Origin: Laetmonice hystrix
Taxonomy: Eukaryota
Length of the DNA stretch: 64,000 bases
Assembly: GCA_965235115.1 (NCBI GenBank)
Contig: OZ249436.1
Location: 994,001 to 1,058,000, forward strand
Direction of reading: 5' to 3'
Numbering within the stretch: the first letter of the stretch is position 1; each line of letters starts with the position of its first letter. Below, piece by piece: positions 1-64,000 of this stretch. Both the position numbers and the translations under genes were made by a program. The notes under the pieces are model-generated. The model was not told the origin of the DNA. It saw nothing but the letters and a program-made list of their open reading frames with translations, and did not search any database.

Positions 1-590
1 TACAACATCAGACACAAATTTTATACGGTGATGGACACTGGAAGTCTTCTACAACATCAGACACAAAATTATACGGTGATGTCATGAACCCTGGAAGTTT
101 TCTACAACATCAGACACAAAGTTATACGGTGATGGACACTGGAATTCTTCTACAACATCAGACACAGAATTATACCGTGATTTACACTGGAAGTCTTCTA
201 CAACATCAGACACAAAATTATACGGTGATGTCATGAACCCTGGAAGTTTTCTACAACATCAGACACAAAGTTATACGGTGATGGACACTGGAAGTCTTCT
301 ACAACATCAGACACAGAATTATACCGTGATTTACACTGGAAGTCTTCTACAACATCAGACACAGAATTATACCGTGATTTACACTGGAAGTCTTCTACAA
401 CATCAGACACAGAATTATACCGTGATTTACACTGGAAGTCTTCTACAACATCAGACACAGAATTATACGGTGATGGACACTGGAAGTCTTCTACAACATC
501 AGACACAGAATTATACGGTGATGGACACTGGAAGTCTTCTACAACATCGGACACAAAATTATACGGTGACACTGGAGGTCTTCTACAACA
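1..590. repeat. 48-bp minisatellite containing a splice acceptor and the start of the next exon (EDFQCPSPY)
   Basis: Minus unit ...tctgatgttgtag|AAGACTTCCAGTGTCCATCACCGTAT. Confidence 0.9.
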
Positions 591-608
591 TATATGTAAG
601 ATACTGAC

Positions 609-893
609 CGCAGTTCTCGAGGTGACCAGCGTCCCGGCATCCCAGGATGACTCCATAACGGTCACTGTCATATAAACACCTCCAGTCCTCCGGGTAACGC
701 TGTGTGTTCTTACATCGAACCGTCTCCGACCCTGGAGAAGGTGGTCGCCTGGAGGACGCCAGAGACACACACATACCTTTATCTTCGTCCTCCTTGTGAG
801 TTCCGGGACAGTCGACTATGACGTCACAGCGTCGGTCCAATGATATACACGTGCCATCATAACACTGGAAGGTGTGGTCCATGGAACACGTAT
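609..893 (-). CDS. Exon 24: LDLa repeat plus GRL101-type atypical LDLa
   Basis: [26 protein letters not shown]...[24 protein letters not shown]. Confidence 0.85.
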
Positions 894-3800
894 CTGAGAG
901 TAGGAATAAAGACGTTACAATTATGTAGCTTTTATTCTCTAACTGACACACTGACTGCAAAGTGAGTTGACCAGGCAATCCGATAGTGTCACATTATACA
1001 CCTTAAGATTTTCTTACTTTTCTCGCTGAAAGAATAAAAATCGGAATGAAAGAAATCAGCTTGAGGTTAGGTTATACTGAAACAACCCAACAGTTGAACG
1101 GAGTGAGACGTCAAATAATATACCGAAACAACCCAACAGTTGAACGGAGTGAGACGTCAAATAATATACCGAAACAACCCAACAGTTGAACGGAGTGAGA
1201 CATCAAATAATATACCGAAACAACCCAACAGTTGAACGGAGTGAGACGTCAAATAATATACCCAAACAACCCAACAGTTGAACGGAGTGAGACGTCAAAT
1301 AATATACCCAAACAACCCAACAGTTGAACGGAGTGAGACGTCAAATAATATACCCAAACAACCCAACAGTTGAACGGAGTAAGACGTCAAATAATATACC
1401 GAAACAACCCAACAGTTGAACGGAGTGGGACGTCAAATAATATACCGAAACAACCCAACAGTTGAACGGAGTGAGACGTCAAATAATATACCGAAACAAC
1501 CCAACAGTTGAACGGAGTGAGACGTCAAATAATATACCGAAACAACCCAACAGTTGAACGGAGTGAGACGTCAAATAATATACCGAAACAACCCAACAGT
1601 TGAACGGAGTGAGACGTCAAATAATATATTTCGTCAGAGAATACTATTTCCCAATTAAAAGATTATGGTAGGGGCCTAGTACATTTTGTCTGAAACCATG
1701 TGAACCTCCAAGCCACTGAAAGTATCCCCTGTGACTTTGGACCAGAATTCCAGTTCTGTGTTGAGGAGGTGTACTCACCACAGGCCACTTCGTCCGAGGA
1801 GTCTGCGCAGTGAGGCCAAAGGTCACAGCGGTCCTCGCCCCGTATACATACAGCATCCGCACACCGGAACTCGGCGTCTGTACAGTTCGGGAACGCTGCA
1901 AGCGTTCACATCCATACATTATCTACACATAGCGTCCGCACACCGGAACTCGGCGTCTGTAACGTTACAGTTCGTGAACGCTACAACCGTTCACATCCAT
2001 ACATTATCTACACATAGCGTCCACACACCGGAACTCGGCGTCTGTACAGTTTGTGAACGCTACAACCGTTCACATCCATACATTATCTACACACAGCGTC
2101 CACACACCGGAACTCGGCGTCTGTACAGTTCGCTACAACCGGTCACATCCATACATTATCTACACACAGCGTCCACACACCGGAACTTGGCGTCTGTACA
2201 GTTCGCTACAACCGGTCACATCCATACATTATCTACACACAACGTCCACACACCGGAACTCGGCGTCTGTACAGTTCGTGAACGCTACAACCGTTCACAT
2301 CCATACATTATCTACACATAGCGTCCACACACCGGAACTCGGCGTCTGTACAGTTCGTGAACGCTACAACCGTTCACATCCATACATTACACAGCGTCCA
2401 CACACCGGAACTCGGCGTCTGTACAGTTCGTGGACGCTACAACCGTTCACATCCATACATTATCTACACATAGCGTCCACACTGAACGCTACAACCGTTC
2501 ACATCCATACATTATCTACACACAGCGTCCACACACCGGAACTCGGCGTCTGTACAGTTCGGGAACGCTACAACCGTTCACATCCATACATACACAGCGT
2601 CCACACACCGGAACTCGGCGTCTGTACAGTTCGTGAACGCTACAACCGTTCACATCCATACATTATCTACACATAGCGTCCACACACCGGAACTCGGCGT
2701 CTGTACAGTTCGTGAACGCTACAACCGTTCACATCCATACATTATCTACACATAGCGTCCACACACCGGAACTCGGCGTCTGTACAGTTGGTGAACGCTA
2801 CAACCGTTCACATCCATACATTATCTACACATAGCGTCCACACACCGGAACTCGGCGTCTGTACAGTTCGTGAACGCTACAACCGTTCACATCCATACAT
2901 ACACAGCGTCCACACACCGGAACTCGGCGTCTGTACAGTTCGTGAACGCTACAACCGTTCACATCCATACATACACAGCGTCCACACACCGGAACTCGGC
3001 GTCTGTACAGTTCGTGAACGCTACAACCGTTCACATCCATACATTACACATAGCGTCCACACACCGGAACTCGGCGTCTGTACAGTTCGCTACAACCGGT
3101 CACATCCATACATACACAGCGTCCACACACTGCTAAAAGACTCATTTGTTCGTGTCAGAATATTGTAGCATACATACTACAGAAGCGCTCGTCCTCCCCG
3201 CCTGGGCAGTCTCGTATAGCGTCACACACGGAGGCAAGAGGCCGGCAGATTCCGTTTCCACAGTCAAAGTGAAACGCAGGACAGGGCGGACCTACCAATA
3301 CAATATCACCGTACCCTCAGGACAGGGCGGACCTACCAATACAATATCACCGTACCCTCAGGACGGGACGGACCTACCAATACAATATCATCTTACCCTC
3401 AGGACAGGACGGACCTACCAATACAATATCACCTTACCCTCAGGACAGGGCGGACCTACCAATACAATATCACCGTACCCTCAGGACAGGACGGACCTAC
3501 CAATACAATATCAAGACAATAGCGGCCTATTTGATTCGAGATGGAAAACTCTTCAAAGTAAACGGCCAAGAATAATAGAGGACCTAGCAGCAGGCGGAAG
3601 GCCTACATAAATTTAGAGCTTGTGTTGTTCGGAAGCTGTCTATGGTGATGTCTATTAGTTTATCAGAAGCTGTCTATAGTGATGTCTATTAGTTTATCAG
3701 AAGCTGTCTATAGTGATGTCTATTAGTTGATCAGAAGCTGTCTATAGTGATGTCCATTAGTTGATCGGAAGCTGTCTATAGTGATGTCTATTAGTTTATC

Positions 3801-6800
3801 AGAAGCTGTCTATAGTGATGTCTATTAGTTTATCAGAAGCTTCTATAGTGATGTCTATTAGTTGATCAGAAGCTGTCTATAGTGATGTCTATTAGTTTAT
3901 CAGAAGCTTCTATAGTGATGTCTATTAGTTTATCAGAAGCTGTCTATGATGTCTATTTGAGCACCAGCCAACTTCATCATCAGACGGGTCACGTGTATCC
4001 TACCACAGTTCTGTTCGTCGCTGGCGTCCAGGCAATCAGCGCGTCCGTCACAGACGTAACGTTTCAACAAACACTCGCCACTACCGCACGTCGTGAGCTC
4101 TCCACCGCACGCTGCGGGGGGTCCCAGCGTCACCAGCACGCCCTCTACCGGACCTGTCATACACCAAACATAGTCAGCTGGGGGCAAGCGTGACTGTACG
4201 AGAGGGTTGCTGACACCACTAATGTAAGAGCCATATGACTAGACTGATTGAAGATATTTGGTGAATTATACCACCTGCATCGATGACTTTCTTGCAGCAG
4301 AAATGATTGGCTATGCGCGAGTTGCAGGGCCCATCCACCCAGCTTGGTTTAAAGGGTAAACTGTCAAGGTCAAGCATGGAACAGTCCTCGATCGTGGCGC
4401 CATCTGGTCGGCCTTTTCGCCTAAAAGTGAAAACAAAACAAGATGATCTATGGATAGCTGCATTTATATAAACGTGACTGGGATAATAATACGATACTAA
4501 TACGATGATAATACGATAATAATACGATACTAATACGATGATAATACGATGATAATACGATGATAATACGATAATAATACGGTGATAATACGATGATAAT
4601 ACGGTGATACTACGATGATAATACAGTGATAATACGATGATAATACGATGATAATACGATGCTAATACGATGATAATACGATGATAATACGATGATAATA
4701 CGGTGATAATACGATGATAATACGGTGATAATACGATGATAATACGATGATAATACGATGATAATACGATGATAATACGATAATAATACGACATGACGGT
4801 TCTGTGGTCAGCTGTTATATGTAACATGATGCTAGCCGAGGTTTGGACTGTACTGACCAGTGTGTATACGTGACGGGAGTGTTATCTGGCCACACAAACT
4901 GACCCTCACTAATACGGTCAGAGGCACCTGCAGATCAAACATTACAAAGCGGGATTATTTATAGTAAAACACAGAAGTATTCAGTAAGGTGTTTATAGGC
5001 CTATAGTAAACACAGAAGTATTCAGTAAGGTGTTTATATAGGCCTATAGTAAACACAGAAGTATTCAGTAAAATGTTTATGCCTATAGTAAAACACAGAA
5101 GTATTCAGTAAGGTGTTTATATAGGCCTATAGTAAACACAGAAGTATTCAGTAAGGTGTTTATATAGGCCTATATATAGTAAACACAGAAGTATTCAGTA
5201 AGGTGTTTATATAGGCCTATAGTAAACACAGAAGTATTCAGTAAGGTGTTTATATAGGCCTAAAGTAAACACAGAAGTATTCAGTAAGGTGTTTATATAG
5301 GCCTAGAGTAGACACAGAAGTATTCAGTAAGGTGTTTATATAGGCCTATAGTAAACACAGAAGTATACAGTAAGGTGTTTATATAGGCCTATAGTAAACA
5401 CAGAAGTATTCAGTAAGGTGTTTATATAGGCCTATAGTAAAACACAGAAGTATTCAGTAAGATGTTTATATAGGCCTATAGTAAAACACAGAAGTATTCA
5501 GTAAGGTGTTTATATAGGCCTAGAGTAAACACAGAAGTATTCAGTAAAATGTTTATGCCTATAGTAAACACAGAAGTATTCAGTAAAGTGTTTATATAGG
5601 CCTATAGTAAACACAGAAGTATTCAGTATAATGTTTATGCCTATAGTAAAACACAGAAGTATTCAGTAAGGTGTTTATATAGGCCTAGAGTAAACACAGA
5701 AGTATTCAGTAAGGTGTTTATATAGGCATATAGTAAACACAGAAATATTCAGTAAGGTGTTTATATAGGCCTAGAGTAATTATACACAGAAGTATTCAGT
5801 AAGGTGTTTATATAGGCCTAGAGTAAACACAGAAGTATTCAGTAAGGTGTTTATATAGGCCTAGAGTAAACACAGAAGTATTCAGTAAGGTGTTTATATA
5901 GGCCTATAGTAAACACATAAGTATACAGTAAGGTGTTTATATAGGCCTATAGTAAACACAGAAGTATACAGTAAGGTGTTTATATAGGCCTATAGTAAAC
6001 ACAGAATATAGGCCTATAGTAAACACAGAATATAGGCCTATAGTAAACACAGAATATAGGCCTATAGTAAACACAGAATATAGGCCTATAGTAAACACAG
6101 AATATAGGCCTATAGTAAACACAGAATATAGGCCTATAGTAAACACAGAATATAGGCCTATAGTAAACACAGAAGTATTCAGTAAGGTGTTTATATAGGC
6201 CTATAGTAAAACACAGAAGTATTCAGTAAGATGTTTATATAGGCCTATAGTAAACACAGAAGTATTCAGTAAGGTGTTTATATAGGCCTATAGTAAAACA
6301 CAGAAGTATTCAGTAAGGTGTTTATATAGGCCTAGAGTAAACACAGAAGTATTCAGTAAGGGGTTTATATAGGCCTATATATAGTAAACACAGAAGTATT
6401 CAGGAAGGTGTTTATATAGGCCTATAGTAAACACAGAAGTATTCAGTAAGGTGTTTATATAGGCCTAAAGTAAACACAGAAGTATTCAGTAAGGTGTTTA
6501 TATAGGCCTATAGTAAACACAGAAGTATTCAGTAAGGTGTTTATATAGGCCTATAGTAAACACAGAAGTATTCAGTAAGGTGTTTATATAGGCCTATAGT
6601 AAAACACAGAAGTATTCAGTAAGGTGTTTATATAGGCCTATAGTAAACACAGAAGTATTCAGTAAGGTGTTTATATAGGCCTAGAGTAAACACAGAAGTA
6701 TTCAGTAAGGTGTTTATATAGGCCTATAGTAAACACAGAAGTATTCAGTAAGGTGTTTATATAGGCCTATAGTAAAACACAGAAGTATTCAGTAAGGTGT

Positions 6801-9800
6801 TTATATAGGCCTATAGTAAACACAGAAGTATTCAGTAAGGTGTTTATATAGGCCTATAGTAAACACAGAAGTATTCAGTAAGGTGTTTATATAGGCCTAT
6901 AGTAAACACAGAAGTATTCAGTAAGGTGTTTATATAGGCCTATAGTAAACACAGAAGTATTCAGTAAGGTGTTTATATAGGCCTATAGTAAACACAGAAG
7001 TATACAGTAAGGTGTTTATATAGGCCTATAGTAAACACAGAAGTATTCAGTAAGGTGTTTATATAGGCCTATAGTAAACACAGAAGTATTCAGTAAGGTG
7101 TTTATATAGGCCTAGAGTAAACACAGAAGTATTCAGTAAGGTGTTTATATAGGCCTATAGTAAACACAGAAGTATTCAGTAAGGTGTTTATATAGGCCTA
7201 TAGTAAACACAGAAGTATTCAGTATAATGTTTATGCCTATAGTAAAACACAGAAGTATTCAGTAAGGTGTTTATATAGGCCTAGAGTAAACACAGAAGTA
7301 TTCAGTAAGGTGTTTATATAGGCCTATAGTAAAACACAGAAGTATTCAGTAAAGTGTTTATATAGGCCTGTAGTACAAAGGTTTCCAAGGAAGTCCGGAC
7401 CCTCTATTACGATCTTTCAACATTAGACTTACCGGTCTTAAAGTCATTAGACTCTCCTATAATTAGATTATGTTGACCCTCACCCCACCCCACCCCACCG
7501 CCGCCTATATTTGAATCCGGCCCATCAACAGCCCTGCACCTCCCCAAGGCACTCACCGATGTAGAAGTCCCCTCCCCAAGGAACTCACCGATGTAAAAGT
7601 CCCCTCCCCAAGGCACTCACCGATATAGAAGTCCCCTCCCCAAGGCACTCACCGATGTAGAAGTCCCCTCCCCAAGGCACGCACAGATATAGAAGTCCCC
7701 TCCCCAAGGCACTCACCGATGTACAAGTCCCCTCCCCAAGGAACTCACCGATGTAAAAGTCCCCTCCCCAAGGCACTCACCGATGTAAAAGTCCCCTCCC
7801 CAAGGAACTCACCGATGTAAAAGTCCCCTCCCCAAGGCACTCACCGATGTAGAAGTCCCCTCCCCAAGGCACTCACCGATGTAGAAGTCCCCTCCCCAAG
7901 GCACTCACCGATATAGAAGTCCCCTCCCCAAGGCACTCACCGATGTAGAAGTCCCCTCCCCAAGGCACTCACCAATGTAGAAGTCCCCTCCCCAAGGAAC
8001 TCACCGATGTAAAAGTCCCCTCCCCAAGGCACTCACCGATGTAAAAGTCCCCTCCCCAAGGAACTCACCGATGTAAAAGTCCCCTCCCCAAGGCACTCAC
8101 CGATGTAGAAGTCCCCTCCCCAAGGCACTCACCGATGTAGAAGTCCCCTCCCCAGGCACTCACCGATGTAGAAGTCCCCTCCCCAAGGCACTCACCGATG
8201 TAGAAGTCCCCTCCCCAAGGCACTCACCAATGTAGAAGTCCCCTCCCCAAGGCACTCACCGATATAGAAGTCCCCTCCCCAAGGCACTCACCGATGTAGA
8301 AGTCCCCTCCCCGAGGCACTCACCGATGTAGAAGTCCCCTCCCCAAGGCACTCACCGATGTAGAAGTCCCCTCCCCAAGGCACTCACCGATATAGAAGTC
8401 CCCTCCCCAAGGCACTCACCGATGTAGAAGTCCCCTCCCCAAGGCACTCACCGATATAGAAGTCCCCTCCCAAGGCACTCACCGATATAGAAGTCCCCTC
8501 CCCAAGGCACTCACCGATGTAGAAGTACCCTCCCCAAGGCACTCACCGATATAGAAGTCCCCTCCCCAAGGCACTCACCGATGTAGAAGTCCCCTCCCCA
8601 AGGCACTCACCGATATAGAAGTCCCTTCCCCAAGGCACTCACCGATGTAGAAGTCCCCTCCCCAAGGCACTCACCGATGTAGAAGTCCCCTCCCCAAGGC
8701 ACTCACCGATGTAGAAGTCCCCTCCCCAAGGCACTCACCGATGTAGAAGTCCCCTCCCCAAGGCACTCACCGATGTAGAAGTCCCCTCCCCAAGGCACTC
8801 ACCGATGTAGAAGTCCCCTCCCCGAGGGACTCACCGATGTAGAAGTCCCCTCCCCAAGGCACTCACCGATGTAGAAGTCCCCTCCCCCAGGCACTCGCCG
8901 ATATAGACGTCCCCTCCCCAAGGCACTCACCGATGTAGAAGTCCCCTCCCCAAGGCACTCACCGATGTAGAAGTCCCCTCCCCAGGGCACTCACCGATAT
9001 AGAAGTCCCCTCTCCAAGGCACTCACCGATGTAGAAGTCGGCGCCGTCGAAGAGTTCGATGAGGAGGTAGTTGACGAAGATCATCTCCCGTTTGTTCTTC
9101 ACGCTCACCAGGTGGCCACCATAGTCCTCGCATATTGCCTCTGCTTCCCGCCAGGTGACGTCCTTGTAGTAGTCGATGAAGCCATAGCAGTGACTCGAGT
9201 AGTAAGCCCAGCCAGGTGGGCAGTCTAAGCAATTGTCGGCAATACGAAGTTAGTGTTTTGTTTCAGTATACGCCCAGCCAGGTGGGCAGTCTAAGCAAGG
9301 GGGAAATGTGAAGTTAGTGCATTGTTTCTGTATACGCCCAGCCAGGTGGGCAGTCTAAGCAAGGCGGCAATGTGAAGTTAGTGCATTGTTTCAGTATACG
9401 CCCAGCCAGGTGGGCAGTCTAAGCAAGGGGACAGTGTGAAGTTAGTGTATTGTTTCTGTATACGCCCAGCCAGGTGGGCAGTCTAAGCAAGGGGACAATG
9501 TGAAGTTAGTGTATTGTTTCTGTATACGCCCAGCAAGGTGGGCAGTCTAAGCAAGGGGACAATGTGAAATTAGTGTATTGTTTCTGTATACGCCCAGCCA
9601 GGTGGGCAGTCTAAGCAAGGCGGCACTGAGAAGTTATATGTATTGTTTCTGTATACGCCCAGCCAGGTGGGCAGTCTAAGCAAGGGGACAATGTGAAGTT
9701 AGTGCATTGTTTCAGTATACGCCCAGCCAGGTGGGCAGTCTAAGCAAGGGGACAATGTGAAGTTATATGTATTGTTTCTGTATACGCCCAGCCAGGTGGG

Positions 9801-12800
9801 CAGTCTAAGCAAGGCGGCACTGAGAAGTTATATGTATTGTTTCTGTATACGCCCAGCCAGGTGGGCAGTCTAAGCAAGGGGACAATGTGAAGTTAGTGTA
9901 TTGTTTCTGTATACGCCCAGCCAGGTGGGCAGTCTAAGCAAGGGGACAATGTGAAGTTAGTGTATTGTTTCTGTATACGCCCAGCCAGGTGGGCAGTCTA
10001 AGCAAGGGGACAATGTGAAGTTAGTGCATTGTTTCAGTATACGCCCAGCCAGGTGGGCAGTCTAAGCAAGGGGGCAATGTGAAGTTAGTGTATTGTTTCT
10101 GTATACGCCTAGCCAGGTGGGCAGTCTAAGCAAGGCGGCAATGTGAAGTTAGTGTATTGTTTCTGTATACGCCCAGCCAGGTGGGCAGTCTAAGCAAGGC
10201 GGCAATGTGAAGTTAGTGTATTGTTTCAGTATACGCCCAGCCAGGTGGGCAGTCTAAGCAAGGGGACAATGTGAAGTTAGCGTTTTGTTAAGTATTCAGT
10301 ATTAAACTTACTTTCAAAGGTGTTTAATATGCTTTAAAACTTTTAAATGGTTAATTCCCCACAATATAATGTCTTTTCTTTTAGCTGCAGACAGGTGTAT
10401 GCCTATCAAATTTAGCATTTGGTGTGGCTGCTTTATATTATAGTAGTCTCTATTTTCGGATAAAGAAAATAAGAAATGACAATAGGCCTACATCATTCAT
10501 GTTATATAACAATAATTATTGAAGGCCTAATTTACCTTGATGTCCATAATACCAGTCAATGTCACTCGGGAAGTAGTAATACAACGTGTCGTACTCGGCG
10601 CTGAACCCGGCCCCGCCCCCACTACCGTCTGTGTGGAAGTACACATGTAAGTGCTCCCAGTCTCCGTACAGCGCCGCTGGGGGGCGCTTCGCGTTACAGA
10701 ACTTCCCTCTTGGAATCAACCTGCTAGCCGTGCGGTCAAGGTCATTGACAATGACGTAATCGCCGTCACACGCGCCCTCTGGCGTGGATTGAATGTCGAA
10801 GGCGGTGAAACGAAACCTGACGTATGAATGGTAGACAAGTTTGATAAACCACACACAGCGAAGGTTGGGGGCATAACCAGCTGGAAATCCAGGGGTCGCC
10901 ACTAGTCCACACGGCCACTCGCAGTAAAAACGCTCGCTGTGACAGACGGAACTAACTCCGCAACCTGGGCAGTCTGAAATTATAATGGCAGTCGTCAAAA
11001 CAAACTCATTATCGGAATGGTTAGAGGGAGAAAATACTACGTGCCTGAAGAGTTGGTTGTGAACCAGTTATTCTGACCTGTTAGGTCATATTCCACCTCC
11101 AGTCGCAGCTCGTGACGTTCGATTGGCAGTCGTCTTTGACACGTGACCAACTCGAGCGCCATCTTACGACCGGGAGATATAAACATCTGTTCGGTCGAAA
11201 CGATCATGTCCACACCAATGGTTCCTCCTTCGTCCGCTAGGTAGCGCGCGTAAAGTCGGTCTTGACATCTCCCAGGGTCCATTACGAAGGTACCCGACTG
11301 AAAACATTTCCATTCAGCAGTGTTTTGATAGGAGGCTCAGGGGGCATCCCCCTAGATATAATAATTAGTTTTTAGGGTATCTGGGGCCTGTTCATGTGAT
11401 CATGTCCAATTAAAAGTGTAGGCCTATATCTAGGGTCCTTAGCCACTGCTAAAACGTGAAAGCTTTACTTACTTCTCCGTAAAGCCGAGAATATGTAGAA
11501 AGACAGAATAACAATAGGTGTACTGATAGATTATATGCCACTCTTCTGCATTACTTCATGTGGCCTTGTCGTTGCTTGCCTTGGTAGGCCTACGGCCCTC
11601 CTAATTCACAACACTTTCCTCCATTAGGGCCTACACTTGTCATATCATCTGAACTTACAGAGAGTCAACGCTCTGAAAATCAAATGTAACCATGTATTGA
11701 CCAAGATGGAACCTGGAGACTCACTCGAAAAATACGTTCGTCCTGAGCAAGATTGAGTTGTCGCACGTGTAGTCTGACGTGTTGGCCGCTAGGTGACTCC
11801 ACCTGCCAGGTACAGGAGGCCATACGGCCGAACAGACGGAGGTAGTCACTGGTGTAGATGATAGGTCCTGGGGTCGTGAAAGTCGAGCCGCAGCTAGTCT
11901 CTGCAGTCAGTTTCAGATCAAAACATTTGACAAGTAGATGTGATATTTTTTTACTTCGGATAATATTATGCTGAAATGATGAAATGATAAAGTTCTGGTA
12001 CCTATCTCTGCCTGCGCCTCGCATGCAAACGTCAGTGTGAGCAACCCGCCGTCTGATGTGTGGTTGTTAGGTCGTGGAGGAGTGGACGGGAAGGTACACA
12101 CTGACCGACCGTGGCAGGCCACCGGGAGCAGGTCGGCGGTGAGTCGGGATACCAAGACCTCACCCGGCCAGGAGTCCGCGGGCCGTGGTGGGGAATCCCC
12201 GGGTCCAGGTACCGACCTCGCGGCGGGCCGTGGTGGGGAATCCCCGGGTCCAGGTGAACCCGGCCGGGAGTCCGCGGGCCGTGGTGGGGAATCCCCGGGT
12301 CTAGGTGAACCCGGCCGGGAGTCCGCGGGCCGTGGTGGGGAATCCCCGGGTCCAGGTACCGACCTCGCGGCGGGCCGTGGTGGGGAATCCCCGGGTCCAG
12401 GTGAACCCGGCCGGGAGTCCGCGGGCCGTGGTGGGGAATCCCCAGGCCCAGGTACCGACCTCACGTCAATGAGACTGACGGACTCCCCAGGTTCACAGGA
12501 CAATCTCACCGAGTCTCCGTCCTCTGTCACACGTGGAGGCTCTGTGCATGCAAACAATGGCGAGATGATCGTAAACGTTACAGATCTTACATGGGTCGGG
12601 AACAGGCAAGCATATCAGATGTATTGCCGTCTTCGGCCTGTCTGTTAGGGCTTAGGTTCAAAAGAGATCCGTTGCTCAAGTGCGATTACTGAAATTGACA
12701 CTCTCCTTTACAATTCCAGTTGGGAGCCGGAGGGGGGGGGGGGGGGGGTCGGAAATCTTAAGAAAAATTCTTTGGACCTGATCCTGTGCCGCCTGTGAAA

Positions 12801-15800
12801 CTCTCTGCCTGGAGGGTGATAAGCTTGGCGGGGAACGGAAATTACCACTCTTTCGAAAAGGTAACCTTGAAGCCAAGCCTGCTTTGCGCCGTCTGTGAAA
12901 CTCTCTGCCCGGAGAGTGACGTAGCTGCCATGAGAATGACGTACCTGCCCGGAGAGTGACGTACCTGCCATGAGAATGACGTACCTGCCCTGAGAATGAC
13001 GTACCTACCCTGAGAATGACGTACCTGCCCTGAGAATGACGTAACTGCCCTGAGAATGACGTACCTACCCTGAGAATGACGTACCTGCCCTGGGAATGAC
13101 GTAACTGCCCTGAGAATGACGTACCTGCCCGGAGAATGACGTAGCTGCCCTGAGAATGACTTACCTGCCCGGAGAATGACGTACCTGCCCTGAGAATGAC
13201 GTACCTGCCCAGAGAATGACGTACCTGCCCTGACTCCCAGTATTCTCAGCTCACAGACGTGGATAGGAATGTCTGACGTGAACTTCAGAGTGACAACTCT
13301 CCCCGTGACGTCACGGGCACATCGTAAGCCCACCAGGTGGCGTTCGGCCGTCACTGTGACGCTCCCACACAGTGTCTCGGGGTGAGTGGCGTTTGGAACG
13401 ATGGGTCCCACCCAGATCTCAACGCCAATCTCAACCTCAGCTTTAGGGTAAGGAAAATAGTTAACACGTTTCAGTCTTTGAAATAGTCGGTATTTTCCAT
13501 ATTCGCCATTGGTTTTGCATATAAATGTAGCCTTTATTTGTAGGCCCTGTACATGTATTGGTCTTGGTTAATGAGGCCTACAAGTCTAGTTAGAGGCCCT
13601 TGGCTTCATTCAAGTAGTCCAAAGTAAACCTGGATCGAACAGAATGCGAGCAAGACGTTATTAATCTACCAGCAGAGATTCTGATTATGATGTAAGTAAG
13701 ATCCTCACCACACAGTGGAATGTCGCAGTAAGCCCAGGTCCCAAACCCAGTCAGGCACCAAGGTGCCAATCGTCCGTTCGGGTTACGGCAGTAGTTGGAT
13801 TCAGCCGCCAGGTGGCCGCTGGTGACCTGACCCGGAAGCAGACCGAGTTGGGCAGGGTCCTGCGCAGCCCAGGGCAGACATTCTGTCCCGTTGTGGGTGA
13901 CGTTCACCAGACCACCATACTGGACCTCAGCTCCTGGCATCGTGCAGGCCCAGCTAACATCACCTTTAAGGAAGACATGAGGCAAAGCCTTGGACGTAAT
14001 TGAAAGTGAAAGTGACGTCACAATATTGTGGATGTTCCTGGGAATAGGCCCACGCCGCTTGGTGGCAATTGGCCATCCCTTACGACCTGCCCACCAAGCC
14101 TACTGCAATGTTTAATTTCCAACTTTGTACAGATGATTTCTGTCCCAGAATGATAAGTTTAAATCTAGCCTGAAAATATCTTTATCTCTGCTTGTATCCT
14201 CACATGCCGCGATTCTCCTATGTTTACAACTGTCCGACATTCCCCGGAAGTGGCTCTGTTTCACCCATTATCGTCCCACAGGACGACGTGACTTTCACTC
14301 CTTATTCAAAAGTATGCTGAACACCGTTTTGCGACACTAACGCGCAGACTTACGGTTGCCTTCAGTGGGTCGTGCGATGGTCACGTGACCAATGACGTAA
14401 TCGTCGTCCAGAACGGCTGTCACCAAGGGCTGGTTCTCGTTTACTGAGCCCCAACAAGTGTCAAAATTCTGGTCGATCATTAACTTCCCCGAACTGTTAG
14501 ATCTCCCTGAACTCATCGCAAAGTCAGCCTTTGGTGCCAGGTTCACTGCAAATAGATATTAGGGTCACACTTATTATTCTCATTTCTATTCAACCATATA
14601 ATTCCACCTTTTTCCCCTTTTGCTTGCTATTAGATGACACGGTTTTCATGTAGGCCTAGACTAATATAGAACTGTTGGAATTGTTGCTCATATTTTAAGG
14701 GATCGACCACGGCCCAGGAATGGGTCCATGCAGGTTATACGCTTAGTAGTCTACTGGCGGAATTTATTAGAAAAAATTATTTACTATGTGCAGTTAGAAC
14801 CTTCTAAGTTCCTTACATATATTCGACGCAACTTCGGTGAGAAATGTGTTCTACCAACGCGAGGTGGGCCAGGACAAAAGGGTGTCAAACCAGGTCGACC
14901 GATGTGTCACATCATACCGAGGTGGGCCGAAACAAGAGGGTGTAAACCCGAGTGTTGAGGTCCACCGAGGTTGATGAGGTGCACAAGCGAGTGGCAGTAT
15001 TGGTAGACAGCCGAGGTGAGCCGAGGCTGTCTACCAATACCGACACGAGCGATCCCAATAGAGGTTGCCACCACTTCTGTGGTGGTGGTCGTCGTTGGGA
15101 CTCGCCCGTGTCCACTCAACCATGGCCCTTGATAATCGCACTCATAATTCGCTCGTATAACTGCCACATGGTGACTAAATACCACTCATCAACATTTCGT
15201 TGGGTATTGTCTGCCAGAGAATCGACGAATTCTCATACTCAGGCCTTTTTGGAGAGTCAGTATAGTTTTAGTAAATATCATAGTGATAGGGATAGCTTAG
15301 TACTGGCGGAACATTCGGGAACCTTCGGGAAAGTCCGCCACCTTCCGCTGGGTTCGGATTTTCATCTGCCATCTGTCGAGGTAGAGCCGAGTGCTGGGGA
15401 AAGACAGGGAGAGAGCTCAGTGGGCCGGTCAGAGTGTCGTGTCATAAAACGTGACGCAACGCTCGGCCGTTTTGCTTCTAACGTTGCGTCACGTTTTTTG
15501 ACGTTACGCATACGAACGACGTAGATTTTCGACGTACCACGGACGTCTGAACAGCCGAGCAGCCGCAGCCTCAGACAGGCCAGGTGGGTCCACGTTGTCA
15601 CATGAAGCACCAAGTAGCGGGCCAGGATGGGCCGCCCAAACACATGCTTCTTGGGCGTGTGCGGGTCGTCTCCCCCTCTGAACGTCTAGGACAGTTGATA
15701 ACGTTCATTTTGAGTAACTTGTGACAGTAAAACTCCCTGCCCAGTCCGTGTACATTATCATTGTGACAGTAAAACTCCCTGCCCAGTCCGTATACATTAT

Positions 15801-18800
15801 CATTGTGACAGTAAAACTCCCTGCCCAGTCCGTATACATTATCATTGTGACAGTAAAACTCCCTGCCCAGTCCGTATACATTATCATTGTGACAGTAAAA
15901 CTCCCTGCCCAGTCCGTATACATTATCATTGTGACAGTAAAACTCCCTGCCCAGTCCGTGTACATTATCATTGTGACAGTAAAACTCCCTGCCCAGTCCG
16001 TACACATTATCATTGTGACAGTAAAACTCCCTGCCCAGTCCGTATACATTATCATTGTGACAGTAAAACTCCCTGCCCAGTCCGTGTACATTATCATTGT
16101 GACAGTAAAACTCCCTGCCCAGTCCGTGTCCAGTAAAACTCCCTGCCCAGTCCGTGTACAGTAAAACTCCCTGCCCAGTCCGTATACATTATCATTGTGA
16201 CAGTAAAACTCCCTGCCCAGTCCGTGTACATTATCATTGTGACAGTAAAACTCCCTGCCCAGTCCGTACACATTATCATTGTGACAGTAAAACTCCCTGC
16301 CCAGTCCGTATACATTATCATTGTGACAGTAAAACTCCCTGCCCAGTCCGTATACATTATCATTGTGACAGTAAAACTCCCTGCCCAGTCCGTACACATT
16401 ATCATTTCGACAGTAAAACTCCCTGCCCAGTCCGTACACATTATCATTGTGACAGTAAAACTCCCTGCCTAGTCCGTATACATTATCATTGTGACAGTAA
16501 AACTCCCTACCCAGTCCGTATACATTATCATTGTGACAGTAAAACTCCCTGCCCAGTCCGTGTACATTATCATTGTGACAGTAAAACTCCCTGCCCAGTC
16601 CGTACACATTATCATTGTGACAGTAAAACTCCCTTCCCAGTCCGTGTACATTATCATTGTGACAGTAAAACTCCCTGCCCAGTCCGTGTCCAGTCAAACT
16701 CCCTGCCCAGTCCGTGTACAGTAAAACTCCCTGCCCAGTCCGTATACATTATCATTGTGACAGTAAAACTCCCTGCCCAGTCCGTGTACATTATCATTGT
16801 GACAGTAAAACTCCCTGCCCAGTCCGTACACATTATCATTGTGACAGTAAAACTCCCTGCCCAGTCCGTATACATTATCATTGTGACAGTAAAACTCCCT
16901 GCCCAGTCCGTATACATTATCATTGTGACAGTAAAACTCCCTGCCCAGTCCGTATACATTATCATTGTGACAGTAAAACTCCCTACCCAGTCCGTATACA
17001 TTATCATTGTGACAGTAAAACTCCCTGCCCAGTCCGTGTACATTATCATTGTGACAGTCAAACTCCCTGCCCAGTCCGTATACATTATCATTGTGACAGT
17101 AAAACTCCCTGGCCAGTCCGTATACATTATCATTGTGACAGTAAAACTCCCTGCCAAGTCCGTGTATATTAGATATACGTTACATAGTCCTGAATTCTAG
17201 CAACGTCAAGCCTTACTAATGGTGGGTGTAGCCTATACATTATCTCTCCCTTATCTTGTGAGTGTCACAGATCTGTGTATTTGAGGGAATCATTCCTTTT
17301 TGATACATAAACACACACTAAAATACATCATATGGCCATTAGTAGATACTAGAATGAACAGTTTAGATCATAATGAACTAAATGTATGCGTAGGTTAACA
17401 TAAATGTGAAATATAATTTCTCTGTCCTAGTGCGGTTTCTCCTAACCATCGCGCGTTTGGTCAACCAAGTGGCTAACGTTGTTACCTTGGGTTGACCTAC
17501 TTCGTCCTGATAGGTCAGTAACTGGTCCGGACGTAGGCCGAACCGGATGTAGAATGACGTCACCATGTCGATAGCGTCCACAGTATGACCGCCCTGTGTG
17601 ACGAGCCCTGTGACCGTCCTCGGCATGAGAAAGTCGATCTACAAGAACACAAAACTCATCAACATGAATAAAATTAGTTCATCATTTTCTCCGGACTGAT
17701 GTGAATAATCAGATTTTCTCAGTCGGCTTGGCGTAATCTACCTTGATGAAAGGAGTCTTGTCCTGCTCGTGCGCACACCAACTTTTAGTCGAGAACAAAG
17801 CTATGTCGGTTAGGCTAGAGTCGGCCGCGTTTGATGACGTCATCACTTGCTCAGTCATGTCGACTTCTGCATCGGTAAATGGGATGCCACACGGAACATC
17901 TGTTTAATATAAATATGGAAGAATATATGGATCAATATAAATATGGGATGCCAAACGGAACATCTGTTTAATATAAATATGGATGAATATATGGATCAAT
18001 ATAAAAATGGGATGCCAAACGGAACATCTGTTTAATATAAATATGGAAGAATATATGGATCAATATAAATATGGGATGCCACACGGAACATCTGTTCAAT
18101 ATAAATATGGAAGAATATATGGATCAATATAAAAATGGATTAACAGGGATAATTATTGCACGAGTGTCGCAGAAAAAGGCAATATGCTTCAGAAAATGAG
18201 GTTGTTAGAAACATTCCTTACAATTTATATCGGTTAAATAATAATAATACAAAAATGAAAAAAAAATAAGGGGCCCAGAGGGCTTGGGCCCCCTTATTTT
18301 TTTCCAGGATCCCCCCACTGAATAAATATCTGATCCACCAGGGCGACAATCCACTTTTTTTTTTATTCTAAATTCTATATGACATTTGAAAGAAGCTTTT
18401 CAGGACACCAGGCTAAATTACATATTATTGACCTGATTAAATCCAACCTGTATATTGACCTTTGACCTGATTAAATCCAACCTGTATACTAACCTTTGAC
18501 CTGATTAAATCCAACCTATATACTGACCTTTGACCTGATTAAATCCAACCTGTATACTGACCTTTGACCTGATTAAATCCAACCTGTATACTGACCTTTG
18601 ACCTGATTAAATCCAACCTGTATACTGACCTTTGACCTGATTAAATCCAACCTGTATACTGACCTTTGACCTGATTAAATCCAACCTGTATACTGACCTT
18701 TGCCCTGTATACTGACCTTTTCCCTGTATACTGACCTTTGCCCTGTATACTGACCTTTGACCTGTATACTGACCTTTGACGTAGACTTTCACCTCACATA

Positions 18801-21800
18801 TTCTCAGACAAGGCCGTGGATGTGAACCGTATACATTCTGGACGATAGTGACGTACTGCCCTGTGATTGGCTGCTGGCACTGTAAGTAGGACGACATCTG
18901 TGACGTTGTGTAGTTAAATATGCAAATGAGTGCGCTGTCATAGAGAAAGTCCTCCCTCTGTTGGCCCACGTAGACATTAGCCTCCACCAGGGGGCACTCC
19001 AGTTCATCTGAAGCACCTGTCCAAGATAAGGTACAGTTCAACCCGGTCACACAGGGGCGGTTTAAGACTTACCAGCGAGTTTTTTTTCTGGGATTTTTAA
19101 CGGCAAATATGAAAGAGCTGGAATGAAATTAATTCAAACCAAATCACAGTTAATTTACCAAGTAATTGGGAGAAATAATTATTGTAAAACTGAATTCCTG
19201 GTACTTCTATACAACGCACACGAACTGTGGCCGCCTTTTTACCTTGTTGAATCTTTGCGCCGATATCAATATAGATGGCGTACACAGCTTCCGGTAATCT
19301 GAGATCGATCTGCCACCAGGGGACGTTCGTTAAGTGCTGGAGCGAGCACGTCGCTGTGAAAACATACAAGGCATTACACATAGCCTCAGTTTTTAAATAC
19401 TATTTTTGGTAACCTATGTTTCACCTCTTTGTATTTTTTTTATACACATTACTGTGGCCTGTACGTGTAGAGGTTCTAGACAAAATCATTTAGGCCTCGA
19501 TCTATGCATGCGTTTTAAGACATGTGGGCCCAGTTCCTGATCACACATCCTATGAGAACACAGCTGTGAAATTATCCCTGGTGGTGGAACAATTACAAAC
19601 ACTAGCCAACACGAGTGAACGCAAACACGATGAATGCCGCCATTTTGGTATATCGCCAATCGTTGAACGCTGTGTTGTTGTGGTGTAGAGCACACCTTCG
19701 GTAATAGTCCGCAATGAATGAATTCATTTGATCAATGAATTCATTTTACATAATACCCGCCAAGTCTACAGAAAGGTAGGGGAGCTTCGAACCATATCGG
19801 AGAACCACAATGTAGATATATCTTTTTGTGAAACGCCACGTGTGACTTGAAATTCGTGAGATATTTCCTTTTTAAAAGCATAACGTTTCTGATTGTCTGG
19901 GCTGCATGCTGTAACCGTTAATCAAAAACGTTAAGTTTAAATTTCGTCAAGATCTTTAGTTTTCATAAGCTGGATCCAAATGGATCTGGGAGTCATTCTT
20001 TCATTTCAAAATTTCAGCAGAAAGCGAAAGGCGGACGTTTTACCTGGGTCGCCATCCACGGCGCTGAGAGCCTGGTGGACGTAAGGGGGCGCTGTGAGTT
20101 GTCGTGCCGGGTAGTCTAAACCAATGTCCCTGACACCACGGTCTGCACAGCAATATTCAGGGTCACATAACAGGTGCAGAATTCATTGGGTTCCCCCGAC
20201 ATTATACAGACCTATAACTTTTACGTATTAGCCCGAGGTTATAGGCGTCACCAAATTTTAATTTATCACGTTGACCAAAATCGGATCAGTGGCGGATCCA
20301 GGGGGTCATGACCCTCCCTCGCCCTTTTGGCGGCAATTTTTCTCTTTTCCCCATAGAGCTTTCTGGATTAATCGTTTTGGGCGCCCCTCCCGCCCTGTTG
20401 CCAGATTCCGTCCATGGACTCCCCATCCTAGATCCGCCACCTGGGCCTACTGATATGCATGTAGACCCTTCAGTAGTGCGCATTACGACGTAATGTTTGA
20501 CTATGTAGGCCTGCCTAAATACGCGTCCTATTTGAGCATTCTGGTTGACATGGTAATGTTCTGTGATTTAGTAGTTTTACCTTAGGCCTACCTAAGCATT
20601 GTTCTGGTTGACATGGTAATGTTCTGTGATTTAGTAGTTTTACCTTAGGCCTACCTAAGCATTGTTCTGGTTGACATGGTAATGTTCTGTGATTTAGTAG
20701 TTTTACCGTAGGCCTACCTAAGCATTGTTCTGGTTGACATGGTAATGTTCTGTGATTTGGTAGTTTTACCTTAGGCCTACCTAAGCATTGTTCTGGTTGA
20801 CATGGTAATGTTCTGTGATTTGGTAGTTTTACCTTAGGCCTACCTAAGCATTGTTCTGGTTGAGATGGTAATGTTCTGTGATTTGGTAGTTTTACCTTAC
20901 CTAAGCATTGTTCTGGTTGAGATGGTAATGTTCTGTGATTTGGTAGTTTTACCTTACCTAAGCATTGTTGTAATACACAACGTGACAACTCCAGGCACCT
21001 CGAAGACGCCAGGCACTGCGCGGTAATGCCTGTATTGTCGCTGACGTTTCCGGAACTGATTGGGTCACATGACCCTCCCGTTTCTAGGTCGGACGTTTCG
21101 GAACTCTCATCCGATTGGTTGCCTTGACACTGACCTTTAACTGGCAGTAAATTAATTTATACATTTTACAGAGTGGGAAGAAAACAAAGAGGCTTTCTAC
21201 TATACGCATGGTTAGTATACGATTATTGCACTGAACTATGAACAGGATGCGCAGCCTCACCTTGATATTGACAAAATGTCAAGGTGACGAACTTGGTTCC
21301 ACTGCGCGTGATTCGTGGAGTTTCTCCGGATGTTTCATAGGTGGCGCCACCGACAAGGCGTAATCGGTGGAGCTGAGGTGACACGCTTAGATTCTCCACC
21401 ATTTGACAGGTCGGACCGGACTGTAGAGGACAATGAATCTTAGAAATTGTAATGGAATATTTTTATTCAGTGACTAATGTTTTAAAAATAGGCTCACTAT
21501 TAGATCTGAGATGTTTTTTTTTGGTATTTGGGTCGTTTAAATAACGCAATCTCAAAAAGGAAGAGAAAAAAGTTCCGCCCCTAACTGCCCCTCTAATTAA
21601 CGTGCATCATCACCATAAGGTGAATTTAAATTTTATGAGTCTATACACCTTGCGTTCAGGCATATCCAAAACACCAAGATTTAAGTGGCCCAGTTTATAC
21701 CTGTCTTACGTTCAGGCTATAGATACACCAAGATTTAAGTGGCCCAGTTTATACCTGTCTTACGTTCAGGCCTATAGATACACCAAGATTTAAGTGGCCC

Positions 21801-24800
21801 AGTTTATACCTGTCTTACGTTCAGCCCTATAGATACACCAAGATTTAAGCGGCCCAGTTTATACCTGTCTTACGTTCAGGCCTATAGATACACCAAGATT
21901 TAAGTGGCCCAGTTTATACCTGTCTTACGTTCAGGCCTATAGATACACCAAGATTTAAGGGCCCAGTTTATACCTGTCTTGCGTTCAGGCCTATAGATAC
22001 ACCAATATTTAAGCGGCCCAGTTTATACCTGTCTTACGTTCAGGCCTATAGATACACCAAGATTTAAGCGGCCCAGTTTATACCTGTCTTACGTTTAGGC
22101 CTATAGATACACCAAGATTTAAGCGGCCCAGTTTATACCTGTCTTACGTTCAGGCCTATAGATACACCAAGATTTAAGTGGCCCAGTTTTACCTGTCTTA
22201 CGTTCAGGCCTATAGATACACCAAGATTTAAGCGGCCCAGTTTATACCTGTCTTACGTTCAGGCCTATAGATACACCAAGATTTAAGCGGCCCAGTTTAT
22301 ACCTGTCTTACGTTCAGGCCTATAGATACACCAAGATTTAAGCGGCCCAGTTTATACCTGTCTTAGGTTCAGGCCTATAGATACACCAAGATTTAAGCGG
22401 CCCAGTTTATACCTGTCTTACGTTCAGGCCTATAGATACACCAAGATTTAAGTGGCCCAGTTTATACCTGTCTTACGTTCAGGCCTATAGATACACCAAG
22501 ATTTAAGCGGCCCAGTTTATACCTGTCTTACGTTCAGACCTATAGATACACCAAGATTTAAGCGGCCCAGTTTATACCTGTCTTACGTTCAGACCTATAG
22601 ATACACCAAGATTTAAGTGGCCCAGTTTATACCTGTCTTACGTTCAGGCCTATAGATACACCAAGATTTAAGCGGCCCAGTTTATACCTGTCTTACGTTC
22701 AGGCCTATAGATACACCAAGATTTAAGCGGCCCAGTTTATACCTGTCTTGCGTTCAGGCCTATAGATACACCAAGATTTAAGCGGCCCAGTTTATACCTG
22801 TCTTACGTTTAGGCCTATAGATACACCAAGATTTAAGCGGCCCAGTTTATACCTGTCTTACGTTCAGGCCTATAGATACACCAAGATTTAAGTGGCCCAG
22901 TTTTACCTGTCTTACGTTCAGGCCTATAGATACACCAAGATTTAAGCGGCCCAGTTTATACCTGTCTTACGTTCAGGCCTATAGATACACCAAGATTTAA
23001 GCGGCCCAGTTTATACCTGTCTTACGTTCAGGCCTATAGATACACCAAGATTTAAGCGGCCCAGTTTATACCTGTCTTAGGTTCAGGCCTATAGATACAC
23101 CAAGATTTAAGCGGCCCAGTTTATACCTGTCTTACGTTCAGGCCTATAGCAGGGCCGTAGCCTGCGGGGGGGGGGGGGGGCAGGGGGGCAGCTGCCCCCC
23201 CCCTGGGATTTCCAGTTTTTTGTGTTTTTTTAACCCACACCCCGGGCCGCGAAATTTTTTTTCCCACATTAGATACACCAAGATTTAAGTGGCCCAGTTT
23301 ATACCTGTAAGAGCATGAAGGGGTGTTTGGCCGGAAGTACGATCGGTTCCGACGCGGGACCGTCAGAGCGACAACAGAAACTAATGACGACTCCGGTAGG
23401 TGGCAGCACCCATCCTGGAATGGGGTCGACATGGCGAATAACTTGAACAGAGGGACCTGACAGTTTCCATGTCCCAGGTTGAAATCCTGCAATGAAACTT
23501 GTGAATTAAACAGGGGGGAGCCTATAGGAAAGGGGGGGACCCTGCCCCCTCAGAATGTACGTAAAATACTGTTACATTTTTCCTGAAGGAATCCCGCGAC
23601 AGGATCAGATCTGTCATAGTACGGCCTAGACCAATAAATATCCATCCATTATACGTGTCAAAGTTGACGTTAGTGATCTGAGGCGTACCTAGGCCTAGAT
23701 CTCTAGACCTGAGCTTCTTCCATACCTTCTGGGCACTGATTTGAAACGCGATAGAGGCAGTAGGTTCCTGCAGGCCAGTCTTCCTCTGAGATATCGGGGT
23801 CGAACCCTTGGAATCTCACACAAACATTTGAGGAGAACATCGTTTGCCCCAGCGGTCCCAGCAAGGTTGAGGGCGAGGCACGGGTAACTTTGGTCGTATG
23901 GTCCATTGTGACAATGAGGCTGCCCGGAAACCACGTGACGTTGTCGTCACGTGGGCAGTCGTACACAGGGCGGGGGAGACCGAAATTACCCCCTGGCCAG
24001 GCGGTACCTGAGAGTCCATAATAGCAGGGAGGATGTTATTTGGTACTCCAAGGGAAACAATTCATAGGGCGTAGATATAATAGGGGGCCTATCTGGAAAA
24101 GTTGACTTTGCCTTCTAAGTAACTGATGTTAGGCCTACAAATGCCAATTCATACAAAGAAACAGGGGTTAATCGTGATTATCCCAAATTGAGGAGATCAC
24201 TGGGCGTACTTATAATTTCCTACAATGTATCATTGCCTACTAAATAACTACAGTAGCGCCTACAAATTGTAAAATTTGGTCTTGGTATGACGCTAAAGAT
24301 AATGTAACGCCTTTCTCCATCTACTCTTGGTGAATGAGGGACCAGGAGCCATTCTCCATCTACTCTTGGTGAATGAGGGACCAGGAGCCATTCTCCATCT
24401 ACTCTTGGTGAATGAGGGACCATGAGTCATTCTCCATCTACTCATGGTGAATGAGGGACCAGGAGCCATTCTCCATCTACTCTTGGTGAATGAGGGACCA
24501 GGAGCCATTCTCCATCTACTCTTGGTGAATGAGGGACCAGGAGCCATTCTCCATCTACTCTTGGTGAATGAGGGACCAGGAGTCATTCTCCATCTACTCA
24601 TGGTGAATGAGGGACCAGGAGCCATTCTCCATCTACTCTTGGTGAATGAGGGACCAGGAGTCATTCTCCATCTACTCTTGGTGAATGAGGGACCAGGAGC
24701 CATTCTCCATCTACTCTTGGTCAATGAGGGACCAGGAGCCATTCTCCATCTACTCTTGGTGAATGAGGGACCAGGAGCCATTCTCAATCTACTCTTGGTG

Positions 24801-26549
24801 AATGAGGGACCAGGAGCCATTCTCTATCTACTCTTGGTGAATGAGGGACCAGGAGCCATTCTCCAACTACTATTGGTGAATGAGGGACCAGGAGCCATTC
24901 TCCATCTACTCTTGGTAAATGAGGGACCAGGAGCCATTCTCCATCTACTCTTGGGGAATGAGGGACCAGGAGCCATTCTCCATCTACTCATGGTGAATGA
25001 GGGACCAGGAGCCATTCTCCATCTACTCTTGGTGAATGAGGGACCAGGAGCCATTCTCCATCTACTCTTGGTGAATGAGGGACCAGGAGCCTTTCTCCAT
25101 CTACTCTTGGTGAATGAGGGACCAGGAGCCTTTCTCCATCTACTCTTGGTGAATGAGGGACCAGGAGCCATTCTCCATCTACTCTTGGTGAATGAGGGAC
25201 CAGGAGCCATTCTCCATCTACTCTGGATGAATGAGGGACCAGGAGCCATTCTCCATCTACTCTTGGTGAATGAGGGACCAGGAGCCATTCTCCATCTACT
25301 CTTGGTGAATGAGGGACCAGGAGCCATTCTCCATCTACTCTTGGTGAATGAGGGACCAGGAGCCATTCTCCATCTACTCTTGGTGAATGAGGGACCAGGA
25401 GCCATTCTCCATCTACTCATGGTGAATGAGGGACCAGGAGCCATTCTCCATCTACTCTTGGTGAATGAGGGACCAGGGACCTTTCTCCATCTACACTTGG
25501 TGAATGAGGGACCAGGAGCCTTTCTCCATCTACTCTTGGTGAATAAGGGACCAGGAGCCATTCTCTATCTACTCTTGGTGAATGAGGGACCAGGAGCCAT
25601 TCTCTATCTACTCATGGTGAATGAGGGACCAGGAGCCATTCTCCATCTACTCTTGGTGAATAAGGGACCAGGAGCCTTTCTCTATCTACACTTGGTGAAT
25701 GAGGGACCAGGAGCCATTCTCCATCTACTAATGGTGAATGAGGGACCAGGAGCCATTCTCCATCTACTCTTGGTGAATGAGGGACCAGGGACCTTTCTCC
25801 ATCTACACTTGGTGAATGAGGGACCAGGAGCCTTTCTCCATCTACTCTTGGTGAATGAGGGACCAGGAGCCATTCTCCATCTACTCTTGGTGAATGAGGG
25901 ACCAGGAGCCATTCTCCATCTACTCATGGTGAATGAGGGACCAGGAGCCATTCTCCATCTACTCTTGGTGAATGAGGGACCAGGAGCCATTCTCTATCCA
26001 CTCTTGGTGAATGAGGGACCAGAAGCCATTCTCTATCTACTCTTGGTGAATGAGGGACCAGAAGCCATTCTCTATCCACTCTTGGTGAATGAGGGACCAG
26101 GAGCCATTCTCTATCCACTCTTGGTGAATAAGGGACCAGAAGCCATTCTCTATCTACTCTTGGTGAATGAGGGACCAGAAGCCATTCTCTATCTACTCTT
26201 GGTGAATGAGGGACCAGGAGCCATTCTCCATCTACTCTTGGTGAATGAGGGACCAGGAGCCATTCTCCATCTACTCTTGGTGAATGAGGGACCAGGAGCC
26301 TTTCTCCATCTACTCTTGGTGAATGAGGGACCAGAAGCCATTCTCTATCTATTCTTGGTGAATGAGGGACCAGGGACCTTGCAACCAGAGAGCTGGGGTT
26401 AACTAACGTGATGCCTAAATAGTTATAAAATGGACCCGTTCATAAAGTTCTGATATCTGGGCCTAAGTTTTACCTGCGTCCACATATTGTGGTACATTGA
26501 ACAAAGCGGCACCGAGCAGCGTCAGGAGCGGTTGCCAGGCAACCTGCAT
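609..26549 (-). CDS. Multi-exon mosaic receptor/secreted protein, probably a GRL101-like (LDLa-LRR) GPCR with a giant ectodomain; 24 exons (~4.8 kb CDS, ~1600 aa) in window, 3' part beyond left edge
   Basis: Manually chained exons with GT/AG boundaries and matching phases. Recognisable apextrin, FTP, FA58C, kringle, SUEL-like, CUB, CTL and LDLa motifs. The last exon has [24 protein letters not shown], resembling the atypical LDLa segment of GRL101-like receptors. LRR/7TM are not in the window, so the GPCR call is inference. Confidence 0.8.
1078..1628. repeat. 46-bp intronic minisatellite (~12 copies)
   Basis: gaaacaacccaacagttgaacggagtgagacgtcaaataatatacc. Confidence 0.95.
1779..1895 (-). 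CDS. Exon 23: LDLa repeat
   Basis: [35 protein letters not shown]; ttgcag| and |gtgagt. Confidence 0.88.
1860..3130. repeat. ~70-80-bp minisatellite derived from the exon 23 acceptor junction
   Basis: Each unit holds ttgtag|CG..AACTGTACAGACGCCGAGTTCCGGTGT. Confidence 0.9.
3277..3513. repeat. 41-bp minisatellite
   Basis: caggacagggcggacctaccaatacaatatcaccgtaccct, ~6 copies. Confidence 0.9.
3632..3957. repeat. 34-bp minisatellite
   Basis: agaagctgtctatagtgatgtctattagtttatc. Confidence 0.9.
4004..4153 (-). CDS. Exon 22: LDLa repeat
   Basis: [35 protein letters not shown]. Confidence 0.9.
4275..4420 (-). CDS. Exon 21: C-type lectin domain, C-part
   Basis: [14 protein letters not shown]...WVDGPC...HFCCKK; donor at 4275 or 4272. 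Confidence 0.8.
4483..4790. repeat. Degenerate 11-14 bp (GATAATACGAT)n satellite
   Basis: Direct inspection. Confidence 0.9.
4858..4927 (-). CDS. Exon 20: C-type lectin domain, middle
   Basis: [24 protein letters not shown] (EGxFxWxDG..V.YxxW motif). Confidence 0.85.
4960..7370. repeat. 43-bp minisatellite with nested 24-bp subarray (~5990-6170)
   Basis: agtaaacacagaagtattcagtaaggtgtttatataggcctat. Confidence 0.95.
7540..9040. repeat. 32-bp minisatellite (~47 copies) made of the exon 19 donor junction
   Basis: Minus unit GACTTCTACATCG|gtgagtgccttggggaggg. Confidence 0.95.
9027..9224 (-). CDS. Exon 19: C-type lectin domain, N-part
   Basis: [13 protein letters not shown]...[19 protein letters not shown]...DFYIG. 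Confidence 0.9.
9206..10281. repeat. 64-bp minisatellite (~17 copies) made of the exon 19 acceptor junction
   Basis: Minus unit ...cactaacttcacattgtccccttgcttag|ACTGCCCACCTGGCTGGGC. Confidence 0.95.
10536..10973 (-). CDS. Exon 18: CUB domain 2
   Basis: [18 protein letters not shown]...FTAFDI...CDGDYV...GKFC...[16 protein letters not shown]. Confidence 0.92.
11078..11297 (-). CDS. Exon 17: divergent CUB domain 1, C-part
   Basis: CQDRLY...[15 protein letters not shown]; ttttcag|; donor |gtcaga (a GC donor near 11044 is an alternative). Confidence 0.6.
11725..11900 (-). CDS. Exon 16: CUB domain 1, N-part
   Basis: [14 protein letters not shown]...[15 protein letters not shown]. Confidence 0.8.
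12002..12541 (-). CDS. Exon 15: SUEL/Gal-lectin-like domain with internal Pro-rich repeat
   Basis: [16 protein letters not shown][[11 protein letters not shown] repeats]-L...CHGRSVCTF...LTLTFAC; 540 nt, phase 1-1. Confidence 0.65.
12905..13233. repeat. 20-bp minisatellite made of the exon 14 donor junction
   Basis: Minus unit CAGGGCAG|gtacgtcattct. Confidence 0.9.
13225..13440 (-). CDS. Exon 14: FTP-like domain 2, C-half
   Basis: EIWVG...LCG...[13 protein letters not shown]...[10 protein letters not shown]. Confidence 0.75.
13709..13963 (-). CDS. Exon 13: kringle domain
   Basis: [17 protein letters not shown]...[15 protein letters not shown]...WAYCDIPLC, six Cys. Confidence 0.92.
14354..14545 (-). 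CDS. Exon 12: FTP-like domain 2, N-half
   Basis: NLAPKA..MSS...IDQNFDTC...QP...[14 protein letters not shown]; ttgcag| and |gtaagt. Confidence 0.75.
15538..15685 (-). CDS. Exon 11: FA58C domain, C-part
   Basis: TFRGGDD...[17 protein letters not shown]...CLRLRLLGC (PIxARYxR..W...LRxELxGC motif). Confidence 0.85.
15719..17167. repeat. 42-bp intronic minisatellite (~34 copies)
   Basis: gtgacagtaaaactccctgcccagtccgtatacattatcatt. Confidence 0.95.
17486..17638 (-). CDS. Exon 10: FA58C domain, middle
   Basis: [16 protein letters not shown]...VTSFYIRFG (classic F5/8C VTGxxTQG motif). Confidence 0.85.
17742..17899 (-). CDS. Exon 9: FA58C/discoidin domain, N-part
   Basis: CGIP...[14 protein letters not shown]; aacag| and |gtagat. 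Confidence 0.7.
17878..18140. repeat. ~63-bp repeat (4 copies) of the exon 9 acceptor junction
   Basis: Minus unit atattaaacag|ATGTTCCG..TGGCATCCCAT. Confidence 0.9.
18428..18780. repeat. 20/39-bp minisatellite of the exon 8 donor junction
   Basis: Minus unit TCAAAG|gtcagtatacag. Confidence 0.9.
18774..19016 (-). CDS. Exon 8: FTP-like domain 1, C-part
   Basis: [14 protein letters not shown]...LRICEVKVY (GxYV / LCEVxV motif); alternative in-frame acceptor at 19007. Confidence 0.8.
19243..19353 (-). CDS. Exon 7: FTP-like domain 1, middle
   Basis: [17 protein letters not shown] (PWWxVDL motif); ttcacag| and |gtaaaa. Confidence 0.8.
20044..20142 (-). CDS. Exon 6: FTP/F-type lectin-like domain 1, N-part
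   Basis: [10 protein letters not shown]...ALSAVDGDP (AxQ...AVDG motif); tgcag| and |gtaaaa. Confidence 0.7.
20287..20443. mobile_element. MITE with CAGTGGCGGATC termini
   Basis: CAGTGGCGGATCCAGG...CTAGATCCGCCACCTG inverted ends. Confidence 0.65.
20535..20970. repeat. 57/63-bp minisatellite of the exon 5 donor junction
   Basis: Minus unit CAATGCTTAG|gtaagg or gtaggc. Confidence 0.9.
20958..21140 (-). CDS. Exon 5: Cys/Ser-rich linker
   Basis: Open 183-nt phase 1-1 exon [14 protein letters not shown]...RCVLQQCL; gccag| and |gtaagg. Confidence 0.6.
21261..21420 (-). CDS. Exon 4: apextrin-like domain, end
   Basis: [11 protein letters not shown]...TLTFCQYQ; ctacag| and |gtgagg; phase 0 to 1. 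Confidence 0.75.
21645..23308. repeat. 55-bp minisatellite of the exon 3 donor junction, interrupted by a MITE fragment at 23149-23270
   Basis: Minus unit ACAG|gtataaactgggcc. Confidence 0.9.
23305..23486 (-). CDS. Exon 3: apextrin-like domain, part 2
   Basis: GFQPG...[26 protein letters not shown] (apextrin CCRxDG...IxLP..PFxL motif); ttgcag| and |gtataa. Confidence 0.85.
23726..24007 (-). CDS. Exon 2: apextrin C-terminal-like domain, part 1
   Basis: [18 protein letters not shown]...[18 protein letters not shown] matches apextrin WPxGxYxLP / WPxGxYC motifs; ctctcag| and |gtatgg. Confidence 0.85.
24308..26378. repeat. 39-bp intronic minisatellite (~53 copies)
   Basis: ggtgaatgagggaccaggagccattctccatctactctt. 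Confidence 0.95.
26474..26549 (-). CDS. Exon 1: start codon and signal peptide ([25 protein letters not shown])
   Basis: ATG at 26549, hydrophobic core, VDA cleavage-like end, donor CAG|gtaaaa, phase 1 matches next exon. Confidence 0.7.
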
Positions 26550-28046
26550 GATGTCCTGTCAACCACGTCACACTCAGTGTACGCGACTCCTCACAGGGGG
26601 CGCTTCCTGAGACAATCCTTGTCGTCTCTTCAGGTCATACAAAGGAGCAAGTTTTGACAACTTAATGTGGCCGTATATTATGTATGACTGATCAAAGTAA
26701 TCAACTGGGAAAGAAAACAATTATGTGGGTCTAACTAATTCGTCGCACCTGCTTCTTAAAATATCTCATAACAGTAAGGTGACACTATTATAGAAATGTT
26801 TCTAGAAATGTGATGTTTCTCCAAATCTATTGTGAGGAAGAAAACATTAGATATGAGTAAGGTGAATGGGGGGATATTACCTTTGAATCCACATGAATGA
26901 GTTACGAGATATTTCGGATAATAATCATTTTTAATTCAATGACATAAGTCACGTGCTATGATTTCTGTATTTACACCGTTCTCAATGATGATCAGCCTGT
27001 CTCGGGTCAGGTCGCCTGACAACAATAGATTCACTGCAAACGCTGACACTCTACATTGTCTTTTCGCGGATGGTACTCGATAGAATCACTCGAAGTATCC
27101 TTGAATGAGGATGTTTTAATAAGGATATTTAAATGTGAGGAATCAATACCAGCCGATGTCGACTCGAAAAGACCGAATGCTGATCGGAAATGGTTTTGTC
27201 ATATGTCTTGAATTAATCTAAGATTATAGGCGCCATCAAAGCTTGTCTTTTATTGTGTCATCCCACTCATATCGCGGTAAACATCAAAGGATTGTCACTG
27301 AAGGAAATAAAGCGCATTGGGAAACGTTAGGCGAGAATGTTGTCGGATGTCTGCTGTGATGACAATATTACAATTACATGTCTTTGTAAATATAGGAATC
27401 GCTAAGGAGGGTAGCTCACTGAACACTATGGATTATGTAAATATAGGGATCGCTAAGGAGGGTAGCTCACTGAACACTATGGATTATGCCCTTCATGCCT
27501 TATATTATTATAATCGGCTCGAAGCGGAGCTGAGAGCGTTATAGTGCATGCATAAAGCACGAGGGCGTGTCCAAAGAATGCAATATCTACGTTAGCCCAC
27601 TGCTGGAAATAAACGTTAGATTAGGCCTTTAAAGGGAATAGAAAAGTTCAAACTATCAATTTACAGGTGTTCAGCATGAACAAGCTTGTTCTTACCTACA
27701 ATTATCTTATCTTTAATAAAGGAATAATCAACCGAAATGTAGAGACATTCTCCCGCTGGCTTTGTCCGTTTGTTTACCCTATTTGGCCATTATCTCAATC
27801 TATTAATAGATATAGCTCCCGCTGTCTCCCGTGGGAAATAGCGAATGACCCGGGCGGTATTTTTAAAAAGTCGCCGTTGACAGTGTTCCACTTATCGGTG
27901 TGACCTTAGACACTTTATATGGTGTTACTGGTGTTCAAAGATACGTTAGTGAGGAACTTTTCTATTCCCTTTAACAATGGAGTCACATCAGTATATAATT
28001 GTAACATACGCAATCTTACATTGACATGTATGGGTATAAATGTTGG

Positions 28047-28800
28047 GATCGCTAGGAGAGTAACTCACTGGTATATGGAATATGTTGTAGATATTACATG
28101 TCTGCCGGAAGGCTCGGGTACTCCATGCTCTAATAACAGGTTCGAACCCCAGCCATACATGCCCAAATCACCAGAGCGTGACCGATATATCGCTATAGGA
28201 GAGTAACTGACTGGTATATGGAATATGTTGTAGATATTACAGAGCGTGACCGATATATCGCTAGGAGAGTAACTCACTGGTATATGGAATATGTTGTAGA
28301 TATTACATGTCTGTCGGAAGGCTCGGGTACTCCATGCTCTAATAACAGGGCCCAGTTTTTTTGTTTACTTTTCCACCGTGAGCAAAGGTGAGCTGAGCTG
28401 AGCAAGGGTGAGCAAAAGCTCATGCTCACCGTTTTGCTCACTGTTTTCGTTTTTTGGGGGGTTTTCCGTGAGGTTGCTCACCATGAGCACACCTCATGGG
28501 AAAAAGCAACCCAAAAAAACGCAAAAACGGCGAGAATGAGCTCATGCTCCCCCTTGCTCAGCTCAGCTCACCCTTGCTCACGGTGGAAAAGTAAACAAAA
28601 AAACTGGGCCCAGGTTCGAACCCCAGCCATACATGCCTAAATCACCAGAGCGTGACCGATATATCGCTAGGAGAGTAACTCACTGGTATATGGAATATGT
28701 TGTAGATATTACATGTCTGTCAGAAGGCTCGGGTACTCCATGCTCTAATAACAGGTTCGAACCCCAGCCATACATGCCTAAATCACCAGAGCGTGACCGA
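28047..28800. repeat. ~140-bp direct repeats, one copy interrupted by a MITE
   Basis: atcgctaggagagtaactcactggtatatggaatatg... repeated. Confidence 0.85.
28348..28610. mobile_element. ~263-bp palindromic MITE (possibly PIF/Harbinger-like)
   Basis: TIR GGGCCCAGTTTTTT...AAAAAACTGGGCCC; empty site AATAACAGGTTCGAA in neighbouring repeat copies; TSD CA (or CAG). Confidence 0.8.
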
Positions 28801-29307
28801 TTGACAAATTATGAAAGCATATAATTTCCACGGGCGCCAACGCGTGCTAAATTGTAATAAAGTATTGACTGACCTTTAAGTACGCAAGTGGTTTGTGGTT
28901 TAAGTGGGTTGTAAAGTGTAGAACTACTTGATCTTTAGTGCGGATACTTTTTGAAGTGTAGAAGACGCCGTGCAGCCATGCTTAGCGTGGGAAAGTACAG
29001 TGGTTGTGGTCTTGTTCGTGTATTATACAATTATTCGTAACATGATATTCCAATCCGCCATCACAATTTATTATTACATTGATCCGTATAAAGTTTGAAC
29101 ACAAAGTACAAATCAGAAACTAGCAGAGAATTATAGCTGTTCATCCCTTCGTAATACCTAATGTTTGATATTTGAATTCTCGCAAACTTCTCTACTGGAG
29201 CTTAGCGGTTCTATACGTACGTGCGACAACCATACTTGTTTACCTGCTAAAAAAAAGCTGATACCAAATAAAAGTCGTTTCTCGATCTGCTGTCGTTGTA
29301 AAGATCA

Positions 29308-29594
29308 TTAAATGTAGTCTACATGTAGTAATCTGCCTTTATAACCTATAAATGTAGACCCTGTCTACTCTAAATGTAATCTACATGTAGTAATCTGCCT
29401 TTATAACCTACAAATGTAGACCCTGTCTACGCTAAATGTAGTCTACATGTAGTAATCTGCCTTTATAACCTACAAAATGTAGACCCTGTCTACGCTAAAT
29501 GTAGTCTACATGTAGTAATCTGCCTTTATAACCTATAAATGTAGACCCTGTCTACGCTAAATGTAGTCTACATGTAGTAATCTGCCTTTATAAC
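29308..29594. repeat. 62-bp minisatellite
   Basis: taaatgtagtctacatgtagtaatctgcctttataacc... Confidence 0.9.
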
Positions 29595-29814
29595 TGCCTA
29601 AAAATACCGGAAAATACTCACGTTTTGTCCAGTCCCGGCGGAGTGAGTCGTGGTGTATGATCCAGTCTACAAGCGCCAACCCTCCTTCACTGTGTTTGTA
29701 GGGACACACCGACGCCTCCTGGCGCTTGTAGCTGACGCGATACACAGACATGCGCAGACATACTTTACTTTAGAATATCGGGAGATCTACAGGATCACTT
29801 TGCACTGCGTTTCT

Positions 29815-30415
29815 GTGTTTGGGTGGGATGGGGTGGTGGTAATTTACAATGGTCGGTGTTTGGGCGGAGTGGGGTGGTGGTAATTTACAATGGTTGGTGT
29901 TTGGGCGAGATGGGGTGGTGGTAATTTACAATGGTCGGTATTTGGGCGGGATGGGGTGGTGGTAATTTACAATGGTCGGTGTTTGTGCGGGATGGGTTGG
30001 TGATCATTTACAATGGTCGGTGTTTGGGCGGAGTGGGGTGGTGGTAATTTACAATGGTCGGTGTTTGGACGAGATGGGGTGGTGGTAATTTACAATGGTC
30101 GGTGTTTGGGCGGAGTGGGGTGGTGGTAATTTACAATGGTTGGTGTTTGGATGGGATGGGGTGGTGGTAATTTACAATGGTCGGTGTTTTGCGGGATGGG
30201 GTAGTGGTAATTTACAATGGTTGGGGTTTGGGTGGGATGGGGTAGTGGTAATTTACAATGGTTGGGGTTTGGGTGGGATGGGGTAGTGGTAATTTACAAT
30301 GGTTGGGGTTTGGGTGGGATGGGGTAGTGGTAATTTACAATGGTTGGGGGTTGGGTGGGATGGGGTAGTGGTAATTTACAATGGTTGGGGGTTGGGTGGG
30401 ATGGGGTAGTGGTAT
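29815..30415. repeat. ~41-bp G-rich minisatellite
   Basis: gtttgggcgggatggggtggtggtaatttacaatggtcg. Confidence 0.9.
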
Positions 30416-30861
30416 TTGTTATGGGACTGTTGCACGAATACACGAGGCCGAATACAAGAGCAAGACCTCAAACTTTCTGAATCTGACATGGGTCAACCAG
30501 CAAGTTTTGGTATTCACATGATACTGAGTGGCCCATAAAAACCGGAATAGCATATATTTCCGTTATGCTGGTGCCAAAAAACTGGTAGGCCTATGGTAGG
30601 AAAGGAAATCTTTTAATGAAAAATGACACAAAAATCATCTGATTCGGTTGATTAGTTTTTTAATGGGAGCTATTTTTGTGTGGCAAGTCTTGGTTCAACG
30701 GTACAGCACTGGTTTAACTTCTTAACCATGATACTTCACACCTTAGTGTATACGTAGGCCACGTTCCACGTTTTGTTGTTAAGTTTGAAATCCTTTAATT
30801 AGTTGGTCGCTGAGCGAGTCCTGTACGTGACATATCAGTGCTGACAACAAAGCCCCGACAA

Positions 30862-33800
30862 AGTGATGTATGCTCGGGTAGGCCCCACTGATGGCCTGGG
30901 TGTAGGAGGGTGGGGTTGGGATCAGTGATGTATGCTAGGGTAGGCCCCACTGATGGCCTGGGTGTGGGAGGGTGGGGTTGGGATCAGTGATGTATGCTAG
31001 GGTAGGCCCCACTGATGGCTTGGGTGTGGGAGGGTGGGGTTGGGATCAGTGATGTATGCTAGGGTAGGCCCCACTGATGGCCTGGGTGTGGGAGGGTGGG
31101 GTTGGGATCAGTGATGTATGCTAGGGTAGGCCCCACTGATGGCCTGGGTGTGGGAGGGTGGGGTTGGGATCAGTGATGTATGCTAGGGTAGGCCCCACTG
31201 ATGGCCTGGGTGTGGGAGGGTGGGGTTGGGATCAGTGATGTATGCTAGGGTAGGCCCCACTGATGGCCTGGGTGTGGGAGGGTGGGGTTGGGATCAGTGA
31301 TGTATGCTAGGGTAGGCCCACTGATGGCCTGGGTGTGGGAGGGTGGGGTTGGGATCAGTGATGTATGCTAGGGTAGGCCCCACTGATGGCCTGGGTGTGG
31401 GAGGGTGGGGTTGGGATCAGTGATGTATGCTAGGGTAGGCCCCACTGATGGCCTGGGTGTGGGAGGGCGGGGTTGGGATCAGTGATGTATGCTAGGGTAG
31501 GCCCCACTGATGGCCTGGGTGTGGGAGGGTGGGGTTGGGATCAGTGATGTATGCTAGGGTAGGCCCCACTGATGGCCTGGGTGTGGGAGGGTGGGGTTGG
31601 GATCAGTGATGTATGCTAGGGTAGGCCCCACTGATGGCCTGGGTGTGGGAGGGTGGGGTTGGGATCAGTGATGTATGCTAGGGTAGGCCCCACTGATGGC
31701 CTGGGTGTGGGAGGGTGGGGTTGGGATCAGGAAAGTGATGTATGCTAGGGTAGGCCCCACTGATGGCCTGGGTGTGGGAGGGTGGGGTTGGGATCAGTGA
31801 TGTATGCTAGGGTAGGCCCCACTGATGGCCTGGGTGTGGGAGGGTGGGGTTGGGATCAGTGATGTATGCTAGGGTAGGCCCCACTGATGGCCTGGGTGTG
31901 GGAGGGTGGGGTTGGGATCAGTGATGTATGCTAGGGTAGGCCCCACTGATGGCCTGGGTGTGGGAGGGTGGGGTTGGGATCAGTGATGTATGCTAGGGTA
32001 GGCCCCACTGATGGCCTGGGTGTGGGAGGGTGGGGTTGGGATCAGTGATGTATGCTAGGGTAGGCCCACTGATGGCCTGGGTGTGGGAGGGTGGGGTTGG
32101 GATCAGTGATGTATGCTAGGGTAGGCCCACTGATGGCCTGGGTGTGTGAGGGTGGGGTTGGGATCAGTAAAGTGATGTATGCTAGGGTAGGCCCCACTGA
32201 TGGCCTGGGTGTGGGAGGGTGGGGTTGGGATCAGTGATGTATGCTAGGGTAGGCCCCACTGATGGCCTGGGTGTGGGAGGGTGGGGTTGGGATCAGTGAT
32301 GTATGCTAGGGTAGGCCCCACTGATGGCCTGGGTGTGGGAGGGTGGGGTTGGGATCAGTGATGTATGCTAGGGTAGGCTCCACTGATGGCCTGGGTGTGG
32401 GAGGGTGGGGTTGGGATCAGTGATGTATGCTAGGGTAGGCCCCACTGATGGCCTGGGTGTGGGAGGGTGGGGTTGGGATCAGTGATGTATGCTAGGGTAG
32501 GCCCACTGATGGCCTGGGTGTGGGAGGGTGGGGTTGGGATCAGTGATGTATGCTAGGGTAGGCCCCACTGATGGCCTGGGTGTGGGAGGGTGGGGTTGGG
32601 ATCAGTGATGTATGCTAGGGTAGGCCCCACTGATGGCCTGGGTGTGGGAGGGTGGGGTTGGGATCAGTGATGTATGCTAGGGTAGGCCCCACTGATGGCC
32701 TGGGTGTGGGAGGGTGGGGTTGGGATCAGTGATGTATGCTAGGGTAGGCCCCACTGATGGCCTGGGTGTGGGAGGGTGGGGTTGGGATCACTGATGTACG
32801 CTAGGGTAGGCCCCACTGATGGCCTGGGTGTGGGAGGGTGGGGTTGGGATCACTGATGTACGCTAGGGTAGGCCCCACTGATGGCCTGGGTGTGGGAGGG
32901 TGGGGTTGGGATCAGTGATGTATGCTAGGGTAGGCCCCACTGATGGCCTGGGTGTGGGAGGGTGGGGTTGGGATCAGTGATGTATGCTAGGGTAGGCCCC
33001 ACTGATGGCCTGGGTGTGGGAGGGTGGGGTTGGGATCAGTGATGTATGCTAGGGTAGGCCCCACTGATGGCCTGGGTGTGGGAGGGTGGGGTTGGGATCA
33101 GTGATGTATGCTAGGGTAGGCCCACTGATGGCCTGGGTGTGGGAGGGTGGGGTTGGGATCAGTGATGTATGCTAGGGTAGGCCCCACTGATGGCCTGGGT
33201 GTGGGAGGGTGGGGTTGGGATCAGTGATGTATGCTAGGGTAGGCCCACTGATGGCCTGGGTGTGGGAGGGCGGGGTTGGGATCAGTGATGTATGCTAGGG
33301 TAGGCCCCACTGATGGCCTGGGTGTGGGAAGGTGGGGTTGGGATCAGTGATGTATGCTAGGGTAGGCCCACTGATGGCCTGGGTGTGGGAGGGTGGGGTT
33401 GGGATCAGTGATGTATGCTAGGGTAGGCCCCACTGATGGCCTGGGTGTGGGAGGGTGGGGTTGGGATCAGTGATGTATGCTAGGGTAGGCCCCACTGATG
33501 GCCTGGGTGTGGGAGGGTGGGGTTGGGATCAGTGATGTATGCTAGGGTAGGCCCCACTGATGGCCTGGGTGTGGGAGGGTGGGGTTGGGATCAGTGATGT
33601 ATGCTAGGGTAGGCCCCACTGATGGCCTGGGTGTGGGAGGGTGGGGTTGGGATCAGTGATGTATGCTAGGGTAGGCCCCACTGATGGCCTGGGTGTGGGA
33701 GGGTGGGGTTGGGATCAGTGATGTATGCTAGGGTAGGCCCCACTGATGGCCTGGGTGTGGGAGGGTGGGGTTGGGATCAGTGATGTATGCTAGGGTAGGC

Positions 33801-35076
33801 CCACTGATGGCCTGGGTGTGGGAGGGTGGGGTTGGGATCAGTGATGTATGCTAGGGTAGGCCCCACTGATGGCCTGGGTGTGGGAGGGTGGGGTTGGGAT
33901 CAGTGATGTATGCTAGGGTAGGCCCCACTGATGGCCTGGGTGTGGGAGGGTGGGGTTGGGATCAGTGATGTATGCTAGGGTAGGCCCACTGATGGCCTGG
34001 GTGTGGGAGGGTGGGGTTGGGATCACTGATGTATGCTAGGGTAGGCCCCACTGATGGCCTGGGTGTGGGAGGGTGGGGTTGGGATCAGTGATGTATGCTA
34101 GGGTAGGCCCCACTGATGGCCTGGGTGTGGGAGGGTGGGGTTGGGATCAGTGATGTATGCTAGGGTAGGCCCACTGATGGCCTGGGTGTGGGAGGGTGGG
34201 GTTGGGATCAGTGATGTATGCTAGGGTAGGCCCCACTGATGGCCTGGGTGTGGGAGGGTGGGGTTGGGATCAGTGATGTATGCTAGGGTAGGCCCCACTG
34301 ATGGCCTGGGTGTGGGAGGGTGGGGTTGGGATCAGGAAAGTGATGTATGCTAGGGTAGGCCCCACTGATGGCCTGGGTGTGGGAGGGTGGGGTTGGGATC
34401 AGTGAGGTATGCTAGGGTAGGCCCCACTGATGGCCTGGGTGTGGGAGGGTGGGGTTGGGATCAGTGATGTATGCTAGGGTAGGCCCCACTGATGGCCTGG
34501 GTGTGGGAGGGTGGGGTTGGGATCAGGAAAGTGATGTATGCTAGGGTAGGCCCCACTGATGGCCTGGGTGTGGGAGGGTGGGGTTGGGATCAGTGAGGTA
34601 TGCTAGGGTAGGCCCCACTGATGGCCTGGGTGTGGGAGGGTGGGGTTGGGATCAGTGATGTATGCTAGGGTAGGCCCCACTGATGGCCTGGGTGTGGGAG
34701 GGTGGGGTTGGGATCAGGAAAGTGATGTATGCTAGGGTAGGCCCCACTGATGGCCTGGGTGTGGGAGGGTGGGGTTGGGATCAGTGATGTATGCTAGGGT
34801 AGGCCCCACTGATGGCCTGGGTGTGGGAGGGTGGGGTTGGGATCAGTGATGTATGCTAGGGTAGGCTCCACTGATGGCCTGGGTGTGGGAGGGTGGGGTT
34901 GGGATCAGTGATGTATGCTAGGGTAGGCCCCACTGATGGCCTGGGTGTGGGAGGGTGGGGTTGAGATCAGGAAAGTGATGTATACTAGGGTAGGCCCCAC
35001 TGATGGCCTGGGTGTGGGAGGGTGGGGTTGGGATCAGGAAAGTGATGTATGCTAGGGTAGGCCCCACTAATGGCCT
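30862..35076. repeat. 62-bp G-rich minisatellite (~67 copies) seeded by the 3' end of the 4-TM gene
   Basis: gtgatgtatgctagggtaggccccactgatggcctgggtgtgggagggtggggttgggatca. Confidence 0.95.
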
Positions 35077-35854
35077 CGGTGTAAGAAGGTGGTGGCGGGA
35101 TCAGATCCAGGTCGTCCACCCACGGGTTGGAGGTAAATGTTGTAGCCACTGTCTGTGCCGTGCTTGTGGTGGCCACAGGGGACGATGTTCCTGTGCAGTC
35201 TCTGTGAGTCACCTCTGGTTTTGAACTCACGCCGTCCAAGTTGTCTCTGCCCGATAGTTGTGTTACGGAAGCTGTCTGTAATGGTCTCACGCGGGCAACT
35301 GTTCGTCTGCGGCCCCGTTGCTGGGCAATCACTGTCGCTTCATCTAGACCGTTATCACCATGACGACGGGTGATTGAGAAAACTTGGGCGATCACGAAGA
35401 GTAGTATTCCAAGCGCGATGTACGCGGGTCCAATAACCCGAAAATACACGAGAAACTCGACGTTCTCCTCCACTGTGTATGAGGGAATTGTTGCGAACAA
35501 ACCAAACAGTGCCAAGAAAAATCCCACAGCACCGAATATCTGTACAAGTATGGTCTTGCTGTGTAGATTAAGTCGACCTCTCTGGGACCGATTTGTATTT
35601 TTTGCCCGTGCGTACACACTACACGTACTGAAGCTGATACTAGCCCCTGTCGTTGTCACTAGGACTCCGGAGATTTTTGTGGCGATATCCAAACTCGCAG
35701 TGAACGCTACTATTGTGAGAACGATACCGGCCAGAATCAGGACGTTGCCGGCGATGACGATGAACGCGATGTGTCTGCCGTACGGTCCCTCCAGTTTGTT
35801 AACGTCAAACAACCCCTGCAAACACGGCGTCCCAACCTCCCGTGGACGCTGCAT
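34985..35854 (-). CDS. 289-aa four-transmembrane protein with C-terminal PPPSY (PPxY) motif; single coding exon
   Basis: Four hydrophobic segments in two hairpins; GCAGCCATG context with upstream in-frame stop; acceptor ttctcttcag near 35928; PPPPSYTEA WW-binding motif. Confidence 0.8.
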   Translation of the reverse strand: MQRPREVGTPCLQGLFDVNKLEGPYGRHIAFIVIAGNVLILAGIVLTIVAFTASLDIATKISGVLVTTTGASISFSTCSVYARAKNTNRSQRGRLNLHSKTILVQIFGAVGFFLALFGLFATIPSYTVEENVEFLVYFRVIGPAYIALGILLFVIAQVFSITRRHGDNGLDEATVIAQQRGRRRTVARVRPLQTASVTQLSGRDNLDGVSSKPEVTHRDCTGTSSPVATTSTAQTVATTFTSNPWVDDLDLIPPPPSYTEAISGAYPSIHHFPDPNPTLPHPGHQWGLP

Positions 35855-36818
35855 GGCTGCTTCCGGTCACTCACAGTTAGAGTGGGGACGACTTGACGTG
35901 GATGACCCTTTGCCATGACCCAGACACCTGAAGAGAAACCAGTCGTTCTTTAAATGAGAAAACATAAGAGCATTGGTTAAAGGGGCATGCTATGGAACAC
36001 GTTTTGGAGGATTTCCGGCAATTATCCAACATGACCGTGTACTAGGGATCCAAGTAAATAATCCTACCACAGCATTTTGTCCTCCGACGTGTTTTCGCTG
36101 CGTATGCAGCGCAAGTAGGTTCTATACGACCAAACGCATAGATTTCTCCCGATCTCCCGCCATAATTTGGTAGAAAACCTCCCATCAACCTGTGTAATCG
36201 CGTACTGCGTCACATCCTGCGTGTGCACTCTCTGCATGTGCTTAGTCATGTGCTTCGCTTAGTTGTAAACAATTCAGCAGTTGCACTCGATCGTCCGGCA
36301 TCAGAATGCCACCCAAAAAATATCAGAAATCGGCAGAGAAGCGGGCAAGCAAGGCATGCAAAATGAAACTGATAAGTCTGTCTTTGTTTACCAAGCAATT
36401 TTAATGAAAGATCTCTTTATGAAAACAGCAAAAGTTCTTTGAAATACAGATTTTTCACGTTTCCTCATAATATGCCCCTTTAATGATGAAAGAAATCCAC
36501 ATGACCATGCATGTCGTTACAGGTCGTTACCCCCCCCCCCCCACACACACCGACCCGTTTAACATATGACCTATAATTGTTGGCTTGTATTGGGACTGAT
36601 ACATAATCCGTTTCTGGCAATTTCTTTTTATCATTCAAAGTATGTATAATCAGCTTATGTTGAGCATGCTCGGCCGTAAATCTCCTTCCTTGTTGATATT
36701 GGCCGAATCCAGGGTTAAATACACATTGAGGCATGAGGTACTTGTGATAATGTGTATGCCTTCATTAATTACATTAGTGTACGTTATGCCAATACTGATC
36801 AGTAGCGCTGGAATTAGG

Positions 36819-37967
36819 GGTGGAAACTCGACTGTAGAACACACTAAGGGCATTTCTAAAGGCCCAGTGGTGGAAACTCGACTGTAGAACATACTAAAGG
36901 CATTTCTAAAGGCCCAGTGGTGGAAACTCGACTGTAGAACACACTAAGGGCATTTCTAAAGGCCCAGTGGTGGAAACTCGACTGTAGAACACACTAAGGG
37001 CATTTCTAAAGGCCCAGTGGTGGAAACTCGACTGTAGAACATACTAAAGGCATTTCTAAAGGCCCAGTGGTGGAAACTCGACTGTAGAACACACTAGGGG
37101 CATTTCTAAAGGCCCAGTGGTGGAAACTCGACTGTAGAACACACTAAGGGCATTTCTAAAGGCCCAGTGGTGGAAACTCGACTGTAGAACACACTAAAGG
37201 CATTTCTAAAGGCCCAGTGGTGGAAACTCGACTGTAGAACATACTAGGGGCATTTCTAAAGGCCCAGTGGTGGAAACTCGACTGTAGAACACACTAAGGG
37301 CATTTCTAAAGGCCCAGTGGTGGAAACTCGACTGTAGAACACACTAAGGGCATTTCTAAAGGCCCAGTGGTGGAAACTCGACTGTAGAACACACTAGGGG
37401 CATTTCTACAGGCCCAGTGGTGGAAACTCGACTGTAGAACACACTAAAGGCATTTCTAAAGGCCCAGTGGTGGAAACTCGACTGTAGAACACACTAAGGG
37501 CATTTCTAAAGGCCCAGTGGTGGAAACTCGACTGTAGAACACACTAGGGGCATTTCTAAAGGCCCAGTGGTGGAAACTCGACTGTAGAACACACTAAAGG
37601 CATTTCTAAAGGCCCAGTGGTGGAAACTCGACTGTAGAACACACTAAAGGCATTTCTAAAGGCCCAGTGGTGGAAACTCGACTGTAGAACACACTAAGGG
37701 CATTTCTAAAGGCCCAGTGGTGGAAACTCGACTGTAGAACACACTAAAGGTATTTCTAAAGGCCCAGTGGTGGAAACTCGACTGTAGAACACACTAAAGG
37801 CATTTCTAAAGGCCCAGTGGTGGAAACTCGACTGTAGAACACACTAAAGGTATTTCTAAAGGCCCAGTGGTGGAAACTCGACTGTAGAACACACTAGGGG
37901 CATTTCTAAAGGCCCAGTGGTGGAAACTCGACTGTAGAACACACTAAGGGCATTTCTAAAGGCCCAG
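36819..37967. repeat. 60-bp minisatellite (~19 copies)
   Basis: tggaaactcgactgtagaacacactaagggcatttctaaaggcccagtgg, in exact register with 60-nt lines. Confidence 0.95.
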
Positions 37968-39477
37968 GTATTGTTTCTCCATAGGAAAACAATGGAGAAA
38001 AATCGACCATATATCTCAAAATGGGCCGTAAATTTTATAGGTATGTGTATCTTTGCCTTAAGGGCACGTAAAATATCCTGATAGATGGAAAAATGATAGT
38101 GTTATGCATTTTAGTGTTATACATTTCTATCGTTATGGCAGGCAGTACCCCTCTATACAAAAACACTTGATACGGCATAACATAAATTAAAGTAATCTAA
38201 TACGGCAAGCCGATCCTTGCACCCTCCCCTCAAAAACAAAAGCTATGAGCGAAGGCTTGCCATGAGAAAAAAAAGTATACTCCATGCCTATACACAAAGG
38301 TTATGAGCGAATGGTTGCCATGAGAAAAGGTATACTCCTTGCCTATACAAACCAAGGCTATGAGCGAATGGTTGCCATGAGAAAAAGTATACTCCTTGCC
38401 TATGAAAAAGTATACTCCATACCTATAAAAATATGTATACTCCCTGCCTGTAAAGCCTATAAATATTTACTAGATTTGGCAGTTGAACGTTACGTCAAGG
38501 TAAAACCCGACAATGTCCAGAAAGTCTTGAAGAATACTTCTATGTGCCGCCGATATGGCAAGGTTGCCTATCACAGAAAACATTGAAATTGTATACTCTT
38601 AATTAGGTACAATTACAGTCGTTTTCCTGTGACTAATTATAACAAAACTAAACAAAACGGGTAATGGACGATCGTCTTTCTCAAGTCAATGGAGAAAATC
38701 CCATTTCCCCCCGCAAATTTCGAAAGGAAATATACACAAAATGAGTACACAAAATTAGCGGCAACAGTATCAAGAACACCAAATATTCAAATGTGTTTTA
38801 AGAATTTGTTATTATCTTTACCTTCGCTTTAAATGGATCCACGTATTTGTCCTGAAAAATTATGAAATAAAACCCGATGGAACTGTGAAGGTGTATATAA
38901 GTTTATATATAAACATGCATTCTTACTTTGTTAATGGCGAGCCTGTAGTTTCTGGGTGTCTCCCTATCAAGTCTCCTGAGTCCATGGACTATAATATCCA
39001 GACACATAATGGTTCATGAAGGCATGAAGAGAACTATTTGGTCAATGCCTCGGCTTACGTGTGCCGGCTAAAGCCAGGCACGGGATAGCAAACTTAGGCC
39101 TAACGGTCAGGACCTCGTCTACTTACATATATGCTGCAATTAACGACAATGCGCAGCTGTCTACTCATGGTATTAGGAGAGTACGCCTTAATCCCCCCTA
39201 ACCTGTCCTATTCCCAACGTGGCCGAAAATTGTACTCCATTTGTCGTGGGCAACAACCCAAGAATAGAACAGCCCTATCAAAACAAGGTCGTGTATCTGT
39301 CACATTTTAAATACGACATGCTGAGCTGTTTGGAATTTGAAATTAGGGAATAGGACAAGAAGCAAGTGGGGGATTAAGGTATCCCCCACTTACAAATACA
39401 CAAGTGTTTTGGTATTGGCGACTCCCTCAAGATAAGACCAAAACACAGTGTTTTCGGAAGGGCGGATCTTAGGAATG

Positions 39478-39638
39478 CGGTGGCGTACCCAGAAACTGGA
39501 CCCAGGGGGGTGCTGGAAATAACCAACGTCGTAGGCGCTGCAAATTGCGAGGGGGCTATGGGCAACAACAGCCAAAAAAATGGGCAAATTGAGGGGGGGT
39601 ACTTGAGCACCCCAAGCACCCCCCTGGGTACGCTACTG
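39478..39638. mobile_element. MITE with CRGTRGCGTACCCAG termini
   Basis: Inverted ends and 5-bp direct repeat GAATG on both sides. Confidence 0.7.
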
Positions 39639-39747
39639 GAATGGACTACAAAAAATGATTAATTGGGGGAACTAAAAGTGAATTGAGAAGAGTCACGAAA
39701 GACAGGAGTCAAAACATAAAGCTATAGACCACTATAACAATCATCGA

Positions 39748-39782
39748 TTCTTTTGAGACAGAGTGTGGCCCTGACAAGGGCC
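39748..39782 (-). terminator. Histone-type 3' stem-loop (39767-39782) plus HDE-like element, copy 1
   Basis: Minus strand ACAC GGCCCT TGTC AGGGCC ACAC TCTGTCT CAAAAGAA, 30 nt after the stop. Confidence 0.75.
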
Positions 39783-39812
39783 GTGTAGGTTTGTGTGAGA
39801 GAATGGTTCTCT

Positions 39813-40133
39813 TCACTGGTGCTGGTCGTCCTCATCCTCGCCCACCTCCTCCCAGTCGACCTGAAACTCCTCCATGAGGCGGTCCTGCATATCGTCCAGG
39901 AGGTCGGCACGGCTGTTGGCATACTCCCAGAACATGTTCCTCACTCCCTCCAGGGTGACCAGACGGAGACGGTTGTGGTAGCGGAAGGAGCGGCGGTTCT
40001 TGCGGACGGCACGTTCGTGTTTGGCCCTCATTTCCTTGATACGGTTGTTGAGGAGATTGACTTGCTGACAGGCCACCTTGAACTTGCGGTCCATCTGTCG
40101 CATCTCAGAGATAAGTTTATCAACTGGAGCCAT
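39813..40133 (-). CDS. 106-aa intronless helical/coiled-coil protein (basic core, acidic tail), copy 1
   Basis: MAPVDKLISEMRQMDRK...EEVGEDEDDQHQ; GTCATGG start context; ORF intact in five paralogs. The longer ORF-track version starts at a non-ATG codon. Confidence 0.85.
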   Translation of the reverse strand: MAPVDKLISEMRQMDRKFKVACQQVNLLNNRIKEMRAKHERAVRKNRRSFRYHNRLRLVTLEGVRNMFWEYANSRADLLDDMQDRLMEEFQVDWEEVGEDEDDQHQ

Positions 40134-40680
40134 GACTGTAGTAAAATATTCTGAGGGAATTGTTGCAAGCTGAAGGCTTAACGATGATTGTTTCCAAGTA
40201 ATGCTGGTGCCAGTAATATATGGTGGGAAAGAATCAGTGTGGAGGTGAGTGTTGATGGCAAGAGGCGGTCGTGAGGTGCGATAAAGGGTGCTCACTCTGA
40301 GCTAGTCGCTCAGTTGACACCTGACAAATGTGTCAGACGCTACATAGCCCTGACAGCATGGCCGCCTATTTTCGAATTTGGCGTGAAGTCATTAGAAGCC
40401 GTTAGCACTTCTCGACCAATCGGATAATTACATCACTGTCTTTTTATCTCATGGCGTTAATTCGTTCAGCCCTACGTCTTGTGACTTTATTCTACTTAGT
40501 AACTCCCTCCGTAAGAGGTCGCCACCGTGTTCATAGTGAGCCAAATTCCGCGACCATCATTTTAGTTTACGCCCATTCCGATAGAGGGCGCCAAAGTACC
40601 TGACCATGCTGTGCTCGATCAACTCAGCGCATTACACCCGCCTAAAGGCTCAGCTCTGTCTTCCCACGAATGTGTTAGAT
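40134..40680 (-). promoter_or_regulatory. Conserved upstream/promoter block of the 106-aa genes (repeated in all six copies)
   Basis: TATA-like TATATTA at 40214-40220, CCAAT at 40416-40420, E2F-like TTTGGCGC at 40588-40595; motif function is inferred. Confidence 0.5.
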
Positions 40681-40968
40681 TTCATTCATTTTCTTAACCT
40701 GTTTTTTTTTATTAGGATTATAATATGATATAGATTCAATATCGTATGGATACTGTTGAATTTGTGAACATTATTAATGTGTTCGTGTCTATAGGCCGTC
40801 TGCAAAGAGAAAAGCCAGGCAACAATGCGTGACAAAGCACTAGAAACTGTGCAAGAATAGACAGGGGGCACATAGAGGAAGGCATGAATATAGAAATTGA
40901 TACGAAGTAGGTAACTTTTTACTACCTTCTTTTCAAAGTATTTAATTATATCGGAGTACAGGGATCTT

Positions 40969-41225
40969 CAGGGGCGGATTTAGGGGATGCCGAGGGGGCC
41001 GCCCCCCCCTTTCGTCAGGGTATCAATCAGAAAAAAAGCAAACTTTTGTTGTTTGCAACTGTAATTTAAACATTTTGCTTTCTCAGAATGCAGGAAACGC
41101 CATTTCAGAGACTCTATGGTGTTCAAAATTGTCCGGGGGCATGCACCCGGACCCCCCTAGCAGGGCTCGGCCCCCCTTTAATTCCAACCGCCCCCCCCCT
41201 TTCCAAAATCCTGGATCCGCCCCTG
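40969..41225. mobile_element. MITE with CAGGGGCGGAT termini
   Basis: Inverted ends; empty site GGGATCTTGCAAT at ~61038; imperfect ATCTT/GTCTT duplication. Confidence 0.75.
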
Positions 41226-41754
41226 GTCTTGCAATATAACTGGCATGCCATTTAATGTACTGTTATAGAGGCACGATATGAAATTCTTTTTTAATCATTC
41301 TCGGACGACTTCGTTCTGTTTCCACATGGATTACAAAGAATGGTTCGTTGGGGAACTAAAAGGGAGCTGAGAAGAGTCATGAATTCGACAATTGTTTATT
41401 CTTGCACAGTTCCTAGTGCTTTGACACGCATTGTTGCCTGGCTTTTCTCTTTGCAGGCGGCCTATAGACACATAGAGGGAGACATGAATAAATTGATACG
41501 AAGTAGGTTACTTTTTACTATCTTCTTTTCAAAGTATTTAATTATATCGGAGTACATGGATCTTGCAATATAACTAGCATGCCATTTAATGTACTGTTAT
41601 AGAGGCACGATATATATGAAATTCTTTTTTAATCATTCTCGGACGACTTCGTTCTGTTTCTACATTGATTACAAAGGATTGTTCATTGGAGAACTAAAAA
41701 GGAGCTGAGAAGAGTCATGAAAGACAGGAGTCAAAACAAAATAACAATCATCGA

Positions 41755-41789
41755 ATCTCTTGAGACAGAGTGTGGCCCTGACAAGGGCC
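41755..41789 (-). terminator. Histone-type stem-loop (41774-41789) plus HDE-like CAAGAGA, copy 2
   Basis: Same 16-nt hairpin and same spacing from the stop. Confidence 0.7.
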
Positions 41790-41819
41790 GTGTAGGTTTG
41801 TGTGAGAGAATGGTTTTCT

Positions 41820-44023
41820 TCACTGGTGCTGGTCGTCATCGCCCTCGTACACCTCCTCCCAGTCGACCTGAAACTCCTCCATGAGGCGGTCCTCCATATC
41901 GTCCAGGAGGTCGGCACGGCTGTTGGCATACTCCCAGAACATGTTCCTCACTCCCTCCAGGGTGACCAGACGGAGGCGGTTGTGGTAGCGGAAGGAGCGG
42001 CGGTTCTTGCGGACGGCACGGTCGTGTTTGGTCCTCGTGTCCCTGATACGGTTGTTGAGGAGATTGACTTGCTGACAGGCCCTCTTGAACTTGCGGTCCA
42101 TCTGTCGCATCTGGGTCATTCCATGGGAAATCACCCAATTTTCAGACAAATCCCATAGTGATAGTCTTGGATTTGCTTCAAATTTTTTTGACATGTTGCC
42201 TGTGGTGCCAAATGAAAATATGCAAAGTTTTACCTCATTATCATTTATAGTTTTTTTTTAATAGGGGGTCAAAAAAGTGGGCGTGGCTCCTTTTATCGTA
42301 ACAAAAATGCTGCCGACAGATTTATTTCCATCTTTAACAAACCATAGCTCAGGAACTATCAACGATATCAACTTGATTTTTTTAACATAGATCCTTCATC
42401 ATGTACTCTCTTGTTGGCCGGTGTCAGATTAAAATTTAGTCAAGTAGGAGTCAAGCAATTATCTGCTACATTTAAGCATTTTTCTGACGAAAATGAAAAA
42501 TCGTCACATTTCAGATCAGCTTTTCACCCATACCTCATAGGATGAATTGAGTTTGGTTGTTTCTAAATGATAGCACAACTAAAGGGCTTCTTACAGTAAC
42601 AAAAGCAGTTACTTAAGATCAGTAGTTTTTTGGCAAGAATAGCAGGTACCGGGTCTCAGCAGGAAAAAAACCCTATTTGGGCCCCTTTTTTGAAGATGTG
42701 GGTATCCTTCGATTTTGATAATAATTATATCATCAGAAAGCCCTTGATGTGTACCATCAACATACCCATTTTCATTGTTAAACTAGCACCCTTTCATCTT
42801 GAAAAAAAATATTGATTTTTAAAAATATTGACACATTTCGGACGTCATCGTGTCCACCATGATCTTCTAAAGATAATACTGAAAACACATTCCTATGCAA
42901 ATTATTTTGATAATAATTATATCATCAGAAGGTGCTCCCTTGATGTGTACTGTCACCATGCCCATTTTCAATCTGGAATCTGTCTGGTTGTCTGGCAACC
43001 CTGTAATTAGAATGTGCTCCTACTTTTTTGCCAGTTTCTGTCGATTGGCCTGCCACCTAGTGAAATTTGAATGAACTACAATAGTGCTGATCTAGCAGTG
43101 CATTGGAATTTTCTTTACAGGGTATCCTCAGACCTGACCTAAGAAATGTCAAAATTTTAAAATACAGTAATTTTTTCCAAAATGAAAGAGTACTAGTTTT
43201 ACACTGAAAATAGGCATATAGGAATGTCTTTTCAGTATTATCTTTGGAAGATCATGGTGGGCATGATGACGTCTGAAATGTGTCATTATTGTTAAAAATC
43301 AATATTTTTTTCAAGATGGAAGGGTGCTAGTTTAACAATGAAAATAGGTATGTTGATGGTACACATCAAGGGTTTTCTGATGATATAATTATTATCAAAA
43401 TCGAAGGATACCCACATCTTCAAAAAAGGGGCCCAAATAGGGTTTTTTTCCTGCTGAGACCCGGTACCTGCTATTCTTGCCAAAAAACTACTGATCTTAA
43501 GTAACTGCTTTTGTTACTGTAGGAAGCCCTTTAGGTGTACTATCATTGAGAAACAACTAAACTCAATTCATCCTATGAGGTATGGGTGAAAAGCTGATCT
43601 GAAATGTGACGATTTTTCATTTTCGTCAGAAAAATGCTTAAATGTAGCAGATAATTGCTTGACTCCTACTTGATTAAATTTTAATCTGACACCTGCCAAC
43701 AAGAGAGTACATGATAAAGGATCTATGTTAAAAAAATAAGGTTGATATCGTTGATAGTTCCTGAGCTATGGCTGGTTAAAGATGGGAATAAATCTGTCGG
43801 CAGCATTTTTGTCGCGATAAAAGGAGCCACGCCCACTTTTTTGACCCCCTATTAAAAAAAAACTATAAATGATAATGAGGTAAAACTTTGCATATTTTCA
43901 TTTGGCACCACAGGCAACATGTTAAAAAAATTTGAAGCAAATCTGAGACTATCACTATGGGAGCCCTGGGTGATTTCACATGGAATGACCCATCTCAGAG
44001 ATGAGTTTATCAACTGGAGCCAT
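41820..44023 (-). pseudogene. 106-aa gene copy 2, interrupted at codon 10-11 by a 1.88-kb foldback transposon
   Basis: 5' part 43992-44023 and 3' part 41820-42112 flank the insertion. Confidence 0.85.
42113..43991. mobile_element. Non-autonomous foldback DNA transposon, Sola2-like
   Basis: Termini GGGTCATTCCATG...CATGGAATGACCC, ~750-800 bp inverted arms, 4-bp TSD ATCT (empty site visible in paralogs); GRG termini, 4-bp TSD and long TIRs fit Sola2; no transposase. Confidence 0.85.
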
Positions 44024-45809
44024 GACTGTAGTAAAATATTCTGAGGGAATTGTTGCAAGCTGAAGGCTTAACGATGATTGTTTCCAAGTAATGCTGGTGC
44101 CCGTAATATATGGTGGGAAAGAATCAGTGTGGAGGTGAGTGTTGATGGCAAGAGGCGGTCGTGAGGTGCGATAAAGGGTGCTCACTCTGAGCTAGTCGCT
44201 CAGTTGACACCTGACAAATATGTGTCAGACGCTACATAGCCCTGACGGCATGGCCGCCTATTTTCGAATTTGGCGTGAAGTCATTAGAAGCCGGTAGCAG
44301 TTCTCGCCCAATCGGTAACTAAATCACTGCCTTTTTTTTATCTAATGGCGTTAATTCGTTCAGCCCCACGTCTTGTGACTTCATACTACTTAGTAACTCC
44401 CTCCGTAAGAGGTCGCCACCGTGTTCATAGTGAGCCAAATTCCGCGACCACCGTTTTAGTTTATGCCCCTTCCGATAGAGGGCGCCAAAGTACCTGACCA
44501 TGCCGTGTTCAATCAACTCAGCGCATTACACCCGCCTAAAAGCTCAGCTCTGTCTTCCTACGAATGTGTTATATTTCATTCATTGTCTTAACCTGGCTTT
44601 TCATTAGGATTATAATGATATACATTCAATATCGTATGGATACTATTGAATTTGTTTAAGATTTTTCAAAAAGGATTTTCAACCTGCCGTCCATTCTGTT
44701 CAAGAATAGAAAGGGGGACGGGCCCTAGAGTGTTCAAGCATGTAAGGCGGGCGGGCCCTAGAGTGGTCATACTTTGTATTCTATTGTTATTGACAAAACC
44801 TAGCAATTCAAGGTACACTTTTCTGGGGGGAGTCACTGAGTTGAAGTTTTTTTTTGTCCAATATAAACAATATTCTTGTGTTTCTAGGGAAAGATTCGCT
44901 ATTTACTAAAACATGTTCTGATCACCTCTGTCCCCTAGAATGTACACAATTTTAACCGTGAAAACAAGAATGCTGGTTTGTTGAACAACATCACACAACG
45001 TGGTAATTCCTGTGGCGTCTGGTCTGAGATAAATAGGTAGCTATATCGGAAAAAGTTTGATTTTCTCTAACATAAGAGGCAATTGGTTTCCTTTAATCAG
45101 CCGAACATGACTGAAGAAGATATATTCGGCCGACTCGAATATTCGGCCGACTGTGAACAACTGTCATGAGTGCGCAGCCCTAGCACTAGATCTATACGAT
45201 CTACGTTGCAGTTTTAAAGAGGGGCGTTCGTACTTTTGAAAGGGGATCGTCCAAAAGGGGGTTCCCCCGACCGACCCCCCCCCCCCCCAACCCCAGCGTT
45301 CTGGACTATATGCACATTTTACGAATTTAACACCGGCCCGAGGCCGCACGCAGCCAAAGGGCCAGGCCGAGGTCATGAAGAGCATATTTTTATTTGAAAA
45401 AGGCAGGTTTCCTTCGTGTCAGCCCCCCCCCCCCTCCCCGCTAAATACGGACCCAATATTGGCATTTAATCGAACAAGTCGCGAAACTACACACCACACA
45501 TTACATAACTGGTCAAAATGTGTCCTTGAACGGGCGAGCGTCTCGACACGGGATGTCACGAAAATAGAACCAAGATCGAGGCGTTTGACCTTTGACATGG
45601 ACTGGTTCGTCTGGACGCATTCTGTCACGTGGCACGCAACTATATAAACATTACCATTTCGAGAATACGGTCAGTCAGCAAGTTGAAAAGGCCCCGCGAA
45701 CATTGAAAGATCACGTTGTCAGGAATGACAGGTAAGATTGTTTCGGAACGTTGCCTTTATAATGTATGGATAGAAACATGCGGGACAAGACACGTGCATG
45801 CATGTGCTC

Positions 45810-46215
45810 TAGTCCCGTCTAGGGCATTTGCCCCCCAGACATCCGCCCCAAGACATTTTCCCCCGGATTTTTGACCCCCGGACATTTCCTCCCGTAGGAC
45901 TTCTGCCCCCTAGGAAATCTGCCCCCCAGACTTCCACCCACCCCCCACCCCCGGACATTAACCCCCGTAGGACTTCTGCTCCCCTAGGACACCTAACCCT
46001 ATAACCCTAACACTAACACTAGGGGGCATATGTCCTAGGAGGGGGGGGGGGGGCAAAAGTTCTACGGGGCTAATGTCCGGGGGGGGGGCGAATATCTGGG
46101 GGGAGGGCAGATGTCCTAGGGGGCAGAAGTCCGGGGGCTGATGTCCTAGGGGGCAGATGTCCTAGGGGACAGAAGTCCGGGGGCAGATGTCCAGTAGGAA
46201 GTGTCCTGATACCGT
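45810..46215. repeat. Imperfect foldback element with C-rich/G-rich arms and central (CCCTAA)-like repeats (also ~54317-54720 and ~63492-63891)
   Basis: GGACWTCTGCCCCC motifs mirrored by GGGGGCAGAWGTCC; centre CTAACCCTATAACCCTAACACTAACAC. Confidence 0.6.
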
Positions 46216-49200
46216 ATAGAGCCCAACCCCTGGATATGTTCCATAAACATGTATCCCTAGTATGTTAATGTATCTATATTATCCATTATATAAACATGTA
46301 TCCATAGTATGTTAATGTATCTATATTTCCATTATATAAACATGTATCCCTAGTATGTTAATGTATCTATATTTCCATTATATAAACATGTATCCTCAGT
46401 ATGTTAATGTATCTATATTTCCATTATATAAACATAGTATGTTAATGTTTCTATATTTCCATTATATAGGTGGCCTTCTCAGTGACTTCTTTCGAGGAGA
46501 CCATTTCCTAAGATGGTGCTGCCATCTTCCGGGGAGACTTCTGCCATTTCCCGCAGTGAACCTCTCAAGTAGGAATGAGTCTACTTTGATACCGTACGTC
46601 TTCATGGATTACTTACTGGAGGGAGGTACATTTTCATGGATTACTTACTGGAAGGAGTGTTATGTCCTGATGGATTTAAATCCTGATGAGCCTAATAGGA
46701 TTATATGCATGAGCCGATATGCCTGATGAACTGATATGCCTGATGAACTGATATGCCTGATGAACTGATTAGCCTGAGAACTGATATGCCGGGTGGCATG
46801 AATTACCAGGCTTCAATCAACCAGGCCAAGACTACGTGAGGCGGCACCAGGACACTAGATCAGTGAGTACTTTCCTCTACACGCGCATTCTGCCGAATTT
46901 ATCAATTGTATTTAATTTTTTCGAGAGTAAGATAAAGGTAACATTCTCCCTTCATGACTCTCCACACAATTTTTTAATAGTACTTTCAAATCAACTTTTG
47001 AATCGCAGACTCTATAACCTTAATCTATTCAGACCTTTCCGTATTCAAGGGATGTCAATAACTCGTATAACTCGTATTTTTTAAAACAATGACCTTTTCG
47101 GGGTTTCTCAGATTTGGAATGTTTGGGAGGATTACCCTCAACTAATTCATTATGTCTGCATATGGTAGGTGTTATATAAGTACATGTATTCTTTTCTTTG
47201 CAGTATATGTGCCATCGTCGACAGGTAGGGAAGATTTCTAGTACTAGCCAGAGATAAACCTGGAGACGTCCAGCTATATCTCGCGTTAAGGTCGCAGAGC
47301 TAAGGACCACATGTTCTGAACTCTGGTATTTAACTACCAAATTCAATGGTATACAACAGGGTAAAATGTTCGCCCCAGTGGATAACATTGAATTTGTAAA
47401 TAAATGAAGGACCAAATGATTTCGATAAACCGAACGCAAGTTATAGAACTTGCATTAGCTGATCAATACATGGTAGGTAGGGATCGATGGGATAACTGTA
47501 CATGTCAACGTTTGACAATACAAACTACAAGCATAGGTAGTGATAGCGGTGTGGAGATTTTATCCACAGATTTCTATAGTATGGATATTCGCTGGATATG
47601 GACCATATCACCTATTGATCGCCGTCCATATTTAAAACAAGTACACTTATTGGTTGGCGAGACCGCCAGGAAGTCTAACATTCAACAATCGAATATCATC
47701 GCGATTTCGAACATCATCGCCATTTCTGGCATACAGTGAGGCTTGTCACCGCCTCAGATTATTTATCAACACATTATATATCACACATTATACATTGAAT
47801 TATCCACATTATTACACTCGTACCTTTCCTATACATGAATGTCGAACGAACAGCCACCTTACTTCAGGAGTGAGCTCTCAGGATTGATTCCCACATAACT
47901 TTGGTTTGCAATGGGATTTCTACGCGTTTCTTGAACCAAAAGAGCACACAAGTATGGTGTATCCCTCACTTTTGTTTCCACCTACAGGTAATTCAGTTTA
48001 CATCAAGTTGACATTATACAACCCGCCTGGACATGTAAGTCGTGTGAAGTACGACTTCATCGCGATATTTTTATGAATTGTTCTTTTTCGCGTGTTTTTT
48101 CAAGGATGCTTTTTTTCGCGGGTTTTTTTAAGCTTGCTTTTTTCGCGTGTTTTTTCAAGGTTGATTTTTTCCGCGTGGTTTTTTCCAAGCTTGTTATTTT
48201 CGCGTAGTTTTTTCAAGCTTGCTTTTTTGAACCATTATGGCAAATTCACTTTGACTTTTCGTACGCGGACGTGTGTCGCAGATCTCTCACGAGTTTCCCT
48301 GTGCAATCTTTGTCAGGGTATTTTCTTGTACCGTGACATTAGATTGTGACAGATGATTTAAGGCTTTAAGTTTTACCCACATACAGGTGAATTTTTACCC
48401 ACATACAGGTAATTCAGCGAGGAACAAGATTCAGTCTTAGGTTTGCATTTTGACAGACCCCCGTCTGTATGTAATGTAAACCAGGACATTGTCGCGATAT
48501 TTTTATGACGCGCTATTTTCACGATATTTTTCATTCACTCGCGTGTCTTTTTTCATCTCGATTCCGAAGATTCACCTTGATATTTTCGGACGTGCATTTT
48601 TTGCAACGTGTCTCTCGCGGATTCTGTTGTCGACACCGTCCTGGTCCCGTCGTACTGATGAAACCCTAGGAATTCCTATTGATGGTAGGTATTGATCTTT
48701 AGGTTTAAGTTGTCATGTCTCGTCCATGTCTTTGTCTTTGTCCTGTTTTATTATTCCAAATTAAGACTCGATGTTAAACTCGGTATTTGGCACTTTGGTT
48801 GGCATTTATTTTAATACTTTTACTTGCTAAATTATGAGCCACAGATCCAGGTATAATTTCGATATAAAGTTCACCTGTCTTTTGGCTCAGTATAAAAGTG
48901 TCCTTAAATTTTGATCCTTCGCACTTTCTTTTGATTAAGGTAAGTTATCTACTGGGAGTGTGAACGATCTTAATTTATGGACATTGTTTTAGGAGTATTC
49001 CAAAGGCGGTGGTGATGAAATCAATGAACCATCGGGAACTGTGAAAGACTACAACGTGATGTTGCAGATCGAATCTGTGAAACGATGGTCGTAGTCGTCA
49101 TTGAATCACCACCGTATAATATCTGAATGAAGATCTCATAACAAAGAATCGCTCATAATCTGAATTTGTTAAACATTGAAAGTTTTTTCTTCTTTTTGTT

Positions 49201-49295
49201 GCTGCCGCACGGTGCTGTTCCTGCTAGTAGGCCTACTCATGATGTCAAATCTTTGACAGACAAAAATCTGTTCTTAATATTTGCGTACATATTTT

Positions 49296-49495
49296 CAGGG
49301 CCGGAGCCTGCCCAAAAATGTCAGGGGGGGGGGGGGGGGCAGTGTCCTATGAACATTAACCACATAGGCCTAACGCGTGATAGCGCGTCATTGCGCCGGT
49401 CGAGCTGCATGGGTTACAAAAAATTGAAATCCCAGGGGGGCAGTTGTTCCCCTTGCCCCCCCCCCCCCCAGGCTACTGCCCGCAGGCTACGGCCA
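49296..49495. mobile_element. MITE with CAGGGCC(G/A)(G/T)AGCCTGC termini (also ~57864-58046; fragment at 23149-23270)
   Basis: CAGGGCCGGAGCCTGC...GCAGGCTACGGCC imperfect inverted ends. Confidence 0.55.
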
Positions 49496-50067
49496 CATGT
49501 GATAGCTCGACACCAGGACATTGTACATTGGTGTTCACAGAATGTAGGAAAATGAACTTTTCTTTCAATTTCTTTTGGGTATGTACCCGACCCTTTAGCA
49601 TGGCGTTGCAGCTCTGGTGGTTGCAGGTATTTCACTGCGCCCAGACGTTCCTAAAAGCAAGCGTCACACCTGATGGCTAACGTACAGATCCACAGAGGCC
49701 TGCTCGATGTTTCATGCAGGCAAAGGCTACTGACATTTCTTCACACGTCAGTGAGTCGCAAAACAACAGACCCAAACAATAGAGCGTGTAATAATAGTCT
49801 GTCCCTGCGACTGGCGCTCTTATTTGCATATCAAATAGGTATCAAGACATGGTCACGTGATCAGAGAGGGCGCTCACGTCGCAATTTTGCTGGGTAGTTT
49901 TCAAAATAAACAAATGTATCCGTTTATGTTCACTAAAACTTCGTTCTGTTTGCACATGGATTACAAAGGATGGTTCATTGGGGAACTAAAAGGGAGCTGA
50001 GATGAGTCATGAAAGACAGGAGTCAAAACATATTACTCTAAGATATTATATCTATAGCAATCTTCGA

Positions 50068-50102
50068 TTCTTTTGAGACAGAGTGTGGCCCTGACAAGGG
50101 CC
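50068..50102 (-). terminator. Histone-type stem-loop (50087-50102) plus HDE-like element, copy 3
   Basis: Identical hairpin and CAAAAGAA. Confidence 0.75.
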
Positions 50103-50132
50103 GTGTAAGTTTGTGTGAGAGAATGGTTCTCT

Positions 50133-50453
50133 TCACTGGTGCTGGTCGTCTTCATCCTCGCACACCTCCTCCCAGTCCACCTGAAACTCCTCCATGAGGC
50201 GGTCCTCCATATCGTCCAGGAGGTCGGCACGGCTGTTGGCATACTCCCAGAACATGTTCCTCACTCCCTCCAGGGTGACCAGACGGAGCCGGTTGTGGTA
50301 GCGGAAGGAGCGGCGGTTCTTGCGGACGGCACGTTCGTGTTTGGCCCTCATTTCCTTGATACGGTTGTTGAGGAGATTGACTTGCTGACAGGCCACCTTG
50401 AACGTGCGGTCCATCTGGCGCATCTCAGAGATGAGTTTATCAACTGTAGCCAT
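50133..50453 (-). CDS. 106-aa protein, copy 3
   Basis: MATVDKLISEMRQMDRT..., intact ORF. Confidence 0.85.
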   Translation of the reverse strand: MATVDKLISEMRQMDRTFKVACQQVNLLNNRIKEMRAKHERAVRKNRRSFRYHNRLRLVTLEGVRNMFWEYANSRADLLDDMEDRLMEEFQVDWEEVCEDEDDQHQ

Positions 50454-51302
50454 GACTGTAGTAAAATATTCTGAGGGAATTGTTGCAAGCTGAAGGCTTA
50501 ACGATGATTGTTTCCAAGTAATGCTGGTGCCCGTAATATATGGTGGGAAAGAATCAGTGTGGAGGTGAGTGTTGATGGCAAGAGGCGGTCGTGAGGTGCG
50601 ATAAAGGGTGCATATGCTCACTCTGAGCTATTCACTCAGTTGACACCTGACAAATGTGTCAGACGCTACATAGCCCTGACAGCATGGCCGCTTTTTTTCG
50701 AATTTGGCGTGAAGTCATTAGAAGCCGGTAGCAGTTCTCGCCCAATCGGTAACTAAATCACTGCCTTTTTTTTTTTTTTTTATCTCATGGCGTTAATTCG
50801 TTCAGCCCCACGTCTTGTGACTTCATTCGACTTAGTAACTCCCTCCGTAAGAGGTCGCCACCGTGTTTATAGTGAGCCAAATTCCGCGACCACCGTTTTA
50901 GTTTACGCCCCTTCCGATAGAGGACGCCAAAGTACCTGACCATGCCGTGCTCGATCAACTCAGCGCATTACACCCGCCTAAAGGCTCAGCTCTGTCTTCC
51001 CACGAATGTGTTATATTTCATTCGTTGTCTTAACCTTGCTTTTCATTAGGATTATAATATGATATAGATTCAATATCGTAAGGATACTGTTGAATTTGTG
51101 AACATAATTAATGTGTTCGTGTCTATAGGCCGCCTGCAAAGAGAAAAGCCAGGCAACAATGCGTGACAAAGCACTAGAAACTGTGCAAGAATGGACAGGG
51201 GGCACATAGAGGGAGGCATGAATATAGAAATTGATACGAAGTAGGTTACTTTTTACTATCTTCTTTTCAAAGTATTTAATTATATCGGAGTACAGGGATC
51301 TT

Positions 51303-51559
51303 CAGGGGCGGATTTAGGGGGTGCCGAGGGGGCCGCCCCCCCTTTCGTCAGGATACCAATCAGAAAAAAAGAAAACTTTTGTTGTTTGCAACTGTAATTT
51401 AAACATTTTGCTTTCTCAAAATGCAGGAAACGCCATTTCAGAGACTCTAGGTGTTCAAAATTATCCGGGGGCATGCCCCCGGACCCCCCTAGCAGGGCTC
51501 GGCCCCCCTTTAATTCCAACCGCCCCCCCCCCCTTTCCAAAATCCTGGATCCGCCCCTG
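51303..51559. mobile_element. Duplicated copy of the CAGGGGCGGAT MITE
   Basis: Same element at the corresponding site in duplication unit 2. Confidence 0.75.
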
Positions 51560-52089
51560 GTCTTGCAATATAACTGGCATGCCATTTAATGTACTGTTTA
51601 TAGAGGCACGATATGAAATTCTTTTTTATTCATTCTCGGACGACTTCGTTCTGTTTCCACATGGATTACAAAGAATGGTTCGTTGGGGAACTAAAAGGGA
51701 GCTGAGAAGAGTCATGAATTCGACAATTGTCTATTGTTGCACAGTTTCTAGTGCTTTGACACGCATTGTTGCCTGGCTTTTCTCTTTGCAGGCGGCCTAT
51801 ACACACATAGAGGGAGACATGAATATAGACATTGATACGAAGTAGGTTACTTTTTACTATCTTCTTTTCAAAGTATTTAATTATATCGGAGTACAGGGAT
51901 CTTGCAATATAACTAGCATGCCATTTAATGTACTGTTATAGAGGCACGATATGAAATTCTTTTTTATTCATTCTCGGACGACTTCGTTCTGTTTCCACAT
52001 GGATTACAAAGGATGGTTCATTGGATAACTAAAAGGGAGCTGATAAGAGTCATCAAAGACAGGAGTCAAAACAAAATAACAATCATCGA

Positions 52090-52124
52090 TTCTTTTGAGA
52101 CAGAGTGTGGCCCTGACAAGGGCC
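52090..52124 (-). terminator. Histone-type stem-loop (52109-52124) plus HDE-like element, copy 4
   Basis: Identical hairpin and CAAAAGAA. Confidence 0.75.
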
Positions 52125-52154
52125 GTGTAGGTTTGTGTGAGAGAATGGTTCTCT

Positions 52155-52475
52155 TCACTGGTGCTGGTCGTCCTCATCCTCGCACACCTCCTCCCAGTCG
52201 ACCTGAAACTCCTCCATGAGGCGGTCCTGCATATCGTCCAGGAGGTCGGCACGGCTGTTGGCGTACTCCCAGAACATGTTCCTCACTCCCTCCAGGGTGA
52301 CCAGACGGAGGCGGCTGTGGTAGCGGAAGGAGCGGCGGTTCTTGCGGACGGCACGGTCGTGTTTGGTCCTCATTTCCTTGATACGGTTGTTAAGGAGATT
52401 GACTTGCTGACAGGCCACCTTGAACTTGCGGTCCATCTGGCGCATCTCTGAGATGAGTCTTTGAACTGGAGCCAT
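52155..52475 (-). CDS. 106-aa protein, copy 4
   Basis: MAPVQRLISEM..., intact ORF. Confidence 0.85.
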   Translation of the reverse strand: MAPVQRLISEMRQMDRKFKVACQQVNLLNNRIKEMRTKHDRAVRKNRRSFRYHSRLRLVTLEGVRNMFWEYANSRADLLDDMQDRLMEEFQVDWEEVCEDEDDQHQ

Positions 52476-53371
52476 GACTGTAGTAAAATATTCTGAGGGA
52501 ATTGTTGCAAGCTGAAGGCTTAACGATGATTGTTTCCAAGTAATGCTGGTGCCCGTAATATATGGTGGGAAAGAATCACTGTGTAGGTGAGTGTTGATGG
52601 CAAGAGGCGGTCGTGAGGTGCGATAAAGGGTGCTCACTCTGAGCTAGTCGCTCAGTTGACACCTGACAAATGTGTCAGACGCTACATAGCCCTGACAGCA
52701 TGGCCGCTTTTTTTCGAATTTGGCGTGAAGTCATTAGAAGCCGGTAGCAGTTCTCGCCCAATCGGATAATTACATCACTGTCTTTTTTTTTATCTCATGG
52801 CGTTAATTCGTTCAGCCCCACGTCTTGTGACTTCATTCTACTTAGTAACTCCCTCCGTAAGAGGTCGCCACCGTGTTCATAGTGAGCCAAATTCCGCGAC
52901 CACCGTTTTAGTTTATGCCCCTTCCGATAGAGGGCGCCAAAGTACCTGACCATGCCGTGCTCGATCAACTCAGCGCATTACACCCGCCTGAAAGCTCAGC
53001 TCTGTCTTCCTACGAATGTGTTATATTTCATTCATTGTCTTAACCTGGCTTTTCATTAGGATTATAATGATATACATTCAATATCGTATGGATACTATTG
53101 AATTTGTTTAAGATTTTTCAAAAAGAATTTTCAACCTGCCGTCCATTCTGTTCAAGAATAGAAAAGGGGACGGGCCCTAGAGTGATCAAGCATGTGAGGG
53201 GGGCGGGCCCTAGAGTGGTCATACTTTGTATTCTATTGTTATTGACAAAACCTAGCAATTCAAGGTACACTTTTCTGGGGGGAGTCACTGAGTTGAAGTT
53301 TTTTTTTTGTCCAATATAAACAATATTCTTGTGTTTCTAGGGAAAGATTCGCTATTTACTAAAACATGTTC

Positions 53372-53517
53372 TAATCACCCCTGACCCCTAGAATGTAATC
53401 ACCCCTGACCCCTAGAATGTAATCACCCCTGACCCCTAGAATGTAATCACCCCTGACCCCTAGAATGTAATCACCCCTGACCCCTAGAATGTAATCACTC
53501 CTGACCCCTAGAATGTA
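53372..53517. repeat. 24-bp minisatellite, 6 copies (also 62545-62690)
   Basis: aatcacccctgacccctagaatgt. Confidence 0.9.
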
Positions 53518-56500
53518 CACAATTTTAACCGTGAAAACAAGAATGCTCGTTTGTTGAACAACATCACACAATGGTAATTCCTGTGGCGTCTGGTCTGAGA
53601 TAAATTTGTAAACATGTAGGTAGCTATATCGGAAATAGTTTGATTTTTTCTAACATAAGATGCAATTGGTTCCTTTTAATCAGCCGAACATGGCTGAAGA
53701 AGATATATTCGACCGACTCGAATATTCGGCCGACTGTGAACAACTGAGTGCGCTGCCCTAGCACTAGATCTACGATCTACGTTGCAGTTTTAAAGAGGGG
53801 GGGGGGGGTCGTACTTTTGAAAGGGGATTTTACGAATTTAACACCGGCCCGAGGCCACATGCAGCCAAAGGGCCAGGCAGAGGTCATGAAGAGCATATTT
53901 TTATTTAAAAAAGGCAGGTTTCCTTCGTGTCAGCTCCCCCCTCCCCGCTAAATACGGATCTAATATTGGCATTTCATCGAACAAGTCGCGAAACTACACA
54001 CCACACATTACATAACTGGTCCAAATGTGTCCTTGAACGGGCGAGCGTCTCGACACGGGATGTCACGAAAATAGAACCAAGATCGAAGCGTTTGAACTTT
54101 GACATGGACTGGTTCGTCTGGACGCATTCTGTCACGTGGCACGCAACTATATAAAGATTACCATTTCGAGAATACGGTCAGTCAGCAAGTTGAAAAGGCC
54201 CCGCGAACATTGAAAGATCACGTTGTCAGGAATGAGAGGTAAGATTGTTTCGGAACGTTGCCTTTATAATGTATGGATAGAAACATGCGGGACAAGACAC
54301 GTGCATGCATGTGCTCTAGTCCCGTCTAGGGCATTTGCCCCCCAGACATCCGCCCCAAGACATTTTCCCCCGGATTTTTGACCCCCGGACATTTCCTCCC
54401 GTAGGACTTCTGCCCCCTAGGAAATCTGCCCCCCAGACTTCCACCCACCCCCCACCCCCGGACATTAACCCCCGTAGGACTTCTGCTCCCCTAGGACACC
54501 TAACCATAACCCTAACACTAACACTAGGGGGCATATGTCCTAGGAGGGGGGGGGGGGGGCAAAAGTTCTACGGGGCTAATGTCCGGGGGGGGGGGCAATA
54601 TCTGGGGGGAGGGCAGATGTCCTAGGGGGCAGAAGTCCGGGGGCTGATGTCCTAGGGGGCAGATGTCCTAGGGGACAGAAGTCCGGGGGCAGATGTCCAG
54701 TAGGAAGTGTCCTGATACCGTATAGAGCCCAACCCCTGGATATGTTCCATAAACATGTATCCCTAGTATGTTAATGTATCTATATTATCCATTATATAAA
54801 CATGTATCCATAGTATGTTAATGTATCTATATTATCCATTATATAAACATGTATCCCTAGTATGTTAATGTATCTATATTTCCATTATATAAACATGTAT
54901 CCCTAGTATGTTAATGTATCTATATTTCCATTATATAAACATGTATCCTCAGTATGTTAATGTATCTATATTTCCATTATATAAACATAGTATGTTAATG
55001 TTTCTATATTTCCATTATATAGGTGGCCTTCTCAGTGACTTCTTTCGAGGAGACCATTTCCTAAGATGGTGCTGCCATCTTCCGGGGAGACTTCTGCCAT
55101 TTCCCGCAGTAAACCTCTCAAGTAGGAATGAGTCTACTTTGATACCGTACGTCTTCATGGATTACTTACTGGAGGGAGGTACATTTTCATGGATTACTTA
55201 CTGTAAGGAGTGTTATGTCCTGATGGATTTAAATCCTGATGAGCCTAATAGGATTATATGCATGAGCCGATATGCCTGATGAACTGATATGCCTGATGAA
55301 CTGATTAGCCTGAGAACTGATATGCCGGGTGGCATGAATTACCAGGCTTCAATCAACCAGGCCAAGACTACGTGAGGCGGCACCAGGACACTAGATCAGT
55401 GAGTACAACTTTCCTCTACACGCGCATTCTGCCGAATTTATCAATTGTATTTAATTTTTTCGAGAGTAAGATAAAGGTAACATTCTCCCTTCATGACTCT
55501 CCGTACAATTTTAAATAGTACTTTCAAATCAACTTTTGAATCGCAGACTCTATAACCATAATCTATTCAGACCTTTCCGTATTCAAGGGATGTCAATAAC
55601 TCGTATAACTCGTATTTTTTAAAACAATGACCTTTTCGGGGTTTCTCAGATTTGGAATGTTTGGGAGGATTACCCTCAACTGATTCATTATGTCTGCATG
55701 TGGTAGGTGTTATATAAGTACATGTATTCTTTTCTTTGCAGTATATGTGCCATCGTCGACAGGTAGGGAAGATTTCTAGTACTAGCCAGAGATAAACCTG
55801 GAGACGTCCAGCTATATCTCACGTTAAGGTCGCAGAGCCAAGGACCACATGTTCTGAACTCTGGTATTTAACTACCAAATTCAATGGTATACAACGGGGC
55901 AAAATGTTCGCCCCAGTGAATAACATTGAATTTGTAAATAAATAAAGGACCAAATGATTTCGATAAACCGAACGCAAGTTATAGAACTTGCATTAGCTGA
56001 TCAATACATGGTAGGTAGGGATAGATGGGATAACTGTACATGTCAACGTTTGACAATACAAACGACAAGCATAGGTAGTGATAGCGTGTGGACATTTTAC
56101 CCACAGATTTCTATAGTATGGATATTCGCTGGATATGGACCATATCACCTATTGATCGCCGTCCATATTTAAAACAAGTACACTTATTGGTTGGCGAGAC
56201 CGCCAGGAAGTCTAACATTCAACAATCGAATATCATCGCGATTTCGATCATCATCGCCATTTCTGGCATACAGTGAGGCTTGTCACCGCCTCAGATTATT
56301 TATCAACACATTATATATTATACATTGAATTATCCACACATTATATATCACACATTATACATTGAATTATCCACATTATTACACTCGTACCTTTCCTATA
56401 CATGAATGTCGAACGAACAGTCACCTTACTTCAGGAGTGAGCTCTCAGGATTGATTCCCACATAACTTTGGTTTGCAATGGGATTTCTACGCGTTTCTTG

Positions 56501-59500
56501 AACCAAAAGAGCACACAAGTATGGTGTATCCCTCACTTTTGTTTCCACCTACAGGTAATTCAATTTACATCAAGTTGACATTATACAACCCGCCTGGACA
56601 TGTAAGTCGTGTGAAGTACGACTTCATCGCGATATTTTTATGAATTGTTCTTTTTCGCGTGTTTTTTCAAGGATGCTTTTTTTCGCGGGTTTTTTTAAGC
56701 TTGCTTTTTTCGCGTGTTTTTTCAAGGTTGATTTTTTCCGCGTGGTTTTTTCCAAGCTTGTTATTTTCGCGTAGTTTTTTCAAGCTTGCTTTTTTGAACC
56801 ATTATGGCAAATTCTCTTTGACTTTTCGTACGCGGACGTGTGTCGCAGATCTCTCACGAGTTTCCCTGTGCAATCTTTGTCAGGGTATTTTCTTGTACCG
56901 TGACCTTAGATTGTGACAGATAATTTAAGGCTTTAAGTTTTACCCACATACAGGTGAATTTTTACCCACATACAGGTAATTCAGCGAGGAACAAGATTCA
57001 GTCTTAGGTTTGCATTTTGACAGACCCCCGTCTGTATGTAATGTAAACCAGGACATTGTCGCGATATTTTTATGACGCGCTATTTTCACGATATTTTTCA
57101 TTCACTCGCGTGTCTTTTTTCATCTCGATTCCGAAGATTCACCTTGATATTTTCGGACGTGCATTTTTTGCAACGTGTCTCTCGCGGATTCTGTTGTCGA
57201 CACCGTCCTGGTCCCGTCGTACTGATGAAACCCTAGGAATTCCTATTGATGGTAGGTATTGATCTTTAGGTTTAAGTTGTCATGTCTCGTCCATGTCTTT
57301 GTCTTTGTCCTGTTTTATTATTCCAAATTAAGACTCGATGTTAAACTCGGTATTTGGCACTTTGGTTGGCATTTATTTTTAATACTTTTACTTGCTAAAT
57401 TATGAGCCACAGATCCAGGTATAATTTCGATATAAAGTTCACCTGTCTTTTGGCTCAGTATAAAAGTGTCCTTAAATTTTGATCCTTCGCACTTTCTTTT
57501 GATTAAGGTAAGTTATCTACTGGGAGTGTGAACGATCTTAATTTATGGACATTGTTTTAGGAGTATTCCAAAGGCGGTGGTGATGAAATCAATGAACCAT
57601 CGGGAACTGTGAAAGACTACAACGTGATGTTGCAGATCGAATCTGTGAAACGATGGTCGTAGTCGTCATTGAATCACCACCGTATAATATCTGAATAAAG
57701 ATCTCATAACAAAGAATCGCTCATAATCTGAATTTGTTAAACATTGAAAGTTTTCTTTTTTCTGTTGCTGCCGCACGGTGCTGTTCCTGCTGGTAGGCCT
57801 ACTCATGATGTGAAATCTTTGAACAGACAAAAATCTGTTCTTAATATTTGCGTACATAACTTCAGGGCCATAGCCTGCCCAAAAATGTCGGGGGGGGGAG
57901 TGTCCTATGAACATTAACCAGATAGGCCTAACGCGTGATAGCGCGTCAATGCGCCGGTCGAGCTGGGTTACAAAAAATTGAAATCCCAGGGGGGCAGTTG
58001 TTCCCCTTGCCCCCCCCCCCAGGCTACTGCCCGCAGGCTACGGCCACATGTGATAGCTCGACACCAGGACATTGTACATTGGTGTTCACAGAATGTAGGA
58101 AAATGAACTTTTCTTTCAATTTTTTTTGGGTATGTACCCGACCCTGTAGCATGGCGTTGCAGCTCTGGTGGTTGCAGGTATTTCACTGCGCCCATACTTT
58201 CCTAAAAGCAAGCGTCACACCTGATGGCTAAATATACGTACAGATCCACATAGGCCTGCTCGATGTGTCATGCAGGCAAAGGCTACTGACATTTCTTCAC
58301 ACGTCAGTGAGCGGCAAAACAACAGACCCAAACAATAGAGCGTCTAATAATAGTCTGTCCCTGCGACTGGCACTCTTATTTACATATCAAATAGGTATCA
58401 AGACATGCTCACGTGACTAGAGATGGCGCTCACGTCGCAATTTTGCTGGGTAGTTTTCAAAATACACAAATGTATCTGTTTATGTTCACTAAAACAAATT
58501 TTACAGAGGTAAAATGTCTATCACAATTTGCCTTTAATCTTTACCTAAAACCTGTAGTACTTGAATACTTCTAATTTCGCCGGAACTCTGTTTGTATCCT
58601 AGCATAACGTTGAGTGTATGTGCACACCCTTTCTGTGGTCCTCGAACTGGAGGGGGGTATATAAAGCAATTGGTACCACTGTAGTAATGTAGGGAACAGC
58701 GAGACGCCGGTCTCCACGTTCGGTCGTAGTCTGGAAACAGACGCTGTTGAAAACCTGACAGTACGAAGAGTTCGGCTCGGTTGGTGTGTGTCCACTTGGA
58801 GAGGTGAGGGTGTAACTCGGCGATAAGTGTGACACAACTCTTCTAAAGGGATCTAGCAATAGAACCCGTACCCCGTCAGTGGGATCAATCTGCGGCAAGG
58901 TTCCAAATCAGTTGTCTCTCAATGGGTTATCGTGTGTTCTCCAGACGCCAGATCTTCGAACGGTATAGGACTTGGACCAAGTCTCAAGGATCAGTTCCCC
59001 TTTTTTAGTACTCTGAATTTTTAGTTACTCTCAGCTCGATACAAATGATAATAAAAAGTGTCCTGAGTCACTCTAGTCCCAGAACTCGATTCCTCCGTGA
59101 TCATCTCAAGTCAGTCAAATAAACTTTTATTGATGGACTTGGAGGAATATGTGCATTCAGAACTAACAACTGAAAACCTGTGGTTTTGAACTGTACCTGT
59201 GTGTAATGCATTATGGTTTTGAATCTTACATATAGGGGGAGAACTGAATAAAAGAATACTTTGATTCTTGGCTGTGCATGGGGTTGAAGTGACATGACAA
59301 ACTTTTGGTCAGTTGGTGACATGACAAACTTTAAGCCTGAGTCAAAAGCCTGGTTTGGATGACATTCACACCCATTGGCCCTGTGTGACACTGAGCTGGC
59401 AGGGTGCTTTTTGATGTCCGTGTCAGTTGTTCATGATGTCAATAACGAGTTTAAAGACTATAGGCCTACTATTTCAAAATTGTCAAAGGGGTACATTGTA

Positions 59501-59826
59501 CTTAGTAAATTCCATGTGAATGAAAATAACCTCCAGAGGTAAAGTCGGCACGGCAGTACATGCGGAACAGTTGCTATTATATCGGAACACAGGGAACTTG
59601 CAATATAACTGGGAACTTGCAATATAACTGATATTGTCTGTTATATGTCTGTTATAGAGGCACGGTTTGAAATTCTTTTTTAATCATTGTCGGACGACTT
59701 CGTTCTGTTTCCACATGGATTACAAAGGATGGTTCATTGGGGAACTAAAAGGGAGCTGAGATGAGTCATGAAAGACAGGAGTCAAAACATATTACTCTAA
59801 GATATTATATCTATAGCAATCTTCGA

Positions 59827-59861
59827 TTCTTTTGAGACAGAGTGTGGCCCTGACAAGGGCC
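59827..59861 (-). terminator. Histone-type stem-loop (59846-59861) plus HDE-like element, copy 5
   Basis: Identical hairpin and CAAAAGAA. Confidence 0.75.
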
Positions 59862-59891
59862 GTGTAGGTTTGTGTGAGAGAATGGTTCTCT

Positions 59892-60212
59892 TCACTGGTG
59901 CTGGTCGTCCTCATCCTCGCACACCTCCTCCCAGTCGACCTGAAACTCCTCCATGAGGCGGTCCTCCATATCGTCCAGGAGGTCGGCACGGCTGTTGGCG
60001 TACTCCCAGAACATGTTCCTCACTCCCTCCAGGGTGACCAGACGGAGCCGGGTGTGGTAGCGGAAGGTGCGGCGGTTCTTGCGGACGGCACGGTCGTGTT
60101 TGGTCCTCATGTCCCTGATACGGTTGTTGAGGAGATTGACTTGCTGACAGGCCACCTTGAACTTGCGGTCCATCTGGCGCATCTCAGAGATGAGTTTAGC
60201 AACTGGAGCCAT
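59892..60212 (-). CDS. 106-aa protein, copy 5
   Basis: MAPVAKLISEM..., intact ORF. Confidence 0.85.
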   Translation of the reverse strand: MAPVAKLISEMRQMDRKFKVACQQVNLLNNRIRDMRTKHDRAVRKNRRTFRYHTRLRLVTLEGVRNMFWEYANSRADLLDDMEDRLMEEFQVDWEEVCEDEDDQHQ

Positions 60213-61259
60213 GACTGTAGTAAAATATTCTGAGGGAATTGTTGCAAGCTGAAGGCTTAACGAAGATTGTTTCCAAGTAATGCTGGTGCCCGTAATATAT
60301 GGTGGGAAAGAATCAGTGTGGAGGTGAGTGTTGATGGCAAGAGGCGGTCGTGAGGTGTGATAAAGGGCGCTCACTCTGAGCTAGTCGCTCAGTTGACACC
60401 TGACAAATGTGTTAGACGCTGTAGCCCTGACAGCATGGCCGCCTATTTTCGAATTTGGCGTGAAGTCATTAGAAGCCGGTAGCAGTTCTCGACCAATCGG
60501 ATAATTACATCACTGTCTTTTTATCTCATGGCGTTAATTCGTTCAGCACCACGTCTTGTGACTTCATTCTACTTAGTAACTCCCTCCGTAAGAGGTCGCC
60601 ACCGTGTTCATAGTGAGCCAAATTCCGCGACCACCGTTTTAGTTTACGCCCCTTCCGATAGAGGACGCCAAAGTACCTGACCATGCCGTGCTCGATCAAC
60701 TCAGCGCATTACACCCGCCTAAAGGCTATCAGCTCTGTCTTCCCACGAATGTGTTATATTTCATTCATTGTCTTAACCTGGCTTTTCATTAGGATTATAA
60801 TATGATATAGATTCAATATCGTATGGATACTGTTGAATTTGTGAACATTATTAATGTGTTCGTGTCTATAGGCCGCCTGCAAAGAGAAAAGCCAGGCAAC
60901 AATGCGTGGCAAAGCACTAGAAACTGTGCAAGAATGGACAGGGGACACATAGAGGGAGGCATGAATATAGAAATTGATACGAAGTAGGTTACTTTGTACT
61001 ATCTTCTTTTCAAAGTATTTAATTATATCGGAGTACAGGGATCTTGCAATATAACTAGCATGCCATTTAATGTACTGTTATAGAGGCACGATATGAATTT
61101 TTTTTTAATCATTCTCGGACGACTTCGTTCTGTTTCCACATGGATTACAAAGGATGGTTCATTGGGGAAACTAAAAGGGAGCTGAAAAGAGTCATGAAAG
61201 ACAGGAGTCAAATTATATCACTCTAAGATATTTGCTATCGCCTATTTAGCAATCTTCGA

Positions 61260-61294
61260 TTCTTTTGAGACAGAGTGTGGCCCTGACAAGGGCC
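61260..61294 (-). terminator. Histone-type stem-loop (61279-61294) plus HDE-like element, copy 6
   Basis: Identical hairpin and CAAAAGAA. Confidence 0.75.
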
Positions 61295-61324
61295 GTGTAG
61301 GTTTGTGTGAGAGAATTGTTCTCT

Positions 61325-61645
61325 TCACTGGTGCTGGTCGTCATCGTCCTCGTATACCTCCTCCCAGTCGACCTGAAACTCCTCCATGAGGCGGTCCTCC
61401 ATATCGTCCAGGAGGTCTGCACGGCTGTTGGCGTACTCCCAGAACATGTTCCTCACTCCCTCCAGGGTGACCAGACGGAGGCGGCTGTGGTAGCGGAAGG
61501 AGCGGCGGTTCTTGCGGACGGCACGGTCGTGTTTGGTCCTCATTTCCTTGATACGGTTGTTAAGGAGATTGACTTGCTGACAGGCCACCTTGAACTTGCG
61601 GTCCATCTGGCGCATCTCTGAGATGAGTCTTTGAACTGGAGCCAT
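61325..61645 (-). CDS. 106-aa protein, copy 6
   Basis: MAPVQRLISEM...VYEDDDDQHQ, intact ORF. Confidence 0.85.
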   Translation of the reverse strand: MAPVQRLISEMRQMDRKFKVACQQVNLLNNRIKEMRTKHDRAVRKNRRSFRYHSRLRLVTLEGVRNMFWEYANSRADLLDDMEDRLMEEFQVDWEEVYEDDDDQHQ

Positions 61646-64000
61646 GACTGTAGTAAAATATTCTGAGGGAATTGTTGCAAGCTGAAGGCTTAACGATGAT
61701 TGTTTCCAAGTAATGCTGGTGCCCGTAATATATGGTGGGAAAGAATCACTGTGTAGGTGAGTGTTGATGGCAAGAGGCGGTCGTGAGGTGCGATAAAGGG
61801 TGCTCACTCTGAGCTAGTCGCTCAGTTGACACCTGACAAATATGTGTCAGACGCTACATAGCCCTGACAGCATGGCCGCTTTTTTTCGAATTTGGCGTGA
61901 AGTCATTAGAAGCCGGTAGCAGTTCTCGCCCAATCGGATAATTACATCACTGTCTTTTTTTTATCTCATGGCGTTAATTCGTTCAGCCCCACGTCTTGTG
62001 ACTTCATTCTACTTAGTAACTCCCTCCGTAAGAGGTCGCCACCGTGGTCATAGTGAGCCAAATTCCGCGACCACCGTTTTAGTTTATGCCCCTTCCGATA
62101 GAGGGCGCCAAAGTACCTGACCATGCCGTGCTCGATCAACTCAGCGCATTACACCCGCCTGAAAGCTCAGCTCTGTCTTCCCACGAATGTGTTATATTTC
62201 ATTCATTGTCTTAACCTGGCTTTTCATTAGGATTATAATATGATATAGATTCAATATCGTATGGATACTGTTGAATTTGTTTAAGATTTTTCAAAAAGAA
62301 TTTTCAACCTGCCGTCCATTCTGTTCAAGAATAGAAAAGGGGACGGGCCCTAGAGTGATCAAGCATGTGAGGGGGGCGGGCCCTAGAGTGGTCATACTTT
62401 GTATTCTATTGTTATTGACAAAACCTAGCAATTCAAGGTACACTTTTCTGGGGGGAGTCACTGAGTTGAAGTTTTTTTTTTGTCCAATATAAACAATATT
62501 CTTGTGTTTCTAGGGAAAGATTCGCTATTTACTAAAACATGTTCTAATCACCCCTGACCCCTAGAATGTAATCACCCCTGACCCCTAGAATGTAATCACC
62601 CCTGACCCCTAGAATGTAATCACCCCTGACCCCTAGAATGTAATCACCCCTGACCCCTAGAATGTAATCACTCCTGACCCCTAGAATGTACACAATTTTA
62701 ACCGTGAAAACAAGAATGCTCGTTTGTTGAACAACATCACACAATGGTAATTCCTGTGGCGTCTGGTCTGAGATAAATTTGTAAACATGTAGGTAGCTAT
62801 ATCGGAAATAGTTTGATTTTTTCTAACATAAGATGCAATTGGTTCCTTTTAATCAGCCGAACATGACTGAAGAAGATATATTCGACCGACTCGAATATTC
62901 GGCCGACTGTGAACAACTGAGTGCGCTGCCCTAGCACTAGATCTACGATCTACGTTGCAGTTTTAAAGAGGGGGGGGGGGGTCGTACTTTTGAAAGGGGA
63001 TTTTACGAATTTAACACCGGCCCGAGGCCACATGCAGCCAAAGGGCCAGGCAGAGGTCATGAAGAGCATATTTTTATTTAAAAAAGGCAGGTTTCCTTCG
63101 TGTCAGCTCCCCCCTCCCCGCTAAATACGGATCTAATATTGGCATTTTTATCGAACAAGTCGCGAAACTACACACCACACATTACATAACTGGTCAAAAT
63201 GTGTCCTTGAACGGGCGAGCGTCTCGACACGGGATGTCACGAAAATAGAACCAAGATCGAGGCGTTTGAACTTTGACATGGACTGGTTCGTCTGGACGCA
63301 TTCTGTCACGTGGCACGCAACTATATAAAGATTGCCATTTCGAGAATACGGTCAGTCAGCAAGTTGAAAAGGCCCCGCGAACATTGAAAGATCACGTTGT
63401 CAGGAATGAGAGGTAAGATTGTTTCGGAACGTTGCCTTTATAATGTATGGATAGAAACATGCGGGACAAGACACGTGCATGCATGTGCTCTAGTCCCGTC
63501 TAGGGCATTTGCCCCCCAGACATCCGCCCCAAGACATTTTCCCCCGGATTTTTGACCCCCGGACATTTCCTCCCGTAGGACTTCTGCCCCCTAGGAAATC
63601 TGCCCCCCAGACTTCCACCCACCCCCCACCCCCGGACATTAACCCCCGTAGGACTTCTGCTCCCCTAGGACACCTAACCCTATAACCCTAACACTAACAC
63701 TAGGGGGCATATGTCCTAGGAGGGGGGGGGGCAAAAGTTCTACGGGGCTAATGTCCGGGGGGGGGCGAATATCTGGGGGGAGGGCAGATGTCCTAGGGGG
63801 CAGAAGTCCGGGGGCTGATGTCCTAGGGGGCAGATGTCCTAGGGGACAGAAGTCCGGGGGCAGATGTCCAGTAGGAAGTGTCCTGATACCGTATAGAGCC
63901 CAACCCCTGGATATGTTCCATAAACATGTATCCCTAGTATGTTAATGTATCTATATTATCCATTATATAAACATGTATCCATAGTATGTTAATGTATCTA

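Follow-up and report, generated by a model that had tools for sequence, protein, structure and literature searches.

In a 64,000-nt stretch of the Laetmonice hystrix genome (contig OZ249436.1; hereafter the window), ten of the 16 intron arrays of a single receptor gene overlap a splice junction and copy it, five at donors and five at acceptors. Judged by sequence-level features, these arrays are mirages of the type described in amphioxus. They are probably explained by local tandem duplication combined with purifying selection and the erosion of intron middles, an account under which a mechanism targeted at splicing would be unneeded.

The window sits about 1.0 Mb into a contig of 73.8 Mb (genome of 627 Mb in 35 contigs), and the gene that hosts the arrays was modelled from coordinates:

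1..26549, minus strand: host gene, coding exons 1–25 (coordinate-built model), running on to the left of the window

The gene has at least 27 exons, 25 coding ones in the window (from 26549 down to 609) and exons 26 and 27 to its left. In the predicted model all junctions are GT–AG with chained phases, exons 2–27 translate without a stop in those phases, and a single continuous frame is obtained with the terminal junctions alone in use. Pfam matches were found in 14 of the 26 exons from 2 to 27. The N-terminal part comprises a signal-peptide-like start followed by ApeC, F5/8-like, kringle, two CUB and C-type lectin domains, and the C-terminal part comprises LDLa repeats and then LRR and 7TM segments; LDLa (PF00057, in six exons), LRR (PF13855) and rhodopsin-type 7TM (PF00001) are all present as Pfam matches. 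We take this architecture to be that of a GRL101-like receptor. The exon numbering of the first-pass annotation agrees with the coordinate-built model, and the exon that it had placed beyond the left edge was found 7.8 kb to the left of the window as exon 26, an exon of the LDLa type in which an 8.4-kb array ends. Further left, a 640-aa open frame on the plus strand, about 13.6–15.5 kb from the window, is by its look presumably a reverse-transcriptase retroelement. At the other end, positions 39641–64000 hold nested segmental duplications (90–98% identity, pieces of up to 3.7 kb, main spacing about 8.5–9 kb); short ORFs recur in them, and they include an insert with inverted repeats near 42150–43960.

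The ten junction arrays are arranged head-to-tail, with TRF periods of 19–79 bp and 4–175 copies. On the predicted model, the terminal unit of each is the authentic GT or AG junction with 4–51 nt of exon:

1..591, minus strand: right end of the exon 26 acceptor array; 48 bp, about 175 units, 8.4 kb in total; 16 exon nt
1845..3130, minus strand: exon 24 acceptor array; compound, about 77–79 bp (period set by hand); junction 1895; 51 exon nt
3277..3513, minus strand: exon 23 acceptor array; 41 bp x 5.8; junction 3291; 15 exon nt
7539..9039, minus strand: exon 19 donor array; 32 bp x 47; junction 9027; 13 exon nt
9203..10289, minus strand: exon 19 acceptor array; 64 bp x 17; junction 9224; 22 exon nt
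12905..13233, minus strand: exon 14 donor array; 20 bp x 16; junction 13225; 9 exon nt, equal to the far-end microhomology
17879..18139, minus strand: exon 9 acceptor array; 64 bp x 4; junction 17899; 21 exon nt
18428..18780, minus strand: exon 8 donor array; compound, 19/34 bp; junction 18774; 7 exon nt
20527..20969, minus strand: exon 5 donor array; 63 bp x 7; junction 20958; 12 exon nt
21638..23308, minus strand: exon 3 donor array; 55 bp x 27 plus a detached terminal unit; junction 23305; 4 exon nt
23150..23269, no strand assigned: dispersed high-copy repeat of about 120 bp, between the exon 3 terminal unit and its array

Array interiors mostly show unit identities of 89–97%, and the terminal units of the exon 19 and exon 26 arrays have visibly diverged from the interior units. 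The exon 3 donor is the weakest junction case, with 4 exon nt and the real unit severed from its array; the dispersed repeat between the two has at least 41 matches among those listed (40 scored of 701 candidates). The remaining arrays of the gene stay clear of the junctions, six in introns and one, the only wholly exonic array of the host gene, in frame within exon 15, where it adds units rich in Pro, Gly, Ser and Asp:

1073..1628, no strand assigned: intron-only array; 46 bp; 150 nt from the junction
3629..3957, no strand assigned: intron-only array; 34 bp; 46 nt from the junction
4482..4791, no strand assigned: intron-only array; 11 bp; 61 nt from the junction
4960..7375, no strand assigned: intron-only array; 43 bp; 32 nt from the exon 20 acceptor
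15719..17171, no strand assigned: intron-only array; 42 bp; 33 nt from the exon 11 acceptor
24309..26374, no strand assigned: intron-only array; 39 bp; 99 nt from the exon 1 donor
12162..12465, minus strand: in-frame coding repeat of 51/45 bp in exon 15

Nine arrays copying real junctions had been reported in the first-pass annotation, and all nine were recovered on the frame-consistent, Pfam-supported predicted model; the tenth (exon 24 acceptor), the six intron-only arrays and the exonic repeat had been left out. The remark that all of them expand into the intron also holds, but by geometry alone and not as independent evidence, since tandem copying of any junction keeps a single terminal junction intact, and every other copy then counts as intron. 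Outside the window, a 27-bp array (C1 981000–981827) begins in the receptor's TM7 exon; it may be a further donor mirage, or the frame may stop within the array, and it was left uncounted.

For comparison with chance, arrays were collapsed to their ancestral footprint under three definitions, overlap was counted when at least 3 exon nt were included, and the footprints touching introns were placed under two nulls, gene-wide and per-intron. An initial run with raw TRF ends gave 6/15 junction arrays in the host gene against 4.5 expected (P 0.27) and 15/30 in dynein genes against 8.9; raw ends missed diverged terminal units and compound arrays, and extended ends, which raise the observed junction counts, were therefore used instead. 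With these, 10 of 16 host-gene arrays overlap a junction against 3.7–5.1 (gene-wide) or 4.9–5.8 (per-intron), P 0.0007–0.016. Because unique intron DNA is short, chance alone yields four to six junction arrays of 16. The host gene was chosen for showing the pattern, so its P values are optimistic, and for this reason an independent dynein control set was built. This set comprises 174 complete introns from 15 dynein genes, located by aligning the DNA, with splicing allowed, to a profile built from 12 public dyneins; an intron was kept if both flanking exons aligned well, no residue was skipped and the splice scores were plausible. One donor was moved by hand. Two genes, on C13 and C18, account for 69 of the 72 control arrays.

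Under the gene-wide null, 31 of the 72 dynein arrays overlap a junction against 14.0–18.1 expected (P 2e-6 to 4e-4; 1.7–2.2-fold), and so do 24 of 61 in the part of the DNA that was fetched blind (against 12.2–15.6, P 2e-4 to 9e-3). The strictest setting gives 27/50 against 19.1 (P 0.012), and 27/72 arrays still overlap when 6 exon nt are required. With at least 3 exon nt, the excess is present in each array-rich gene, C13 (20/39 against 9.2–12.0) and C18 (10/30 against 4.1–5.3). Under the per-intron null the dynein excess is 1.2–1.3-fold (31/72 against 23.1–26.5, P 0.011–0.11), and pooling all genes gives 40/88 against 28.0–32.3 (P 0.0008–0.026). In the blind part the per-intron excess is 1.03–1.21-fold (22–24 of 61 against 18.5–22.4) and not significant (24/61 against 19.9–22.4, P 0.10–0.35). 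Introns keeping at least 150 nt show a junction excess of 1.3–1.9-fold. Depending on the null chosen, chance would suffice for about half to four-fifths of all junction arrays. The first-pass annotation had asked whether overlap equals chance, and TRF with these nulls on the host and dynein genes gives a divided answer, an excess gene-wide and near-chance overlap per intron in the blind part.

The two nulls differ because arrays are concentrated in introns that retain hardly any unique DNA. Collapsed lengths below 90 nt were found in 12 of 67 array-bearing introns, in contrast to one of 133 array-free introns (minimum 89; Fisher P 9e-6), while the median collapsed length is not lower overall (236 nt in array-bearing against 201 nt in array-free introns). 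Introns with less than 100 nt left hold 17 arrays against 3.5 expected by length. After collapsing, 59 of 8411 nt remain in host intron 25 and 73 of 1282 nt in intron 23, one dynein intron consists of a donor array abutting an acceptor array, and far-end units are shortened in several arrays. These collapsed lengths suggest that unique intron DNA may have been deleted once arrays supplied length, an estimate drawn from the introns of this genome, in which compound arrays may be over-collapsed. In a toy deletion model, junction arrays would survive 1.2–1.6-fold better, about the size of the per-intron residual. Beyond chance, most of the remaining junction excess tracks the loss of unique intron DNA.

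Array density is strongly regional. Arrays make up 76% of the intron bases of the host gene and 48–81% of those of the C13 and C18 dynein genes, against 3% (972 of 30,187 bp) in the other 13 dynein genes pooled. The array-rich dynein genes lie at 1.1 Mb on C13 and at 27.7–27.8 of 28.0 Mb on C18, which places all three array-rich genes 0.2–1.2 Mb from a contig end, with end distances available for a minority of the array-poor loci. Within the C13 dynein gene, a macrosatellite with a 407-bp unit extends over about 17 kb; minisatellites of 65 and 49 bp and an exon start recur on either side of it, which suggests local duplication, and an intron of this gene holds about 1 kb of a 6-bp telomere-type repeat. 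In the C18 dynein gene, a 32-nt core recurs in two arrays about 1 kb apart at different exons, one of 66 bp at a donor and one of 79 bp at an acceptor, which suggests templated copying between nearby sites.

The proposed route would start from genes near contig ends, which are seen here to carry very many private arrays of 10–140 bp. With unique intron DNA of about 200–240 nt, a random intron-touching duplication of 40–60 bp would cross a junction in 20–35% of cases. Out-of-frame duplications within exons would be purged, and those spanning a junction would be tolerated because one complete junction stays beside the exon. Deletions, as the collapsed lengths suggest, would then take unique intron DNA and free-standing arrays; arrays anchored at an exon edge would be harder to remove, so that junction arrays would become over-represented and introns would be left with little unique DNA. 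By analogy with the human F7 gene and with amphioxus, the exon-adjacent copy (first donor, last acceptor) would be the one spliced, and the rare splice errors would mostly shift the frame and be cleared by NMD. A small birth bias toward junctions may add to duplication and erosion. Of the two mechanisms offered in the first-pass annotation, hyperactive local duplication filtered by selection fits best, given the added loss of unique intron DNA; the other, a mechanism biased to exon edges, agrees with the gene-wide excess but gains little from the blind DNA, where the per-intron excess is 1.0–1.2-fold and not significant.

This last alternative, in which birth or early expansion is mechanistically biased to exon edges and selection then strips exon-rich units, has some probability, if a rather low one. 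Candidate causes would be nucleosome or GC steps that provoke breaks or slippage, R-loops linked to the spliceosome, or microhomology that exon ends share with intronic motifs of the CAG type. It is favored by the gene-wide excess of 1.5–2.2-fold in the control genes, blind-fetched DNA included, and by the make-up of the units. Junction units contain less than half exon in 27–35 of 40 cases (P 0.04 to 1e-6), where uniform birth predicts otherwise, and units with a short exon part form a peak (28 against 9.1 gene-wide and 28 against 13.9 per-intron). Decoys rich in exon sequence may be selected against, or birth at the junction may be driven by microhomology; in 15 of 40 junction arrays, by a noisy estimate, the overlap at the far end reaches the length of the exon part. 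In addition to the near-chance overlap per intron in blind DNA, two-copy duplications argue against such a bias, with no junction excess (3/10 against 3.1 expected), and so does the lack of donor/acceptor asymmetry among the 40 automatically called junction arrays (18 donors, 22 acceptors). Edge anchoring is also present at a coding end without a splice site: a neighboring gene, with a long ORF of 289 aa on the minus strand (30862–35854 of the window; membrane-protein-like, with a PPPPSY motif near its end), is followed by a 62-bp x 68 array whose terminal unit is the C-terminal codons of that ORF, and the frame stops in the next unit. Two further candidates were rejected. A shared mobile seed is at odds with the finding of just three matching pairs among 89 units, each pair inside one gene, and the GC content of junction units (0.47, against 0.445 in interior units and 0.416 in unique intron DNA) is about what their exon share predicts.

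Pure chance, that is, dense arrays, short introns and purging within exons with no bias of survival or birth, is quite improbable as a full explanation. It suits the blind dynein subset under the per-intron null but breaks down under the gene-wide null in the C13 gene and the C18 gene alike, and it leaves unaccounted for the collapse of array-bearing introns below the array-free floor. Duplication with selection and erosion, the preferred reading, takes in both observations.

The statement of the first-pass annotation that the spliceosome faces dozens of decoy sites was right in sequence terms. The ten host arrays hold 307 intact GT or AG decoys. Exon 26 accounts for 172 of them, most lying beyond the window's edge, and the remaining nine arrays for 135; measured against 184 real sites, 286 of the 307 score above the 10th percentile. 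Among 35 arrays, 15 have unequal scores for real and decoy sites: the real site outscores its decoys in just 10, ties with them in 20 and falls below them in 5, and the idea that decoys are systematically weakened was rejected. At the exon 26 acceptor, 172 upstream decoys have a median of 5.6 bits against 4.4 for the real site; at the exon 19 acceptor, the real site scores -1.9 bits against a median of 3.4 for 16 decoys, and the exon 19 donor array contains 45 intact GT decoys. Acceptor arrays would need the last copy to win, which would point to exon definition. In a 55-bp acceptor array of the C13 dynein gene, the units read as acceptor plus donor, like recursive-splice points, and the spliced aligner used decoy units of this array as zero-length exons; junction arrays mislead gene prediction.

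That such arrays are functional, as banks of splice sites for isoforms or NMD-set expression or as raw material for new introns, is very improbable. The number of intact decoys and the 25 of 35 arrays with decoys at least as strong as the real site speak for it, and intron gain from mirages has been proposed in the amphioxus work (PMC3087553). However, use of 271 of the 277 decoys tested (exon 3 excluded; exon 5 just 1 of 6) would cause a frameshift or stop, no in-frame preference is seen (period divisible by 3 in 12/40 junction and 16/48 interior arrays), unrelated dynein genes show the same pattern, and RT-PCR in amphioxus suggested that mirages leave splicing undisturbed (PMC3087553). An assembly artefact has a negligible probability: the copy numbers are those of the assembly, but the units are told apart by substitutions and by patterns of higher order. 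In three public runs of one sample, each of the three arrays in 17200–21600 interrupts the contigs (which therefore give no array lengths), and summed depth is raised in most bins over these arrays, clearly in X1 and X2 and patchily in X3.

Structures of this kind are already known. In amphioxus (PMC3087553, PMC3902484), mirage minisatellites in Adh3, the globins BflGb6 and BflGb9, troponin C and PGBD5 are tandem copies of intron–exon boundaries, found at donors as well as acceptors; AG or GT is retained in many copies, the terminal units escape homogenization, and the mechanism is called unclear. The arrays described here are similar in that both 5' and 3' boundaries are copied, AG/GT is mostly kept and the terminal units are diverged. 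They differ in their host, probably a lophotrochozoan, in numbering ten in one gene with up to about 175 units, in clustering near contig ends and in having been measured against a null. A DNAH3 dynein fragment of this genome is 81–82% identical to gastropod, nemertean and annelid proteins, against 77% for Branchiostoma. In titles and the beginnings of abstracts, a range that mostly leaves out subscription papers, neither a null test of junction overlap nor a protostome mirage was found. In the 37-bp VNTR of human F7 intron 7 (PMC1557585), the first unit spans the exon–intron donor, and the identical pseudo-donors downstream, although functional, go unused because the site furthest upstream is preferred. 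The F7 VNTR is one donor-side locus with 5–9 sites, whereas acceptor arrays occur here as well, and the exon-adjacent (last) acceptor would have to beat up to 172 upstream copies.

Tandem duplication has also been linked to intron gain, in the Rogers model of tandem genomic duplication (cited in PMC3087553) and in a case reported from potato (PMC4974935). As in these cases, copying across splice or proto-splice sites makes extra junctions; unlike them, the host gene model keeps one frame through the terminal junctions, with no new intron seen. Human splicing-associated tandem repeats, such as the ABCA7 VNTR and those of the spl-TR catalogue (PMC5954066, PMC10078293), are likewise arrays near splice sites, and such arrays are reported to be able to affect splicing.

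What is new in L. hystrix is the measured null and the likely cause, and the acceptor arrays offer a ready test of 3' splice-site choice. A further reading, to which only tentative credence is given, is that introns near chromosome ends have been rebuilt from their own junctions, through an exon-edge bias of about 1.3–2-fold together with deletion of the unique middle. If this were true, some introns would be little other than copies of donors and acceptors, the spliceosome would pick the last of up to about 170 near-identical and sometimes stronger acceptors, and the genome would provide a genome-scale natural experiment on 3' splice-site choice and mirage formation.

Follow-up and report, generated by a model that had tools for sequence, protein, structure and literature searches.

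Does the 3′-end processing signal of histone mRNAs also serve genes that do not encode histones? The question is raised by a stretch of 64,000 nucleotides from Laetmonice hystrix (contig OZ249436.1, positions 994,001 to 1,058,000), called here the window, in which six copies of a 106-aa gene are followed by a histone-type hairpin. Published accounts describe histone mRNAs as the only known cellular mRNAs to end in a stem-loop where others bear poly(A) (PMC4604434, PMC6303110), and genome-wide CLIP of SLBP in human cells is reported to have given no non-histone client (PMC4604434). In our literature search we met no description of non-histone genes with the combined signal of histone stem-loop and downstream element. 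The core observation of the initial annotation is partly confirmed, holding once details are corrected, and its interpretation, a histone-type processing signal on non-histone genes, is supported. We conclude that the 106-aa family is probably a large set of unnamed lophotrochozoan non-histone genes whose pre-mRNAs carry a working histone 3′-end processing signal.

Copies in the window and in the genome

The 16-mer GGCCCTTGTCAGGGCC has six exact matches in the window, all on the minus strand (0.06 expected), starting at 39767, 41774, 50087, 52109, 59846 and 61279; none of 100 shuffled sequences reached six copies. The stem-loop, GGCCCT-TGTC-AGGGCC, lies 30 nt downstream of the ORF stop in all six. 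Its A/C-rich 3′ tail is ACACTCTGTCT (11 nt), after which comes the purine-rich element CAAAAGAATCGAT, or CAAGAGATTCGAT in copy 2. The features are as follows.

39743..40220, minus strand: copy 1, predicted whole transcription unit (TATATT 40215-40220; ORF 39813-40133, 106 aa; stem-loop 39767-39782; element CAAAAGAATCGAT 39743-39755)
41750..42112, minus strand: copy 2, 3′ part (ORF from codon 11 to the stop, 41820 onwards; stem-loop 41774-41789; element CAAGAGATTCGAT 41750-41762)
about 42113-43990, no strand assigned: insertion splitting copy 2, about 1.88 kb, transposon-like, with terminal inverted repeats (outer repeats 42112-42137 and 43967-43992)
43991..44300, minus strand: copy 2, orphaned 5′ part (promoter, 5′ UTR and first 11 codons; ATG 44021-44023)
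50063..50540, minus strand: copy 3 (TATATT 50535-50540; ORF 50133-50453; stem-loop 50087-50102; element 50063-50075)
52085..52562, minus strand: copy 4 (TATATT 52557-52562; ORF 52155-52475; stem-loop 52109-52124; element 52085-52097; AATAAA 51963-51968, 187 nt past the stop)
59822..60299, minus strand: copy 5 (TATATT 60294-60299; ORF 59892-60212; stem-loop 59846-59861; element 59822-59834; ATTAAA 59679-59684)
61255..61732, minus strand: copy 6 (TATATT 61727-61732; ORF 61325-61645; stem-loop 61279-61294; element 61255-61267; ATTAAA 61104-61109)

The fixed spacing of the hairpin, the purine-rich element 11 nt past the stem, and an invariant hairpin beside varying coding positions had all been claimed from the first reading of the window, and all are recovered here. 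The claim of six intronless 106-aa genes holds for five, whose ORFs differ at coding positions, and fails for copy 2, where the insertion cuts the ORF after codon 11 and produces the chimeric 124-aa ORF listed there. This insertion is a foldback or TIR-type element, with inner arms of 658 nt that are 97% complementary, and AGATG flanks it at both ends. The flanks had been said to diverge soon past the downstream element; instead the copies can be aligned for at least 150 nt after a short indel.

Clustering of intronless genes, also proposed initially, extends far beyond the window. At least 151 protein matches to the family are present in the genome, in tandem arrays with a 1.3-kb unit, and 71 of the listed matches fall in C19:12.549-12.643 Mb. 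Three sequencing runs of one sample assembled into genomic contigs, the longest of 160 kb, whose word depths, in the thousands, reflect copy number. Many paralogues have a TATA box 60-105 nt upstream of the ATG, and 7 of 19 have AGCCAAT; comparison of family and histone promoters found these generic TATA and CCAAT boxes and established no shared motif. Some copies, in L032/L056 and L051, have a mutated or half-deleted stem, and a separate dispersed repeat likewise bears a histone-type hairpin.

Identity with the species' histone signals and conservation

The downstream element is that of the species' own H2B gene, which ends in GGTCCT-tctc-AGGACC, 12 nt (against 11 nt in the window copies) and CAAAAGAATCGAT, a 13-mer identical letter for letter to the window element. 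Close variants are found at the own H3 (GGCCCT-tctc-AGGGCC, 12 nt, then CAAAAGAGTCGAT), H2A (GAAAGATTCGAT) and H1 (CAGAAGTGTCGAT), and the window hairpin obeys the same GGYYYU/ARRRCC rule as the hairpins of H3, H2A, H2B and H1, which bears out the histone-type reading of the signal. In its 6-bp stem, 4-nt loop and purine-rich element 11-12 nt past the stem the family thus resembles the replication-dependent histone signal of animals (RF00032 plus HDE, recognized by SLBP and U7), and in its short 3′ UTR, lack of introns and tandem arrays it resembles the histone genes themselves; it differs in that the gene in front of the hairpin is not a histone gene and in having G at loop position 2 in the window clade.

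Scoring with the Rfam Histone3 model (RF00032), a check suggested at the outset, gave a mixed result. At 27.2 bits (E 4e-6, 151-nt scan) the window hairpin falls short of the gathering score of 34 bits, as does every other sequence in the window; the own histone hairpins, at 25-29 bits, miss it as well (H3 28.6, H2B 25.6, H2A 25.3). Family paralogues score 21-40 bits, several of them above the cut-off (34.2-40.4). The composite of stem-loop, 9-15 nt and AAAGANTCGA occurs at 387 sites in the 627-Mb genome and at none in the reversed control.

Conservation was followed through 24 non-redundant paralogues with 36-100% identity. In 22 of these the hairpin, 16-282 nt past the stop, is kept together with the downstream element; absence of the hairpin from the other two counts against the proposal. 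A relative with 17% identity (hhalign probability 96.6%) also has both hairpin and element. In the paralogue alignment, information content is about 2 bits over the hairpin and AAAAGA.TCGAT and about 0 in the flanks. All 150 stem cells pair (20 family and five histone sequences), with compensatory C-G to U-A changes at two stem pairs, and the covariation score of the stem was matched by none of 500 shuffles. The initial annotation had cautioned that the copies are young and their invariance weak evidence; this caveat is lifted, because both elements persist beside unalignable flanks in paralogues with as little as 36% identity and in one with 17%, and because relatives on metagenome contigs retain the hairpin too.

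The histone loop consensus is U-Y-U-N. The window loop, UGUC, has U at positions 1 and 3, and the G at position 2, noted as a caveat initially, characterizes the window clade and counts against the proposal; in the other clades the position is taken by U, C or A (loops UUUC, UCUC, UAUC, UCUU and UUUU). The loop of paralogue L074 is GUUG, without U at position 1. The first two stem pairs are G-C in 25 of 25 sequences, and the invariant bases include the G in second position of the stem, reported as needed for SLBP binding (PMC10388802). The same source reports AA before the stem for full SLBP affinity (PMC10388802). The two preceding bases are AC in the window copies and AU in the own core histones, and AC rather than AA in the window copies counts against the proposal.

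Beyond this genome, 17 metagenome relatives were usable, that is, with a stop codon and downstream DNA, and the suggested check for the hairpin in other organisms came out divided. Nine have a same-strand RF00032 match after the stop (stems GGTCCT, GGCCCT and GGTTCT); eight lack the hairpin, four of these having AATAAA 21-74 nt past the stop, which counts against the proposal and means that ordinary polyadenylation is open to the family as well. Most paralogues in this genome end in the hairpin and some relatives elsewhere have AATAAA without it. Two kinds of gene thus seem to exist in the family, as among histone variants with their stem-loop, replication-dependent and polyadenylated, replication-independent forms. 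A difference in expression timing between the two kinds in this family would be only an analogy with those variants.

Polyadenylation could nonetheless be the main route even where the hairpin is kept: SLBP would bind it, most mRNAs would be polyadenylated downstream, and the hairpin would act as an internal 3′-UTR element in translation, stability or localization. Contrary to the initial statement that no AATAAA is nearby, which stands for copies 1 and 3 (no hexamer within 600 nt), ATTAAA or AATAAA occurs at a shared, homologous position 187-216 nt past the stop in copies 2, 4, 5 and 6, and a C6 array copy has a hexamer at +205. There is precedent in two reports, one of SLBP-dependent polyadenylated histone mRNAs in Drosophila oogenesis (PMC11997800), the other attributing a polyadenylation signal to the H1 'orphon' genes of mussels (PMC6210712). 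However, copies 1 and 3 lack the hexamer, one lies within 420 nt in only nine of the 24 paralogues, about the chance level estimated from base composition, and this explanation leaves the kept spacing of the U7-type element and its identity with that of H2B unaccounted for. We consider it unlikely.

A still less probable explanation is that the arrays are non-functional amplified DNA (pseudogene, satellite-like or mobile-element cargo), in which a histone 3′ flank captured once has hitch-hiked unused. The very high copy number and near-identity of the arrays would fit, as would the decay seen in split copy 2 and in the defective stems, and the hairpin on the dispersed repeat; dN/dS among close copies, moderately below 1 (median 0.56), also counts on this side. 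Against these stand the open frames of 147 of the 150 listed matches and the conservation of the protein core in 652 representative clusters, including bivalve, gastropod and annelid proteins. Hairpin and element are moreover conserved islands in unalignable 3′ flanks, with compensatory changes in the stem, and an unselected single capture would leave no such pattern among proteins only 17-50% identical, nor on contigs of other origin. We therefore regard this explanation as very improbable.

The encoded protein

The protein was evaluated by profile, structure prediction and structure search, and the initial view that it is not a histone stands. No Pfam family, the core histone family PF00125 included, matches the window protein, and there is no consistent match among 79 family members. 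A profile search of PDB sequences returned no histone, only coiled-coil noise at E>=0.095. The AlphaFold model (pLDDT 94.1) is a two-helix hairpin, with long antiparallel helices at residues 3-44 and 48-90 and a short third helix, as against the short-long-short histone fold. Foldseek found generic helical hairpins only, none at E<=0.001, and no histone among the 50 best rows. One alternative is a highly divergent histone, or a chromatin protein like the linker histones, in which case the signal would still be on a histone gene. In its favour are the histone-like gene organization and the small size of the protein, with its basic stretch and acidic tail, but these searches and the predicted fold speak against it, and we can give it hardly any credence.

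Model and sequence together make the family protein a helical hairpin, basic along one face or stretch and acidic in its tail. The homologues are almost all unnamed ORFs, or 'hypothetical protein' where named; the named ones include proteins of a bivalve (Mya arenaria), a gastropod (Patella caerulea) and an annelid (Lamellibrachia satsuma). Protein Atlas gave unnamed clusters only, with recognition below a useful level. The predicted complex of the family protein with the own H2A and H2B scored 0.23 against a mark of 0.34, which speaks neither for nor against binding; that the protein acts with chromatin or histones is a guess.

Predicted processing and its meaning

For the mRNAs of the 106-aa family we infer SLBP binding, cleavage and expression timing from the sequence. 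SLBP would bind the 6-bp/4-nt hairpin 30 nt past the stop, the U7 snRNP would pair with CAAAAGA(A/G)UCGAU 11 nt beyond the hairpin, and the U7-associated endonuclease would cut a few nucleotides past the stem (in copy 1 about 3-5 nt past it, near 39762-39764). The product would be an mRNA of about 430 nt with the hairpin at its end and no poly(A) tail, and the downstream ATTAAA or AATAAA of four window copies would be a back-up site at most. Synthesis, translation and decay of the family mRNAs would then go together with those of histone mRNAs, either in step with DNA replication or through storage for the early cleavage divisions.

An SLBP RNA-binding domain is encoded in the genome, at C5:10.536-10.538 Mb. 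For U7 snRNA, there was no match to RF00066 in the genome among the 65 scored of 126063 candidates. Of the candidates from a pattern search (element complement plus Sm-like site), 15 were inspected, none with a convincing Sm site and terminal hairpin; when 10 of them were scored with the Rfam U7 model, the highest reached 16.1 bits (E 1.8). That U7 was not found in these searches counts against the proposal.

The finding matters in that a non-histone family with hundreds of copies bears the species' own histone signal and has kept it over deep divergence. Under-counting of such genes would be explained because tail-less transcripts drop out of poly(A)-selected libraries. More tentatively, and somewhat against the odds as we judge them, the SLBP/U7 machinery of lophotrochozoans may have a second, ancient class of client, an arrayed family of acidic-tailed helical hairpins with both hairpin-ended and polyadenylated paralogues, whose chromatin-acting protein would be dosed to DNA synthesis; 'histone-only' would then be a rule of model organisms and not of animals at large. 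The signal gives a handle on the function of the family protein, through its link to S phase or early cleavage. If the RNAs end as predicted, the pathway would be a general tool for coupling gene output to DNA replication rather than one private to histones.

The 3′ signals of the window copies and of the histone genes

All six occurrences of the hairpin 16-mer GGCCCTTGTCAGGGCC in the window are on the minus strand; 0.06 would be expected, and in 100 shuffles the count was always below six. In each copy the 16-mer begins 30 nt downstream of the stop of a small ORF, as the initial annotation had said. Downstream of the stem comes ACACTCTGTCT and then CAAAAGAATCGAT, which is replaced by CAAGAGATTCGAT in copy 2.

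Features of the window copies
39767, 41774, 50087, 52109, 59846 and 61279, minus strand: hairpin GGCCCTTGTCAGGGCC, exact word match
42113-43990: insertion of ~1.88 kb, foldback or TIR-type, splitting copy 2 after codon 11
43991-44300: promoter and first codons of copy 2, stranded by the insertion

The claim of six copies of a 106-aa gene holds for five ORFs, between which a few codons vary, and fails for copy 2 because of its insertion. The gene is compact and has no intron, with TATATT 87 nt upstream of the ATG in five copies. The flank does not diverge soon after the downstream element as had been thought; the copies stay alignable for at least 150 nt beyond it, past a short indel. The insertion in copy 2 has outer inverted repeats of 26 nt and inner arms of 658 nt that are 97% complementary, and is flanked on both sides by AGATG, resembling a target-site duplication. 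A 124-aa ORF annotated at copy 2 is a chimera.

The gene pairs lie within a higher-order duplication of ~8.5-9.2 kb (44600-49100 versus 53000-57700 and 62200-63450), the units of which share a spacer of 98-100% identity (repeat families D9-D15) that holds a repeated 123-aa low-complexity ORF (46355-46726 and 54908-55279). Elsewhere the window is minisatellite-dense at 1-27000 and 36716-38115, with long repetitive ORFs on both strands; the latter stretch is a 50-nt unit repeated ~25 times. Among the minisatellites are CUB exon(s) at 10516-11067 and kringle exon(s) at 13590-14099, both on the minus strand; together with the mollusc and annelid homologues named below, these exons indicate a lophotrochozoan. 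The region 30000-36000 is G-rich, its GC skew reaching +0.52 and its GC content 61%, and the 293-aa minus-strand ORF 34985-35866 weakly resembles PIRT, below cut-off (E 3.9e-4).

We searched the genome (627 Mb, 35 contigs), in which the window occupies C1:994001-1058000, and inspected the 3′ flanks of its own histone genes.

Histone-type 3′ signals in Laetmonice hystrix (gene; hairpin; spacer; downstream element)
H3; GGCCCT-tctc-AGGGCC; 12 nt; CAAAAGAGTCGAT
H2B; GGTCCT-tctc-AGGACC; 12 nt; CAAAAGAATCGAT
H2A; GGTCCT-tctc-AGGACC; 13 nt; GAAAGATTCGAT
H2A (second gene); GGTCCT-tctc-AGGACC; 13 nt; GAAAAGAGTCGAT
H1; GGCTCT-tctc-AGAGCC; 12 nt; CAGAAGTGTCGAT
Window copies; GGCCCT-tgtc-AGGGCC; 11 nt; CAAAAGAATCGAT

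Comparison of these elements indicates that the histone downstream element of this genome is a purine run followed by TCGAT, which the non-histone genes match exactly. The window element, proposed from sequence to be histone-like, is the H2B element at every one of its 13 letters, at nearly equal spacing (11 versus 12 nt). Scoring with the Rfam Histone3 model (RF00032), which the initial annotation had proposed, gave the window hairpin 27.2 bits (E 4e-6, 151-nt scan), under the gathering score of 34, and the whole 64-kb window has no match at that score. Yet the native H3 hairpin scores 28.6 bits, that of H2B 25.6 and that of H2A 25.3, so the sub-cut-off score is no argument against the window hairpin. 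A genome-wide search for a composite pattern of stem-loop, 9-15 nt and AAAGANTCGA gave 387 sites, and its reversed control gave 0; six further sites sampled were four H2B genes or pseudogenes, one distant member of the non-histone family and one unclear case. The genome encodes SLBP, the hairpin-binding protein (C5:10.536-10.538 Mb).

No nearby AATAAA had been noticed in the window. This is true of copies 1 and 3, where AATAAA and ATTAAA are both absent within 600 nt of the stop, and untrue of copies 2, 4, 5 and 6, where one or the other lies 187-216 nt past it. The hexamer shared by four copies lends some support to a hairpin internal to a longer polyadenylated mRNA, but that arrangement leaves the conserved U7-type element unexplained, and we consider it unlikely next to histone-type processing.

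Several other loci carry related signals. Many additional H2B genes or frameshifted H2B pseudogenes, some of them in a 3.49-kb tandem array, keep an intact H2B-type hairpin and element (loci L111, L113, L114, L116) at C3:20.49-20.61 Mb, C1:6.63 Mb and C4:5.02 and 12.15 Mb. Tandem arrays of H1 alone, at C4:36.09-36.20 Mb and C20:6.82-6.93 Mb (repeats of 4.1-4.7 kb; loci L024-L030, L079), are separate from the core-histone arrays (C4:36.53-36.63 Mb, with a 7.4-kb repeat, and C20:7.16-7.20 Mb), and every H1 3′ UTR in them has a degenerate hairpin directly ahead of the real one. A canonical histone-type hairpin, cccaaacGGCCCTtttcAGGGCCacaaccgatcacaaaagaagag, also belongs to a repeat dispersed over six or more chromosomes (C1, C2, C4, C5, C7, C18; loci L014-L023, e.g. 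C1:37207212-37207257). This hairpin scores 35.5-36.9 bits, which exceeds the Rfam cut-off, and the sequence in front of it is variable, repetitive within itself and without a match to the non-histone family; the repeat may be a mobile element whose 3′ end resembles that of histone genes.

The family in this genome and in other organisms

The window protein has at least 151 matches in a six-frame search of the genome, in which 150 of 516 candidates were scored; among the 150 listed, 147 are free of internal stops.

Family loci in the genome
C1, 1.03-1.06, 1.58-1.64 and 3.76-3.81 Mb: three arrays
C19:12.549-12.643 Mb: tandem array, 1.32-1.33-kb unit, at least 71 matches listed
C6: smaller array
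C2, C3, C4, C5, C8, C21 and C30: single genes or small clusters

The hairpin lies 16-282 nt past the stop in 22 of 24 non-redundant paralogues, whose proteins are 36-100% identical to that of the window copy, and nearly always precedes an AAAAGA.TCGAT element; the two exceptions without it are at C30:1.896 Mb and C8:18.855 Mb. AATAAA or ATTAAA lies within 420 nt of the stop in only nine of the 24, about chance level by our own arithmetic. Several of the top genome-wide Histone3 matches (37.3-40.4 bits, above cut-off) follow diverged paralogues on C5, C8 and C21, with no histone gene in front. A cluster gene at C1:56.38-56.44 Mb, whose relationship shows only in a profile comparison (hhalign probability 96.6%, E 5.7e-10, 17% identity), still keeps GGCCCT-tttc-AGGGCC and CCCAAAAGAATCGAT. 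Many paralogues have TATA and CCAAT boxes.

Some paralogues are unusual in layout. One (L063, C1:3766000-3768300) has six tandem hairpins in a 33-nt repeat, 43-224 nt past the stop, with the downstream element behind the last only, and two others (L065, L069) have two hairpins each. In the 3.2-kb tandem unit of L070 (C8:19420000-19429999), two family genes, diverged from each other and divergently oriented, both with hairpin and element, stand beside a tRNA gene (68-74 bits).

In an alignment of 20 family and five histone 3′ regions, the stem pairs in 150 of 150 cells, with compensatory C-G to U-A changes at two positions and a G-U wobble at one. A covariation score as high as that observed arises in none of 500 shuffles, and a one-column shift of the partner strand lowers pairing to 50-66%. 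Across 15 mutually diverged members, information content is ~2 bits over the hairpin and AAAAGA.TCGAT and ~0 in both flanks. The initial annotation had cautioned that the copies are young and their invariance alone says little; paralogue conservation, covariation and these conserved islands remove that caveat.

Relatives of the protein form 652 representative clusters at E ≤ 0.001 in a library of 1.84 billion proteins (229 at E ≤ 1e-10), and a profile search finds 457 proteins at E ≤ 1e-8. The few named relatives are each a 'hypothetical protein' (Mya arenaria MAR_017287, Patella caerulea SNE40_022570, Lamellibrachia satsuma LSAT2_008627 and LSAT2_015069), and none of ten clusters looked up bore a name. 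Metagenome contigs supplied 18 loci with relatives at 34-57% identity, 17 of them with the stop and downstream DNA. A check of homologs elsewhere, also proposed at the outset, gave a divided answer: in nine of the 17, RF00032 matches the same strand 14-102 nt past the stop (26-35 bits), and eight have no hairpin, four of these having AATAAA 21-74 nt past the stop. The nine have stems GGTCCT/AGGACC, GGCCCT/AGGGCC, GGTCCT/AGGGCC and GGTTCT/AGAACC, and purine-rich elements unlike that of L. hystrix. The link between protein family and hairpin is therefore old and extends beyond one genome. Judged from their 3′ sequence, some members look ordinarily polyadenylated, a split that recalls how histones divide into replication-dependent genes and polyadenylated variants.

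Dead amplified DNA, or a flank that merely hitch-hikes, is very improbable given the open frames, the conserved islands with compensatory stem changes, and the retention of the signal across species.

The protein

Pfam has no match for the window protein or for 12 longer homologues, and none that is consistent among 79 family members; a PDB-sequence profile search gave coiled-coil noise only (E ≥ 0.095). An AlphaFold2 model from a 79-sequence alignment (mean pLDDT 94.1, pTM 0.80) predicts long antiparallel helices 3-44 and 48-90, a short third helix 94-103 and then an acidic tail. Foldseek against PDB finds no match at E ≤ 0.001 and no histone among the 50 matches listed, the top ones being generic helical hairpins (e.g. 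ESCRT-III, PspA/Vipp1 and ING dimerisation domains). These results agree with the original view that the protein lacks a histone signature, and by sequence and model it is not a histone; a cryptic histone, contradicted by both sequence and predicted fold, has almost no probability left.

The most conserved residues are F18, Q24, R38, A42, R55, E62, R65 and Y71. Short-range constraint is weak to moderate (median dN/dS 0.56 among ten close copies), in contrast with the deeply conserved protein core. A chromatin or histone-handling role would be a guess from the acidic tail and mode of expression.

Proposed processing and its novelty

At least a large share of the family's transcripts probably undergo histone-type processing, as the 3′ sequences suggest. 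By analogy with the established histone pathway (PMC5435866, PMC1635294, PMC10388802), SLBP would bind the hairpin and U7 snRNP would pair with the downstream element; a cut a few nucleotides 3′ of the stem would leave an mRNA of ~430 nt without poly(A), which would be regulated alongside histone mRNAs.

By sequence the family element is the same as the animal histone stem-loop and downstream element, and we propose that it works likewise; the sole defining feature of the animal signal that differs here is the histone gene in front. PMC4604434 and PMC6303110 treat histone mRNAs as the sole known cellular mRNAs with a stem-loop end in place of poly(A). Passages of PMC4604434 report that SLBP CLIP and RIP in human cells revealed no non-histone client, and passages of PMC2781718 report no evidence of SLBP binding to non-histone RNAs in Drosophila. 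Our full-text literature search found no report of a non-histone family bearing a histone 3′ signal, and a term search of recent papers on histone genes and histone 3′-end processing brought up no non-histone genes of this kind. The processing signal itself is known; what would be new is a large non-histone client family that keeps this signal over deep divergence.
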